A stretch of DNA of 64,000 bases from Nitrososphaerota archaeon. GTDB taxonomy: Archaea > Thermoproteota > EX4484-205 > JAAOZP01. The first letter of the stretch is position 1. Each line of letters opens with the position of its first letter. A program made the position numbers and the translations under genes. The DNA is taken from contig JAAOZP010000017.1 in assembly GCA_011605725.1 (NCBI GenBank), forward strand, positions 352,001-416,000, given 5' to 3'. Of this stretch, positions 1 to 64,000 are shown in pieces. The notes below the pieces were generated by a model that was not told where the DNA came from, searched no databases, and saw nothing but the letters and a program-made list of their open reading frames with translations.

Positions 1-1356
1 CCTGTTGTAAACGAGGAGGACAATACGGTTATTGGAAACCTGGATGAGGAGTTTGTGGCGGAAAAAGGGCTTCCCGGCACTAAGTTCGTAATGGGAGGCC
101 TAGTATGGTCAATAATCCAGGTTTACGAGGGGAAAGTTATTGTGAAAAAAGCTGAAGACCCTCTTGGAGCCGTGCCCTTCTGGACTGGCGAGGAGATACC
201 TGTAGCATGTGAAGCAGCCATGGAGGTAGGTGCTTTAAGAAGAATGGTTGAGGAGAAGTATTTTAACGGGCTTGGGCTTAAGGAGATAGTTGAAGCAGTT
301 TCGCAGAAATACGGGGTTAACGAGGATCTGGCTCTTAAAGCTGTTAAACCAGTCGTGGATTGTCTTAAAAGAAACATTCCTGTGGGAACGGATCGGAGGA
401 TAGTTTTCGAGAAATGGGGAGACTACACTATTATACATGTCTGCCTCGGGGATCTTGGGAACAGGGCTCTGTCAAGGATTGTTGGAAACATAGTTCTCTC
501 TGAAATAGGCTTAACAGTTCCGGTGAGCAGGGACCCATATAGGGTTATGGTTGAGCGATCAGTCTCACCGTCAGTCATTCTTGAAAAGATTAAGAGTCTT
601 AGCGAGAAGGATGTTGAAAGAATGCTGCTTGAAAACGTTGAAACAGTGGGATTGTTTAAACGGAGGTTTCTTCACGTCGCTCGAAGAATGGGGATAATAG
701 AGAAGAATGCTGACTTAACATCCATAAGGCTTGAAAACCTGATAAGGAGTAGCAGGGGTACTGTTGTCTACGATGAAGCTGTTAAAGAGCTTTTGTCTAA
801 AGACTATGAAACAAGACCCCTCCTGCAGCTTTTAAGAGACCTTTCCTCTGGAAGAATAGAGGCTGTGATCTATGAGAACCCTGGTGATCCATCGCCCTTA
901 GCTCAGCCGATTCTAAGACAGGCTGAGAGGCATCTCGACATCTACACGCCTGAGAACGTTGAGAAAATAGTTTTAATGTATGCTTCCGCAAGGCTGAGAA
1001 ACACTCCTTTAGAGCTTGCCTGCAGTGAATGCGGGCTCATACATGGCACGGTTAAACCCTTAGAATACACTTCAGGAGCAAAATGCAGCAGGTGCGGTGG
1101 AAGACTTGGAGTAAACCCTAGCCCGGGCTTAAGGATTAGACGCGGCAAATCCAGGAGGATGAGAACTGTTTTCAAGAAGATCGCTAAGACTGCGGAGCTG
1201 CTTGAGAAGTATGGTGGTGACGCTGCCTTAGCCTTAGCTGGAAGAGGGTTGAGCCTGAAGACTGTTGAAAAAATTCTTGTAAGGAGAAGCATAACCGGGG
1301 AGGATCTTGTGAAGTTGATTGTGGACGCTGAGAGAAGAAGGCTTCAAACCAGTTGA
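1..1356 (+). CDS. Lhr-like ATP-dependent helicase, C-terminal part (5'-truncated by window)
   Basis: Frame open from base 1. Contains GAVPFWTGEEIPV, GDLGNRALS, LFKRRFLHVARRMG and a C-terminal CxxC..CxxC ribbon typical of archaeal Lhr proteins. Confidence 0.8.
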   Translation, partial: PVVNEEDNTVIGNLDEEFVAEKGLPGTKFVMGGLVWSIIQVYEGKVIVKKAEDPLGAVPFWTGEEIPVACEAAMEVGALRRMVEEKYFNGLGLKEIVEAVSQKYGVNEDLALKAVKPVVDCLKRNIPVGTDRRIVFEKWGDYTIIHVCLGDLGNRALSRIVGNIVLSEIGLTVPVSRDPYRVMVERSVSPSVILEKIKSLSEKDVERMLLENVETVGLFKRRFLHVARRMGIIEKNADLTSIRLENLIRSSRGTVVYDEAVKELLSKDYETRPLLQLLRDLSSGRIEAVIYENPGDPSPLAQPILRQAERHLDIYTPENVEKIVLMYASARLRNTPLELACSECGLIHGTVKPLEYTSGAKCSRCGGRLGVNPSPGLRIRRGKSRRMRTVFKKIAKTAELLEKYGGDAALALAGRGLSLKTVEKILVRRSITGEDLVKLIVDAERRRLQTS

Positions 1357-1361
1357 AAACC

Positions 1362-1913
1362 CTAGGCGCTTAAAACATAATGGATGAATTTTTCAACATC
1401 TAGCTCAGCGAAGGTTCTCCAGCCCAGCACAAGATTGTTCCCGTCCTCAGCAATATAGCCCCTTTTAATATATTTGGATAGGTTCAGCCTGACCCGCCAC
1501 TCTGGAAACTTCTTCCTAAGAATCTCCTCAACCTCTTTAACGGGGGCTGAACCCTTTCGAGAAATTATTGTGGATATTACTACAGCTAGGCCGGCTACCT
1601 CGTCTATCGACCAGCCCATGGTTTTAACCGCAGTCAGACTCAGCTCATCCTTAAGCGTAACGTAGAACCTTGCAGTTGAAAGCTTACTCTCGTCCTCGCT
1701 CACGCTAAGCTCCCTACCGTCGTCTGAAACAATCTTTATAGTTAGGCCCAGGTCTTGGAGACGCGTGTTTAGAAACTTTATTACAGAAAGATAGCCTGGC
1801 CCAAGGTTCTTCTTAAGCTCCCAACCCTTGACACCTGGAATCCTATGGCTTTTGAACAACAATAGTTGGACAGCCCGCGTAACCCTGTTCCTAATCTTTT
1901 CCTCTTGCTCCAA
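1362..1913 (-). CDS. Kite-family (ScpB/Nse1-Nse3-like) tandem winged-helix protein
   Basis: 183 aa with two wHTH-like halves (PGVKGWELKKNLG..; KYIKRGYIAEDGNNLVLGWRT). Lies directly downstream of a kleisin-like gene. Confidence 0.6.
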   Translation of the reverse strand: MEQEEKIRNRVTRAVQLLLFKSHRIPGVKGWELKKNLGPGYLSVIKFLNTRLQDLGLTIKIVSDDGRELSVSEDESKLSTARFYVTLKDELSLTAVKTMGWSIDEVAGLAVVISTIISRKGSAPVKEVEEILRKKFPEWRVRLNLSKYIKRGYIAEDGNNLVLGWRTFAELDVEKFIHYVLSA

Positions 1914-1926
1914 TCTTCAACGCCAC

Positions 1927-2640
1927 CTAGATTGGTAGGGCTACGGAATGTTTACCAACGTTCTTAGGGCTTGTTCTGAAAATCCAGACTCTGTTTCTCA
2001 AAGGATCCTGAACAACCCCTACTAGACCCCTCATCATGAGAAAGCTTAAAACAAGTGCTCTAAAAACCTTCCTGTCCTCACCCTCTCTTCCCACGAAATC
2101 ATAATAGTCAACCGTTTCACGGCCGATCTCGCCTAGAAGCCTTTCCATCTCCCTTTCCAAGTCAGCCTCCTCCATCGGAAGGATCTCTGCGAGCGCGCTG
2201 AGCCTACTGGTTTCGGGAGCTCCTCCGCCTCCAGGCAGACTGTATTCTCTAAGGTTAGCCCAGTAGCCGTAGGCTGAACGCATAAGCCCCAGGGTAGCCT
2301 GCTCGTTCTCAGCAATAGGCCGGAAAGCCTTTAGGAAAGCCTCTGCAAGCCTCTCCCTGTCTAGACTCATGAGTCTAACCTCCATTAGAAAAGGGTCTAA
2401 GTAAAGCCTGCTAGCCCTCTTCTTAACATCCTCCTGCTGGAGAGCAATAACATAGATTATTTTGAGCAGTGCAGCCATATTCATAACCAGGGTTTTCTCA
2501 TCCATCTCAGACAGGCCTTCCCTGAGCCTCTTAAGATTCTCCTTAACGTCGACAACGAAAGGATCAATATTCTTCTCAATAACCTCGTCGCATAGGCGGA
2601 TAATCCTCTCGATCAGCTCCGCATACTTACTGGATGACAT
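1927..2640 (-). CDS. scpA: Kleisin, ScpA-like
   Basis: N-terminal IDPFVVDV resembles the ScpA IDPWDIDI motif. C-terminal ALVLSFLMMRGLVGVVQD resembles the kleisin wHTH. Confidence 0.65.
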   Translation of the reverse strand: MSSSKYAELIERIIRLCDEVIEKNIDPFVVDVKENLKRLREGLSEMDEKTLVMNMAALLKIIYVIALQQEDVKKRASRLYLDPFLMEVRLMSLDRERLAEAFLKAFRPIAENEQATLGLMRSAYGYWANLREYSLPGGGGAPETSRLSALAEILPMEEADLEREMERLLGEIGRETVDYYDFVGREGEDRKVFRALVLSFLMMRGLVGVVQDPLRNRVWIFRTSPKNVGKHSVALPI

Positions 2641-3052
2641 TCATTTCAACCCGCTTTCCAGAGCATTCAGACGATGAAGAGAAGGAATATAAGCATTAAT
2701 TTCCGGTAAACCGGTATGCTTAAAACATGGTGTTGAAGCTCTTGCCGAGACCATTTAAAACTATTCTGAATTAGGAGGTAAGCTAACCCCATTTATATGC
2801 AAACCTTAAGCGATAGAAACACGGTTTCACGCAGAAGTACGTATGCAATTCTTTCATGGCAAATCAGCATCACAGCGGCTCCAGACTCAAAAAGGAGAAT
2901 GCTTCCTAATGCGGTGGAAAAATAGCATGCAGCATGTCGGCTTACACCCTGTCTTGAGGAGAGAAGCATCAGGGATGCTTCAGAGAAACACACATGGTAA
3001 CGCGGCCAAAGTATAAAAAGGGCGTGCACTATAAAGGGTTTTTGAGCCGGAG

Positions 3053-3832
3053 TTGAACGATGCTTTTAAAGAAGGCGGGGACGTTCTCCTAGTCTCAGCC
3101 AAAGGTAAGAAAAGAGTTGTTAAGATTCAGGGAGACCGAATTCATACTCATAGAGGATATATTCAGACCGGTAGCATTATCGGTAGCAAGCCTGGGATAA
3201 TGGTTAAAACCCACACTGGAGACGAGATGCTTGCCGTTAAGCCCCTTGTTGCCGACTATATTCCTAAACTCTCCAGGAGGACGCAGATAATGTATCCTAA
3301 GGATCTCGGATACATGGTTCTAAGCCTCGGAATATCACCCGGTTTCAAGGTTTTGGACGCTGGTACTGGCAGCGGGGCTGCCGCCATGGTTATGGCAAGC
3401 CTCGTAAGGCCGACTGGAAGAGTATTCTCATACGATGTTGATGAGGAATCACTGGCGATCGCCAGGAGGAACCTTGAAAGAGTAGGCCTCCTCGAATACG
3501 TTGAGCTTGTGCACGAGGATGTTAAAACAGCCGTTTTCAAAGAGCTCTTCGACGCTGCATTAATGGATCTTCCAGACCCTTGGGAAGCCTTGCTGAACGT
3601 TTCCAGGTTTCTTAAGCCGTCGGCCAGAATATGCCTTGTACTGCCTACTATGAACCAGCTGGAGAAGGCTTACTCCGCGCTGGTAGACTCTGGAATAGCG
3701 CATCTCGAAACCGTAGAAATACTTCTGAGAAGAATAAGGCCTTTCCAGGGAAAGGTTCGGCCCGAGTCTCTGATGACTGGGCACACTGCTTACCTTATGC
3801 TTGGCGTAAAAGTTTCCAGAGAAAACGTTTAA
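3053..3832 (+). CDS. trmI: tRNA (adenine-N1)-methyltransferase
   Basis: RRTQIMYPKD, DAGTGSG SAM-binding motif, DLPDPWE, GHTAYL. Confidence 0.93.
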   Translation: MNDAFKEGGDVLLVSAKGKKRVVKIQGDRIHTHRGYIQTGSIIGSKPGIMVKTHTGDEMLAVKPLVADYIPKLSRRTQIMYPKDLGYMVLSLGISPGFKVLDAGTGSGAAAMVMASLVRPTGRVFSYDVDEESLAIARRNLERVGLLEYVELVHEDVKTAVFKELFDAALMDLPDPWEALLNVSRFLKPSARICLVLPTMNQLEKAYSALVDSGIAHLETVEILLRRIRPFQGKVRPESLMTGHTAYLMLGVKVSRENV

Positions 3833-3859
3833 AAAGAGCGTGAAGAGGGAAGCGTCGGG

Positions 3860-4441
3860 TTGGAGAAGAAGGAAGCGGTTTACTCAGCTGGAAACCTGCT
3901 TGTGCTGATAGGTTTAACTGTTCTTTCAGCCTTCATGTTCGTCACAAGCCTTCAGGTCACCGGCTTTCTAAGAACCAGTGTCAATCTTTTCAGCTCCGCC
4001 CTCATATTCATAGGGTCAGTACTCCCATTCCTGCTTAAAGAGATGGAAGCTGAACAGAGAATGAGAAGCATTGGGCTAAGATGCTTTACATCAAGCTTCA
4101 TAATGTCAATACTGCTTCTGGCTCAAACAGTGTTTCGAGGATTCGCCTCAACAGTGCCGATTTTAACGTCGCTAGCATTAGGATTATCAGGCATATCGGC
4201 ATACCTTCTCTCTAGAACTGGAAGAGTCGCGATGCCGTCAATCATGGAGATACTATTGTTTGTCTCAGTAATAATGGTGTTTTCAGCGCCAATGATCCAG
4301 TTGTTTCTAATAGACCTTGGAATGAGCATTAATACTGCTAGACTAGTGTCAATCAGCATACTAATCGTGTTCACAGGAGTGCTCTATGTTTCACTCAAGA
4401 AGGCCAGTAAATCCTCTGAAACCGGTTCAAGAGAAAAATAG
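3860..4441 (+). CDS. Hypothetical membrane protein (~6 TM)
   Basis: 193-aa ORF with alternating hydrophobic segments, co-oriented with trmI. Confidence 0.7.
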   Translation: MEKKEAVYSAGNLLVLIGLTVLSAFMFVTSLQVTGFLRTSVNLFSSALIFIGSVLPFLLKEMEAEQRMRSIGLRCFTSSFIMSILLLAQTVFRGFASTVPILTSLALGLSGISAYLLSRTGRVAMPSIMEILLFVSVIMVFSAPMIQLFLIDLGMSINTARLVSISILIVFTGVLYVSLKKASKSSETGSREK

Positions 4442-4478
4442 AGCTGTTTAGCGAATGCTAGCCGTCGGACACGTAATG

Positions 4479-4486
4479 CTTAAAAC
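4479..4486 (+). promoter_or_regulatory. Putative TATA box for the downstream structured RNA
   Basis: CTTAAAA starting ~25 nt upstream of the terminal helix that begins at ~4504. Confidence 0.45.
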
Positions 4487-4503
4487 TGTCTTGAAAAGTG
4501 TCT

Positions 4504-4755
4504 GAACAGGGTAGACCAGGCTCCTGCTCGGGGGAAACTCTGAAGCAGGCCTCAACCTCTTGAGGAGGGTACAAGCCGCCTTGACCATGGGGATTGGGCG
4601 TGAAACCCGTGGAGAGGTTGAAGCAGCCCTCCCAAGATGTTGCGGAGTAAAAGCATCCTCCTCAGGCTTGTTGAAAAGCGGATTGGGGAGGATGAGCCTA
4701 CTAGCCTGGGCCCAAATGCTTCCCGAGACTCGCGTACATGGTTGAGACCTTGTTT
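4504..4755 (+). ncRNA. Unassigned structured ncRNA (~250 nt)
   Basis: Helices 4504-12/4747-55, 4516-22/4703-09, 4523-49 (GAAA tetraloop), 4552-60/4613-21, 4585-91/4606-12 and 4654-64/4684-94. Non-WC pairs read as G-U on the + strand. Confidence 0.65.
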
Positions 4756-5011
4756 AAACCATCTGACGGTTAATGCAGTAGGTGTTGTCCTCTACACCAT
4801 CTTAATGCATAACAGGTTTTCAGCTGAAGCACTTGTTGAAGCTGCGCTAATAGGCGGCTTCCTTATCGGTTACGCGGAAAACCCGCTTACCTTGAAAAAC
4901 ATCTGACTTGTGAAAAGCCTGAGACGTTTGCCATAGTAATGATAGGAGTCGTGCCTCATCCCACCCCAGCAATCCTTATTAAACCTGAGTTGTTATGCCC
5001 GCATTGTAGAA

Positions 5012-7402
5012 ATGAGTAGTCTCTTTAAATCTTCAGAGCTCCTTTTAACCTCAACAAGGATTGAACAGCTTTTCAAAAACATTAAGGATGAGCCTCATTA
5101 CTATGTGGATATGCATATCCACTCTAAGTATAGCAGGGCCACTAGTGCCAATATGACTCTCGAAAACATTGCTTTCTCCGCCAGGCTGAAAGGTCTGAAC
5201 ATCGTGGGAACCGGAGACTGTACGCATACCAAATGGTTAAAGGAGCTTAAGAAGAAGCTTGTCGAATCTTACCCTGGTCTCTACAGGTTGAGAAGCGAGA
5301 GGAATCCGGAGCAAACCACGCTCTTCCTGATTCAAGGAGAAGTTAACACCGTCTACCGTGATGAGAATGCTGTTAAAAGGATACACCACGTAATACTTTT
5401 CCCAGACTTCGACACTGTTGAACAGGCCTATGACGCTTTAAAGCATACTGGTGACCTTAATGCTGACGGGAGGCCGTTGCTCGAATGCTCTTCCCCAGAG
5501 CTTGTCGAAACCTTGAAAAGCATTTCGAAAGACATCGAGGTCTTCCCGGCGCATGTTTGGACCCCGCACTTCAGCATTTTCGGCATTCACGGCTACACTA
5601 GTGTTAAGGAATGCTATAAGGATAAGCATAGCGAGATACATGCTCTCGAAACGGGATTATCTTGTTACGATGAAAAGACAGAAGTTTTAACGGAAGAAGG
5701 TTGGAAAAAATTCTCCGAAGTAAAACCAAGCGATAAAATATATACTTTAAACCCAAAAACAGGAGAAATCGAGCTTCAACATCCCAGAGGAATCTTCTCC
5801 TACTGGTATAAAGGCAGAATGTACAGGTTGAAAACTCGAAGTGTTGATTTACTTGTCACGCCGAATCACAATCTCTTCATTACCACGTGCGACTTTAGGA
5901 ATCCAAAAACATCTTTCTTAAAGCAGGCGAGAGAAGTATTTGGGAAATCCAAAAGTTTTAAGAAGGATGGGAAATGGAACGGTAACAACGAAGAATATTT
6001 TACCCTCCCCTCCCTAGAAATTAGGCATGGAAACCGGTATTATTCTGGTCTAAGAAGAATACCTGAGAAGAAAATACCAATGAAAGACTGGTTAAAATTC
6101 TTTGGATTTTGGTTGGCTGAAGGTTGGACAACGAGGGAGAAAAACGGAGATTATAATGTTTGCGTTTCTTGCAAAGATGGGAAGTTAATTTCTGAAATGA
6201 AAAAGCTGCTTCAAAGTTTTGGATACAGGGTTTTCCAGAACAAGAAACACCATATACTTAGAGTGAGAAACTATCAGTTGTTCGCTTATCTTGAGCAATT
6301 CGGTAAACGTCATGAGAAATTTATTCCAAAAGATGTGAAAATGCTTTCGAAAGACCTTCTCAAGATATTGCTTGACTACTACATTAAAGGCTGTGGCCAC
6401 ATTCACGGAAGGACTAACAAGGGGCTATCTGCAACTACAACCTCCACAAGACTCAGAGATGACCTGCAGGAAATAGCTTTAAAGATTGGAATATCCGCCT
6501 ATTTTAAGCTCGATAAGAAAAAGGGGAATCCTTTGAAAAGTCTTTCCTCAGGAAAGAAGACTTACAGGCAGAGCAATGATTCTTGGACGGTTTATTTCAT
6601 CAGAAAAAACACACATACTGTTATTCCCTCGACCATAAGGAAAAATAAGTATATAGAAAGATGGGTAGATTTTAAGGGAAGAGTATACTGTGTATCAGTT
6701 CCTAATAAAGTAATTTATGTAAGAAGAAACGGGATTCCTGTATGGTGTGGCAATTCAGATCCTCCAATGAACTGGAGGGTTTCAAGCAATGATCGCTACG
6801 TGTTGGTTTCTAACAGCGATTCTCACTCTTACTATCCTTGGAGGCTCGGCAGAGAGGCTAACCTTATGCTCTTGGAGGATTTGAGCTATAGGAGCATACT
6901 GGATGCGATCCGTAAACAGGGCAGGTCTAGAATAATCCTCACTATCGAAACCTATCCTGAACATGGGAAATATTATCTTCCAGGTCATCGAAAATGCAAG
7001 GTTTCAGTTGACCCCGAGAAGTATTTTAAGCTTAAAGGAGTCTGCCCGGTGTGCGGCAAAAAGCTCACGCCTGGAGTAGAGACGCATATAGAAGAACTCG
7101 CTGACCGTCCTAGGGGCATAAAGCCGAGGGATGCTCCAGACTATATTCATCTCATACCGCTTTCAGAGATAATAAGCTATGTTTACTCCACAAGTTTAGA
7201 TTCCAAGAAGGCTTGGAGCATTTACTACAGTCTGGTAAAGAAGCTTGGAAGCGAATATCGTCTGCTGGTTGAAACCCCTGTGGAGAAGCTGGCAAAACAC
7301 GATAAGAAGCTGGCCTACGTGGTGGAAAAAATTAGAAATGACAGGGTTAAAATAAGGCCCGGATATGATGGAGTATATGGAAAGATTGAGGTAGTCGAAT
7401 AG
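5012..7402 (+). CDS. Endonuclease Q family (PHP-domain) protein interrupted by an intein
   Basis: DMHIHSKYSRATS, GTGD, HHVI, PAHVWTP, ETGLS|SDPPMNW, NSDSHS, GKY..GHRKC, CPVCGK, PGYDGVYG. Confidence 0.9.
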   Translation: MSSLFKSSELLLTSTRIEQLFKNIKDEPHYYVDMHIHSKYSRATSANMTLENIAFSARLKGLNIVGTGDCTHTKWLKELKKKLVESYPGLYRLRSERNPEQTTLFLIQGEVNTVYRDENAVKRIHHVILFPDFDTVEQAYDALKHTGDLNADGRPLLECSSPELVETLKSISKDIEVFPAHVWTPHFSIFGIHGYTSVKECYKDKHSEIHALETGLSCYDEKTEVLTEEGWKKFSEVKPSDKIYTLNPKTGEIELQHPRGIFSYWYKGRMYRLKTRSVDLLVTPNHNLFITTCDFRNPKTSFLKQAREVFGKSKSFKKDGKWNGNNEEYFTLPSLEIRHGNRYYSGLRRIPEKKIPMKDWLKFFGFWLAEGWTTREKNGDYNVCVSCKDGKLISEMKKLLQSFGYRVFQNKKHHILRVRNYQLFAYLEQFGKRHEKFIPKDVKMLSKDLLKILLDYYIKGCGHIHGRTNKGLSATTTSTRLRDDLQEIALKIGISAYFKLDKKKGNPLKSLSSGKKTYRQSNDSWTVYFIRKNTHTVIPSTIRKNKYIERWVDFKGRVYCVSVPNKVIYVRRNGIPVWCGNSDPPMNWRVSSNDRYVLVSNSDSHSYYPWRLGREANLMLLEDLSYRSILDAIRKQGRSRIILTIETYPEHGKYYLPGHRKCKVSVDPEKYFKLKGVCPVCGKKLTPGVETHIEELADRPRGIKPRDAPDYIHLIPLSEIISYVYSTSLDSKKAWSIYYSLVKKLGSEYRLLVETPVEKLAKHDKKLAYVVEKIRNDRVKIRPGYDGVYGKIEVVE
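5663..6754 (+). mobile_element. Intein (364 aa) with LAGLIDADG homing endonuclease domain
   Basis: Starts CYDEKTEVLT, block B VTPNH, blocks FFGFWLAEG and LLDYYIKGCG, ends VWCGN followed by Ser(+1). Splits the GLS/SDPP motif; more AT-rich than its flanks. Confidence 0.92.
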
Positions 7403-7511
7403 GCACGTGCGCTAAATTTTTATCGCACGCGCTTCAGCAATTACTCTGTGGATAAAGATTTGCCGAAGTATAAAAAGTTTAAGAAAGAGCCGCTTGTACT
7501 ACCTAGGTTTA

Positions 7512-10505
7512 ATGGCTCTTCAAAGTCAAGATGCGTTGAGTGTTAGCGAATCCTTAAACCGGACTCTGCCAAGCACGGAGGAAGTTCTAACCCTGCCTGC
7601 TGAAGCGCTTTTCCCACGCTTTAAAACTTCTCTGAATGGACTCTCCTCTGAAGAAGCAGAAAAACGTCTTGAGGTCTTTGGCTACAATGAGCTAGTCAGG
7701 AGAAAGAGGAGAACAGCAGTAGTCGATTTCCTCTCGCATTTTAAAAGCCCTTTAGTGATTATTCTCCTTTTCGCCGGAATAGCTTCAGGATTTTTTGGAG
7801 AAATTGTAAACGCTATGATCATATTTTCAATAGTGATTTTCAGCATTGTGTTAGACTTTTACCAAGAGAATAAGGCTGAAAGGGCTGCTGAGATGCTTAG
7901 GCAGAGAGTAGCAACCACAGCTACCGTGTTGAGGGATGGTGTTAAAAAGGAGGTGAGGCTTGCGGAAATCGTTCCCGGGGACATCATATATCTTTCTGCC
8001 GGCGATATTGTTCCTGCGGATGCTAGAGTATTAAGAGCCAAAGACTTGTTCGTAGACCAGTCTGCGTTGACTGGCGAATCCCTGCCGGTGGAGAAAGTCT
8101 CTGAGCCGCTTAAATCCTATGACCCAACTATAACTGAGTGGAATAACTATCTTTTCATGGGCACGTCGATTGTCGGCGGGTCTTCAACAGCACTCGTGGT
8201 CAAGACTGGAAGCTTAACTGAATACGGGAGAATTGCAAAGAGGCTTGTTGCGAGAGAGCCTGAAACAGAATTCCAGAGGAGTATCAGAAGCTTCAGCTAC
8301 ATGGTGATGCAGGTAACATTTCTTCTAGTTGTATTCGTATTCTTCATCAACGCCCTCTACATGCGTAGCATCTTGGATTCGCTTCTTTTCGCTGTAGCTC
8401 TAGCTGTCGGCTTAACGCCTGAGCTGCTGCCGATGATAATTTCGATAAACCTCTCTAAGGGAGCTGTCTCAATGGCTAGGAAGGAGGTGATAGTGAAGCG
8501 CCTAGCATCCATACAGAATTTCGGAAGCATGGATGTTCTATGCACGGATAAGACTGGAACATTGACGGAAAACCGGATAAGGCTCGTGCTTTACGTAGAC
8601 CTTAACGGCGACAAGAGTGAGAAGGTTCTACTATACTCCTATCTTAACAGTTATCATCAGACGGGGTTGAAAAACCCTCTTGACGAAGCCATACTGAGAT
8701 TTGGAGAAGTCGACGTTAGCGATTATAGGAAAATCGATGAAATACCGTTTGATTTCGTCCGTAAACGTCTCTCCGTAGTGGTTGAATATCAGAACCAGCG
8801 GTTTATGATTACTAAAGGTGCTCCCGAGGAAGTTTCAAAAATCTGCTCCTACTACGAGGTTGGAAACGTTATAGCAGACATAACGGATGAGGTGCATAGT
8901 AGGATTGAGCAGAAATATTTCGAGCTTAGCGCTGAGGGCTACAGGGTTTTAAGCGTGGCGTATAAACGCTTGAAGGCGGATAAACCAGTATACGATGTGA
9001 GCGATGAGAACGATATGGTTTTTCTAGGCTTCATAGCCTTCCTCGACCCTCCGAAGGAAACAGCCAGGGAAGCACTGCAGCTTTTGAAGAGCGCTTGCAT
9101 AGAGTTGAAAATACTGACTGGCGATAACGAGTTGGTGACTAGAAAAGTCTGCGAATACCTGGGGTTCGAGATTAAAGGGGTCGTCACGGGTGGGGAGATC
9201 GCTCAAATGCATGATGACGCTCTTGCAAGAGTTGTCGAAGAGGCTAATGTCTTCTGCAGGGTCACGCCAGCCCAGAAGGACAGGATAATAAACGCTCTGA
9301 GAAACAATGGGCACGTAGTCGGGTATCTGGGAGACGGTATAAACGACGCGCCTTCGCTGAGAACGGCAGATGTCGGCATATCTGTGGAAAACGCTGTCGA
9401 TATTGCGAAAGAGTCTGCAGACATAATTCTCCTACGGAACGATTTGAGAGTGCTCCACGACGGTGTGTTAGAAGGCAGGAAAACATTCGGCAACACTATG
9501 AAGTATATCATGATGGGCGTGAGCTCAAACTTTGGAAACATGTTTAGTGTCGCTGGAGCATCTTTATTCCTACCGTTTCTCCCTATGCTGCCCATACAAA
9601 TACTGCTCAACAACCTTCTCTACGATTTCTCGCAGTCAGCAATACCTATGGATGAAGTCGACGAAGAGTATGTTGAAAAACCCAAGAGGCTAGACGTAAG
9701 ATTCATCAGAAGGTTCATGGTTTTTCTTGGGCCAGTCAGCTCCCTATTCGATTTCCTAACGTTCTTCATAATGCTCTTCATATTCAACGCTTCCGAACCG
9801 CTTTTCCAAACAGCATGGTTCATCGAATCCCTGTCTTCACAGACCATTGTGATCTTCGCAATTAGAACGAAAAAGTCTCCTTTCTGGAGGAGCAGGCCGA
9901 GCAGAACCTTGCTTTCGAGCAGTATTGCAATAATCGCGCTCGCACTGATACTACCGTATACGCCATTAGGAGAGGTTTTCCGGTTTGCGAAGCTTCCTGC
10001 AACTTTCTTCATAGCCCTGCTTGCGATTCTCGCCGCCTACATGGCTCTAGCGGAAATCGTGAAAAACTGGTTTTACAAGAGGTACGGCTACCTTTTAGAG
10101 CAGACACTGATGCCGCCGAGAAGGATTGGAATCTACCTGAGTAAGACTGCGAGGCTCGTCCAGAACGTTGTAGCAACTATCTGCCTGCGTCCAGAAGATG
10201 AAATGACGGTTGACTCCCTGATAGAAGACTTGGAAAAAATCTTGCCGCCACCCATCAACTATGATCAAATCGGCCACGCTATCCAGTATTTGAGACGCGC
10301 AGGACTTATAAGCTTCAACTGGCGTCAGAGAACGATAAAACGTGAGAAACCGTTGAAAGAATACGTGACTAGACAGTTAATAGCCAGCGAGCTATGGCAG
10401 AAAATAGTTCAAGACTGGTATAGGATCAGTAAAATCGTCTACGAAAGATACCGGAGAATAAACCAGGAGTATCAGGAGCTTCTATCCGGCGAAAAACCAG
10501 AATAA
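7512..10505 (+). CDS. mgtA: Mg2+-translocating P-type ATPase with C-terminal extension
   Basis: TGES, TPELLP, DKTGTLT, GDGINDAP, SSNFGNMFS, FQTAWFIES. Start chosen at ATG 7512 (TTG 7494 also possible). Confidence 0.9.
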   Translation: MALQSQDALSVSESLNRTLPSTEEVLTLPAEALFPRFKTSLNGLSSEEAEKRLEVFGYNELVRRKRRTAVVDFLSHFKSPLVIILLFAGIASGFFGEIVNAMIIFSIVIFSIVLDFYQENKAERAAEMLRQRVATTATVLRDGVKKEVRLAEIVPGDIIYLSAGDIVPADARVLRAKDLFVDQSALTGESLPVEKVSEPLKSYDPTITEWNNYLFMGTSIVGGSSTALVVKTGSLTEYGRIAKRLVAREPETEFQRSIRSFSYMVMQVTFLLVVFVFFINALYMRSILDSLLFAVALAVGLTPELLPMIISINLSKGAVSMARKEVIVKRLASIQNFGSMDVLCTDKTGTLTENRIRLVLYVDLNGDKSEKVLLYSYLNSYHQTGLKNPLDEAILRFGEVDVSDYRKIDEIPFDFVRKRLSVVVEYQNQRFMITKGAPEEVSKICSYYEVGNVIADITDEVHSRIEQKYFELSAEGYRVLSVAYKRLKADKPVYDVSDENDMVFLGFIAFLDPPKETAREALQLLKSACIELKILTGDNELVTRKVCEYLGFEIKGVVTGGEIAQMHDDALARVVEEANVFCRVTPAQKDRIINALRNNGHVVGYLGDGINDAPSLRTADVGISVENAVDIAKESADIILLRNDLRVLHDGVLEGRKTFGNTMKYIMMGVSSNFGNMFSVAGASLFLPFLPMLPIQILLNNLLYDFSQSAIPMDEVDEEYVEKPKRLDVRFIRRFMVFLGPVSSLFDFLTFFIMLFIFNASEPLFQTAWFIESLSSQTIVIFAIRTKKSPFWRSRPSRTLLSSSIAIIALALILPYTPLGEVFRFAKLPATFFIALLAILAAYMALAEIVKNWFYKRYGYLLEQTLMPPRRIGIYLSKTARLVQNVVATICLRPEDEMTVDSLIEDLEKILPPPINYDQIGHAIQYLRRAGLISFNWRQRTIKREKPLKEYVTRQLIASELWQKIVQDWYRISKIVYERYRRINQEYQELLSGEKPE

Positions 10506-10704
10506 TTTCCTCCACACTCTAAAATCATGATGCGCTTAAGCTCCTTGCTCATGCGCCTGTTAAAAAATTAAAGCATTCATGAGGAATGGCGCCGCTACGA
10601 GCACTAGCTTTTAACCATGTTAGGTGGTAATCCAAGACACTCGCGGTCACGGGGCCGAGTAGATAAGCATCTTCTTCTCCGAAAACAACCGGCGCGCGTG
10701 ACTT

Positions 10705-10828
10705 TTGCTTGACTGCAGCTTTCCTGAGCTTGTCGAAATATTGAAAGAGCGTTGGGGAAACATCGGAGTCTCCCGGCGCATGTTTGAACCCCGCATTCCA
10801 GCATTTTCGGAGCCCACGGCTACACTAG
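10705..10828 (+). pseudogene. Degenerate fragment of an EndoQ homologue
   Basis: Aligns by eye to 5477-5601 (cttgtcgaaa..cccggcgcatgtttg.accccgca..cagcattttcgg..cacggctacactag), with an indel and a TGG>TGA change. Confidence 0.8.
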
Positions 10829-10930
10829 CACGTGAGAACTGCTGACTATAAAGCACCAAGGCCATACTTAACCTTGGAGAGACTTTATTTCTAGCTATGA
10901 TGAATTCATGAAGCAACTAAAGTTCATTTT

Positions 10931-10940
10931 AGCACGCGCT
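10931..10940. repeat. Dispersed palindromic motif copy AGCACGCGCT
   Basis: Member of the intergenic AGCGCGCGCT-like family. Confidence 0.6.
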
Positions 10941-10987
10941 TCCACCAAGATTCTGCGCTTCGCAGCATAGGAAGCAACGTGGAGGTC

Positions 10988-12316
10988 CTAAAATCTTTCG
11001 AGCTTTAAGTAAGCCAGCTGCTTAGGCATGTAGTTGATCCTTCTGGGAGAAGGCCTCGTACCGTATTCAATGGTCCTACCTATCGTGTCGAGAAGAGTCT
11101 GCATTAGTTCGCAGCCCCTTATCCTACCGAGTCCGCCGCGCACAGCCTCCCTTTCCGAGAAGACTCTTGTATCGTCTCTCCTCAAGCCTCCTGAGGAGAC
11201 GAGTATTGGAACAGGCTCCCCAGAGTGCATCCCCCTGTCGCAAGGCGTAGTATGGTCGCCTGTCACAACTATCGTTGTGCTGGTCAAAACTGATTCATCT
11301 ATCATCTTTAGATTCTTCCCAAACCGTTGTATAAACTCGTATTTTGCAACAGGATTCTTACTGTGGCTTGCAACATCCGTTCCCTTCAAATGAAGGTATA
11401 CGAAGTCATACTTGTCCAGCAGTTCCAGGGCCTTGCTCAGCTTTCCAGTAATGTTAGTATTGAGAAGACCGTTAGCCCCCTCAACCCTGTAAATATCCAT
11501 GCCTGTGGCACGGCCTATCCCCTTGTATAGCAATCCTGCGGCTACACATGCGGCACTGAGATCCCATTTATCCCTGAAGCTGGTCATCCTTCTTTTAACT
11601 CCTGGGCTTCTCACCAGTATAGCGTTAGCCTCTTGAAGACCCTTCTCAGCCCTAATCCTGTTTAACTCGTGGCGGCTCAGCCTTTTAATCGCCTCCAAGG
11701 TTATGCTGTTAACAAGGTTGGCGAGCCTCTCAGCACCCTCTCTGTCCCTAGCCTCTTCAACAGGCTGACATAGTATAACAGGCTTGCCTTCAGCATGAGG
11801 ATCATTATCAGTAACCTCGTGCGACAATCCTTCGCCTGAAACAACCATGACGAACCTATGTTCAGAGAGAGGCTGAAACCTTACTCTAAACCCTTGGAAC
11901 TCGCCCAGCTCGTCGTTGAGAAAACCGGTTAGTTCCCTCGTCTGCTCGCTTCCTATTCTCCCAGCCCGCCTGTCTACAACCACAGGGTAACCGTTCTCAA
12001 TCCTGACGGTTGCAAGATTACCCCTGAAAGCTATCTCTCCCTCCTCCAGTTCAACACCCTCGCCTAGGGCTTCAATAGGGCCTCTTCCGAAATACTCCTT
12101 CTCAATATCATAGCCGAACATGACTAGGTGTGCAACATCACTGCTGGGTGGAACACCGGGAGCAATAATGTCCATCAGTCCTTGAGAACCGTTTTTCTTA
12201 AGCTTTTTGAAGCTCATTGAATTAGCCTTTTCAAGCGGTGTTAAGCCGTCCAGCTCCCTGTAAGCATGGTCGCCAAGCCCGTCGAGCACTATGAACAGTA
12301 TCCTCTCAGGTTTCAA
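10988..12316 (-). CDS. apgM: 2,3-bisphosphoglycerate-independent phosphoglycerate mutase (archaeal type)
   Basis: LDGLGD, TPLE, SDVAH, GRGPIEALG, AFRGN, DRRAGRI, HLKGTDVASH, TGDHTTP. Confidence 0.9.
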   Translation of the reverse strand: MKPERILFIVLDGLGDHAYRELDGLTPLEKANSMSFKKLKKNGSQGLMDIIAPGVPPSSDVAHLVMFGYDIEKEYFGRGPIEALGEGVELEEGEIAFRGNLATVRIENGYPVVVDRRAGRIGSEQTRELTGFLNDELGEFQGFRVRFQPLSEHRFVMVVSGEGLSHEVTDNDPHAEGKPVILCQPVEEARDREGAERLANLVNSITLEAIKRLSRHELNRIRAEKGLQEANAILVRSPGVKRRMTSFRDKWDLSAACVAAGLLYKGIGRATGMDIYRVEGANGLLNTNITGKLSKALELLDKYDFVYLHLKGTDVASHSKNPVAKYEFIQRFGKNLKMIDESVLTSTTIVVTGDHTTPCDRGMHSGEPVPILVSSGGLRRDDTRVFSEREAVRGGLGRIRGCELMQTLLDTIGRTIEYGTRPSPRRINYMPKQLAYLKLERF

Positions 12317-12370
12317 CCCTCACGATTCATAATGGCGCCGATGTTTAAACTTTGCTTATGAAGCCGGGAG

Positions 12371-12608
12371 TCAGCTCCGGTGGTATAACAATGTTGGCAG
12401 AAACCATGTAAGCATGTTGTGGAAACCAGCATGACTAAGGATGAGAAAATCATGGGAATATTGCGGTAAGCATATGGGAAGAGCAGGATCAGTGTTGAGA
12501 CGCCCTTCGGCAGAAGTAGTATCGCTAAAAATCTCCTGCCGTGTGAGGCAACAATGCCGGTTTTAGAGAAAGCCTCAGTCAGCAGGAAAACTGGAAAACA
12601 TAGATTAT
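12371..12608 (-). pseudogene. 3' remnant of a paralogue of the membrane gene at 15933-16565
   Basis: Shares tcagctc, gcatatg.gaagagcag.atcag and ccggttttagagaa with 15933-16170. Peptide EAFSKTGIVASH vs EAFSKTGLVAVH; frameshifted. Confidence 0.8.
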
Positions 12609-12618
12609 AGCGTGTGCT
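12609..12618. repeat. Dispersed palindromic motif copy AGCGTGTGCT
   Basis: Sits at the truncation point of the adjacent remnant. Confidence 0.6.
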
Positions 12619-12672
12619 GTAGTTGAAAAAACTTTTAAGCCGAGAGAACACTGGGTTTCTAAGGCTTCAGCG

Positions 12673-13152
12673 ATGAAGAAAGCCTATTTTGCCGGAGGAT
12701 GCTTCTGGGGTGTCGAATATTTCTTCAAAAGGGCTAAGGGAGTAGTTTCCACGAGAGTCGGCTACATGGGTGGGAAAAAAGAGAACCCTACTTATGAAGA
12801 AGTCTGCAGTGGAACCACCGGGCACCTGGAGACAGTTGAAGTTGTTTACAGTCCTGAGGAAACAAGCTTCGAAGAGCTAGCAAAGCTGTTCTTTGAAATC
12901 CATGATCCTACTCAGGTTAATCGTCAAGGGCCGGATGTTGGAGAACAGTATCAGTCGGCAATTTTCTACCTGGATGAGGAACAGAAGAAGATTGCTCAAG
13001 ACCTTATTTCTAAACTTGAGAAGAAAGGGTATAGGGTTGCGACGCAGCTTAGAAAGGCTGATATTTTTTGGCCAGCGGAGGAACGCCACCAAGATTATTA
13101 TGGGAAGACAGGTGGAAAGCCCTACTGCCACTTCCACGTTAAGAGGTTTTAG
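12673..13152 (+). CDS. msrA: Peptide-methionine (S)-S-oxide reductase
   Basis: AGGCFWGVE, HDPTQ, QGPDVGEQY, AEERHQDYY. Confidence 0.95.
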   Translation: MKKAYFAGGCFWGVEYFFKRAKGVVSTRVGYMGGKKENPTYEEVCSGTTGHLETVEVVYSPEETSFEELAKLFFEIHDPTQVNRQGPDVGEQYQSAIFYLDEEQKKIAQDLISKLEKKGYRVATQLRKADIFWPAEERHQDYYGKTGGKPYCHFHVKRF

Positions 13153-13249
13153 CATAATGCTCTAACAGTCATGATGGTCACGCTTGGAAAAGTATTTAAA
13201 CAGTTGAACTCGCAACCCTAGCGGCAGGTGAGAGTACACGTGGACGAGC

Positions 13250-14557
13250 ATGGAGAAAAGGACGGTGCGACAGATGAGACTAACCAGCATTTCGCAAAGC
13301 ATCCGAGCCGGTTCATCAATATGCCTCTCCATGCTGAGTGGTTCAGCTAAAAAGACTATCGGTTCTAAGCATGAGTTTACGAGTACGGTAGGACAGTCTT
13401 TAATGACGTACGCGTTTAATGTCTTCGGGATTATTGCCGGTACAATTGTTGCCTATTTCCTAGGAGTTTTTCAAAGCTTCTCCTGGGCTTTTACCATATA
13501 TCCTCCAATTTTAAGTGCCAGAGGGGTCATAGGAGGAGTGTTCTGCAGCCGTCTAAGCACCGGACTACACTTGGGAACAGTGCAGCCAAGCTTCTCTAAG
13601 AATACTAGAGGCTTTTACTTACTACTCCAATCAACCATAGTCTTAACTCTTGAAGCCAGCGTCTTCATAGGGCTGATTGCCGCTGCTTTATTCACCTGGT
13701 TGAAAAACATGTCGACGCTGGAATTTTTCAGAATTTTAATCGTCGTGATGGCTACGATGGCTATAGCCTTGGTTGTTATTTCCCCGCTTGCAACAGCAGT
13801 CTCATTCCTCTCTTTCAAGCATGGTCTAAACCCGGATATCGTATTGTATTCCGTGGAATCCACAGTAGCTGATCTCTTGATCACTCTCATCTACGTTGAA
13901 GTGCTAAACATTTTCGCCTTTAACAATTCTGCTGGCCAATATTTGCTTCTCTTAATAAGCCTAACACTTGTGTCATGCACAATATACTCTATAATCAGAA
14001 ACTACTTTAGAGAGGCGGAGTTCGCAAAAACCATAAAAGAATCTCTTCTTACAATAATCCTAGTCTCCCTCATAATAAACGTAGCGGGGTTGGCCTTCGG
14101 AAGAATATCCGAAATCGTGGAGAAGAGAAGAGAGGTGTACACCGTTTACCCAGCACTAATCGATACGATTGGAGATGTAGGGTTGGTCGTTAGCTCTACA
14201 GCAACGACGAAACTTGCTCTAGGCGCCCTAAAACCCTCATTTTCCTCTATAAAGAATCATGGTTTAGAGGTTTCCAGCGCATGGGTGGCGTCGCTAATAA
14301 TGTATTGCATTTACAGCGTTCTTTCCCTAATGATTCAAGGGATCTTCACCCCCCAGAATTTTCTTTATTTCACTGCTTTACTACTCGTTGCCAACTTAAT
14401 AGCCGCCTCATGCATAATATTAATATCTTATGCGGTTGCAATCCTGACTTACCAAAGGGGGCTTGACCCTGACAATTTCGTGATACCGATTGAAAGCTCC
14501 TTGGCGGACAGCCTAACGTCCATAGCTCTACTTATTTCGCTCTTTATAGTGGGTTAA
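13250..14557 (+). CDS. MgtE/SLC41-type divalent cation transporter (two membrane repeats)
   Basis: SRLSTGLHLG, GLNPD, TTKLALG, GLDPDNFVIPIESSLAD. Start uncertain. Confidence 0.8.
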   Translation: MEKRTVRQMRLTSISQSIRAGSSICLSMLSGSAKKTIGSKHEFTSTVGQSLMTYAFNVFGIIAGTIVAYFLGVFQSFSWAFTIYPPILSARGVIGGVFCSRLSTGLHLGTVQPSFSKNTRGFYLLLQSTIVLTLEASVFIGLIAAALFTWLKNMSTLEFFRILIVVMATMAIALVVISPLATAVSFLSFKHGLNPDIVLYSVESTVADLLITLIYVEVLNIFAFNNSAGQYLLLLISLTLVSCTIYSIIRNYFREAEFAKTIKESLLTIILVSLIINVAGLAFGRISEIVEKRREVYTVYPALIDTIGDVGLVVSSTATTKLALGALKPSFSSIKNHGLEVSSAWVASLIMYCIYSVLSLMIQGIFTPQNFLYFTALLLVANLIAASCIILISYAVAILTYQRGLDPDNFVIPIESSLADSLTSIALLISLFIVG

Positions 14558-14616
14558 TTTTCCAAAAATAAGATTTAAAACGTTCCTGTCATATCTATAT
14601 TAGAGAAAAAACAAAG

Positions 14617-15240
14617 ATGAAATTCGAGAAGATAGAATATAAGCCTAAACCGGTTCGAGAACTACTCTTGGATATGAAAAACCTCTCAGAGCTAATGATA
14701 GATCTAGCATATTCCGCAGCCCTATTCAACGATAAGGAGCTTGCGGAAGAAGTTTTGGAACTCGAGAGAAGGATTGACACACTTGCCTATCAACTGGACA
14801 TGACGATTATGATAGCTGCAAGAGATGCTGAGGATGCTGAAGCTTTAGCAGGAGTTGCAAAAGTAGCGGGGGCGACGGATAAAATATCGGATGCTGTTGC
14901 AGACATCGCAGTGATAGTTAAGGAAGGTATAGGCGTGCATCCCATCGTGATGAAGATTTTTGAAAAAGCCGAGGAGCATATTGCAAGAGTCAAAGTTAAT
15001 GAGAAATCTATAATAGTTGATAAAAAGATCGGTAGACTCAACCTAGCGGCAAGAATGGGCATCAACATAATAGCTATCCGCCGAGGCAAAGATTGGATAG
15101 TGAAGCCGGAGGATGATGAGAAAATCCTGCATGGCGATATTCTTATTGCACGAGGAGCTGCGTCAGGGATTAAAAGGTTCAAGGAGCTTGCAGAAGGGAA
15201 AAATAGGGAGAATGGAGAGCTAGAAAATGCAGCAGGATAG
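14617..15240 (+). CDS. PhoU-like + TrkA-C (RCK-C) domain protein
   Basis: MKNLSELMIDLAYSA..., IIAIRRG, GDILIARG. Confidence 0.85.
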   Translation: MKFEKIEYKPKPVRELLLDMKNLSELMIDLAYSAALFNDKELAEEVLELERRIDTLAYQLDMTIMIAARDAEDAEALAGVAKVAGATDKISDAVADIAVIVKEGIGVHPIVMKIFEKAEEHIARVKVNEKSIIVDKKIGRLNLAARMGINIIAIRRGKDWIVKPEDDEKILHGDILIARGAASGIKRFKELAEGKNRENGELENAAG

Positions 15241-15808
15241 CCATAGGAGCTTTGAAATCGTTGAAAAATTCGTAGAGCTTAAAAACACTTCAGAGCTGAT
15301 GATTGACCTAGCCTATTCTGCACTGCTGCTGAATAGTAAGGAGTTGGCTGAAGAAGTGCAAAGGCTCGAGGAGCATATGGATAAGCTGCACACCGAATAT
15401 GAGATTTCAGTCTTATTAAGCCAGTTTAAAGAGGAGGATGTAAAGGGTATTCTCGGACTCATACGGCTAGGCATTGTCACCGAGGAAATAGCTGATGCAG
15501 CCGCTGAAATAGCTGAAGTAGTCTTGAGGGAGATAGAGCCTCATCCAATTATGAAGCTCGTCATAGAAGAGGCGGATGAAACCGTGACATATACGCATGT
15601 TTCCGAGAACTCGCCACTAGTAGGCAAGACCCTTCGGGAGGCACACATTCCAGAGGAAACCGGGATGCGGGTTCTAGCGATAAAAAGAGGGGAGAAATAC
15701 ATAAGGCCTAAGCCAGACTTGAAGATCGATGCCGGCGACATCTTAATAGCCTCCGGTTATGCTGAGGGGGAGGAAGACCTTAGAAAATTAGCTTCTCCGA
15801 GTAGCTAG
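15227..15808 (+). CDS. PhoU-like + TrkA-C domain protein (paralogue)
   Basis: LKNTSELMIDLAYSA, SPLVGKTL, VLAIKRG, GDILIASG. Confidence 0.85.
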   Translation: MQQDSHRSFEIVEKFVELKNTSELMIDLAYSALLLNSKELAEEVQRLEEHMDKLHTEYEISVLLSQFKEEDVKGILGLIRLGIVTEEIADAAAEIAEVVLREIEPHPIMKLVIEEADETVTYTHVSENSPLVGKTLREAHIPEETGMRVLAIKRGEKYIRPKPDLKIDAGDILIASGYAEGEEDLRKLASPSS

Positions 15809-15932
15809 AATTTAACTCCTTAGAAAAGGTTTGACTGATTGAGCGTCCCGCGAAACTTCGAGAAGTGTTAAAACCGTCTATCCAGCACGAATAGACATAG
15901 TACTAGTGTTTAAACTTTAAGAAAAACGTAAA

Positions 15933-16565
15933 TCAGCTCGAGTAGTAAAGCAGTATTGGCAGGAACCAGGCGAAACAGGCTGTGAAAAACAGTGTGATGA
16001 AAGAGTAGAAAACCATTGGAATACTGCGATATGCATATGAGAAGAGCAGCATCAGCATTGAAGCAATCACCAGTAGAATGAGAATAGTCAACATTGCCCT
16101 GTTGTGCACAGCCACTAAACCGGTTTTAGAGAAGGCTTCTAAAAGAAGGAAGGCTGGAAAAGCATATATCAACCCCACTAGGAAACCGCTTGTTAAAACT
16201 GCTCCTGCTAAGCCTGTTTGAAGATAGAGGGAGAAGCATGTTGAAACCACTATGGCTGCAGGCAGGAGGAGAAGCTTAAGGAAAAACCATCCAGGTAGGC
16301 TTCTCAGGCTTCTCGACAGCTCCTCGTACAACGGTATGAACCATTTGAGAAACTCTGAATCCAGCCCACCCCTGCTTACGGCAGTATCTCTGAAAAAGTA
16401 CAGTTTTTCAACAAGACTATGTAGACCCGCAGCGTCCAAAACATCGCCAAGCACTCCCCGGTCTGCAACATCCTGAACCTGTGCGCACACCCTGTTCAAA
16501 CTCTTAGGGTTAAGCAGGATCAATGCGAAAGCCGAGGCTAACAGTAGCTGTGCTAACCTATCCAT
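15933..16565 (-). CDS. Membrane protein, possibly a degenerate CFI-box-CTERM-like domain
   Basis: Signal-like N-terminus and LYFFRD...F..WF...Y pattern, followed by several TM helices. Confidence 0.55.
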   Translation of the reverse strand: MDRLAQLLLASAFALILLNPKSLNRVCAQVQDVADRGVLGDVLDAAGLHSLVEKLYFFRDTAVSRGGLDSEFLKWFIPLYEELSRSLRSLPGWFFLKLLLLPAAIVVSTCFSLYLQTGLAGAVLTSGFLVGLIYAFPAFLLLEAFSKTGLVAVHNRAMLTILILLVIASMLMLLFSYAYRSIPMVFYSFITLFFTACFAWFLPILLYYSS

Positions 16566-17283
16566 TAGACAGTGATACTACGCATAGCTCTCTTTTTAGT
16601 TTTTCCTGAACGATGCTCAGAAGGCTTAAAAGTTTAAGCGCACAGGCTTATTGAAAGTTAAAACAGCCTTTCTAGACCATGTTGGAAAGCCTACAGAACG
16701 GTTTGTCGAAACACTTTTCAGATCATACTACTCCAGCCGCCTATGCGTAGTGAAAAATATCCTTTTCAACAAAGGTTTATACGTAGTAAAAACAAGAATA
16801 GACTGTAAGCAAGCATAACGGCAGATGGCTGTGCTAGAGAAACTGGCTTAACACCAACATAATCTCCGAGAACCGAGATGCGTGTGACAACCTTTTTTCC
16901 AAGCGTGGCTCGAACGATAGCTAAGTCTCACTGAACTTTTCAAACATACTCCTAGCATGCCTGAAATTATTTTAAAGAAAACTTTTCAATATTTTCTTGC
17001 CCTGACGACGTGCTACTACCATATAAGGCTGTAAAGTTTGCTCTGAAACAACAGTGTGCGCATCCAGAAGAGTTTCTTCAGATTGACGCGCACTGACAAT
17101 AATGAGACATACGGCTTTCTAGCATTAAAAACGCGGAAAACTTCAAGGTGATCTGAGCCCACGCTACATTGGTTTGCAGAATTCAGTAAGTAAACTATTG
17201 TACAGATTGGTCTTTAAATATGATTGTGTCGCCCGTTTACAAAAAAGACGTTATATACGTTTGGCGAAGTGCTAAATGTCGAG

Positions 17284-18159
17284 ATGAGGAAAAACACAGT
17301 CAGCATGTTGATGACGCTTATGCTTGCAACAGTATTAGCCACCAGCCCAGTTTACGCGTACATCTGGGTAGACACGCCGGAGCCTGTTGGAAACGAGCCT
17401 GTTAAACCAGGGATAACCGGATGCGTGTTCTACGATTCTAATGCAAACGGAGTGATGGATGCTGGAGAAACCGTGTTAAGCGGCATACAGGTGGAGCTCT
17501 GGATTGGGGAGGACAGGGTTACGTGGACGACAACCGGCTCTAGCTACTGCTTCTACAGTGTTTGCGGCGAGTATACCGTCAAAGTTGTTTTGCCGCAGAA
17601 CTGGGCCAGTACAACTCCCCCAACAATATCTGTAACAGTAGAATGGGGGGAGACTAGTGGGAACAATAATTTCGGAATCGTGCGCATAGGCTACTACGGC
17701 GGGGGCCATACTCCAGGGTTCTGGAGCAGCAAGAACGGTGAAGACAAGATAAAGGATGAACCTGGTGGAGAATACACGGAGCTTGAAATGTTAGCAGGCT
17801 ATAACTTGAGGACAAAGGACGGTAAACGGTTCGAGCCCAAATCATACTCTGAACTCAGAGCCTGGCTCCTGGACGCGGACTCGACGAACATGGCTTACAT
17901 GCTGTCCGTCAAGCTTGCAGCCATGGTTTTAAGCGTTGAAGCAGGCTTCGTCAAGGGAGACGCGCTGGTCTACGCGCCGGGCGTGAAAACAGGTACGGAT
18001 TTCCTGACAATCAACGAGCTAGTAAAAGATGCAGACTATCAGCTCGGGTTAGACGGGTACACGCCTCAAGGAGATTCTAACAGGGCCTATCAGGAAATTC
18101 TCATGAAGGCGCTGGACGCTGCGAACAATAATCTTAACTTCATCTATCCAGCACCCTAG
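17284..18159 (+). CDS. Secreted protein with SdrD-B-like domain
   Basis: Signal peptide MRKNTVSML..AYI, ITGCVFYDSNANGVMDAGE, NNFG, HTPGFW. Confidence 0.75.
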   Translation: MRKNTVSMLMTLMLATVLATSPVYAYIWVDTPEPVGNEPVKPGITGCVFYDSNANGVMDAGETVLSGIQVELWIGEDRVTWTTTGSSYCFYSVCGEYTVKVVLPQNWASTTPPTISVTVEWGETSGNNNFGIVRIGYYGGGHTPGFWSSKNGEDKIKDEPGGEYTELEMLAGYNLRTKDGKRFEPKSYSELRAWLLDADSTNMAYMLSVKLAAMVLSVEAGFVKGDALVYAPGVKTGTDFLTINELVKDADYQLGLDGYTPQGDSNRAYQEILMKALDAANNNLNFIYPAP

Positions 18160-28342: not shown

Positions 28343-28751
28343 GAACATCGCCTACGAGAAGGTTATGGAGTTTCTACGTCAAGTCGAAAAGCTTAAGCCG
28401 ATGCTCATCGTGCTTTTCGGCTCCTACGCTAGGGGGGACTTCACTGAGAAGAGCGACATAGATGTGTGCATAGTGGCTGAGAATCTTCCCGAGAACATTT
28501 TCGAGAGGAGGAGCCTATCCGGGCTTTACAGGGTAGACAATCTGAGGGCCGTCGGATATTTCCCGCAAGAGTTTCTAGAGGAATTAGAGAAGCCTAACTT
28601 CTTCCTGTACGATGTGCTTGAGGACGGCATAATTATTCACTACGACAAGTCTTTTCTGGAAAACGTAATGGAGAAAAGAAACACGGTTAAAAAGAAAATG
28701 GGTTTAGTAAGGGAAAGCGACGGCTGGAGGATAATGAGAAAAGAGAAATAA
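28320..28751 (+). CDS. Minimal nucleotidyltransferase (MNT)
   Basis: LFGSYARGDFTEKSDID; overlaps the HEPN gene. Confidence 0.9.
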   Translation: MLPKEKLKNIAYEKVMEFLRQVEKLKPMLIVLFGSYARGDFTEKSDIDVCIVAENLPENIFERRSLSGLYRVDNLRAVGYFPQEFLEELEKPNFFLYDVLEDGIIIHYDKSFLENVMEKRNTVKKKMGLVRESDGWRIMRKEK

Positions 28752-28795
28752 AGCAGACGCGTCTTTAAACCGTGAGAGAATGAGGAAACTATAAT

Positions 28796-28805
28796 AGCGC
28801 GTGCT
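28796..28805. repeat. Dispersed palindromic motif copy AGCGCGTGCT
   Basis: Intergenic, downstream of HEPN-MNT. Confidence 0.6.
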
Positions 28806-29018
28806 GAATTTTAGCCCATCCCGACTTGGGCACGGGATGCTGATCTAATGTTTAGCAGTATATTCTCTTAAGGCTTAGCGCAACCCTACTCCTTTTTAAG
28901 TATTATACAGCGCATATTAGAGTTTCGAGGCCAGAATACTTACGATGGCGCATGCTCACAGATACGGGAGCCCCCAGCGCGCTAGCCTAGCTTTCAATAC
29001 TGGTTTCTAAAAACATTC

Positions 29019-29431
29019 TTATTTTTCAGCACTGGAGGTAATCCAGATTCTTTTAATCCCTCTAACCTTGTCGAACTCCCTGTCTTCGAAAACTATATTA
29101 CTTATCCCGGCTTTCTCCATCGTTGCCAAGTGTATAGCGTCAGAGGTTTCAAACCGTATTTCAACAAGTATTTTTCAGCGGGCTTTGAATCCTTCTCTTC
29201 AACAGGCAAGACTTCAGCGTAGGGCAGCACTATGTTTTTCAAGAAATCTAGAGTTGTTTCATACGACACTCCATACTTTCTCGATATGTAAAGCACCTTA
29301 TCTATCACAAGCATGCCCGTAAACAGCTGTTCTTCAAGAAGTCTTTTAAACAGCCCTTCTACCAGCCTTCTTTCATCATCCACCATAGCGTTCAAGTATA
29401 TGAAGAGGCAAGCATCTAGAAAGGCTTTCAA
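29019..29431 (-). pseudogene. PIN-domain (VapC) toxin, frameshifted
   Basis: FLDA start. After YGLKP (~29145) the PIN C-terminus SDAIHLATMEKAG...EDREFDKV continues in another frame to a TAA at 29019. Confidence 0.85.
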
Positions 29432-29709
29432 CCAGCGTTCTCCTCAAACTCCATTTCTAAATAGGCCTTACTCAGGCCCCCCAGTTTCAGACCAGAAACC
29501 CCTATCCTTCTAATCTTTTCAACATGCTCCTTAAGCCTTTTCATTATTTCCTCCTGAGAGGGTTTTCCCCTTATCAGGATTCCTTCAGAAGTGAGTTCGA
29601 TCGAAACCTTCTCTCCCTCCACTATTCCATACCTGTCTCTAAACACTTTAGGGATGAGTATTTGACCCTTTTCTCCAACTTTTACCTTGAGTTCAACCAT
29701 GGTTTCCAA
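29428..29709 (-). CDS. AbrB/MazE/SpoVT-family antitoxin
   Basis: KVGEKGQILIPKVFRDRYGI; overlaps the vapC start. Confidence 0.88.
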   Translation of the reverse strand: METMVELKVKVGEKGQILIPKVFRDRYGIVEGEKVSIELTSEGILIRGKPSQEEIMKRLKEHVEKIRRIGVSGLKLGGLSKAYLEMEFEENAG

Positions 29710-30130
29710 AAGTTATACCTTAGTTGAAATCTTAAGCCTTTCCAACTTGAGTAGCAGCCAATGGGCACCTCCTCCTTCCCAAAGAAAGAGGCGAAAACCC
29801 TTGCTTCATCTAACAGCTTTCTCCTCAGCCCCCGCTACCTAAACCGACTCGAGAAGTATACTCTTAGTCTGAAGTTGTTTGTTTAACTCTAATTTTTCAA
29901 GCACCATACGATACAGGGCGGAGTCTACTCTGAGCGCGCGCGGAAAAGCTTTGAGGAGTTGCTTGATGATGCAGTCGATGACCTTAGGAACCACCTTCAG
30001 TTCGATAAGTATAAGAACGTTAAATACGGTATAGCTATAGGATTCTCATATGATCCAGAGCAGGTGCTTGCGGAGGAGCCTGGCGTGCCCCCGCTCATAA
30101 GAGTGTATGGTAGGGGGGAGCCATAGGGAA

Positions 30131-30796
30131 ATGAGCGTGGTTGAGAAGTTAAGGGTTCTGCTGGCTGAGAAGTTTGAGCGCAGGCCGTGGGAGAAGGTTG
30201 AGCTACTGCCTCCTCTCCCTCCTGAGAAGTGGGTGATAGCCGTTAGGATATCCTTCGACATCTTCATCAAGGCATACGAGAGTGGAAAGATACAGGTCGA
30301 TGCCGGCCCAAAGCCAACCAGGAGCGAAATACGGGAGTACTTGAGTAGAAAGAAGTATGGCCGCATGTATGAAAAGGCTAAGACTGAGGAGGAGAAGGAG
30401 AGGATTTTACGAAAGGAGCATGAAGAAATAGGGAGGATCCTCGAGGACTTCAAGCAGAGGAGGTTCGAGAAATATTTGAAGATGACTAGCGCATTCAGGT
30501 TTCCTGGCCTGAGGGTCGGATGGAGCCTTGCAGACTGCGCCAAGAGCCACATGTGGGGAATCGAGGTGGCTAAAAGGGTTAGCGAAAAACATGGCATTGA
30601 AGTCAGGTTCGAAATAGACTATGAATCGGGCTTCTTCACAACATTCGACTCAACAGGCATGGACGATGAACAATTAATCAACGAGACCATGAAAAGGGTA
30701 AATGCAATCGCCGAAGCTAGAGAGGTGTTCCTAAGCGAGAAGATGATGAACGAATTCTTGAAAAGTAAAGGAATAGAAGTAAGCGGCGCTAATTAG
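30131..30796 (+). CDS. Hypothetical protein
   Basis: Long charged ORF; no motif recognised. Confidence 0.7.
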   Translation: MSVVEKLRVLLAEKFERRPWEKVELLPPLPPEKWVIAVRISFDIFIKAYESGKIQVDAGPKPTRSEIREYLSRKKYGRMYEKAKTEEEKERILRKEHEEIGRILEDFKQRRFEKYLKMTSAFRFPGLRVGWSLADCAKSHMWGIEVAKRVSEKHGIEVRFEIDYESGFFTTFDSTGMDDEQLINETMKRVNAIAEAREVFLSEKMMNEFLKSKGIEVSGAN

Positions 30797-30871
30797 GATG
30801 AATTCTTGACCTACACATGTTTGAATATTGAAATAAGTACAGCCGAATAGAACAAAGAAATTATTTATTTA

Positions 30872-30887
30872 ATAAAAAAGAAAAAAA
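30872..30887 (-). terminator. Oligo-T terminator downstream of tRNA-Gln
   Basis: TTTTTTTCTTTTTT on the minus strand immediately after CCA. Confidence 0.6.
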
Positions 30888-31015
30888 TGGTAGCCCGGAG
30901 GAGGTTCGAACTCCTGTCAAGGGGTTACTTTTCCGCTTTTTCGAGCGGATCCAGAGCCCCTCATCCCTAGTCGGGATCTAAGCCTTTTCCCCGTTGACCG
31001 CTAGACGACCGGGCT
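30888..31015 (-). tRNA. tRNA-Gln(CTG) with two BHB introns (21/22 and 37/38)
   Basis: Removing 30967-30993 (27 nt) and 30926-30950 (25 nt) gives a 76-nt cloverleaf AGCCCGG...CTCTGGA...CCGGGCTACCA. Confidence 0.92.
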
Positions 31016-31087
31016 GCCTGTTTCGATGTTTCTTTGACGATATTTAAGTTTTTTTCGGCTGTTTTCCTCGCTTCTTCAACAGCTTTC

Positions 31088-31312
31088 TCACCTCATCTTG
31101 CTTATTTTCATCGAAGCAACCTTCCTCCGGGATGAGGCGGCGAGGATGGTGAGGAGGTTCTCTTCTTCCCTAACCCTCCTGATGAGTAGTAAATCGCCTT
31201 TCAAGTAGGCCAGCAACCTGTCTCCCTTCCTTAATCCTAACCGGCTTCCAACCCCTTTAGAGATGACGACCTGACCCTTAGAGCTGACTCGAGCATCCCC
31301 GACTTCCGCCAT
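31088..31312 (-). CDS. AbrB-family DNA-binding protein (possibly truncated, orphan antitoxin)
   Basis: RVSSKGQVVIS..LGLRKGD; no adjacent toxin gene. Confidence 0.65.
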   Translation of the reverse strand: MAEVGDARVSSKGQVVISKGVGSRLGLRKGDRLLAYLKGDLLLIRRVREEENLLTILAASSRRKVASMKISKMR

Positions 31313-31554
31313 AGTAATCCTATTTATAAAGTAAGATTGGTCTTACTCATAAGCCTAGTGCAGGTAGCCTCAGCTTTATTTCCGCGCTACATGGCTTCTC
31401 TTTGAAACACCGTTACAACCTAAACCGTGAGATTATTTTTAACCGTGTGGCTTAGACCTGAGTTTCCCTTTCTTAACAAGCTTTGGCTAGTGCTTTGAAG
31501 CCGGGTTTCTTCAGACAAGCCCCTTTAGAATTCGTTTCGCGTGCATTGCTTTGG

Positions 31555-33432
31555 CTACGTTACCAAGCCTGCCCTCCTCAGCTTAGCCTCCACATCTGTG
31601 AGCCCGAGTCTTCTCAGTGTTCTCGGCTTCGGAACCCCTTTCTCATCCCAGCCTACAGCCTTGAAGTATTCAAGCCTCTCTTTTTCAAACCTTCTCCTGC
31701 TGAGCCTCCTGCCTTTGAACGGCCCTGAGGGCAGTGGCTCCCAGAACCTCGGCGGGTTGTCGTCGTCAACCCCGGGCCTCCACTTGAAGTCGGGGCCGCC
31801 TAGGAGCAGCATTGCTCTTTGAAGCTGAAGTATCCGTAGCGCCTTCTCCCCGTACCATTCCCTAAGCGTCATCCTCCAGCCTGTCACAGCCTCGTAGAAC
31901 TCTAAGATCTCACTGTCCGTTGGGCCGAAGGCTGCGAACATGCAGTAGACTCCGCTGTCAGGCAGTATGGAGGAGAGCTCACCCCTGTCTCCCTTGCGCA
32001 TTGGTGATGCTGGCGAAGTATGGTCTCCCGCTTGAACAGAGCAGGCGTAGGCGATTCTGCTTGAAATATAGTCTCGCCCGCTTCTGACGCCGTGCGCCCC
32101 TATTGCCATGCCCTTCTCCTGAACAGCGTATTTAAGCAGGTTCCTCTTCTTTTTCTCCCCCAGCTTGACGGCTGCGCGGTAAACCCCTTCAGCCAGAACA
32201 TCTCCAATCCCCTGGCGGAAAGCTGTTTTCTCAGCAAGGGCTGCGAATCCCCTGGGGTCTCCCCATTTAAGCTCAACCCCGTTAAGGTCTTTCTTCGAGA
32301 GTATCTTCCTCTGGTGGAGCTCGGCTGCGAAACCCAGGACCGCGCCCCCCTGTATTCCGCAGAGGCCCAGCTCGTTGACAACGTAGGAAACATAAATGTT
32401 ATGCTCAGGATTGAATATTCCAAGGTTTGTTCCAACGTATGCTTCAAGCTCGTAATCCGGGTTGTCGCACACAGCTCCCCTGAACCTTCCTTTCCTAATC
32501 ACCGCGAGCTTGAGGCAGGTCATGGCGCAGCCGAAGTCGCCCCAGTTCTTCTTAACCCAGTACTTGTCAAACTCCTCCCGCCTATAGCTTCTCTTATTAT
32601 GCCACTCTGTCTGCCAGTTTCTAACAGGCTCGGAGCTCGTTTCAGCTCCGAACGAGTATCCTCCGCCCCCTGTTCCCCAACGTCTGAACCAAGTGTTCTC
32701 CAGACAGTCCTCGGCGAACCTGCGGGCCAGGCGGAGCATCTTCTCATCGTCGTAGACATCCGGCAGGGGTCCGAAGCCTTTTGCAACGATCGCTTTAAGG
32801 TTCTTCGAGCCCATTACGCCACCGTACCCTCCGTATCCTGCTGCGTGCGAATATTTTGACATGACCGCCGCGATCCTGCTCCTGTTCTCCCCGGCCGGCC
32901 CAATGTACAGGATGGAGGGCTCCTTCGCCTCCCCGTAGCGCGGCCTGATTCGAGAAACATCCTCCCTGGTTTTTCTCACAAGGAAGCGCAGGGTTTCCCT
33001 CGCGGCAGCACCCCAGACCTGCGAAGCATCCTTTATTTCAACATGGTTATCACATATGAAGAGGTAGCAGGGCTTCTCTGCTCTACCGGTCACCACGATG
33101 CCGTCGTAGCCGGCGCATTTTAAGTCGACTCCGAACTCGCCTGCGACCGTTGAGCCTACTAAACCATTGCTTTGCGGAGACTTTCCGGAGACACAGGTTT
33201 TCGACCCTGGGTAGTAGCCTGTCAACGGGCCTGTCAAAACGAGCAGAATGTTCTCCGGGCTGAATGGGTCAACAGTCTCCCATTCAGCGCCCAGCCTGTC
33301 CCAAGCTATCTTCGCCGCTAAGCCTCTTCCACCAACATAGTTCTTCAAATCCTCCTCCGGGACCCTGGTTTCACTTATGCTCCCGCTGGAAAGGTCGACG
33401 TCTAAAAGTCTTCCAGCGTAACCCCTCATCAT
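31555..33432 (-). CDS. Aldehyde:ferredoxin oxidoreductase family (W/Mo-pterin) large subunit
   Basis: GYAGRLLDVDLS, YVGGRGLA, KSPQ, LKCAGYDG, IGPAGEN, MGSKNLKAI, GWDEKGVP. Confidence 0.92.
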   Translation of the reverse strand: MMRGYAGRLLDVDLSSGSISETRVPEEDLKNYVGGRGLAAKIAWDRLGAEWETVDPFSPENILLVLTGPLTGYYPGSKTCVSGKSPQSNGLVGSTVAGEFGVDLKCAGYDGIVVTGRAEKPCYLFICDNHVEIKDASQVWGAAARETLRFLVRKTREDVSRIRPRYGEAKEPSILYIGPAGENRSRIAAVMSKYSHAAGYGGYGGVMGSKNLKAIVAKGFGPLPDVYDDEKMLRLARRFAEDCLENTWFRRWGTGGGGYSFGAETSSEPVRNWQTEWHNKRSYRREEFDKYWVKKNWGDFGCAMTCLKLAVIRKGRFRGAVCDNPDYELEAYVGTNLGIFNPEHNIYVSYVVNELGLCGIQGGAVLGFAAELHQRKILSKKDLNGVELKWGDPRGFAALAEKTAFRQGIGDVLAEGVYRAAVKLGEKKKRNLLKYAVQEKGMAIGAHGVRSGRDYISSRIAYACSVQAGDHTSPASPMRKGDRGELSSILPDSGVYCMFAAFGPTDSEILEFYEAVTGWRMTLREWYGEKALRILQLQRAMLLLGGPDFKWRPGVDDDNPPRFWEPLPSGPFKGRRLSRRRFEKERLEYFKAVGWDEKGVPKPRTLRRLGLTDVEAKLRRAGLVT

Positions 33433-33971
33433 CCAAGAGCCTCCTTCAAAACCTCTTTCCCCAGGATTTTCAAAGCCGTTTCGCGAGTAAGCTCCTCAGG
33501 GGTCTTCGCCAGAGGCTTGCGCGAAGCCACGCTACCCGCTGGAACCAGCTCAAGAGCATTCCACCTGCCTTTTACGCATTCTTTTACGCAAGCCGGGTCT
33601 CCGCCGCAAAGATTGCAGATAACGATAGTGTTTCTCTCCGGATGCAGGTGGGGAACTCTCCCTGGGCAGGTGTTCACGCACAGGCCGCACCCGGTGCATT
33701 TAGAGGAGTCTACTTCAACAGCACCGGTTTGACTGTTAACCGTGAGCGCCCCGGCTGGACAGGCTTCGACGCAGGGATAGTCTTCACACTGGAAGCAGAG
33801 ATGCGGTATCTCAATCCCTGGGATAAGCATGAAAACCCTTATCCTAGATGCCTCCGGCCAGATTTTTCCCTCATGTTGGAGCGAACAGGCGATTTCACAT
33901 CTTCTGCAGCCGCTGCAATGCTCGTACCGCCGACTGATCCAAACCCGGTCTACACTGTCCAATGATTCCAA
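33429..33971 (-). CDS. Poly[4Fe-4S] ferredoxin subunit
   Basis: Four CxxCxx(x)CxxxC-type cluster motifs; overlaps the AOR gene. Confidence 0.9.
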   Translation of the reverse strand: MESLDSVDRVWISRRYEHCSGCRRCEIACSLQHEGKIWPEASRIRVFMLIPGIEIPHLCFQCEDYPCVEACPAGALTVNSQTGAVEVDSSKCTGCGLCVNTCPGRVPHLHPERNTIVICNLCGGDPACVKECVKGRWNALELVPAGSVASRKPLAKTPEELTRETALKILGKEVLKEALG

Positions 33972-34026
33972 TAGTCTTTCTCATTAGAAAAATTTTCTGT
34001 TTAAAACTGCAGACCATACTTAAGGA

Positions 34027-35097
34027 TTAAACGTGCAGTATTTCCTCCCAATCCACGTTCTCCTGAACCAGTTTCCTAGCCGCGGCGATGCGCGTCCTAT
34101 CCCTGGGCCTTATTTTACCAACTATCTTCTGAACCATCTGCAGGGTTGTGTAAGTATCATGGGGCACGACTATCATCGGAATCTTAAGCTCATCCGCTCT
34201 AGGCAGCACTTTAGCGCTTGGACGCAGGTTTCCAGTCAGGATTATGCCGGAGGCTCCTGCTTCAAGCGCCGCCAGCACTATGTCTGTCCTATCGCCCCCG
34301 GTTATTATAAGCTCGTTCCTAACTCTTCTAAAATACTGTATGGCGCTTTCAGGAGTCATAGCGCCTATTAAAACGGTTTCAACAGGGTTTTCAAGCCCTC
34401 TTTTCCCGGCGATAAGCTCGCCGCCTATGGACTCGTAAACCTCTCTCACTGAGAGGGAGCTTAGCACCCTGTCTTCAGGCATGATCCCAAGGGTTTTCAA
34501 GCCTTCTTTCTCAAGCATCGGTTTCACGATCCCTCTTGCAAGCTTAAGCCTGTTCTCCTCAACACGGTTTAGAACGATGCCTGACACCTTGACACCCCAG
34601 TGTTCACAATAGTCTCTTGCGTGAAGCGCCTCGTCGACGACGAAGTCACCCTCGTATCTTAACACTAGGATTAGCTCAGCGTTGAAAAGCTGGGCAAGCC
34701 GCGGAGCCTGGCAGCCTAGGAAGGAGCCTGTTGAAAGCGTTTGAGCCCCTTCGATCAGCATCAGATCGTTTTCAGCAGAAGCCTCCTTATAAGACTCTAG
34801 AATGCTGTCTCTGAAGCGTGAAGCGTCTTCACTCCAGAAGTATTCGAGGAAGCTTCCCCCGCATATTTTGAACGGGCATAATTCTAGGCTTGTTCTCAGC
34901 CCGAGGATTTCCCTCATGGTTTCAACATCCTCGTCCACAAGCTCGCCCCTAGGGTTCGGCACACAGAACCCGCTGATAGGCTTGAAATAGCCTACTCGCA
35001 ACCCTTTCTCCAACGCGAGCTGCGCGAGCGAGATTATTAGCGTGCTCTTCCCAGCCAGCCTGCTCTGCGAAGCCACGTATACTGCTTGCCTCCTCAT
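34027..35097 (-). CDS. BioD-like + DRTGG protein (phosphotransacetylase N-terminal family)
   Basis: AGKST, GYFKP, IEG, ITGGDRTDI. Confidence 0.85.
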   Translation of the reverse strand: MRRQAVYVASQSRLAGKSTLIISLAQLALEKGLRVGYFKPISGFCVPNPRGELVDEDVETMREILGLRTSLELCPFKICGGSFLEYFWSEDASRFRDSILESYKEASAENDLMLIEGAQTLSTGSFLGCQAPRLAQLFNAELILVLRYEGDFVVDEALHARDYCEHWGVKVSGIVLNRVEENRLKLARGIVKPMLEKEGLKTLGIMPEDRVLSSLSVREVYESIGGELIAGKRGLENPVETVLIGAMTPESAIQYFRRVRNELIITGGDRTDIVLAALEAGASGIILTGNLRPSAKVLPRADELKIPMIVVPHDTYTTLQMVQKIVGKIRPRDRTRIAAARKLVQENVDWEEILHV

Positions 35098-37214
35098 GTC
35101 TCAGCCTCACCCTTAGGCTTGGAAAGCGTTCCTCTTATATCTACTGCCATACACCCTTTTCCCTCCTCGTAGGCGAACAAGGGGTTTATTTCCATTTCCA
35201 CAAGCTTATTGAAGCGGCACATAAGCTGGGAAAGCCTCACGACCACGTTTAAAACCGACTCCAGGTCCGCCGGAGGCTCGCCCCTGACGCCCTTAAGCAG
35301 GGTGTAAGCCCTGGTCTCGGAAACCATCTCCATAGCCTCGGTGAAAGTAAGCGGCGCCAGCCTGTATGAAACATCCCTGAGGAAGTTTACGTATATTCCT
35401 CCTAGGCCGAACATCACCAGCGGGCCGAACTGCTGGTCTCTGACAGAGCCCACAATAACCTCCCTGCCGGGTGGCGCCATTTTCTGGATTAACGCGCCCA
35501 GGATTCTCGCCTGCGGCATTGCTGCCCTAGCCCTTCTCACCACCAGCTCGTAAGCCCTGCCAGCCTCCTCAGGCGTTTTAACGTTAAGGATTACGCAGCC
35601 CATGTCAGTCTTGTGCAGAATATCCGGGGAGACGATTTTCACAGCAACCGGGCATCCTATGGATTCAGCTGTTTCACGGGCCTCCTCAGCGTCCCTAGCT
35701 ATCCTGGCTTCTGGAACAGGAATCCTGTATGCGGAAGCTATTTCGAAAGCCTCCTCCGAGGAAAGGTTGATCCTGCCCTCAGCCTCAACCCTTGCTATCA
35801 CCCTTGCCACAGCATCGTCATCAACGTCAACAAGGTTTACAGCATGCTCCTCAGGCTTGCTGAGCATCAGGCTGTAGTCGTACATTCCTTTAAGCGCGAA
35901 GGCCGCTGGCTCCGGGAAATCGTAGTTCGGAATCTTCCCCTCCCTCAGGATCCTTATCGGCGGAGACTCGTTTCCAAACCCCATGAAGACTGCTGCAACA
36001 GGCTTCTCAAACCTTCTTCCCGCCTCTACAACGACGCGCGCAACCTCCTCTGAGGGAGTCATCGCCTGCGGCGTCAGTATGACGATCACGCTGTGCACGT
36101 AACTGCTGCTTAAAGCAGTTTCAAGCGCAATCCTGTAACGCTTTTCGTCAGCGTCTCCAAGCACGTCCAGAGGATTGTTGACGCTAGCATGAGGTGGAAG
36201 CAGGCTGCTAAGCTTCTCCCTTAGATCCTGCTCCAGCAGGGGCAGGTCTAAGCCCATTTTCTCGCAGGCGTCGACAGCAAGTATTCCTGGACCCCCGCCG
36301 TTAGTAACCACCATGACGCCGCTCCCCCTAGGCAGAGGCTGGCCTTCGAAGGCTGAAAGAAGGTCGAAAAACTCTTTCATCGTGCTCACCCTCAGGACAC
36401 CAGCCTTCCTGAAGGCTGCTGAGAAAGCAGTGTCAGACCCTGCCAGCGAACCCGTGTGGGAGGAGACTGCCCTGACGCCAACCTGGGTGGTGCCGGCTTT
36501 CAAAGCAACAATCGGCTTTCTTCTTGAAAGCCTCCGGGCAACGTCTATGAAACGCTCCCCGTTCTTCACGCCTTCAACATAGATTCCAACAACCCTAGTG
36601 GTCTCATCGTCAATAAGAGCTTCGAGAAAGTCTGTAGTAGTGAGGTCAGCCTCGTTGCCGACGCTTATGAAGTTCGCAAGACCCATTCCGCTGATCCTCG
36701 ACCAGTTCAGTATCGCGCTTCCAAGAGCCCCGCTTTGAGAAACGATCGACACGTTTCCAGGCGTCGGCATGGTTGAAGCGAAGGAAGCATTCATACTGCT
36801 TCTAGAGTTTATGAAGCCGAGGCAATTCGGCCCCTGCATTCTCATGCCGTATTCCCTGCATTTAGCGACAAGCTCTTTCTCTAGAAGCGTTCCTTCTCTC
36901 CCTGTTTCACTGAAGCCTGCAGATATAACGATGAGACCCTTCACGCCTTTCCTCCCACACTCCTCGGCGACGCTTAGAACAATCCTGGCTGGGACAGCGA
37001 TAATAGCCAGGTCAACATCGTCCTCAACATCCTTAACGCTCCGGTAGCACTTGTAGCCAAGTATTTCCTGAGCATTAGGGTTCACCGGGTAAAGCCTCCC
37101 TTTGAATCCTGACTCCACCATGTTACGGAATATTCTGTGACCTACTTTCCCCTCCTCCCTGCTGGCGCCTATTACTGCCACCGTTTTCGGGTTAAAGAAA
37201 GCCTCCAGCCTCAT
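35094..37214 (-). CDS. Acetate--CoA ligase (ADP-forming), fused alpha/beta
   Basis: FNPKTVAVIGAS, GPNCLG, SQSGA, SHTGSLAG, NPLD, ATP-grasp HKTD, FGP..MFGLGG, INPL. Confidence 0.92.
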   Translation of the reverse strand: MRLEAFFNPKTVAVIGASREEGKVGHRIFRNMVESGFKGRLYPVNPNAQEILGYKCYRSVKDVEDDVDLAIIAVPARIVLSVAEECGRKGVKGLIVISAGFSETGREGTLLEKELVAKCREYGMRMQGPNCLGFINSRSSMNASFASTMPTPGNVSIVSQSGALGSAILNWSRISGMGLANFISVGNEADLTTTDFLEALIDDETTRVVGIYVEGVKNGERFIDVARRLSRRKPIVALKAGTTQVGVRAVSSHTGSLAGSDTAFSAAFRKAGVLRVSTMKEFFDLLSAFEGQPLPRGSGVMVVTNGGGPGILAVDACEKMGLDLPLLEQDLREKLSSLLPPHASVNNPLDVLGDADEKRYRIALETALSSSYVHSVIVILTPQAMTPSEEVARVVVEAGRRFEKPVAAVFMGFGNESPPIRILREGKIPNYDFPEPAAFALKGMYDYSLMLSKPEEHAVNLVDVDDDAVARVIARVEAEGRINLSSEEAFEIASAYRIPVPEARIARDAEEARETAESIGCPVAVKIVSPDILHKTDMGCVILNVKTPEEAGRAYELVVRRARAAMPQARILGALIQKMAPPGREVIVGSVRDQQFGPLVMFGLGGIYVNFLRDVSYRLAPLTFTEAMEMVSETRAYTLLKGVRGEPPADLESVLNVVVRLSQLMCRFNKLVEMEINPLFAYEEGKGCMAVDIRGTLSKPKGEAET

Positions 37215-37281
37215 TGCGTATCATCGATGCGGACTGTCCCTAGCCGCCTGAAAGTATGTTTATAAACTTGCAGTCTTAAGA

Positions 37282-39192
37282 ATGCTCTGGATGGCCGGCA
37301 GGGAGCGTTTACGAGACAGGCCTTACGATGATAAGAAGACCAGCCTGGAGGAGGCTTTAAGCTACATAAAGACTGGAGACCATATTTTCGTGGGCTCAGC
37401 GTGCGGGGAGCCCCAGTACCTTGTGCACGGGCTTGTGGATAAGGCTAAGCATCTGGCGGATAATGAGATACTTCATGTTCACACTCTCGGCGTCGCGCCC
37501 TATGCTAAGCCAGTATACTCAGACAGGTTCCGTCTGAACGCTTTCTTCGTAGGCGTGAACACTAGGGAGGCGGTTGCTGAGGGAAGGGCTGACTACACTC
37601 CCGTCTTCCTCTCTGACCTGCCTAGGCTGATATCAATGGGAATGGTGCCGATAGACGTGGCGCTGATACAGGTGACTCCTCCGGATGAACATGGTTTCTG
37701 CAGCCTAGGTGTTTCGGTTGAAATAACTAAGACAGCTGCTGAGAAGGCTAGGCTGGTAATAGCCCAGGTGAACCGATTCATGCCGCGCGTCCTAGGGGAC
37801 AGCTTTATACATGTTAGTAACATAGATGTGGTTGTTGAGCATGATGAGCCTATTCTTGAGGCTCCGCAGCAACCTAGAGACGTTGTTTCAGACAGGATAG
37901 CGAGGTATGTTTCCGAGCTGGTTGAGGACGAGTCGACTCTCCAGATAGGAATAGGAAGCATACCTGACGCAGTGTTAAGCTCCCTCGAGAATAAGAGAGA
38001 CCTCGGGATCCACACGGAGCTTCTAACGGAGAGCGTTGTAGACCTTGTTGAAGCAGGAGTCATAACCTGCGCTAAGAAGACTCTCCACAGGGGGAAGATA
38101 ATAGCCTCCTTCGCCATGGGTACTAGGCGTCTCTACGATTTCATAGACAACAATCCGATGGTTGAGTTCTACGAGTCCAACTATGTGAACAACCCGCTTG
38201 TAATCGCTCAGAACAAGAAGATGGTTGCTATAAACCAGGCTCTGGAAGTCGACTTGACTGGGCAGGTTTGTGCCGACTCTCTTGGATACGTTTTCTACAG
38301 TGGCCTTGGCGGCCAGGCTGACTTCGTAAGGGGCGCCAGGCTCTCGGAGGGAGGTAAAGCCATAACCGTCATACCCTCAACGGCTAAAGAGGGCGCGATT
38401 TCCAGGATAAAACCAGTGCTCAGCGAAGGCGCTGGCGTAGTGCTGACCAGGGGCGACGTGGACTATGTTGTTACAGAGTATGGTGTCGCACACTTAACAG
38501 GGAGGACGATAAAGGAGAGGGCACTGGCGCTCATAGGTGTTGCACACCCGAAGTTCAGAAACCAGCTTCTCGAATGGGCTAAGTCCCACAAGTATGTTCC
38601 TGAGGAAGTGTTACCTTTCCCAGAGGTTGAGTATCCCGAGGAGTTGAAGCGGTACGTTACTCTTAAAGATGGGACTAGGCTGCTGTTAAGGCCGATAAAG
38701 CCTTCAGACGCAACCATGAAGCAACACTTGTTCTACGCTCTCTCCAAGGATAGTGTTACTAAAAGATACTTGGGACCGTTAAAATCTCTACCTTGGGACA
38801 GGGTTTGGCCGTACGTTATAATCGACTACCAGAACGAGATGGTTCTAGTGGCTGTTGTAAGTGAAGAGGGTTTTGAAAGCATGGTTGGAATAGGCAGCTA
38901 CTCGAGAATACCTGGTACTGAGCTGGCTGAGGTTGCTCTCGTAGTCAGAGACGATTGGCAGGGCAAGGGGATTGGAACGGAGCTTCTAAAATACCTTATT
39001 GAGCTGGCTAAGGCAAGGGGCTTCACGGGTTTAAAAGCATGGGTGCTCGTTGAAAACACTAGGATGATGCATCTGTTCAGAAAATGCGGCTACGCTATGA
39101 AGTATCGGGTGGAGGACGGGGTCTACGAGGTGTTGATAGACCTTAAGCAGCCTGTTGAAACCAAGGAGCCAGCAGCCTCGGAAAGCCTCTAA
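37282..39192 (+). CDS. Acetyl-CoA hydrolase/transferase fused to a C-terminal GNAT domain
   Basis: LQIGIGSIP, IHTE, GGQADF, VTEYG, then LRPIKPSD..VRDDWQGKGIG..N.RM. Confidence 0.9.
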   Translation: MLWMAGRERLRDRPYDDKKTSLEEALSYIKTGDHIFVGSACGEPQYLVHGLVDKAKHLADNEILHVHTLGVAPYAKPVYSDRFRLNAFFVGVNTREAVAEGRADYTPVFLSDLPRLISMGMVPIDVALIQVTPPDEHGFCSLGVSVEITKTAAEKARLVIAQVNRFMPRVLGDSFIHVSNIDVVVEHDEPILEAPQQPRDVVSDRIARYVSELVEDESTLQIGIGSIPDAVLSSLENKRDLGIHTELLTESVVDLVEAGVITCAKKTLHRGKIIASFAMGTRRLYDFIDNNPMVEFYESNYVNNPLVIAQNKKMVAINQALEVDLTGQVCADSLGYVFYSGLGGQADFVRGARLSEGGKAITVIPSTAKEGAISRIKPVLSEGAGVVLTRGDVDYVVTEYGVAHLTGRTIKERALALIGVAHPKFRNQLLEWAKSHKYVPEEVLPFPEVEYPEELKRYVTLKDGTRLLLRPIKPSDATMKQHLFYALSKDSVTKRYLGPLKSLPWDRVWPYVIIDYQNEMVLVAVVSEEGFESMVGIGSYSRIPGTELAEVALVVRDDWQGKGIGTELLKYLIELAKARGFTGLKAWVLVENTRMMHLFRKCGYAMKYRVEDGVYEVLIDLKQPVETKEPAASESL

Positions 39193-39240
39193 AAAGTTTC
39201 AACGGCTACCTGATACGGTTTAAACGGTTCTGCGCAACAC

Positions 39241-40189
39241 TTATTCCGGCTGGCTTAAGTTTATCCTTCTGATCTCCGCCGGAGGAATCTTCCATTTTCT
39301 ATCGTAAGTCATGAAGCCATTAACCTCGCCTTCAACACCGTAAAGCTGAGTATGGCAGAACCGCAGACACGTGGTTCACGCATTATCGTCAGCGTCACGT
39401 CGCGGTACTTGCTGACAAACTCATACTCGTCCTCTAACGGCGGACCGTAAGCGTGAAACTCCCTGTCTATCAGCGGCGTGAAAACCTTAATGCCCCAGCC
39501 GCCGTACTCGCTCATGACCACTGGTTGGCCAGAGTATTTGAAACCCTTGAACATAAGCGGCCTGTGCGAAGAATATGGCTCAAGTTTCTTCGCTTTCCTC
39601 CAGCCCTCGGCGAACACGTAGCCTCCCTGCCACGCCATGTAATCATGAACATCTATAATGTCTGACTCAGTATGGTGGTAGCCACTGTTGTCTATTACAA
39701 GCCTCGTTGGGTCATGCTTCTTAGTCTCCCTGTAGACTGTCCTTATGAAGCCTAGGGCTTCAGGAGTTTCACCCGGATCCCTCTCGTTGAACGAAACTCA
39801 TACGGTTACGCATGGATGGTTAAAGTCCCTGTCTACGATTGTCCTCCACTCAGTTAAGAAGGGCTCAAGGTTTCGGCTTACAAGACTCACACCCCAGTCG
39901 CCCATTTCCTCCCAGACTAGAATCCTGATCTTGTCAGCCCAATACAAATATCTAGGATTCGGAGGCGCGCGTTATACCATACTACGTTGTGGAAACCCTC
40001 GTCATTTATTCTGCTCAGCCTACTCTGATACGGGAACGGAACCATAATGATTCTGTTAAAAACATCTTTAGACAAGCACCATTTTTCATCCTCCCCTGCA
40101 CTCTTATCGTCGAAAGCAAACCCCCATTCACCGTTCAGGTTGATCCATCTGCTTCTAACGAAATCCGGCCTCGGAATACCCTCCGACAT
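39241..40189 (-). pseudogene. GH2 beta-galactosidase/glucuronidase remnant with large internal deletion
   Basis: PRPDFVR..LNGEW..VPFP..VWY joined directly to PRYLYWADK..WEEM; then RDFNHP, DPTRLVIDNSG and SEYGG, with stops and frameshifts. Confidence 0.85.
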
Positions 40190-40296
40190 TTAAAAACTAC
40201 CGCCTCCAACCTGATTATAAAAGGCTTTTTCACCATCCTGCTTTAAGAAGGGAATTCTTTATTAGCTTGAGAAACCTGCTCTACCGGTGCAGCAGG

Positions 40297-41160
40297 ATGT
40301 CTAAGAGAATCATTCTGGATACTGATATAGGTGATGATATTGATGATGCTTTCGCCCTGTTGTTCGCGTTGAAGTGCAGCGAGCTTGAGCTGGAGGCGGT
40401 TACAGTAGTCTGGGGAGACGTTGAGACAAGGGCTAAACTGGCCTCCAAGCTTATATCAACACTCGGCTTGAAAACACCCGTAGCCAAGGGTTCTCCCCAG
40501 AGCCTTCTCGGGTTTAAGCCAGGATGGAAGCCTTGTCAGGCGGAGGTTTTGAAGCGGGATGAAGCTTTTCCAAACATTCTGGAGACTCCGGCTTGGAACA
40601 TTGTTTCTGAAAAAGCCTGTGAAATCGACGGGCTTCACCTAGTCAGCATCGGCCCGATGACGAACGTGGCTTTAACATTGTTTTTCAAGCATGGTCTTGA
40701 GAAAAGGGTTAGCCTAACCTCGATGGCAGGGGTTTTTAAGAGCCCCGGCGCAGAATACAATGTTAAATGCGACCCTGAAGCCTTAAGCATTGTTCTCAAG
40801 TCAGGGTTGAACCCGCTTCTAGTCGGGCTGGACGTCACGATGAGATGCGTAATGCCTGTGGACATGGTTGAGAAACTGAAGGTCAGTGGAAAGCCTGAGC
40901 ACAGGCTTGTTTCAGCAATGCTTGAAGCCTGGACGGGGAGCACCGGCTTCAGGCAGCCGGTTTTACACGATCCTCTGGCTTTAGCCACGCTGGTGGACGA
41001 TAAGATTGTTAAGGTTGAGAAAACCAGGGTTGAGGTTGAGCTTAAAGGAGAATATACGCGCGGCTTCACTGTTCTAACCAACGGCTCTCCAAACGCATCC
41101 GTATGCTTGAGCGTTGACGTCGACAGGTTTCTGAAGCTTTTCGAGGAAGTAGTCTTCTAA
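40297..41160 (+). CDS. Nucleoside hydrolase (IUNH family)
   Basis: DTDIGDDIDD, IGPMTN, EYNVKCDPEA, LHDP. Confidence 0.9.
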   Translation: MSKRIILDTDIGDDIDDAFALLFALKCSELELEAVTVVWGDVETRAKLASKLISTLGLKTPVAKGSPQSLLGFKPGWKPCQAEVLKRDEAFPNILETPAWNIVSEKACEIDGLHLVSIGPMTNVALTLFFKHGLEKRVSLTSMAGVFKSPGAEYNVKCDPEALSIVLKSGLNPLLVGLDVTMRCVMPVDMVEKLKVSGKPEHRLVSAMLEAWTGSTGFRQPVLHDPLALATLVDDKIVKVEKTRVEVELKGEYTRGFTVLTNGSPNASVCLSVDVDRFLKLFEEVVF

Positions 41161-41192
41161 AAGTTTAAAAAGCAAACGGTCCCGCTTATCCC

Positions 41193-42245
41193 ATGGATGA
41201 GTTAAGGTTTTTAAACGGACCGCTTTCAAACCTGCCTAGAATAGTTCACGCTAAAACCAAGAGGGTTTCCTCATTCGACAAGACGGGCGGGAACAAGGAT
41301 TACTGGACCATCGGTGCCCGTGAAAAAGTGAATATTGCTGAAATCAAGGGTGCTGGAGTAATTAGACACATATGGTTTACAGTTAGCTCTCTCAACAAGC
41401 TCTGTCTGAGGGACGTAGTGTTAAGAATGTACTGGGACAGTGAGCAGGATGCTAGTGTTGAAACACCTCTCGGAGACTTCTTCGGAGTCGGCCATGGTGT
41501 TGCAAACCATTTCGTTTCACTACCCTTAAGCATGGTTAGAGGACCGGGGAGAGGGGTTAACGCTGGAATGAACTGCTATTTTCCAATGCCTTTCTCAAAT
41601 GGAGCTAGAATAGAGGTTGAGAACGAGAAGGATGACGAGATTATTCTCTACTTCCACGTGGACTACGAGCAGTTTGACGAAATACCTGAAGACTACGGGA
41701 GGTTCCACTGCTGGTGGAACAGGGAGAACCCGTGTACCCCGGTTGAGCATAAAGGAGAAGAGTTGAACACTACTGGCGACGACAACTATCTGATACTCTA
41801 CGCTGAAGGGACTGGCCACTACGTCGGATGCGTCTTAAGCGTGGATAATTTCAACGCTTTCAACCAGAAGTATACATGGTTCGGAGAGGGTGACGACATG
41901 ATTTTCGTAGACGGGGAGAAATGGCCTCCCAGTATTCACGGCACCGGGACCGAGGACTACTTCCTGTCAGCATGGGGCTTCCCCTGCGGAGAATACTCCG
42001 GGCCGTATCACGGCGTCTCCCTGGCTGGAGACACTGTAGAGTGGTCTGGAAAATGGAGTGTCTACAGGTTTCACATAGAAGACCCAGTCAGATTCACAAG
42101 GTCGATCAAAGTTACTATTGAGCACGGGCATGCTAACGACCAGGGTAACGATTACTCTAGCGTAGCATACTGGTACCAGTCTGAGCCCCATAGGAGGTTC
42201 CCACCTCTTCCGAAAGCATTAGACAGAAGGCCTAGAAGAGTTTAA
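41193..42245 (+). CDS. DUF2961 / GH172-like glycoside hydrolase
   Basis: SSFDKTGGNKD, PLGDFFG, FPMPF, WFGEGD, GTGTEDYF, IEHGH. Confidence 0.85.
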   Translation: MDELRFLNGPLSNLPRIVHAKTKRVSSFDKTGGNKDYWTIGAREKVNIAEIKGAGVIRHIWFTVSSLNKLCLRDVVLRMYWDSEQDASVETPLGDFFGVGHGVANHFVSLPLSMVRGPGRGVNAGMNCYFPMPFSNGARIEVENEKDDEIILYFHVDYEQFDEIPEDYGRFHCWWNRENPCTPVEHKGEELNTTGDDNYLILYAEGTGHYVGCVLSVDNFNAFNQKYTWFGEGDDMIFVDGEKWPPSIHGTGTEDYFLSAWGFPCGEYSGPYHGVSLAGDTVEWSGKWSVYRFHIEDPVRFTRSIKVTIEHGHANDQGNDYSSVAYWYQSEPHRRFPPLPKALDRRPRRV

Positions 42246-42369
42246 GCTGTTAAACAGCAGTGTCAAAGCTTTCTCAGAACACTATAGGCTTTCACCTGGG
42301 ACCTGGATTCAAGCCTTAGTTGCGAAACAGGAAGACAGCCGTAGCCCTTGAGAGAAAGCTGAAGGACAA

Positions 42370-42445
42370 CGGGCCCGCTGGGATTTGAACCCAGGTTCTC
42401 CGGCTCCGGAGGCCGACGCCTTTATCCTGGCTTGGCCACGGGCCC
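42370..42445 (-). tRNA. tRNA-Arg(CCG)
   Basis: GGGCCCG acceptor stem, anticodon loop CTCCGGA, TTCAAAT T-loop. CCA not encoded; TTTAAA box ~25 nt upstream. Confidence 0.93.
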
Positions 42446-42490
42446 GCTTAAACTTTATTTGCCCGAGCTTTTAAACCTAATTCGCTTCAA

Positions 42491-44125
42491 GTGAATATGG
42501 ATAGCAAGGGCAAGGGTGGTTTTGTGTTCTGGGCCGATGCGGTGGCTGAATCGGCGATTGAACACGCTAAGAGGAATAGGATGAGCATTGTAACTATTAA
42601 AAGTGGAGGATCACCCTCGGGGGGGAAACACTTGGGAAACATGAACGACCAGATTCGCGCGTTCTTCATCTACGACGCTGTGAAAAGAAGGGGTGTTTCA
42701 GCGAGGCTGATCTACACCAATGACGATATGGATCCGCTTAGGACTATTCCGCCTTCAGCGCCCGACGGCGGTGGCGAGTGGCATGTTTTCACGGAGCAGG
42801 AGCTTTCAACCCTCGAGAAATACTTGGGATGGCCCTATAGCCGTATACCGGATGTTTTTGGATGCCACGGGTCTTGGGGGGAGCATTTCAACTCAGTGAT
42901 TCAAGACGGCTTAAGCAGAATAGGAATAGTGATGGAGAACTATAGTAACAGCGAGTCCTACTCGAGCGGGAGGTTTCTCGACGCTACTAAGCTTACACTC
43001 TCTAAGACTATGCTAGTCAAGAAGGTTTTAAGCAGGTTTCAGAGAAACATTGAGGAAAACTGGGTGCCGTTTCACCCTGTCTGCAGCAACTGTGGGAAGA
43101 TAACGACGACGGCTTTAGGCTTCGACCTTGGCAGCGAGACTGTTGAGTACGAGTGTAAGGGGAGGGTTTTAGCCGGGAAATACGTGATAAAGGGCTGCGG
43201 CCACAAGGGTTTTTCAACGCTGAAAGAGGGTAAGCTTCCCTGGCGCCTAGAATGGGTTGCGCAGTGGATGGTTTTCCAGGTTAACGCGGAGCCGTTTGGA
43301 AAGGATCATTACGAGGGGTCTTGGAAATCAGGCCAAGCGTTAGCTAGGGAAGTCTACGGGATAGAGCCGCCGGCAAGCCTAGTCTACGAGTTTTTCCTGG
43401 TTAACGGTGAGAAAATGTCGAGTAGGAAGGGGAACGCGTACACGCTGCACGACCTGCTGAAGGTTCTTGAGCCTGAGGTGATAAAATACCTTTACACTAA
43501 GAGGCCTATGATGCAGAGAAACATTGATTTGAAGAACCTGCACCTGCTGGTTGAGGAGTTCGACAGGTTTGAGGAGAGCTTTTTCAAAGGAGGCTCGGAG
43601 GAGGCTGCGAGAATATATCCGTCGATAGTTGGGAAAACCCCTGCTGAGAAGCCGTTGAGAGTAAGCTACCTGCTTGCAAGCTACGTCGTCCAGTTCTACC
43701 CGGTTGAGGAGGCTTACAGAAGCCTAGTTAGAGCCGGCATCGTGAAAGAAGACGCCAGCGTGGAAGACAGGGAAAGAGTGCTTCGCAGACTCAGGCTTGC
43801 TGGAAACTGGCTTTCAACATTCGCAGACGCCAGCAAGTATGTTCTTAAAAGGGAGCCTGCGGAAGTGGATTTAAGCGGCTTCGAACAAGCCTTCAAGGAG
43901 CTTCTAGAGAAACTGTCTTCGCTGAAAGAGTTTAACGGTGAGGAGATTCAGAACATTATTTACTCCACCGCCCGTGAGCACGGCATTCCTTCGTCAAGCT
44001 TCTTCGAGAAGCTTTACATGGTTTTCATAGGAAGGGGAAACGGCCCCAGGCTTGGCTACCTGCTTGCAGCACTGGGCAGGGAGCACGTTTTAACTCGTCT
44101 CAACACGCTTCTTAAAAAATCTTAA
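42491..44125 (+). CDS. lysS: Lysine--tRNA ligase, class I
   Basis: SPSGGKHLGN, GKLPWRLEW, EPFGKDH, KMSSRKGN, GPRLG. Confidence 0.95.
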   Translation: MNMDSKGKGGFVFWADAVAESAIEHAKRNRMSIVTIKSGGSPSGGKHLGNMNDQIRAFFIYDAVKRRGVSARLIYTNDDMDPLRTIPPSAPDGGGEWHVFTEQELSTLEKYLGWPYSRIPDVFGCHGSWGEHFNSVIQDGLSRIGIVMENYSNSESYSSGRFLDATKLTLSKTMLVKKVLSRFQRNIEENWVPFHPVCSNCGKITTTALGFDLGSETVEYECKGRVLAGKYVIKGCGHKGFSTLKEGKLPWRLEWVAQWMVFQVNAEPFGKDHYEGSWKSGQALAREVYGIEPPASLVYEFFLVNGEKMSSRKGNAYTLHDLLKVLEPEVIKYLYTKRPMMQRNIDLKNLHLLVEEFDRFEESFFKGGSEEAARIYPSIVGKTPAEKPLRVSYLLASYVVQFYPVEEAYRSLVRAGIVKEDASVEDRERVLRRLRLAGNWLSTFADASKYVLKREPAEVDLSGFEQAFKELLEKLSSLKEFNGEEIQNIIYSTAREHGIPSSSFFEKLYMVFIGRGNGPRLGYLLAALGREHVLTRLNTLLKKS

Positions 44126-44282
44126 TGCAGCGTATTCCTTTCTCCACGGCTTCAGGCGACAGTTAATCGTCGAACATGTTTTACAGCCGGAAATAAATCG
44201 GCTTTAGACGGATGTTTTCTAAACATCTAATGGTAAAGTTAAATACGGCTTTCCAGAAGCAGCGCAAACATTGAGGCTAAGC

Positions 44283-45332
44283 ATGAGGGTTGGAATAGTC
44301 GGCTACGGAGTGTACGTGCCCAGGCTGAGAATCAGGGTTGAGGAGATAGCGAAAGTCTGGGGGCATGATGCCCGCTCCTACAGGGAGGGTCTTGGAATAG
44401 AGGAGAAGTCTGTTCCGTCGCTGGATGAGGATACTGCCACAATAGCTGTTGAAGCTGCGAGAAACGCTATGAGGCGTGCGCCCGAGGTTAAGCCGAGCGA
44501 AGTCGGCGCGCTGTTCGTAGGATCAGAATCACACCCGTACGTTGTTAAGCCGACAGCAGCAACAGTCGCTGAAGCCCTAGGCTTAACGCCAAGCCTAACA
44601 GCAGCAGACACAGAGTTCGCCTGCAAAGCTGCGACAACAGCGGTTCAAGCATGCCTAGGAATGGTTAAGGCAGGATACATAAAGTACGGCATCTCGATAG
44701 GGGCTGACACAGCTCAAGGAGCGCCTAGGGACGCGCTTGAGTATACTGCTGCCGCAGGCGGAGCCGCATACGTCGTGGGCGCTGGAGAAGGAGTGGTTGC
44801 AGAGGTTGAAGCAACATATTCTTACACTCAGGATGTTCCGGACTTCTGGAGGAGAGATGGCGCAAGCTACCCTAAGCATGCTGGAAGATTCACAGGCGAA
44901 CCCGCGTATTTTGAGCATGTTATAAGCTGCACGAGAGGCCTGCTTGAGAAAACCGGGACCACTCCGAAGGATTATGACTACGTGGTGTTTCACCAGCCTA
45001 ATTCAAAGTTCCCGTTGAAAGCCGCTAAGGAGCTTGGTTTCGACGAGAAGAAGCTTCAACCCGGGCTCTTGGTCAACCGTCTCGGAAACACTTACTCAGG
45101 CTCTTCCCTAATCGGCTTAGCGGCGGTCCTGGATGTTGCAAGACCCGGGGAAAGGATCCTGTTAACCTCCTATGGTTCAGGAGCCGGGTCTGACTCTTTC
45201 AGCATAAGGGTTACTGAAGCCATAGACTCCAAGAGGAAGCTAGCCCCGCCTGTGATGTATTACTTGGAGAAGCGTGAATACATTGATTACTCGACCTACG
45301 CGAAGTGCAGGAGGCTTTTCAAAGAGAGGTGA
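44283..45332 (+). CDS. Hydroxymethylglutaryl-CoA synthase (archaeal)
   Basis: GSESHPY, EFACKA, GEPAYF, HQPN, GNTYSG, SYGSGAG. Confidence 0.93.
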
Positions 45333-45338
45333 CCATGC

Positions 45339-46505
45339 TTGAAGAGAGAGGTTGCTATAGTGGCTGTTGGAGCAACAAAGTTCGGGGAACACTGGAGCAA
45401 GGGTCTTAAGGATCTGGCTTGGGAAGCCGGGGTTCAGGCTGTTGAGGAGGCAGGGATCAGTGGGAAAGACGTTCAGTACATTGTTTTCGGAAACATGTCT
45501 GGAGGAATGTTTGAGGGGCAGGAGCATGTCGGGGCCCTTGTAGCGGAGTTCCTAGGCTTGAACCCGGTGCCGGCGACAAGGGTTGAGGCGGCATGCGCCT
45601 CCGGAGGAGTGGCTTTCTTCCAGGGCTACTTGGCTGTAGCGTCAGGCATGTATGACCTTGTAGCTGTCGGCGGAATCGAGAAGATGACTGATGTTGAGCC
45701 GAGCCAGGCTACGGAGATTCTTTCAGCAGCAATGGACTATGAGTGGGAAGCATACTTCGGAGCAACCTTCCCAGGCGTCTACGCGCTTATAGCAACCAGG
45801 TATATGCATGATTACGGTCTTAAGCCGGAGACTCTTGCTGAAGTAGCTGTTAAAAACCATTATCATGGAAGCATGAACCCGCTTGCACACTTCAGGAACA
45901 GGATAACCGTGGAGGATGTTCTCTCCTCCCCGTTCGTAGCCTACCCATTGAGAAGAAACGATTGTTGCCCTATTTCAGACGGCGCTGCCTGCGTATTGCT
46001 CGCACCACTGGATGAGGCGCGTAAATACACGGATACGCCGATAATCGTTAAGGCTGTGGCGCAAGCGTCTGACACGCTCAGTCTTCTCGAGAGAAGAGAC
46101 ATATGTACACTGGACGCGACGGTGCATGCTGCGGAGAAGGCTTTTGCAATGGCTAAGCTAACTAGGAAGGATGTTGACCTGGTTGAGGTGCATGACTGTT
46201 TCACCATAGCTGAAATACTGGCCTTAGAGGACCTTGGCTTCTGCGCCAAGGGAGAGGCGTTTAAGCTTTATGAGGAGGGGGAAACATACGTGGGCGGCAG
46301 GCTGCCGGTTAATACTGACGGAGGGTTGAAAGCAGGTGGGCACGCGGTCGGCGCGACAGGAGTGAAACAGATAGTTGAGATCGTGAAGCAGCTGAGAGGG
46401 GAGGCAGAGGGTGGAAGACAGGTTGACGGGGCTGAAGTAGGCTTGGCGCATAACGTAGGCGGGTCGGGCGCCACCGCCGTGGTAACCATTCTTTCAAGGA
46501 GGTGA
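45339..46505 (+). CDS. Acetoacetyl-CoA thiolase
   Basis: EAACASG, EVHDCF, GHAVGATG, HNVGG. Confidence 0.92.
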   Translation: MKREVAIVAVGATKFGEHWSKGLKDLAWEAGVQAVEEAGISGKDVQYIVFGNMSGGMFEGQEHVGALVAEFLGLNPVPATRVEAACASGGVAFFQGYLAVASGMYDLVAVGGIEKMTDVEPSQATEILSAAMDYEWEAYFGATFPGVYALIATRYMHDYGLKPETLAEVAVKNHYHGSMNPLAHFRNRITVEDVLSSPFVAYPLRRNDCCPISDGAACVLLAPLDEARKYTDTPIIVKAVAQASDTLSLLERRDICTLDATVHAAEKAFAMAKLTRKDVDLVEVHDCFTIAEILALEDLGFCAKGEAFKLYEEGETYVGGRLPVNTDGGLKAGGHAVGATGVKQIVEIVKQLRGEAEGGRQVDGAEVGLAHNVGGSGATAVVTILSRR

Positions 46506-46975
46506 GCAGCATGAGTGTTTCCGGAGTACCTAGACACTGGAGGAGCCTTAGGGAAAGATACAGGCTTCTCGGCACGTATTGCGAAAACTGTAAGACAAGC
46601 TTCTTCCCGCCTAGGAAGATCTGTCCTAAATGCCGGAGGAAAGGCAGAACTAGGGAGGTTGAGTTCTCAGGAAGAGGCAGGGTTTTCAGCTACACGGTGA
46701 TCCACGTAGGCTCTAAAACCTTCGAGGAGTATACTCCTTACATAATAGGGTTGATTGAGCTTCAGGAGGGCCCGAGAGTCCTCTCGCAAATAGTGGACTG
46801 TAAGCCTGAGGACGTGCATATAGGGATGATGGTTGAAGCCTGCTTCCGGAAGCTCTTCGAACAGGAGGACGGGGGAATAATAAGCTACGGCTTCAAGTTC
46901 AGACCTGTCGACGACAGTTGGGCCGAGTACTACGATAGGCTTCTTGCAGACAGGGCCATGGTTGAAAAAACCTAG
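46502..46975 (+). CDS. DUF35 Zn-ribbon/OB-fold scaffold protein
   Basis: CENC..FPPRKICPKC, YGFKFRP; canonical position after HMGS and thiolase. Confidence 0.9.
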   Translation: MSSMSVSGVPRHWRSLRERYRLLGTYCENCKTSFFPPRKICPKCRRKGRTREVEFSGRGRVFSYTVIHVGSKTFEEYTPYIIGLIELQEGPRVLSQIVDCKPEDVHIGMMVEACFRKLFEQEDGGIISYGFKFRPVDDSWAEYYDRLLADRAMVEKT

Positions 46976-47063
46976 TCCGGGTGGAAGCATCAGAATAAGA
47001 CTCGATTCCCGCTCCCTGCGAAACAATCTTTAAAAACATCCTTTCAACACTCATTACTAGTAA

Positions 47064-47903
47064 TTGTCATCCCCGTGTAGAATAGGTCCTGCAGGCTTTC
47101 CTTTAAAGGGTCCGCACGGGACTGACGCGATGCCTTACCTGAGGAAGATAGGGCTTGACGCGATGGAGTACCAGGCTGTTAGAAGCCTAAGAATAAGCAG
47201 GAAGCCTGCTGTTGAGCTCGGCTCAGCCGCGTCTGAGAACGGTGTTCTCCTGACTCTTCACGGCCCGTATGCGATAAACCTTTCCTCAGAAAGGAAGCTT
47301 GTTAGGAGACAGAGTGTTCAGAGGCTCGTCAAGTCGGCTGAAATAGCCTCCTGGATGGGGGCTTTCCACGTGACTTTCCACCCAGGCTACTACAGCGGTC
47401 TTCCAAGAGAGCTCGCCATGCAGGCTCAGAAAGAGGCTTTTAAAAACGTTTTGGAGAAGATGAGCATGAAGAAGATTAGCGTTGAGCTCGGCCCCGAGAC
47501 AACAGGTAAACCAGACCAGTTTGGAACACTTGAAGAGCTTATCGAGCTTTCAAACACTTTTGAAAACGTTAGGCTTACCCTTGATTTCGCTCATATTCAC
47601 GCTAGAATGGGAGGCTCGGTTAAGAGCCGCGGCGACTACGAGAAGATTCTCGACACGGTTGAGAAGAATCTTGGAAGCGAGAAGATGAAGAACCTGGTTG
47701 TGCACTTCTCAGAGGTTGAGACAACCTCGAAAGGCTTCGGGGAGAAACGGCACCATCCTCTTGGAAGCGGCTACGGGCCTGATTTCAGAAGGCTTGCGGA
47801 AATAATAGTTGAGAAAGGATACTCGTTCATAATAATATGCGAGTCTCCTCTGCTTGAAATAGACGCGTTGAAAATGAAGAGGATGCTGACTAGGGTTAAG
47901 TAA
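47064..47903 (+). CDS. nfo: Endonuclease IV (AP endonuclease family 2)
   Basis: HGPYAINL, HPG, ETTGK..QFG, DFAH, HFS, ICESP. Confidence 0.88.
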   Translation: MSSPCRIGPAGFPLKGPHGTDAMPYLRKIGLDAMEYQAVRSLRISRKPAVELGSAASENGVLLTLHGPYAINLSSERKLVRRQSVQRLVKSAEIASWMGAFHVTFHPGYYSGLPRELAMQAQKEAFKNVLEKMSMKKISVELGPETTGKPDQFGTLEELIELSNTFENVRLTLDFAHIHARMGGSVKSRGDYEKILDTVEKNLGSEKMKNLVVHFSEVETTSKGFGEKRHHPLGSGYGPDFRRLAEIIVEKGYSFIIICESPLLEIDALKMKRMLTRVK

Positions 47904-47965
47904 TGGCTAGACGGCTGACTGAGAACCGGGTTTGAAGACTGGAAGCGGAAGACACGCTTTACTGC

Positions 47966-48550
47966 TCACTGTTTAGAGAGGAAGGAGATTATCTCCCTGC
48001 AGAACTCTGGAAGATCATCGGGAACTCTTCCAGTTATTATGTTCCCATCCCTCACGGCAGGAACGTCTTCGAACATTGCACCAGCGTTAATCAGATCATC
48101 CCTAACAGCCTTATACGCTGTAACCCTTTTTCCCCTAACTATGCCTGCTGATATCAGCACCTGGGGCCCATGGCAGATGGCTGCTATCAGCTTCCCAAGC
48201 TGGTTCACTCTCCTAACCAGCTGAATTACCCTGCTGTCGGTTCGCAACGCGTCTGGGGAGAACCCTCCGGGGAAAAGAAGGCAGTCCACCTCCTCGGGTT
48301 TTATCTCTTCAAGCGTTTTTACGACGTAACGCTTACCTGGAGCCATGACTTCAAGCGGCACTGGCGTCCCGTATCTGCCGGACACCGGCTTCTCAGCAGA
48401 AGGCCTTGGGTGCAACCCCTTCTTAACCGGCACAATGGTGACGCTGGCTCCCTCCTCGCTCAGCCGCAGCAAAGGATATAGCAGCTCAACATCCTCGAAT
48501 TCGTTAGCCACAATTATAACTACATTCTTTCCACTCAGGCTCATGCTCAC
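47966..48550 (-). CDS. pfpI: PfpI/DJ-1 family peptidase/glyoxalase
   Basis: FEDVE, PGG, AICHGPQ. Confidence 0.88.
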   Translation of the reverse strand: MSMSLSGKNVVIIVANEFEDVELLYPLLRLSEEGASVTIVPVKKGLHPRPSAEKPVSGRYGTPVPLEVMAPGKRYVVKTLEEIKPEEVDCLLFPGGFSPDALRTDSRVIQLVRRVNQLGKLIAAICHGPQVLISAGIVRGKRVTAYKAVRDDLINAGAMFEDVPAVRDGNIITGRVPDDLPEFCREIISFLSKQ

Positions 48551-48708
48551 GGGAAAAGCATTTGACGTTTAAAAACTTTTCGAGCTTGAAGCGCGTGTCA
48601 ATATGCTTATCTTAATACATTTACTGATTTTAAACATGATAATGTTGCTATCGCCGTAAAAACCCGGTTGAACTCTTTAAGAGACAATGTGCCCACGCGG
48701 ATAAAAGG

Positions 48709-49722
48709 TTAAAGCATCAGGTTTCTGCTTTCCCTAGGATCTACAACAATACCCTCAATCGGCTTCTTATCCAAATAGTTGAAAATAGCTTCCACTATCG
48801 TCTCATCCATGGCGGTTAAAGATTCCCGAGTATACGCAGCTATATGAGGCGTAATCACGACGTTACCATGTTTTAGAAGCGGGTGGTCAAGCTCTATCGG
48901 CTCCTTCTCGACAACGTCTAACGCTACAGCGCTTACAACACCCTTATCAAGGGCTTCAGCAAGAGCATCCTGGTCTACGAGCTCCCCCCTCGCAGTGTTA
49001 ACCAGTATAATTCCCCTTCTCGCGTTCATCAGGTTTCCCCGGTTAATAATACGGTATGTCTCAGGGCTGAGACTTGCGTGAAGCGTAACTATGTCGCTTT
49101 CAGCCATTAGCTCAGCAATGCTGCCGACGGGAACAACCCCAAGAGCCCTCATCTTCTCCTCTTGAACATAAGGGTCGTAGGCAATCACTCTTGATCCAAA
49201 TCCCTTTCTAAGGATTTCAGCCACTCTAGAGCCGATATTGCCGAATCCCACTACGCCGACTGTGAGACTACTTAGGTTTCTGCCCACGAATTTAGCGCGC
49301 TCATGCCACCCGCCTTTTCTAACAGAATCATTAGCCTCTACGATGCGTCTAAGCGCGGAAAGCATTAAAGCCAAAGCATGTTCCGCAACAGCCTCCCTCT
49401 CCCTGTAGCCTGGCACAGCCACGATCTTCACCCCATGCTTTTCCGCAGCTTTCAAATCAATATTGTCTAGACCTATGCCGTGCCGAACAATCATAACTAC
49501 GTCCACATTATTTTTAAAGAATTCTTCACCGTAACGCGGTGTAACACTTGCCACGATAAAATGGTATCCAACTAGTTTTTCAGCCAACTCTTTCTCCAGA
49601 ACGTTCTTCGGAACCTCAATCTGGTCAACGGAGCATCTGGATTCAAGCCTGGTTAAAGCGTCAGTAAACCTTCCAAAGGATTTGGAGTTCACGACAGCTA
49701 CGCGGGGCTTCACTCTCTTCAC
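48709..49722 (-). CDS. D-isomer 2-hydroxyacid dehydrogenase
   Basis: VAEH, GFGNIG, NTARG, TPHIA. Confidence 0.9.
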   Translation of the reverse strand: MKRVKPRVAVVNSKSFGRFTDALTRLESRCSVDQIEVPKNVLEKELAEKLVGYHFIVASVTPRYGEEFFKNNVDVVMIVRHGIGLDNIDLKAAEKHGVKIVAVPGYREREAVAEHALALMLSALRRIVEANDSVRKGGWHERAKFVGRNLSSLTVGVVGFGNIGSRVAEILRKGFGSRVIAYDPYVQEEKMRALGVVPVGSIAELMAESDIVTLHASLSPETYRIINRGNLMNARRGIILVNTARGELVDQDALAEALDKGVVSAVALDVVEKEPIELDHPLLKHGNVVITPHIAAYTRESLTAMDETIVEAIFNYLDKKPIEGIVVDPRESRNLML

Positions 49723-50618
49723 CCTAAGCCTTCAGCATACTCGACATAGGGTTGGGAGATCCTCTTGACCTCAAGCTTCTCCTCCTCAGTAAGCTTTCTC
49801 AAAGGGATTGGAGACTCTCCAACGTCAACTCCCCTCAGCCTAAGTATTTCTCTGAGAACAACCTGTGTTTCAACACCGAATTTACTCAACTCCCTCCTAA
49901 TTCTGTTTATGATGTTTTGAAGCTCAATAGCCTTCTTAACATCCCTGTTTTTTACAGCAGCGTAAACCGCTAGAGGAATTTCTGGAAACGCGTTAGCTAT
50001 TCCACAGACATGGGCCCTGGCTCCGATTAGAAAAGCCACAGCTATCAGTGAGTCCCCGGCTCCCGCAACGTAATGAGTTCCCCCAAACATATCCACGTAA
50101 TTCTGCAGCTGCTCCAAATCGTAGCTCGTATCCTTCACGCCTATTACGCTCGGAACCCCCCTGGTTATGGATTCAAAATCGCTCGGCGAAATATTATACC
50201 CCTGCCTGCCCTTATTGTTATAAACCATTACTGGAACACCGGCTCTTGAAAGAAAACCATAGTATGAGATTAACCCAGCCTTGCCTGGCTTATGGTATAT
50301 CGGGCCTACGGAGCTGACTGCAGCAACACCTAGGCTCGCCGCATGCTTCGCAAGCTCGAGAGCGGTCTCCACGTCTGCCGCACCGACGTGAGCGATAATG
50401 CTCGCCCTACTGGGAGCAGCTTCAACCACTTTCTCAAGCATCTTTTCACGCTCGTTTCTACTTAGGAGCATTCCTTCACCATAGGTCCCGAGCACGAAAA
50501 AGCCTTTAACCCCTTTCTCAACCAGGAATCCTATTAGTGGAGCAACCCTCTCCCTGTCGACTTCAAAATCATTTTTAATTGGAGTTATTACTGCTGTAAC
50601 TATGCCTTCAGGATACAT
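49719..50618 (-). CDS. DHDPS/NAL-family aldolase (KDG aldolase-like)
   Basis: GTYGEG, YN, GVKDT Schiff-base Lys. Confidence 0.85.
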   Translation of the reverse strand: MYPEGIVTAVITPIKNDFEVDRERVAPLIGFLVEKGVKGFFVLGTYGEGMLLSRNEREKMLEKVVEAAPSRASIIAHVGAADVETALELAKHAASLGVAAVSSVGPIYHKPGKAGLISYYGFLSRAGVPVMVYNNKGRQGYNISPSDFESITRGVPSVIGVKDTSYDLEQLQNYVDMFGGTHYVAGAGDSLIAVAFLIGARAHVCGIANAFPEIPLAVYAAVKNRDVKKAIELQNIINRIRRELSKFGVETQVVLREILRLRGVDVGESPIPLRKLTEEEKLEVKRISQPYVEYAEGLG

Positions 50619-50645
50619 TATTAACTGGCTTAGTATAACCTGAAA

Positions 50646-52208
50646 CTATATAAGTTTTGTTTCAGTGTTTCTCAAACGTGCGCCAGCCTTTCTCCCAATG
50701 CTCCTAAACAGCTGAACTAGTTCAACGAAGACAGCGTAGTTCTCCTCGTAAACAGCCCTGTTCCTCTCAACTGGCACAACTCTCTCTTTAATACTTACCC
50801 ATTTACTTGAAAACTCTTCTATGCCGGCAAGGTTTAAAGCGTTGAAGGCTAGTGCTGCTGCACCGTAATTGGTAGCGTCCTCACCCCCAGCTACAACGTT
50901 AATCCTACAGCCGAGAATATCTGAAAGTATTTGCGCCCATATTCTGGATTTTGAACCTCCTCCTACAAAGTATACTTCGCCCAGGCCTATCGAGTTTTCC
51001 GAGAGCGCGTCGCTAATCGCCCTAATAACGTAGCCCACTCCCTCCATTATCGATCTTACGAAATGAGCTCTACTGCATCCTCTGGTGACGCCTATGAAAG
51101 CACCCGTTAAGTTTGGGTCTCTATAAGGAAACCTTTCACCCGTGAGAAAAGGCAGGAAGATAAGGCCTTCTGAACCCGGAGAAGCTTTTTCCGCCTCCAG
51201 GTCCAGAATACTGTAAGGATCTCTGCCGATCATGCTGCCGGCTAGAGTCTCTACCTGGCCGAAATTATCCCTGAACCATCTTAAACAGTCGCCACCGCTG
51301 TTCGAAGCACCTCCTAAAGCATAGAGACCGTTTGCCGCATAGTAGGTGAAGAACCGCATTTCAAGACTCTTGTCGAAAACAATTCTCCTTGAAAGCTTTC
51401 TAACAACCCCGGTGGTCCCGATGTTTAAAACAGTGCCTTTTTCAGTCAAGCCTAGGCCGAAGTTCTGCGCCGCACCGTCGAACGTCGCCAAAACGATCCT
51501 CGTGCCCGGTGCAAACCCGTATTCCCTGCTGACGCTAGACGGAACAGCGTCTAGACTTTTCCCACCCTCGCATAGCCTTGGAAACCTGTTCTCATCAACC
51601 CCAAGTAGGTTAAGTACTTTCTCACTATACTTGAGTCTTTTAAGATTAACAACCCCGCCTCCGCTGGCCGTGGCAAGATCTATATGCGGCTCCGTTGTCA
51701 AGCCGCTTTTCCACAGCAAGTAATCCTTACAGAATAAAAAATATCTTGCTTTTCTAAAGGTTTCAGGCTTCCTTTTCATAAACCAGTAAAGCTTATACGG
51801 CATGAATACGAATAGCGGCGGAGCCCCGGTTTCTCTGTAAAGCTCGTACGCGTCAGTTTTCTCCAGCAGCTCTTTTTCAACCTCCGCCGCCCTAGTATCA
51901 TGATGCGTCAACACCCTTGTTAAAGGAACCCCATCTTTGTCTACGAGGAGCACGCTATGGTTGTAAGCCGTCACGGAGATTGCTCCAATGCTCTCCCCGT
52001 ATTTTTTACCGAAATAACCCAGCATGAGGGTGAAAGACTCTAAGAGCTCTTTCGGCTCGTGTCCAGCAAACCTGCTTTCCAGGTGAAGCGTTATCTCGCG
52101 AGTCTGCCTGTCAACAACCTTTCCTTCACTACTTATGACGAGACCCTTCATATTGGTACTGCCGACGTCAATCGTAAGAACAAGGCTCATTTCCACGCCT
52201 ACTTTCAT
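50646..52208 (-). CDS. FGGY-family sugar kinase, gluconokinase-like
   Basis: IDVGSTNMK, DTRA, PFLTGER, EGV, GGGSKS. Confidence 0.85.
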   Translation of the reverse strand: MKVGVEMSLVLTIDVGSTNMKGLVISSEGKVVDRQTREITLHLESRFAGHEPKELLESFTLMLGYFGKKYGESIGAISVTAYNHSVLLVDKDGVPLTRVLTHHDTRAAEVEKELLEKTDAYELYRETGAPPLFVFMPYKLYWFMKRKPETFRKARYFLFCKDYLLWKSGLTTEPHIDLATASGGGVVNLKRLKYSEKVLNLLGVDENRFPRLCEGGKSLDAVPSSVSREYGFAPGTRIVLATFDGAAQNFGLGLTEKGTVLNIGTTGVVRKLSRRIVFDKSLEMRFFTYYAANGLYALGGASNSGGDCLRWFRDNFGQVETLAGSMIGRDPYSILDLEAEKASPGSEGLIFLPFLTGERFPYRDPNLTGAFIGVTRGCSRAHFVRSIMEGVGYVIRAISDALSENSIGLGEVYFVGGGSKSRIWAQILSDILGCRINVVAGGEDATNYGAAALAFNALNLAGIEEFSSKWVSIKERVVPVERNRAVYEENYAVFVELVQLFRSIGRKAGARLRNTETKLI

Positions 52209-52668
52209 TTTTCCAAGGCTCTTCTTAATAACCTCTTCGCCCTCCGAAGTGTTTCTCCAACCTTTTCATTAATGATTCTCACGTCTGAAAACCAGGGTAA
52301 CTCGTAGACGAAACGGGGAAATGTTGAACGTGTGGAACGATGGTTTTCAAGGTTGAGCAAGCAGGGCTTAAAGATTTTTATACGTTTCAAGCATTTCAAC
52401 TTCAGGTTGCCGCGTAAGGAGCCCCGAATACTTCTCGACGCCGAGGTCCTTGTGAGGCTCGCATACCTCACCATCACGGGTGAAACAGAGTTTAAAAACC
52501 TGGAGACGCTTAGGCTGGCCTACGAGCAGGGCGGAGGCCAAACCGTTGCTAGCGAGGCCACTCTAGAGGGCTCGCTGGAGCTGACGCCGATTGAAGACCT
52601 CCGAAGATTCTTTGAGGAAACACTGGGTTCTTCAAACAGTTTGAAGAAAGAGTAGAATGGATGTGACG

Positions 52669-54489
52669 CTATAGTTCTTCAAACTCGTATTCCTCAGTTT
52701 TCCTGGGCGCCGGCCTCCCTTTCAAACGAAGTATTTTAAACACTACTACTGCTAAAACTATTGAAAAAACACCGATTATTATGAGAACCACGTTCATCGA
52801 CATAGGTATTTTTATAGTCACCTCCCTCTCCGTCAGGAAGCTTACTCTAACAGTCGCCGAGTACCCTAGGTTGATTACTGTAACCGTCAGCTCTCCGCCG
52901 GCAACCCTGCTAATGTTGACAGTGCCGCTTGGCCCAGTGACGTATTTAGCCTGAGTATTGTTCGCGAATATTATTTTCAACTCAGCACCCTCTATGGGCA
53001 TTGAAAAAGGATCCACGATCCTGATGAACCCGTTTACAATGCTGCATGAAACCCTTATCTCCCTAGGGGCGTCGACATGCTCTATTCTAGCCTCGTCGAG
53101 AACATTCAGCCCCGCGTACTTAACCATCGTCAACCTGAAGCTTCCCCCAGTCATCCAGATGCTTCTTAAAGTCCCGTTGTAAACAGTGTTGTTTGAAAAC
53201 ATGCAAATATAGAAGGTGGGGTTGAACGGAGCATTATCCTTGTCGACGAAGCTCAAGTTAACCAGGTACTCCTTCCGGTACTCCGCCGTCAGCTCAAGGT
53301 CTCCCTCAACATTCAACACTATTTCTGGAGAAAGAGTCGTCAAGCCTTTCTGTTTCCATCCGGTGAAAACGTACCTCACCCCTTCAGTAGGACTATACGT
53401 CTCCTGTGCCCTGAGGGTCTTGGTTCCGTACGTAGTGTAGAAGACAATCCCGGTTTCATCCATTATTTCCTGGCGTTTGCCATCAAGCTCTACAGCCACA
53501 CCCGGTATGCTAAACACGCTTATCTTTGCAAGCCTAGCCGTGAAACTAGCCTGGCCGAAATTATTATCCTCATTCGAATCGTAAAACACGTTCAGCGCTT
53601 TAACCCATATTTTTACAACGTGAATACCCGCAGTAACATTAGTGATAGTCTTTTCGAAGCGTACTCGCTCCGACTCCAGCATAGGGGTTTTGAGCCTAAG
53701 CTGGCTGCCGGTAGTGTTCGTAAGCAGAGCATCGTCAAGCATGATGGTTATCAAGTAGTCCGGAATAGCAGCATCCCCCTTGTTTCTTAAAACCAAGACA
53801 AGAGTCAAGTTGGAGCCTGCGATAAGACTCTCCTTATCCAAGTATACTCCTTCAAGCATGATGTCGCATCTTGTCGCCCAGTTGTCAGGAGAAGAGACAA
53901 CTCCCCAGCTAGACGGGTTGCTTAGAAGAGCGTCAGCAGGCCAAGAATAATTAACCCCTACTCCGGAAGCGATTAGGGCGAACCCTAGTGTCCTAGGCGT
54001 ATTAGGATGAACATCCAGCTTCCATAAAGGTATGGATAGTTCAATAGTCCAAGAAACAGTTCCATTGACAATCCTGAAGATAATGTCGCCTGCAGACTCC
54101 TCAAGCCATTCATCCCCATGCCCGTAGAAATATTTTAACACGCCCGACCTGTTTACAGCAAGCCTCGTAGTTCCAACTGTGAGAACAGTACTGTTTAAAA
54201 CACCGGTGTTAAAAAGAAGGTTGACTGTCCTGCAAGCATTGTTCAAAACCATTGCGAAAAACAGGTGGCTGCCATTATGGACAGCATAGGTTTTCACCCA
54301 TGGTAGGCTGAGCTGTTCAACAGGATACTCTCCTGATGAAACAGCCCCGTCTACCCTAGGGCTTTTGTAAATCGGGATACTTAGCTCCGGCTCGGCTGAA
54401 GCATGAAGCAGCAAGCATCCGGCCGCGAGAAGCATGATTATAAGCAGTATTATCATACTGTTTGCAAACGGCTTCCTAAGCCTCCTCAT
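52669..54489 (-). CDS. Secreted, C-terminally anchored surface protein (DOMON/CBM9-like + CARDB + Ig-like)
   Basis: Signal peptide, PRVDGAVSSGEY, NKG..DSNEDNN, C-terminal TM helix with basic tail. Start re-set to ATG 54489. Confidence 0.7.
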   Translation of the reverse strand: MRRLRKPFANSMIILLIIMLLAAGCLLLHASAEPELSIPIYKSPRVDGAVSSGEYPVEQLSLPWVKTYAVHNGSHLFFAMVLNNACRTVNLLFNTGVLNSTVLTVGTTRLAVNRSGVLKYFYGHGDEWLEESAGDIIFRIVNGTVSWTIELSIPLWKLDVHPNTPRTLGFALIASGVGVNYSWPADALLSNPSSWGVVSSPDNWATRCDIMLEGVYLDKESLIAGSNLTLVLVLRNKGDAAIPDYLITIMLDDALLTNTTGSQLRLKTPMLESERVRFEKTITNVTAGIHVVKIWVKALNVFYDSNEDNNFGQASFTARLAKISVFSIPGVAVELDGKRQEIMDETGIVFYTTYGTKTLRAQETYSPTEGVRYVFTGWKQKGLTTLSPEIVLNVEGDLELTAEYRKEYLVNLSFVDKDNAPFNPTFYICMFSNNTVYNGTLRSIWMTGGSFRLTMVKYAGLNVLDEARIEHVDAPREIRVSCSIVNGFIRIVDPFSMPIEGAELKIIFANNTQAKYVTGPSGTVNISRVAGGELTVTVINLGYSATVRVSFLTEREVTIKIPMSMNVVLIIIGVFSIVLAVVVFKILRLKGRPAPRKTEEYEFEEL

Positions 54490-54542
54490 AGCTCCTATGC
54501 GTAGGGAAACTCTTAAAAAGATTTTTTTGCGGATGAAAAACA

Positions 54543-55748
54543 GTGATCGTGTTGAAAGAAGCATGCGTGTTAGCGTATTCAGGCGGGCTTGATACTTCAA
54601 CCATGATACCGTGGATAATGGAGAAATACGGCATGGATGTTATCGCCGTCATCGTCGACGTCGGCCAGAAAGAAGACTTTGAGGCTGCTGTCGAGAGAGC
54701 TGAGAAGCTTGGTGCATCAGAAGTTGTTAAAATAGATGCTAGAAGAGAGTTTGTTGAAAAATATGTTTTCAAAGCCATAAAGGCTAACGGCCTGTATGAA
54801 GGCGTTTACCCAATGGGCACTTCTCTCTCAAGGCCGCTGATAGCTTCAAAGATCGTTAAGGTGGCTGAGGAGAAGGGTGCTTCAACAGTTGCCCACGGCT
54901 GCACAGGGAAGGGTAACGACCAGGTTAGGTTTGAAGTATCAATAAGGTCGCTGAACCCTAGGCTTAGAATACTTGCGCCAGTCAGAGAATGGGGATTAAG
55001 CAGGGATGACGAGGTTGAATACTTGGGTAAGAAGGGTGTTAAAATGGATCCTGGGAAAAGCAGGTTCAGCATAGACGACAACCTGTGGAGCAGGTCTATT
55101 GAGGGCGGTGAGCTTGAAGACCCTTGGGTGGAGCCTCCTGAGGAAGCGTTCGTCTGGAGCAGACCAGTGTCCGAGGCGCCGGATAAGCCTGAGTACATGA
55201 CGATAGAGTTCGAAAAGGGTGTTCCCATAAGTCTGAACGGGGAGAGGCTTGATCCAGTTGAATTAATACTCCAGGTTAACAGAACAGCTGGGTCACATGG
55301 CTTCGGCAGAATAGACCACATGGAGGACCGTGTTGTCGGAATAAAGTCCAGGGAAGTCTACGAGGCTCCTGCAGCCTTAACACTGATAAGAGCACACCAG
55401 GATCTTGAGAAACTCGTTTTAACAAGGCTTGAGCTGGAGGAGAAGAGGAGGCTTGAAGCAACATGGGCCTGGCTCGTATACTCCGGACTATGGTTTGAAC
55501 CTTTAAGAATGGCTATTGAAGCATTCATAGACTTCACGCAGGAGAATGTTGACGGGGAGGTTAGAGTTAAACTGTTTAAGGGAGAGGCAGTAATCGTTGG
55601 AAGACGCTCAGCGAAATCGCTCTACGACGAGAAGAGAGCAACCTACTCGTCTCTTTCAAGGTTCGACCAGGCCTTGGCGAACGGTTTCATACAGCTTTGG
55701 GGACTCTCAACAGTGAGGGCGAACGAGGTGCGCCAGCGTAAAAGCTAA
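54543..55748 (+). CDS. argG: Argininosuccinate synthase
   Basis: AYSGGLDTS, HGCTGKGNDQVRF, GIKSREVYE. Confidence 0.97.
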   Translation: MIVLKEACVLAYSGGLDTSTMIPWIMEKYGMDVIAVIVDVGQKEDFEAAVERAEKLGASEVVKIDARREFVEKYVFKAIKANGLYEGVYPMGTSLSRPLIASKIVKVAEEKGASTVAHGCTGKGNDQVRFEVSIRSLNPRLRILAPVREWGLSRDDEVEYLGKKGVKMDPGKSRFSIDDNLWSRSIEGGELEDPWVEPPEEAFVWSRPVSEAPDKPEYMTIEFEKGVPISLNGERLDPVELILQVNRTAGSHGFGRIDHMEDRVVGIKSREVYEAPAALTLIRAHQDLEKLVLTRLELEEKRRLEATWAWLVYSGLWFEPLRMAIEAFIDFTQENVDGEVRVKLFKGEAVIVGRRSAKSLYDEKRATYSSLSRFDQALANGFIQLWGLSTVRANEVRQRKS

Positions 55749-55785
55749 ATTTATAAGCAAGAACATGAAGAATCTTCAACACTCC

Positions 55786-55959
55786 ATGAAGACGGAATGC
55801 GAGGAATGCCTAGCTGTGTTCGAGGTCTCGGAAGACGCGATAGTGGGTGAAGTAGTGACATGCCCCGAATGCGGCTCAGACCTTGAGATAATAGAGATAA
55901 GCGGCGACACCGTTAAGACGAGGAAGATTCAGCTCTCAGGCGAGGACTGGGGCGAGTAG
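55786..55959 (+). CDS. lysW: Amino-group carrier protein LysW
   Basis: CxxC..CPECG and C-terminal EDWGE. Confidence 0.95.
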   Translation: MKTECEECLAVFEVSEDAIVGEVVTCPECGSDLEIIEISGDTVKTRKIQLSGEDWGE

Positions 55960-55968
55960 GCGTAGGAA

Positions 55969-56823
55969 TTGCCTTTAAGCATTTTTTATGACCAGATAAG
56001 GTTTGAGGAGAAAGAGCTTTTCAAAGCAGCTGAAAACCTTTCAATACCCTTTAAAAGACTGAACGCGGACGATTTTTCATTCACACTCGGCAGGAGGACG
56101 CCTGAGATCCAGGATGTTGACACAGCCCTCTTAAGATGCGTATCATACTTCAAGTCGCTCCACCTTTCAAGCTACCTGGAGGGGGTTGGAATACGAACAG
56201 TAAGCTCCTTCAAAACACTGCAGATAGCTGGAAACAAGCTCTTCACGACAGTCGAGCTCGTGAAAAACAACGTGAAAACCCCGTTCACAGTGGTCTCCTT
56301 CTCCTACCAGTCTGCCCTAGACTCTTTCAACAAGACAGGATACCCAGCGGTTTTAAAACCCGTCATAGGAAGCTGGGGAAGACTAATCTCCCTTATAAAG
56401 GACAGGTATACTGCTGAAGCAGTGCTTGAAGACCGTTTATACATGTTCCCGCTTTACCAGGTTTTCTATGTTCAAGAGTATGTTGAGAAACCCGGTAGAG
56501 ATATTAGGGCAACAGTAATCGGGGATGAAGTTGTCTCCGCAATATACAGGGTCTCCCCGCCAGACCAGTGGAAGACAAACCTAGCTATAGGTGGAAAAAG
56601 CGAGAAGGCGGAGATAACCAGCGAGCTGGCTGAAATAGTTCTCAAAGCAGCCGAAGCAGTAGGCGGAGAAATAGTGGGGATAGACGTGATGGAGAGCCCT
56701 AGGGAGGGTTATGTTGTTAACGAGGTTAATCCTACGCCTGAGTTCAGGGGAAGCATGGAGGCCACTGGAATCAACATTCCCGAGAAGATTCTCAAGTACC
56801 TCGCGTCTAAAGCGAGAAGGTAA
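55969..56823 (+). CDS. lysX: LysW--glutamate/aminoadipate ligase (LysX/ArgX)
   Basis: RFEEK, KPVIGSWGR, QEYVEKPGRDIR, NEVN. Confidence 0.92.
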   Translation: MPLSIFYDQIRFEEKELFKAAENLSIPFKRLNADDFSFTLGRRTPEIQDVDTALLRCVSYFKSLHLSSYLEGVGIRTVSSFKTLQIAGNKLFTTVELVKNNVKTPFTVVSFSYQSALDSFNKTGYPAVLKPVIGSWGRLISLIKDRYTAEAVLEDRLYMFPLYQVFYVQEYVEKPGRDIRATVIGDEVVSAIYRVSPPDQWKTNLAIGGKSEKAEITSELAEIVLKAAEAVGGEIVGIDVMESPREGYVVNEVNPTPEFRGSMEATGINIPEKILKYLASKARR

Positions 56824-57195
56824 GAGTGTAGCGTGCACTATCAGCATTAGAATCATTTTTACGCTGCCCAGCTTATGTTAGCGTGCGGGCTACTCAGAAT
56901 AGGGTACGTTTTCACATACGCTTTGACTCCAAGTATAAGGAGGGATTAGAGGAGATAAGGAACCTTTTAAAAGATCTAGGCTTCCGTCCCCCTGAAATCC
57001 ATGAGTATTATAGGGAGGATAGAACCTATTACTATTTTATGAATCCCTGAGGAGGAACACTTAAAATTCATAGAGGAGATAGGATCTGAGAAGCCGGACC
57101 ATCGTGAGAAGTTCGAGGGTCTTGAAACAAATTTATGAAGAGAAAAGAAGAAAAAGGGGAGAGGGAAGATTAAAAGAGAAGCAGGGAGTAAAGAT

Positions 57196-57885
57196 ATGGA
57201 AACGAGGAAATCGGCGAAGGTATGGGGATGGGGCGACAAATTTGAGGACGTAAAGATTAATTGTGAAAGATACGTGGACAGAAGGTGGACGGAGACTACG
57301 AAGGAATGCTGCATCGGCATCATGGCAAGAGAGAGAAATAAGACGATATTTTACTTCATCGATGCATATACGAGTGACCCCAAAAGCGTTGGAAACCTGG
57401 CTGAAGGTCTATTCCAGGCAGCGCTTAGCCAAGGGGAAACTAAAGTCGACTTCGTCACAATAAGGTTCTATGATAATGTCGTATCTCGCGATATGCAGCA
57501 CCGCAAGTCTATTGAGGAAATTGAGGAAGAACTCAAGAAACGCGAGAAAGTCATTGCCAGCAGATTCATTAACGATCCGAAGGTGAGTGACGCAGCTAAG
57601 GGGAAAGAAGTTATATTTATTCCAGAGACCCGTTTGCTATGTGAGCTCAGATCTAAAGTGGCGAACAAGGTGATTATAGAGGCGGTTTATGGCTTTGGCT
57701 TTGAGGCCTTAAAGGATTTCATCAACTCTTTAGGCAATGAACTTATCAAGAGGCGTATTGCTGAAGGAGTTGCTGGTTACGAGTTGCGGGGAAGCGCTGA
57801 GGAACTCAAAATCAATGATGTTGATGATGGGTATGATGAGGTTTACGTGTACTTAGGTTTGAATCAAGCTAGCATTTTATTCTGA
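57196..57885 (+). CDS. Hypothetical protein inserted in the lys/arg operon
   Basis: 229-aa ORF with GGGAG upstream; no motif recognised. Confidence 0.7.
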   Translation: METRKSAKVWGWGDKFEDVKINCERYVDRRWTETTKECCIGIMARERNKTIFYFIDAYTSDPKSVGNLAEGLFQAALSQGETKVDFVTIRFYDNVVSRDMQHRKSIEEIEEELKKREKVIASRFINDPKVSDAAKGKEVIFIPETRLLCELRSKVANKVIIEAVYGFGFEALKDFINSLGNELIKRRIAEGVAGYELRGSAEELKINDVDDGYDEVYVYLGLNQASILF

Positions 57886-58017
57886 ATGTTTTAGCGTGCA
57901 TCGACTAGGGATGAATGGGCTTAGGTTACTTAGGGAGGCGTGAAGCATCTAGAAACTGTTCCGCTTTAAACTGATTTAATATTCTACTAGTTCTTTATTC
58001 CGCTAAAGCACCATTCT

Positions 58018-58027
58018 AGCGCGCGCT
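58018..58027. repeat. Perfect palindromic motif AGCGCGCGCT
   Basis: Intergenic, right flank of the insertion in the lys operon. Confidence 0.6.
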
Positions 58028-58214
58028 TTCAGATGGCTCGCATGTCTAATCTGAAAAGATTGTGAAAAATATAGTAAGCCCCCGGTTAAGGATCCAGCAT
58101 GCGTCTGGCTCGTTAAACCTGGAGAAGCCTACGCACGCTGGAGGAAAAAGGGTCCTGCTGTGCAAGTTGGAGAAAAGATTCTTAAACACCTGGTTTGGAG
58201 GATTAGGAGGTAAG

Positions 58215-59270
58215 TTGGTTAAAGTAGCTGTGTACGGGGCAAGCGGCTATGTGGGTGGAGAACTGCTTAGAATACTTCTCTCACACAGCAAGGTGGAAAT
58301 AGTTGCAGCCACTTCTAAAAGGTTCAGCGGCATGCCTGTTCACAAGGTTCACCCGAACCTTAGGAAGGTTTGCCAGATTAGCTTCGTGGAGCCCAGGGTT
58401 GAAAACGTGGCTAATGCTGAAGTCGTGTTCACAGCGCTTCCACACGGCCAGTCTATGCATGTGGTTAAAACGCTTCTCGACAGGGGTTTGAAGGTTATAG
58501 ACTTGGGAGCTGATTTCAGGCTTAAAGACTCCTCCGCCTACGAGAAATGGTACGGGTTTAAACATCCTTATCCTGATCTTCTCGAGAAGGCTGTCTACGG
58601 TCTGCCGGAGCTTCACAGGGAGGAGATAAGGACAGCTAGCCTGGTGGCAGTAGCGGGCTGCATGGCTTCGGCGAGCATACTGGCACTCGTGCCTCCTGTT
58701 AAGAATGGTCTGGTAGACAGGAGCCAGATATTCATAGATGCTAAAATAGGCTCCTCAGGAGCTGGTTCAACACCAACCCTAGAAGGATACCATCCGGAGA
58801 GGTATAACGTGGTAAGGCCCTATAAGCCGGCTGGACACAGGCATGTTGCTGAGATAATTCAAGAGGTTTCGCATGCTTCCGGCGGGGAAATAGTTGTAGG
58901 CTTCTCACCGCACTCCGTAAACATTGTGAGAGGGATACTCGTAACTATTCACACGCGTCCCTCTGGAAGACTCCCTTCTTATCCAGACTTATGGAGGTGT
59001 TACAGGCAGGCTTACGACAAGGAGCCGTTTATAAGGCTCGTTAGGGATCCGACGATGGTGCATGGACTGCCTGATCCAAAGTATTTGATGGGTTCAAACT
59101 TTGCAGACATAGGTTTCGAAATAGACGTTGACTCCAACAGGGTAATCCTGTTCGCAGCCATAGACAACCTGGTTAAAGGGGCGGCTGGAAACGCTGTCCA
59201 GTGTTTCAACATAATGTTTAACTATGATGAGAAGGAGGGCTTAACTTTCCCAGGTCTGCATCCAGCGTGA
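58215..59270 (+). CDS. lysY: LysW-gamma-phosphate reductase (LysY/ArgC)
   Basis: GASGYVG, ALPHG, ADFRL, YGLPEL, DNLVKGAAG; TTG start after GGAGGT. Confidence 0.92.
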   Translation: MVKVAVYGASGYVGGELLRILLSHSKVEIVAATSKRFSGMPVHKVHPNLRKVCQISFVEPRVENVANAEVVFTALPHGQSMHVVKTLLDRGLKVIDLGADFRLKDSSAYEKWYGFKHPYPDLLEKAVYGLPELHREEIRTASLVAVAGCMASASILALVPPVKNGLVDRSQIFIDAKIGSSGAGSTPTLEGYHPERYNVVRPYKPAGHRHVAEIIQEVSHASGGEIVVGFSPHSVNIVRGILVTIHTRPSGRLPSYPDLWRCYRQAYDKEPFIRLVRDPTMVHGLPDPKYLMGSNFADIGFEIDVDSNRVILFAAIDNLVKGAAGNAVQCFNIMFNYDEKEGLTFPGLHPA

Positions 59271-60077
59271 GTGTTGAAAATGATAGTGGTTAAAGCAGGA
59301 GGAGCACTGCTTGAGGAAGACGTTTTAGAGAAGATAGTGGCAGACGTGGCTGAATACTCGAGGAGGGAGAAAGTCGTGTTCGTCCACGGGGGAGGAGCAG
59401 AGGTGACGGAGACGTGTAGGAGAATGGGTATTGAGCCAAAGTTCGTTGTTTCAGCAAGCGGGATGAGGAGCAGAGTGACCGACTGGGAGACGATGCAGGT
59501 CTACCTTATGACGATGGGGAGGCTTAACAAGATTGTAGTCTCTAAGTTTCTCAGGATGAACGTTAACGCTGTCGGCTTAACCGGTGTAGACGGAGCTCTG
59601 GCTAGCGCCAACAGGAAGGAAAAGATATTAGTTAAAAGAGAAGACGGTAGGAGAATCCTTATGGACGGCGGGTTCACTGGAAAGATTGAAAAGATTAACG
59701 TAGACCTGTTAAAACTTCTTTTGGACAACAGTATTCTCCCGGTTCTAGCACCCATAGCTTTAAGCAAGCAGTTTGAACCACTTAACGTTGACAGCGACGC
59801 CTTCGCAGCCAAGGTTGCTTCAGCACTGGGAAGCAGCCTGCTTTATCTTACGAACGTGGAGGGCCTGCTGATAGACGGGAAGCTCGTCGAGTCGCTGACG
59901 ATGGCTGAAGCATCAGTCCTTCTTCCGAGCATAGGACACGGCATGATGAGGAAAGTGCAGTCAGCCGTGGAGGCGCTTCGAGAAGGAGCTGTTTCAGTAA
60001 GAATATCCTCCGGGCTTATTGACAAGCCTGTTTCAAGCGCGCTGGAGAAAAACCTTGGAACACTCATATTCAAATGA
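59271..60077 (+). CDS. lysZ: LysW-gamma-aminoadipate/glutamate kinase (LysZ/ArgB)
   Basis: VKAGG, VHGGG, LNVDSD, GMMRK. Confidence 0.9.
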   Translation: MLKMIVVKAGGALLEEDVLEKIVADVAEYSRREKVVFVHGGGAEVTETCRRMGIEPKFVVSASGMRSRVTDWETMQVYLMTMGRLNKIVVSKFLRMNVNAVGLTGVDGALASANRKEKILVKREDGRRILMDGGFTGKIEKINVDLLKLLLDNSILPVLAPIALSKQFEPLNVDSDAFAAKVASALGSSLLYLTNVEGLLIDGKLVESLTMAEASVLLPSIGHGMMRKVQSAVEALREGAVSVRISSGLIDKPVSSALEKNLGTLIFK

Positions 60078-60089
60078 GGATGTTTAAAA

Positions 60090-61295
60090 ATGGTTGACCC
60101 GTATGAGGTTGAGGACAGGCTTCTTCTTAAAACCTATGTTAAGAGGCGTATAGCGATAATAAGCGGGAGAGGGTCAGAGGTTTTCGACGATAAGGGCCGG
60201 AGGTTTATCGACTTGACTTCAGCCTACGGTGTTGCAATACTCGGACACTCTAATCCTGTGATTGTTGAGGCAATCATGAACCAGTTGAAGAAAATATCTT
60301 CCTGCCACGGCTCGTTCTACAATGATGCTAGAGCCGAATTCCTGGAGGAAGTGTCGCGCTTCACACACCGTTTCTTCCACAAGATGATTCTCGTTAACAG
60401 TGGCGCTGAAGCCGTTGACCTAGCTATTAAAACAGCCTTCAGGAAAACAGGGAGAAGCAGGATCGTCGCAGCCAGAAGAGGATTCCACGGTAAGACGCTG
60501 GGCGCTCTAAGCGCGACTTGGAACCCTGAGTACAAGAAGGGGCTGGAGCACATCATGGGCGAAAAAGTTGTATTCGCAGAGTATGGTGACGCCGAGGATT
60601 TGAAAAACAAGGTTGACGAGGAGACTGCAGCAGTTATTCTTGAGCCTGTTCAAGGAGAAGGCGGGATCAGGATTCCTCCAACCGGTTACTTGAAGGCGGC
60701 TAGGGAAATAGCCTCCGACAAGGGAGCACTACTCATACTGGACGAGATTCAGACAGGCCTTAGGAGGACAGGAACATTCTTCGCGTTTGAAAAGGAGGAT
60801 GTTACGCCGGATATTGCTCTCTTAGCCAAGGGGGTGGCTGGGGGGATCCCGGCTGGAATCACGTTTTTCAGCGAGGAAGCCTCAACAGTCGCCGAACCAG
60901 GATTCCATACTTCAACATACGGTGGAAACCCTTTAGCGTGCGCAGCAGGCGCCGCAACCATGAGGCTTTTAAGGGAGGAAGTCACCAGGGAGAGTGTTGA
61001 GGAAAGATCTAGAATATTCTGCGAGAAGCTTGAAACCTTGAAAAACCTAAGGATAGTTAGGGAAATAAGGATAAGCGGCCTTATGATAGGGGTCGAGTTG
61101 AAAGTAAGGTCTAAGCCTTTCGTAGACATGCTTGAGGAGAAAGGAGTCCTTGCGTTAACAGCCGGCCCAACAGTAGTGAGGCTACTGCCCCCGCTAAACA
61201 TACCGTTAAACCTTGTCGACGAAGCTTGCAGCATCATTCTGGAAACGATGAGAAGCTATGAGTCAAGGCTTGGAAGCAGTGCAGCCGCTGGTTAG
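60090..61295 (+). CDS. lysJ: LysW-gamma-lysine/ornithine aminotransferase (LysJ/ArgD)
   Basis: NSGAEA, FHGKT, EPVQGEGG, DEIQTG, AKG. Confidence 0.9.
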   Translation: MVDPYEVEDRLLLKTYVKRRIAIISGRGSEVFDDKGRRFIDLTSAYGVAILGHSNPVIVEAIMNQLKKISSCHGSFYNDARAEFLEEVSRFTHRFFHKMILVNSGAEAVDLAIKTAFRKTGRSRIVAARRGFHGKTLGALSATWNPEYKKGLEHIMGEKVVFAEYGDAEDLKNKVDEETAAVILEPVQGEGGIRIPPTGYLKAAREIASDKGALLILDEIQTGLRRTGTFFAFEKEDVTPDIALLAKGVAGGIPAGITFFSEEASTVAEPGFHTSTYGGNPLACAAGAATMRLLREEVTRESVEERSRIFCEKLETLKNLRIVREIRISGLMIGVELKVRSKPFVDMLEEKGVLALTAGPTVVRLLPPLNIPLNLVDEACSIILETMRSYESRLGSSAAAG

Positions 61296-62358
61296 ACTCC
61301 TCTCCAAGTATTCGCCAAGCGGGGAGGAGGAAGAGGCTCAGCGAGAAGTCTTCTCCCTCCTTGTTGAAAACGGCTTTGAAAACGTTAGGAGAGACCCGGC
61401 GGGCAATGTTCTCGGGGAGAAGGGGGATGGACATAGGACGCTGCTTTTCTGCTCTCACGTGGACACTGTGCCAGGGCTTATTGAAGTCAGGCTTGAATCC
61501 GGAAGATTATTCGGCAGGGGTGCTGTTGACGCTAAGGCTTCCCTAGCGGCGATGGCTCTGGCAGCATCAGGCTACTCGGGGAGAAGCCTGAGACTAGTCT
61601 ACTCGTCGGTAGTCGGGGAAGAGTCTGACAGCAAGGGGGTTAGGAGGCTTCTTGAGGAAATCCCAGCCCCGGATTACGTGGTCATAGGGGAGCCGACTGG
61701 AATCAGGGCTGCGGCAGTAGCGTACAGGGGGAGTGCAACCGTCAGCTTAAGGGTTTCAACCCAGGGCGGCCACTCCTCCTCCCCGCTTGACGATTTCAAC
61801 GCTATTGTTCAAACCATGAGGCTTGTTGAACACGTTAAGACTAGGCTAACCTTCTCTAAAGACCTTTTTTCAAACATAGGTGTCTCAATAACCATGATTA
61901 AAGGAGGATACGGGGATTCTAGAATACCGGATTCAAGCGAGGCACGTTTAAACCTGCGCTACCCTCCCCCCATGGGCTTCAAAGAGCTTTCAAGAATTTT
62001 CGCCGAAGCCTTGGAAGAGTATGTTGAGAAAGCACGCGGAGCCTTGAGCGTGAGTTACGAGTTTCTAGACTACCTGGACGGCTATGCTTCAGCCAAGGAT
62101 CAGGTTATGATTAACGCGGTCAGGGAGGCGGTTAAAGAAACCCTTGGAAGAGAGCTTCTTCTGGTAAGGAAGCTTGGAACATCAGACTTTAACTATACTG
62201 GTTTGAAATGGGGTAGGCCGCAAATAGCATGGGGCCCTGGAGACGCTTCCCTGGCACACAGCTCCAGGGAGAGCATTACAGTTGAAGAGTTCACGCAGGG
62301 TGTTGAAGCCTACAGAAGGTTTCTTAAAAACCTTGATTCAAGCCTAGCCCAGTTTTGA
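61258..62358 (+). CDS. lysK: LysW-gamma-lysine/ornithine carboxypeptidase (M20)
   Basis: SPSGEE, HVDTVPG, GRGAVDAK, GEE, GEP, GPG..AH. Confidence 0.9.
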   Translation: MSQGLEAVQPLVRLLSKYSPSGEEEEAQREVFSLLVENGFENVRRDPAGNVLGEKGDGHRTLLFCSHVDTVPGLIEVRLESGRLFGRGAVDAKASLAAMALAASGYSGRSLRLVYSSVVGEESDSKGVRRLLEEIPAPDYVVIGEPTGIRAAAVAYRGSATVSLRVSTQGGHSSSPLDDFNAIVQTMRLVEHVKTRLTFSKDLFSNIGVSITMIKGGYGDSRIPDSSEARLNLRYPPPMGFKELSRIFAEALEEYVEKARGALSVSYEFLDYLDGYASAKDQVMINAVREAVKETLGRELLLVRKLGTSDFNYTGLKWGRPQIAWGPGDASLAHSSRESITVEEFTQGVEAYRRFLKNLDSSLAQF

Positions 62359-62399
62359 AAAACAATTTTAAAAAACCTCGCGTTTAAAAACCATTCGGA

Positions 62400-62675
62400 T
62401 TGATGGTTAGAGCCCATGTGCATGTAAGCGGGAGAGTCCAAGGAGTATTCTTCAGATACGAGACTAAAAGCCTTGCAGACGAGCTGGGCGTCAAAGGGTG
62501 GGTTCGTAACCTTCCAGACGGGAGGGTTGAGGCCGTCTTCGAGGGTGAGGAGACGCTTGTTAGGAGAATGATAGATTTCTGCAGAAAAGGGCCGCCGGGA
62601 GCAAGAGTTACTGGAGTAGAGATTGAGTGGGAGGAGTATAAGGGAGAGTTTAAAGGATTCGCCATAAGGCGTTAA
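62400..62675 (+). CDS. acyP: Acylphosphatase
   Basis: [24 protein letters not shown]. Confidence 0.95.
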
Positions 62676-62728
62676 GCGGAGGCCGGTTTTCAAAACGTTT
62701 TTAAAGCTGTGGGGCCGCTGTCTGCCAG

Positions 62729-63175
62729 ATGGTTAGGAAAGTCTTATTCATATGCGTGCAGAACAGTTTTAGAAGCCAGGTTGCGGAAGCGTTTTTCAAC
62801 TTAAACCCTCCGCCAGGCTGGGTTGCGGTTAGCGCCGGTCCAAAGCCCGCTGAAAAAATAAACCCTAAGGCTGTTCAACTGTTGAAGGAAAAAGGGATAG
62901 ATGTTTCAGGCAGGAAGCCTAGGAAGCTGACAAGAGAGATGGAGGCTGAGGCGGATATTGCGGTAATAGTGTGCAGCGGCTCAGAATGCCCCGTCGTAAA
63001 CGTGAAGCATGTTGAACACTGGGGTTTCGAGGATCCTGCTGAAATGAGTCTGGAGGAAGCCCGTGAAGTAGTGAACAGGATTGAGGCGAAAGTAAGAGAC
63101 CTTGCTGAGAGAATAACGAGGGGCGAAGCTCCTTCAGATGATTCTAGTCTTAGCCTTAGCCTTAGAGGACTCTGA
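62729..63175 (+). CDS. arsC: Arsenate reductase / LMW-PTP family
   Basis: CVQNSFRSQ P-loop, SAG, distal C..CP, HW..DP. Confidence 0.8.
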   Translation: MVRKVLFICVQNSFRSQVAEAFFNLNPPPGWVAVSAGPKPAEKINPKAVQLLKEKGIDVSGRKPRKLTREMEAEADIAVIVCSGSECPVVNVKHVEHWGFEDPAEMSLEEAREVVNRIEAKVRDLAERITRGEAPSDDSSLSLSLRGL

Positions 63176-63227
63176 AGCCATTTCCTGATTCTAACAGCCT
63201 TTGACGCGCATAAACTTTTTTATAAAA

Positions 63228-64000
63228 CTATTTGTAGACGGCAAGCGGCTTCCCGAGAATCTCAGCATCCAGCTCCTCAAGCCCCAGTCCGCTTCCTTTA
63301 GGGAAAAGCCGCATTGAGCCTGAAACCGTTACCCCGCCCTTCTTAACCAGCTTGTCGGCGTGAAGAAGGTCGCAGTCCAAGTCGGCAAACTCTATGTTTC
63401 TAACTCCAGCTGCTAAATGGGCTCCGGCTGCAATACCTATTTCAGACTCGCTCATGCACCCTACCATGCAGGATACTCCTGCAGCCTCAGCCACGTCGGA
63501 TATTTTCCTAGCCTTCAATATTCCACCGCTCTTCGCAAGCTTAATGTTTATCATGTCGACAGCCTCCTCACGGATAAGCCTCAACGCGTCAGAGGGTGAA
63601 TGAACGCTCTCATCAGCCATAACCGGTATTGGAGAATCCCTTCTAACCCTAGCCAAGCCCTTCACATCGTGAGCGGGCACAGGCTGCTCGACAAACCGTA
63701 TCCTAAACTTCTCCACCCTGTTTAAGACTTCAACCGCCTGGTCTGGGCTCCAGCCCTCGTTCGCGTCAACCCTTATCTCAACACCCTCTCCGACAGCCTC
63801 GCGAACCATCCTTATTCTCTCAACATCCTCCGAAGGGTTTACACCAACCTTAACCTTAAGAGCCCTGAAGCCTTTCTCAACAGCCTTAACAGCGTCGGCA
63901 GCCATCTCCCTCGGAGTCTTAATGCTTAAAGTGAAATCGGTTAAAACCTGGGTTCTGAATCCCCCTAGAAGCATGAAAAGCGGTTTCCCAGCGGTCTTCC
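63228..64000 (-). CDS. Dipeptide epimerase (enolase superfamily), 5'-truncated by window
   Basis: KVKVG, DANEGW, EQP, ADES, NIKLAKSGG, GCMSE, DLD. Confidence 0.88.
   Translation of the reverse strand, partial: KTAGKPLFMLLGGFRTQVLTDFTLSIKTPREMAADAVKAVEKGFRALKVKVGVNPSEDVERIRMVREAVGEGVEIRVDANEGWSPDQAVEVLNRVEKFRIRFVEQPVPAHDVKGLARVRRDSPIPVMADESVHSPSDALRLIREEAVDMINIKLAKSGGILKARKISDVAEAAGVSCMVGCMSESEIGIAAGAHLAAGVRNIEFADLDCDLLHADKLVKKGGVTVSGSMRLFPKGSGLGLEELDAEILGKPLAVYK

Follow-up and report, generated by a model that had tools for sequence, protein, structure and literature searches.

Palindromic scars at DNA joints in a hot-spring archaeon and a primase-like polymerase with a pseudoknotted RNA as their candidate writer

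The DNA analyzed here (the window) is a stretch of 64,000 nucleotides from a hot-spring archaeon of the Nitrososphaerota (GCA_011605725.1, JAAOZP010000017.1:352001-416000; genome G000). It contained a predicted AEP (primase-like) polymerase gene, a gene for a RadA paralog (RadA2), a HEPN-MNT gene pair, part of an AEP-linked RNA, and a series of short palindromes and related fillers, called scars below (Table 1).

Table 1. Coordinates of genes, scars, and joints in the window
Feature	Position	Strand	Remarks
Two decayed scars, GCACGTGCGCT and CGCACGCGCT	7403..7433	.	Nearly fill a 37-bp gap between two synteny blocks
Scar GGCGCGCGT	10692..10700	.	Left end of captured EndoQ fragment; common to G002
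Captured 125-bp EndoQ gene-copy fragment	10704..10829	+	Between two scars; 79% identical to window 5477-5599
Decayed scar AGCACGTGAG	10827..10836	.	Right end of EndoQ fragment; orthologous G002 position has AGCGCGCGAG
Scar AGCACGCGCT	10931..10940	.	Adjoins 3' end of phosphoglycerate mutase gene
Filler TAGCGTGT plus GCT common to right flank	12608..12618	.	Seals G000-specific deletion of a 3.3- to 5-kb block
Scar AGCGCACGCT	24626..24635	.	Joins TFB-side block to DinB gene
RadA paralog (RadA2), AEP partner in genus	25873..27021	+	Pfam Rad51, 3.9e-92
AEP (primase-like) polymerase, candidate scar writer	26987..27796	+	PF01896; alternative starts 26918, 26954
Remnant, 5' half of AEP-linked RNA	27763..27815	+	Breaks directly after GCTAAAAACA, relative to intact copies
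HEPN-MNT gene pair	27845..28751	+	Pfam HEPN, 7.7e-28; NTP_transf_2, 6e-12
In-situ scar AGCGCGTGCT	28796..28805	.	Local break mended without rearrangement
Decayed scar GGCGCATGCT at joint, AGCGCGCT 19 bp on	28947..28983	.	G002 homology stops at 28946
Scar AGCGCGCGC	29933..29941	.	Joined to 5'-truncated gene fragment
Filler GCGCGTT (39967-39973)	39964..39973	.	Seals 789-bp internal deletion in GH2 glycosidase gene
In-situ scar AGCGTGCACT	56830..56839	.	Directly 3' of lysX; common to G002
Filler GTGCGGGCT	56883..56891	.	Seals G000-specific 1.8-kb deletion
Perfect scar AGCGCGCGCT	58018..58027	.	Right flank of lysX-lysY insertion

The AEP gene was the sole intact extra AEP polymerase gene in the genome. 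Its predicted product retained all family-invariant residues (DxD, CxxC, SGxxGFHIHVLDF, and a later D), and an AF2 model (pLDDT, 79.6) was most similar in Foldseek to archaeal PriS (5of3_A and 1g71_A), with LigD PolDom (2irx and 4mky) and the Methanocella paludicola NHEJ polymerase (5dmu) also among the matches. RadA2 was approximately 50% identical to the housekeeping RadA present in every genome of the genus; it was found only in those genomes whose AEP gene is full length (G000, G002, G006, G007, G012, and G016), where it lies directly upstream of AEP. The HEPN-MNT pair, which is located elsewhere in G016, G008, and G013, occupied the expected place of the 3' half of the RNA.

The RNA element, located where the AEP gene ends (3'), was represented by 70 nhmmer matches in the fetched loci. 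Among 35 sequences, 90.2% of cells were paired, compared with 41 to 50% when partners were slid, and compensatory cells numbered 104 versus 5 to 34 after sliding. In the pseudoknot helix, pairing reached 99.2%, and four of the seven pairs were compensatory. At the level of sequence, this demonstrates that the AEP-linked RNA is real. The putative template is short and single stranded, occupies a fixed place within the conserved pseudoknot, and closes with a run of A; it holds half-sites and this A run rather than whole palindromes. One RNA copy (L196) had (TGCA)n inserted into a loop. The remnant in the window is without the 3' pseudoknot half, and a search of the window with RNA model R1 gave no match. 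The predicted enzyme gene and RNA are split in this genome, the former in the window and the intact predicted RNA on another contig (G000:C12:18828-18963). Because the intact AEP gene is without the 3' half of the RNA, any model in which it uses that RNA needs the other contig's copy in trans.

The sequence AGCRYRYGCT occurred 5 times in the window, compared with 0.8 (0.81) expected, a number reached in 0 of 100 shuffles. An earlier note on this DNA had placed full copies at 10931, 12609, 24626, 28796, and 58018, all between genes; each was verified and lies outside intact genes, that at 12609 within a gene remnant. Genome-wide counting against a Markov background, which the same note had proposed, gave 88 copies of the exact 10-mer AGCGCGCGCT in 2.2 Mb versus approximately 1 expected (orders 1 to 3), with 75 of the 88 (85%) between genes, where intergenic DNA makes up 14% of the genome. 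The motif belongs to a length family, A(GC)nT, with 59, 88, and 20 genome copies for n = 3, 4, and 5, and odd and one-sided forms in the genome-wide length count; the n = 2 form TAGCGCTA, the simplest annealing product, was not enriched genome-wide (12 copies). Near copies as a class (≤2 mismatches) were not above chance in number (23 in the window versus 25.5 expected), and 11 of the 23 were intergenic, where intergenic DNA is 12.5% of the window (P = 4e-5). Fifteen near copies had been listed previously. Eight of these (7404, 7424, 10691, 10827, 28947, 29933, 39964, and 56830) are backed by genome comparison as being decayed scars or joints, and that at 21477 is plausibly another; the site at 57893 was conserved in G002 with no tie to a joint. 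Comparison with relatives gave no support for five (3021, 17053, 17085, 25829, and 48590), of which 48590 was conserved in three genomes in a noncanonical form. Position -1 of scars was T in 51% of cases versus 28% in the background and positions further out carried no signal, which fits a written unit (T)AGCGC. Scars were two-sided, with an identical half-site facing outward at either end, and were clustered in mosaic regions at module borders. Their decay was mainly by transitions; young scars were already imperfect (3/4), which exceeds the neutral-decay prediction.

Alignment with sister genomes, also proposed in the earlier note, showed that breakpoints coincide with the motif: a scar-like 8-mer adjoined 7 of the 12 synteny breaks relative to the closest relative, G002 (P = 2e-7). 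Three deletions were specific to G000 (12608-12615, 39967-39973, and 56883-56891); the longer G002 alleles, with an additional 3.8 kb, 789 bp, and 1.8 kb, respectively, carry the motif at neither end. The unbroken alleles therefore indicate added filler, not a preexisting recombination site, as the earlier note had supposed of the GC core. The first block is also present in G016 and G008, bounded, as in G002, by the counterparts of 12607 and 12616, and the junction at 12609 is the claimed one at a truncated paralog remnant. The claimed GH2 joint at 39964 likewise holds, an intact 582-aa open reading frame spanning the site in G002. At the third, the 1.8 kb of G002 is bounded by the counterparts of 56882 and 56892; this joint is an additional one, absent from the earlier note. 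Two in-situ scars (28796 and 56830) replaced 8 to 9 bases without rearrangement: a metagenome relative (L138) is collinear on either side of the former, with 8 unrelated bases in its place, and G008 is collinear around the latter, with 9 other bases versus 13 in the window. The scars are thus sequence added at joints.

Other joints were bounded in the same way. Homology to G002 stops at 7393 and restarts at 7431 around the gap between two synteny blocks, and the equivalent in G002 is 1.5 kb long with its own canonical TAGCGCGCGCTA at the start; homologous spots in G002 carry independent canonical scars of its own, including AGCGCGCGCTA at the equivalent of 29908. The captured fragment has the motif at both ends, as had been claimed; its source gene matched EndoQ by PDB sequence (5zb8), the homology of G013 (91%) ends at 10692, and the homology of G013 and G008 to the source gene stops at the right-hand scar. 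The occurrence of AGCACGCGCT at 10931 and of AGCGTGCGCT in G002 points to an ancestral AGCGCGCGCT that underwent one transition in G000 and another in G002. The homology of G002 and that of G016 stop at precisely 24625, the DinB gene being on a different contig in G002, and to the right of the scar at 29933, G002 homology begins at 29942 inside a coding region on another contig. Both flanks of the lys-operon insertion (56830 and 58018), between lysX and lysY, are scars as previously claimed: G016 and G008 homology begin at 58027 and 58025, the left flank, in its G008 version, ends at the scar, and lysX adjoins lysY in G003.

Palindromes flanking the RNA loci were counted de novo with the RNA masked. 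GC-run ends were AGC:TGC = 83:29 beside GCGCUAA templates versus 4:21 beside GCAUAAA templates (p = 1e-7), and (AGCT)n numbered 5 in the 13.8 kb that flank AGCUAGCUAAAA templates versus 1 in 298 kb elsewhere. The present genome pairs an A(GC)nT repeat with a GCGCUA template and a run of A. In whole genomes, A(CG)4T (30 copies) was found only in G401, whose RNA has GCGCGUAAA, and T(GC)4A (21 copies) only in G402, whose template is ACGCAUAAA; the (GATC)n form ATCGATCGAT numbered 151 in G403, both of whose RNA copies have GUGCGAUCAG, versus 0 to 4 elsewhere. G401 also has 106 A(GC)4T copies, and the corresponding RNA, a second copy with CGCGCUAAG, had been predicted before it was found; 40 A(GC)4T copies in G403 are left unexplained by its two detected RNA copies. 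First guesses of scar length failed, as ATGCGCGCAT in G402 showed no enrichment (0 copies) and ACGCGCGT in G401 was weakly enriched (25 versus 11). Scar type in these comparisons tracks the predicted RNA template, with the match in length partly post hoc, because it was only afterwards that the n = 4 forms proved to fit, one of them read from a control column.

Scars also co-occur with the AEP/RNA module. Exact 10-mer counts in the genus were 118, 88, 70, 32, 18, and 6 in genomes with a full-length AEP gene, 33 in one with an AEP remnant only, and 0 to 3 in nine genomes without the gene. One genome (G009, 89% complete) had 16 scars and neither AEP nor RadA2 was found in it, so module loss must be assumed there. 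The scar-bearing genomes are probably one clade, and the correlation therefore does not represent independent events. Searches revealed no ligase, nuclease, phosphoesterase, or Ku linked to the AEP module, no Ku in the genome, and no repair partner conserved outside the genus.

We consider it probable (roughly 0.6) that the palindrome is a repair scar written by the AEP from a template in its RNA, in a telomerase-like manner; no published description of RNA-templated palindrome scars was found. After a DNA break, the AEP would copy the GCGCUA and A-run template of its own RNA, thereby tailing 3' DNA ends with, for example, (T)AGCGC. Because the 4-base template core is palindromic, the product could anneal to the template once more for another round of extension, giving variable n, and tails added to both of two different ends could pair together, a step that RadA2 would probably assist in this genus by helping tails or ends to pair. 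Fill-in and ligation would leave A(GC)nT between any two DNA pieces, to decay afterwards, mainly via transitions. The earlier reading of the motif as a DNA-joining footprint is retained, and the mechanisms offered for it (recombinase, transposon footprint, and P nucleotides) are not. Its statement that the window encodes no such enzyme is contradicted by the AEP gene, which lies beside a dedicated RadA paralog and to whose family's RNA template the scar sequence corresponds.

Telomerase (TERT with telomerase RNA) can add de novo repeats at internal breaks, and interstitial telomeric repeats occur at repaired breaks. The AEP system is similar in that a polymerase is tied to its own structured RNA, which combines a pseudoknot with a short single-stranded template; a short unit in variable copy number suggests repeated copying, and the product sits at former DNA ends. 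It differs in having a primase (AEP) rather than a reverse-transcriptase fold, in an RNA encoded where the enzyme gene ends (3'), in a self-complementary template core whose product could glue two ends rather than cap one, and in products that are internal scars in a genome without sign of linear ends. Archaeal PriS, which has been reported to mediate microhomology end joining via synthesis across discontinuous templates, shares the DxD and SGxxGxH motifs and is the best structural match. The genome nevertheless encodes a canonical PriS elsewhere, on contig C11, and the AEP is shorter (~270 aa), patchy within one genus, and tied to an RNA. The NHEJ polymerases share the fold superfamily and a role at double-strand breaks, with 3'-end extension before joining, which is proposed for the AEP here; unlike them, it has neither Ku in the genome nor a linked ligase or phosphoesterase, its closest folds are PriS rather than PolDom, and the bases added are a fixed sequence following the RNA and not copied from the partner end. 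DRT2 and DRT10 are bacterial defense-associated reverse transcriptases with noncoding RNA (bioRxiv 10.64898/2026.06.29.735271; PMC12039810). They too are reported to have a pseudoknotted template RNA after the enzyme gene and to yield tandem-repeat DNA by repeated copying; they are, however, bacterial reverse transcriptases whose products serve virus defense, whereas the enzyme here is an archaeal AEP whose product is visible as hundreds of short chromosomal scars.

An alternative that is unlikely, yet fits the match between template and scar equally well, is that the AEP-RNA makes templated repeat DNA for another purpose, such as virus defense, and that scars are by-products of unrelated end joining. 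The tandem-repeat DNA reported from bacterial RT-ncRNA defense systems, the HEPN-MNT pair adjoining the AEP gene, and the lack of a conserved repair partner outside the genus are in its favor. However, the scars are short (n = 3 to 5) and two-sided rather than random bits of long repeats, AEP is always coupled to the RadA paralog in the genus, other genomes have the HEPN-MNT pair at different places whereas here it replaces the RNA 3' half, and Ku for a separate end-joining route was not found. Synthesis of tails without an RNA template (terminal transferase, slippage, or protein-templated, by the AEP or another polymerase), with scars landing in the RNA gene and producing the likeness, is more doubtful still. 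Untemplated reiterative synthesis classically yields self-complementary repeats, the loop insertion in L196 could be read this way, and protein-templated dinucleotide-repeat synthesis by a defense RT-primase has been reported. Against this, half-sites and the A run, not whole palindromes, stand at one fixed unpaired place in the RNA, and scar types change with that place in five independent contrasts.

Very little probability attaches to a site-specific recombination or cassette-shuffling site (integron attC, cyanobacterial HIP1, or Xer type) with rearrangement between existing sites. Its palindromic form, like many recombinase core sites, and its clustering at module borders in mosaic regions would suit such a site; nevertheless, the preexisting sites that even a relaxed recombinase requires are absent from the unbroken alleles at either end of lost segments, in-situ scars swap a few bases without DNA exchange, deletions end inside genes, length varies (n = 3 to 5, with odd and one-sided forms), and no recombinase is linked. 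hAT-type excision and V(D)J joining provide precedents for joints that gain palindromic bases, and a transposon or MITE excision footprint or hairpin opening (P nucleotides) is equally improbable: the lost DNA consists of ordinary unique genes, such as the middle of the GH2 gene, with no element, target-site duplications, or element ends, and P nucleotides would mirror the flank, whereas the core is constant whatever the flank. The strong overrepresentation, mainly intergenic position, and purine/pyrimidine alternation might instead suggest a functional signal under selection (transcription factor site, Z-DNA or cruciform element, or uptake sequence). We give this hardly any weight, since copies by spacer type (-+, 37; --, 33; ++, 32; +-, 28) are proportional to spacer length across divergent, tandem, and convergent spacers, with no preference for promoter-bearing ones (a distribution that refutes the transcription factor site which the earlier note had named as an alternative), the motif is absent from sister species with the same genes, it lies exactly at breakpoints, and it decays freely via transitions. 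Finally, although all genomes are metagenome assembled and the motif stands at joints, an assembly or library artifact joining unrelated fragments is scarcely credible, because G000 and G002 have orthologous scars that have since diverged by point changes, the motif is limited to lineages with the module and follows their RNA, and an independent 537-kb JGI contig carries the same locus (protein identities: AEP, 100%; DinB, 99.7%; HEPN, 99.4%; MNT, 100%), with DNA equal to that of the window across the scars at 28796 and 28947.

The five full AGCRYRYGCT copies that the earlier note had read in the window were all found where it placed them (0.81 expected; none of 100 shuffles reached 5). The genome-wide count that it had proposed agreed: the exact 10-mer, AGCGCGCGCT, occurred 88 times in the source genome (G000; 2.23 Mb in 20 contigs), versus about 1 expected under Markov models of order 1 to 3, and 75 of the 88 copies were intergenic by a crude, ORF-based gene call in which 86% of the genome is coding. 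The palindromes form a length family, A(GC)nT, with 59 copies at n = 3, 88 at n = 4, and 20 at n = 5; the n = 2 form was not enriched in the same genome. Genome-wide comparison of the flanks of the 88 exact copies found nothing in common among them, ruling out that the motif sits within a longer repeat unit or a MITE, and only the position just outside the palindrome was biased (T, 51% versus a background of 28%). Across divergent, tandem, and convergent spacers, the numbers of these palindromes, termed scars here, were proportional to spacer length. This spread, which follows length whatever the spacer type, ruled out the transcription factor or promoter site named as an alternative in the earlier note. 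As a class, window copies with ≤2 mismatches were not enriched (23 versus 25.5 expected), and 11 of these 23 lay in the intergenic 12.5% of the window (P = 4e-5). Near copies that had been listed at 3021, 17053, 17085, 25829, and 48590 had no comparative or decay support and are probably chance matches.

The window, which is C7:352001-416000 of G000, was compared with five congeneric genomes, the closest being G002 at approximately 88 to 91% DNA identity; synteny was tested over these 64 kb only, and all genomes are metagenome bins. The proposed coincidence of breakpoints with the motif held against G002, where 7 of 12 synteny breaks or indels of >50 bp adjoined a scar-like 8-mer (P = 2e-7; 8-mer ≤3 bases from the alignment end, with a per-break chance of 4.3%). 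Three of the joints are deletions specific to G000 with short fillers (see the table of features). The 789 bp lost at one of them is the middle of a GH2 glycosidase ORF (582 aa) that is intact in G002, which fixes the direction of that event as a deletion in G000. In G003, a motif-free genome, lysX lies directly beside lysY, without the insertion that the 58018 scar flanks. G002 carries canonical scars of its own at spots homologous to 7393, 25980, and 29908, and thus both lineages went on making scars after they split. Collectively, these comparisons indicate that the scars are sequence added at joints.

Other scars stand in place. At 28796 and 56830, a relative retains collinearity to either side, with 8 or 9 different bases where the scar stands, and these sites look like local breaks repaired without rearrangement. 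The copy at 28796 had also been considered as an RNA template for the nearby primase-like gene and was ruled out as an in situ scar missing from the collinear relative. The alleles at 10931 imply a perfect ancestral copy with a separate transition in each lineage. Genome-wide, single-mismatch core variants comprised 68 transitions versus 23 transversions, an excess that accounts for the RYRY pattern described in the earlier note.

Features of the window and of related loci in G000 (positions without a contig prefix are window positions)
Feature	Position	Sequence in G000	Comparison or content
EndoQ gene piece, 125 bp, inserted with a scar on each side	10704-10829		
Scar site	10827	AGCACGTGAG	G002 keeps AGCGCGCGAG
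Scar site	10931	AGCACGCGCT	G002, AGCGTGCGCT
G000-specific deletion	12608-12615	filler TAGCGTGT	G002 holds 3.8 kb instead; lost block kept in G002, G016, and G008
Scar	24626		exact point where G002 and G016 homology both end
RadA paralog (RadA2)	25873-27021		directly upstream of the AEP gene
AEP gene	26987-27796		
G000-specific deletion	39967-39973	filler GCGCGTT	G002 holds 789 bp instead
G000-specific deletion	56883-56891	filler GTGCGGGCT	G002 holds 1.8 kb instead
Scar	58018		point where G016 and G008 homology resumes
Canonical PriS	C11:22886-23338		
Intact AEP-linked RNA	C12:18828-18963		behind RadA2 and AEP gene fragments

The earlier note had stated that no enzyme suited to such joining is encoded in the window; an archaeo-eukaryotic primase-like (AEP) gene and a RadA paralog are encoded there. 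An AEP family search of G000 matched only the canonical PriS on contig C11 and window positions 27314 to 27484, within an ORF ending at 27796. Its product matched PF01896 (31.5 bits versus a cutoff of 26.8) as its sole Pfam family, with no reverse transcriptase family among the matches. The AF2 model (pLDDT, 79.6; pTM, 0.80) had PriS structures 5of3_A and 1g71_A as its best Foldseek matches (E of ~2e-8; probability, 1.00), and the nonhomologous end-joining (NHEJ) polymerases LigD PolDom and Methanocella Pol ranked below PriS. Across 22 homologs, residues D112, D114, S162, G166, H168, H170, and D220 do not vary, and all are present in the window protein, which keeps the likewise invariant DxD, CxxC, SGxxGFHIHVLDF, and later D. 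The modeled fold, with motifs I (DxD), II (SGxxGxH), and III (acidic), places the predicted protein in the AEP superfamily. Identity with the replicative primase, for which a single universal copy acting with PriL is expected in each archaeal genome, was rejected, as G000 has a separate canonical PriS and the gene is patchy in the genus. The PrimPol family PF09250 had no match in G000.

Of the other 16 genomes in the genus, 10 yielded no copy of this gene. Genomes with a full-length gene held 118 (G016), 88 (G000), 70 (G002), 32 (G007), 18 (G006), and 6 (G012) copies of the 10-mer, with stop codons in the AEP copies of G007 and G012. G008 held 33 copies and an AEP remnant only, G009 held 16 copies with no AEP gene detected, and the nine genomes with 0 to 3 copies yielded no AEP gene. 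Given the kinship of these genomes, the co-occurrence amounts to one event or a few rather than seventeen. RadA2, which is ~50% identical to the housekeeping RadA present in every genome of the genus, was limited to the six genomes with a full-length AEP gene. AEP homologs at 40 to 50% identity were found in Bathyarchaeia; a phylum-level sample of 401 genomes contained no further carriers, and those outside the genus were retrieved by a search for related loci.

Several copies of the AEP gene end in a conserved element of ~90 to 125 nt, which nhmmer found 70 times in the fetched loci. From 5′ to 3′, the predicted RNA comprises a 5′ strand (GUUACCC), CUGA, a hairpin, GAUGAAA, an unpaired stretch (e.g., AUCAUGCGCUAAGAAC), the P2 5′ strand, a small hairpin whose loop (GGGUAAC) pairs with the 5′ strand in a pseudoknot, GAUGAC, and the P2 3′ strand. 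Among 35 distinct but related and therefore not independent sequences, 90.2% of cells paired versus 41 to 50% with the partners slid, and two-sided changes were found in 104 cells versus 5 to 34 in the slid controls. Pairing in the pseudoknot helix reached 99.2%, and 4 of the 7 pairs showed compensatory changes. These counts cover the Bathyarchaeia set only, because a two-clade MAFFT alignment misaligned the 3′ halves. The covariation argues strongly that this AEP-linked element is a genuine structured RNA.

In the window, the RNA ends directly after GCUAAAAACA, and a HEPN-MNT pair occupies the place of the 3′ half; G002 has the same truncation and arrangement. The profile model of the RNA had no match in the window, and an Rfam scan returned one tRNA and nothing else. 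The intact copy of G000 lies on another contig (C12), and the split is the same in G002, so that an enzyme gene without its RNA and an RNA without its enzyme gene are maintained in both species. Across C12:18200-18965 (L042:1160-1930), the order is a tRNA 3′ end (…CCA), the perfect scar AGCGCGCGCT, a RadA2 piece of 48 aa, a frameshifted AEP fragment (aa 133 to 287), and the intact RNA, which may be transcribed from the tRNA side. A scan for bacterial-type promoters and terminators around this copy gave nothing useful. In the RNA alignment, the CUGA box (columns 8 to 11) and the GAUGA(A/C) boxes (columns 62 to 68 and 121 to 126) are arranged like the D′/C′ boxes of archaeal C/D RNAs, an analogy that suggests kink-turns that might bind L7Ae.

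The unpaired stretches fall into the classes GCGCUAA; (A/G)CGCAUAAA or GUGCAUAAA; AUAGCUAGCUAAAA; GUGCAUGCAAA; GAGCGCGUAAA; and GUGCGAUCAG, each with a 4-base palindrome ahead of an A run. In a blind census of flanking palindromes with the RNA masked, GC runs ended in AGC versus TGC at 83:29 beside GCGCUAA templates and 4:21 beside GCAUAAA templates (Fisher, P = 1e-7). Following the same contrast, (TGCA)n occurred 0 times in 140 kb versus 6 times in 99 kb. The census also found (AGCT)n 5 times in 13.8 kb beside AGCUAGCU templates versus once in 298 kb elsewhere, and ACG versus AGC ends at 15:6 beside a GCGCGUA template versus 20:110 elsewhere (P = 4e-7). Whole-genome counts followed the templates in turn.

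Scar forms in whole genomes and the candidate templates of their RNAs (ATCGATCGAT counts cover G401 to G405)
Genome	Template	A(GC)4T	A(CG)4T	T(GC)4A	ATCGATCGAT
G000	GCGCUA	88	2	1	
G002	GCGCUA	70	2	0	
G016	GCGCUA or CACGCUA	118	2	2	
G404	GCGCUAAG	45	2	5	4
G405	GCGCUAAG	108	5	3	0
G401	GCGCGUAAA and CGCGCUAAG	106	30	1	2
G402	ACGCAUAAA	5	3	21	0
G403	GUGCGAUCAG, two copies	40	5	7	151

It was the many A(GC)4T copies of G401 that called for a second RNA copy there, which was located only afterward. First guesses at n = 3 gave 0 copies of ATGCGCGCAT for the G402 template and a weak 25 versus 11 for ACGCGCGT with the G401 template, and it was the n = 4 forms that fit; for G402, the T(GC)4A count was taken from a control column. 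The A(GC)4T copies of G403 are left unexplained by its RNA templates. The census and counts indicate that scar type tracks the unpaired stretch of the RNA and that the AEP-RNA module and the scars co-occur, and from this genome-by-genome match we infer that the stretch serves as a template. At one metagenome locus (L196:1893-1964), (TGCA)4 interrupts the loop of an RNA copy whose template is GUGCAUAAA; the RNA gene itself carries the kind of scar that belongs to its template.

In the proposed mechanism, the AEP would add (T)AGCGC to the 3′ end of a DNA by copying 4 to 6 bases of the template; the palindromic core would let the product re-pair with the template, yielding variable n; and two such tails would pair with each other, with fill-in and ligation producing A(GC)nT. 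One-sided odd forms in G000 (24 A-GCGCGCG-A and 14 of the reverse complement, T-CGCGCGC-T; 38 in all) suggest that at times only one end is tailed. We give slightly better than even odds (approximately 0.55) to the reading that, in some archaea of Brockarchaeota-like and Bathyarchaeia lineages, a ribonucleoprotein in which a polymerase with a primase fold is joined by a pseudoknotted RNA of its own writes short, programmable, self-complementary tails that glue any two broken ends. This would be a telomerase-like, Ku-independent system for end joining and DNA capture, with specificity set by 4 to 6 RNA bases, and would remodel genomes extensively, with hundreds of scars per 2 Mb and stitched mosaics of gene fragments as the result. 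Neither an RNA-templated AEP nor scars of this kind turned up in a literature search. New here are the intact enzyme gene and RadA paralog in the window, with the RNA truncated there and intact in trans on C12, and the in situ scars, their independent decay in sister lineages, and the template-scar link from flank census and whole-genome matrix.

The main rival keeps the RNA templating and takes the scars as incidental to a module that serves another function, e.g., defense, as in DRT systems; DRT2/DRT10-type defense systems with a noncoding RNA differ in having a reverse transcriptase domain protein where the module has PF01896. Ku-dependent NHEJ (Ku, LigD/PolDom, and ligase) shares the fold and setting of its AEP polymerases with the window protein, which differs in that it would act without Ku and with a fixed template; Ku (PF02735) had no match in G000 (93% complete), and across ~95 loci the AEP gene had no conserved protein neighbor except the genus-specific RadA paralog, which argues against this route. 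A site-specific recombination site (attC, HIP1, or dif-like) was rejected, since base-by-base reading of the long G002 alleles at all three deletions found the motif absent from both ends of the extra DNA and there is no linked recombinase. P-nucleotides from hairpin opening would be the inverted complement of the flank they adjoin and do not fit an identical core beside unrelated flanks at 88 sites with bias at position -1 only. Transposon footprints, regulatory sites, and assembly artifacts each failed a direct test.

Telomerase resembles the proposed system in its RNA with a pseudoknot (supported here by covariation), short template (inferred here), and repeated short additions. Its catalytic subunit has the TERT fold, however, and the AEP fold sets the module outside telomerase; telomerase also adds repeats to chromosome ends, whereas only internal scars are visible here, in a genome of 20 contigs. 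If the tail-writing reading is true, RNA-templated synthesis of DNA ends was invented a second time, independently, on a primase fold in place of a reverse transcriptase, and serves to join ends and not to cap them. Archaea lacking Ku would gain a route to join unrelated DNA, and the module would account for gene fragment mosaics and foreign DNA uptake in the carrier lineages. Each repaired break would leave a readable record, so that genome sequences alone would suffice to measure how often DNA is broken, deleted, or captured. As the template would be a few bases long and variable among lineages, the idea is directly testable by template swap, and the enzyme could be put to use in adding sticky tails of defined sequence to DNA ends. 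For the window, an orphan motif would become a motif with its likely machinery.

Exact scars were strongly clustered in G000 (C4:27-68 kb, C4:170-206 kb, C9:60-71 kb, and C1:24-31 kb), with 25 of the 88 on contig C4 (250 kb) and 6 on C7 (438 kb), which holds the window; the clusters mark mosaic islands. Among genomes of the genus that were ≥89% complete, those with ≥16 copies of the 10-mer were 2.0 to 2.3 Mb and those with 0 to 3 copies were 1.3 to 1.8 Mb, with the exception of G010 (0 to 3 copies, 2.0 Mb). Scar-making may accompany the enlargement of genomes through captured fragments, or the association with size may simply track phylogeny.

Genes for DinB (a Y-family polymerase), RadA2, and the AEP are consecutive at 24638 to 27796 in G000. 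The DinB-RadA2 adjacency was itself created by a joint: in G002, DinB is on another contig, and RadA2 is preceded by its own scar. On the minus strand at 29102 to 29709, within the most scar-dense stretch of the window (28796 to 29942), an ORF with a weak PIN domain match and one for a MazE/AbrB-type antitoxin likely form a toxin-antitoxin pair. The EndoQ gene at 5012 to 7402 (PDB 5zb8 match, 1.8e-55) contains an in-frame 1.1-kb insert with a LAGLIDADG domain, at about 5662 to 6754, that is absent from all five relatives compared and is most likely an intein.

Follow-up and report, generated by a model that had tools for sequence, protein, structure and literature searches.

In Thermoproteus tenax, the SRP RNA is permuted and circular, and the bulge-helix-bulge (BHB) route by which it is made has been proven (Plagens et al., 2015, PMC4731332). 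It is a stable RNA with its own TATA promoter, and its leader and trailer form the BHB motif; EndA cuts, RtcB is the proposed ligase, and the new junction rebuilds a functional loop (PMC4731332). The locus that we describe here appears to follow the same scheme. However, in T. tenax a known RNA has been rearranged in a genome without a normal SRP gene, whereas at our locus the fold is unrelated to SRP RNA, the family spans two classes, the junction loop would form a kissing pair, and intact SRP and RNase P RNAs are encoded elsewhere in the genome.

Other BHB circles of archaea are the tRNA and rRNA introns and the circular pre-16S and pre-23S rRNAs (PMC3326292, PMC12918454). The present RNA has the same splice signal and, presumably, the same enzymes, but those circles are introns or intermediates of a host RNA, whereas here there is no host RNA and the excised part is itself the conserved product. 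To our knowledge, BHB circles have so far been introns, rRNA intermediates or the one rearranged SRP RNA. Circular non-coding RNAs of archaea also include C/D box sRNAs, omega-RNAs and small circles of Sulfolobus and Halobacterium (PMC3326292, PMC9014305, PMC12558985). In bacteria, the raiA motif RNA (PMC12968392) and OLE, ROOL and GOLLD (PMC12286853) are compact, pseudoknotted and stand-alone, and raiA RNA is abundant and binds the KhpA and KhpB proteins (PMC12968392). Our RNA has these three properties as well, but unlike them it is archaeal, it shares no sequence with them, and the raiA, OLE, ROOL and GOLLD covariance models do not match it. We know of none of these bacterial RNAs that is made by tRNA-type splicing.

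The locus is a real gene for a non-coding RNA that has not been described before, and it occurs in two archaeal lineages, the Brockarchaeota and some Bathyarchaeia (we take the latter to be the class to which Ca. Hecatella and the Hecatellales belong). The tRNA-splicing enzymes appear to excise the RNA from its transcript and close it into a ring of about 200 bases, which then seems to lock into a knotted fold. It is the family and the fold that are new, in the sense of being absent from Rfam 15 and from the open literature searched, which held no description of them; the route of biogenesis itself is already known.

Boundaries and identity of the RNA gene

The window, that is, the whole 64,000-nucleotide stretch analysed (contig JAAOZP010000017.1 of assembly GCA_011605725.1), holds the RNA gene between a gene for a 193-aa membrane protein (3860-4441) and a TIGR00375/EndoQ-like gene starting at 5012 (Table 1). 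The gene is a single-copy sequence in the host genome. A first-pass annotation, made from the letters alone, had placed a structured RNA of about 250 nt here (4504-4755). All 16 congeneric genomes carry the RNA at 85-94% identity, and they confine the conserved unit to 4509-4716, about 201-208 nt; upstream only the BRE and TATA elements are retained, and downstream nothing is common across the congener set. The preference for the + strand holds, with a folding z against shuffles of -5.15 for 4500-4760 on that strand and -1.47 on the other; for the unit 4509-4716 z is -6.38. The TATA-like box that had been noticed (4480-4485) is borne out by its conservation, and a BRE-like element stands before it at 4472-78; from this promoter the transcription start is predicted at about 4506-4509. 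The first G of the RNA lies 29-31 nt from the TATA box in the host genus, and 37-45 nt in most of the distant homologues with a recognisable box. A protein-coding gene was considered and rejected, as no frame is kept open across congeners.

Table 1. Features of the RNA locus (window coordinates)
Feature	Position	Strand	Remarks
Archaeal promoter (BRE-like element and TATA box)	4472..4486	+	kept in 17/17 congeners
BHB 5' half	4509..4515	+	helix strand 4509-12, 3-nt bulge 4513-15; predicted cut 4514/4515
Mature circular RNA, 201 nt	4515..4715	+	back-joint in X1 and X2 RNA contigs; 194-231 nt in homologues
P1b, arm 1 and inner BHB helix	4516..4522 with 4703-4709	+	6/7 pairs with two-sided changes, 97.6% paired
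P2 hairpin, arm 2, variable length	4523..4549	+	pairs covary, apex variable
Arm 3	4550..4645	+	P3 4550-70/4626-45; internal loop 4571-77 and 4619-25; P4/P5 4578-91/4606-18
PK1 strand	4571..4577	+	pairs with 4665-4671 in L6; 7/7 paired in 17 congeners
Loop L5, most conserved segment	4592..4605	+	4594-4598 (plus 4599 in host genus) can pair with the ligation-junction loop (PK2)
J4/3 (PK3)	4619..4625	+	pairs with 3' half of L6 in many distant homologues
Arm 4	4646..4702	+	P7 4646-49/4699-4702; internal loop; P6 4654-64/4684-94; L6 4665-83, A-rich apex
BHB 3' half	4710..4716	+	helix strand 4710-13, 3-nt bulge 4714-16; predicted cut 4715/4716; post-ligation junction loop L1

Rfam 15 gave no match at the gathering threshold on the locus and only chance matches up to E 10, and searches of six distant homologues with gathering and E-value thresholds returned nothing relevant. 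The first-pass proposal of a novel archaeal structured RNA is supported by this lack of a known family at the locus, by homologues and by covariation. The same annotation had offered a highly diverged RNase P relative as the other choice. A relative of RNase P or MRP RNA, or a permuted SRP RNA, would belong to a similar size class, the circular permuted SRP RNA of Thermoproteus is a precedent (PMC4731332), and archaeal RNase P RNA (RF00373) also has, in general terms, a terminal helix, a multi-way junction and pseudoknots. However, full-length canonical RNase P (195.6 bits, C18) and SRP (141.9 bits, C20) RNAs are present on other contigs of the host genome, where 16S, partial 23S and 5S rRNA genes are also found, and RNase P RNA was found in three of five other carriers tested. 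At the locus, neither RF00373 or a member of its clan nor an SRP model matches up to E 10, no P4 pseudoknot with CR-I and CR-V motifs is seen among the invariant positions, catalytic-core motifs and SRP helix 8 are absent, and the topology drawn from covariation is different. With the SRP model (RF01857), queried in unpermuted order, the sole match in the genome was the canonical gene at C20, and a local search at the locus found nothing. Kinship with RNase P or SRP RNA is highly improbable.

Two side observations concern these known RNAs. Ca. Hecatella orcuttiae (G157) has two full-length RNase P RNA matches, at C3:4813-5114 and C2:470380-470771, the second about 90 nt longer. In the genome of the present locus (G000), the 5S rRNA match (C18:6894-7030) spans 137 nt against a model of 120 positions and may carry an insertion.

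Four-way junction and pseudoknots

The RNA folds into four arms, P1b, P2, P3-P4-P5 and P7-P6, which meet without unpaired linker bases at the junction. Across 24 diverse homologues, 92.2% of cells pair and 57 of 65 pairs show two-sided changes, counts that are inflated by the fitting of this alignment (A5) to the structure of the model. Covariation scores 0.817, as against 0.241 for shuffled and at most 0.147 for slid controls. In an independent MAFFT alignment of the genus 98.4% is paired and 14 pairs have two-sided changes. Within arm 3, such changes are found in 16/18 pairs of P3, 4/5 of P4 and 7/7 of P5, and within arm 4 in 4/4 of P7 and 11/11 of P6.

Those helices of the first-pass annotation that were enumerated can all be formed by the sequence, and several of them (4516-22/4703-09, 4558-70/4626-37, 4585-91/4606-12 and 4654-64/4684-94) are borne out by conservation or covariation. 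A GAAA-capped hairpin had been drawn at 4523-49; the hairpin covaries but the GAAA loop is not conserved. Two other proposals, a 'terminal' helix 4504-12/4747-55 and a switch partner at 4740-46, fall with the flank in which they lie, which is unconserved past 4716 in the 16 congeners; the RNA contigs described below end at 4716. The pairing 4577-81/4596-4600 is also lost, its first pair being broken in 11/17 sequences while 4578-82 pairs with 4614-18 in 17/17, and 4551-57/4613-21 is displaced by 4553-57/4638-42, which shows compensatory changes. The earlier set lacked the closing helix 4509-12/4710-13 with its two 3-nt bulges, the helix 4646-49/4699-4702, which completes the four-way junction, and further kissing interactions. 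Among other candidates, an internal L5 hairpin (4596-98/4606-08) was rejected, as 4589-91 covaries with 4606-08 in distant homologues; a local L6 hairpin and alternative pairings of 4664-68 and of 4510-14 were rejected as each is broken in some congeners.

The long-range pairing 4571-77/4665-71, which had already been read as a pseudoknot, is conserved (PK1). In other families the sequences of PK1 differ yet remain complementary. A second contact of L6 with the internal loop of arm 3 (PK3) has 5-8 bp in 10 of 14 representatives; it has 3 bp here and is weak in the host genus. Weak PK1 tends to accompany strong PK3. The mean duplex energy is -8.9 kcal/mol for cognate strands as against -4.4 (PK1) and -5.1 (PK3) for non-cognate ones, and crossed controls show nothing; because the segments were marked out by eye, the permutation values are too favourable.

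Bulge-helix-bulge motif, probable ring closure and the junction loop

The BHB pattern is present in 17/17 homologues examined, with the fourth pair mismatched in three. G4510, G4511 and A4513 of the 5' half and 4711-4714 of the 3' half are invariant in 24/24. An outer BHB helix of 6-11 bp is found in 11/11 homologues outside the host genus; in the host genus, where the promoter lies about 10-15 nt nearer the RNA, this helix has been lost and the motif is of the relaxed form. Heterotetrameric endonucleases accept relaxed motifs (PMC4731332). Genes for two EndA subunits and for RtcB are present in the host genome, where a canonical BHB processing stem with AAA bulges also flanks the 16S rRNA (G000 C9, gene at 83551-85048). 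The RtcB gene itself is a 985-aa open frame with two matching parts (G000 C9:4894-7695), consistent with an intein. EndA is known to cut each bulge behind its second base, and this rule applied to the BHB predicts a ring of 4515-4715. For a long transcript of this genome, the minimum-energy fold contains instead a competing helix with 4747-55.

The predicted joint is found in RNA. In metatranscriptome X1, a 220-nt contig (depth 309) consists of 4698-4716 followed by the bases of 4516 onward and back to 4716, and the identical joint is present in RNA contigs of X2, which comes from another study and another strain. The RNA contigs are without 4509-4514. In the DNA-like runs X3 and X4, 4716 continues into the genomic flank and there is no joint. 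The joined letters are those predicted, and they also fit a joint shifted by one base. These data are assembled contigs of congener strains, from which strand, ends and level are not readable, and template switching end-to-end on a cut, unligated RNA would give an identical joint. Contigs on the neighbouring gene in X1 have a depth of 4-6, compared to 309 for the ring contig, no more than a hint that the RNA is abundant in X1, since contig depth reflects expression poorly. The lack of RNA coverage over 3900-4510 in X1 and X2 was not counted as evidence.

The testable features of the RNA are those of a BHB-processed circle. Its production very probably takes three steps, in which the gene's own conserved promoter would yield a short precursor from the predicted start, the ends would pair as the BHB and be cut after the second base of each bulge, presumably by EndA, and RtcB, as the likely ligase, would close the 201-nt ring seen as joined sequence in congeners, a few flanking bases being discarded. 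The length of the ring corresponds to 67 codons, and in this genome one of its frames is free of stops, so that one could imagine rolling-circle translation. An endless frame is found in only 5/17 congeners plus one metagenome copy, and in 0/17 distant homologues, and ring lengths are not kept at multiples of three. As a conserved function, translation of the ring is already refuted, and we find it scarcely credible.

Bases that are conserved but unpaired cluster in the BHB and in L5. Cutting removes the 5' strand of the 4-bp helix and leaves at the junction a 7-nt loop, whose invariant CCCA is complementary to the invariant UGGG of L5. Behind the PK2 strand, L5 has an invariant C and a nearly invariant GAAA, and positions 4595-4599, 4602, 4604 and 4605 are invariant in 24/24. 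Positions 4594 and 4715 form C-G in 12 homologues and U-A in nine (the host genus and part of family f4) and are unpaired in three; the other four of the five PK2 pairs never vary, and PK2 rests on this one covarying pair. Judged from these sequence patterns, processing likely makes CCCA exchange the 5' leader for L5 as its partner, and the resulting pseudoknot could not coexist with the splice motif. Loss of the 5' strand would thus free CCCA to pair with UGGG and lock the junction, as invariance and the one covarying pair suggest, while L6 would dock into the internal loop of arm 3 by one or two more pseudoknots and clamp the two long arms. We consider this locking and docking probable.

The UGGG of L5 could also have a partner outside the ring. 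A T-box antiterminator pairs with the NCCA 3' end of tRNA, and L5 might do the same, with the GAAA-type motifs of L5 and L6 as a T-loop platform that binds the tRNA elbow and the junction CCCA as a built-in competitor. The invariant UGGG, the near-invariant GAAA and the A-rich apex of L6 are in keeping with such a candidate tRNA binder, as is the gene for a tRNA m1A58 methyltransferase (TrmI/GCD14 family) just upstream in families f1, f2 and f4. However, 4594 covaries with 4715, which favours the pair within the ring, the search for a T-loop pair showed no conserved U at position 1 of either would-be T-loop, and the TrmI linkage is not seen at Bathyarchaeia RNA loci. We regard tRNA binding as quite unlikely. 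A further reading starts from the finding that sequence constraint is strongest at the splice motif and the junction-pairing loop: the RNA would regulate the splicing machinery or act on it as a decoy, titrating EndA, RtcB or some other enzyme of RNA processing, and the fold would merely stabilise the product. Such a role leaves unexplained why a fold of four arms, with PK1 and PK3, has been retained at 34-50% identity, and we hold it to be very unlikely.

Neighbourhood, descent and candidate function

A TrmI/GCD14-family gene lies upstream of the membrane-protein gene in the window, and the order TrmI - (membrane protein) - RNA - TIGR00375-like gene is common to families f1, f2 and f4. The TIGR00375-like gene is convergent to the RNA in L262 and L304, and in Bathyarchaeia it is convergent, distant or unlinked; in genus g5, which retains the RNA, the gene was not detected. 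It occurs in 99/151 genomes of the Hecatellales class, eight of which have the RNA. The TIGR00375/EndoQ-like protein was therefore rejected as an obligate partner, the two distributions not matching. Which gene lies downstream of the RNA, and in which orientation, differs between carriers, several of which have it convergent, and among the carriers compared the RNA holds no fixed position 5' of functionally related genes, as a riboswitch or an mRNA leader would.

These comparisons bear on the possibility that the RNA is a selfish or relic BHB intron, or a 5'-leader intron of the TIGR00375/EndoQ-like gene, functionless once excised. It is excised in the manner of an archaeal intron, the TIGR00375-like gene adjoins it in many Brockarchaeia and some Bathyarchaeia, and one low-depth X1 contig runs from the RNA 3' end into that gene. 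On the other hand, the cases in which the TIGR00375-like gene is convergent or absent largely refute this reading, and most genomes with the gene do not have the RNA. What flanks the RNA is only a pair of short, unconserved hairpin strands, and there is no tRNA at the locus. Single copy number, fixed synteny, a host-like tree, the lack of a homing ORF and the lack of copies in the viral contigs searched also speak against an intron, which we hold to be decidedly improbable.

Some other features of the window may be recorded. The TIGR00375/EndoQ-like gene (5012-7402, +) is of the PHP fold and is interrupted by a probable intein with a LAGLIDADG domain; intein-free versions of about 400-480 aa are found in several relatives. 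Short antisense ORFs at about 10600-10920 resemble those antisense to this gene at 5428-5641, which suggests, from sequence likeness, a decayed partial duplicate. A remnant of about 21 codons (4769-4831) matches the start of a 187-aa gene, LemA-like by eye, that follows the RNA at locus L020 (tblastn E 1e-4); the immediate downstream gene differs between congeners, indicating frequent turnover at the site 3' of the RNA. The adjacent genes 1362-1913 and 1927-2640 (-) have no Pfam or NCBIfam matches and may resemble a kleisin (ScpA-like) subunit of SMC complexes and its winged-helix partner. A P-type cation ATPase gene (7494-10505, +) has about 140 extra C-terminal residues past its last Pfam match. 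A tRNA-Arg(CCG) gene at 42370-42445 (-) is the sole Rfam match in the window.

Three rounds of covariance models were used in the search for homologues. Of the 26 genomes of the host class (Ca. Brockarchaeota), 25 have one copy, and all four families are represented among them; the genome without a copy is 82% complete. In the Hecatellales class the RNA is found in 8/151 genomes, 5/14 of one order and 3/23 of another, and most Bathyarchaeia searched are without a detectable copy. A phylum sample of 151 genomes gave one match outside the host class, in a genome of the Hecatellales order. These searches used strict filters and covered this phylum rather than others, and more diverged members may exist. 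No copy was seen at 40 further Bathyarchaeia loci around the TIGR00375-like gene, and a loose pattern run over 401 genomes gave mostly chance matches, with no new member among the 40 loci checked. Pairwise identity among homologues goes down to 34%. In a tree of the RNA, sequences group by host family or order, and of the four host groups with several members three come out as starred clades, the deep branches being unresolved; this fits vertical descent.

What the RNA does can be approached from what it is not. It is neither a base-pairing guide, nor an mRNA leader, nor a template. Unlike C/D circles, which depend on the Rnl ligase rather than on BHB, it has no C box in any homologue checked, and it has no complementarity of more than 10 nt to the host 16S, partial 23S, 5S, RNase P and SRP RNAs, the set against which a C/D or H/ACA guide role was examined. 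Unlike omega-RNAs, it has no transposase or TnpB context. The TROVE/Ro60 protein, the partner of Y RNA, was found in 0/5 carriers, with controls positive. Sequence is constrained at the splice motif and at the L5/L1 surface while the helices are free to covary, which points to action by shape.

The explanation that covers these observations best, and about which we are evenly divided when it is taken as a whole, is a stand-alone, single-copy gene for a circular structured RNA that acts as a scaffold of a ribonucleoprotein. The last step of this scheme is its weakest: a rigid particle without ends might act by its shape, most likely serving a ribonucleoprotein as its scaffold or core, and the conserved L5/L1 surface would be the candidate binding site. 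For this way of working the raiA-type RNAs of bacteria are the best analogy, and a rigid scaffold or core as proposed for them (PMC12968392) is a candidate role that we put forward with slightly less than even confidence.

The invariant pocket of L5 and L1 might instead be an active or ligand-binding site, making the ring a ribozyme or an aptamer. A compact fold with several pseudoknots, a small cluster of invariant bases and a stand-alone gene with its own promoter would suit either. But no Rfam ribozyme or riboswitch matches, many of the invariant bases are accounted for by the BHB and PK2, an expression platform is lacking in a closed ring, and the downstream gene differs in identity and orientation; we think a ribozyme or aptamer unlikely. 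Beyond the scaffold reading that we prefer, a larger conjecture, which we offer tentatively and with more doubt than belief, is that the RNA is an old machine (a ribozyme, or a core binding tRNA or protein) inherited from the common ancestor of Brockarchaeia and Bathyarchaeia. It would putatively work only as a ring, the ligation junction being part of the conserved active surface and tRNA splicing being the switch that turns it on.

Few stable structured RNAs are known in archaea, namely rRNA, tRNA, RNase P RNA, SRP RNA and guide sRNAs, and to these a new class would be added. Its gene seems to exist solely for making a ring and is nearly universal in one class of archaea. The RNA would be a new standing client of the tRNA splicing machinery, and its fold would gain a tertiary lock through ligation.
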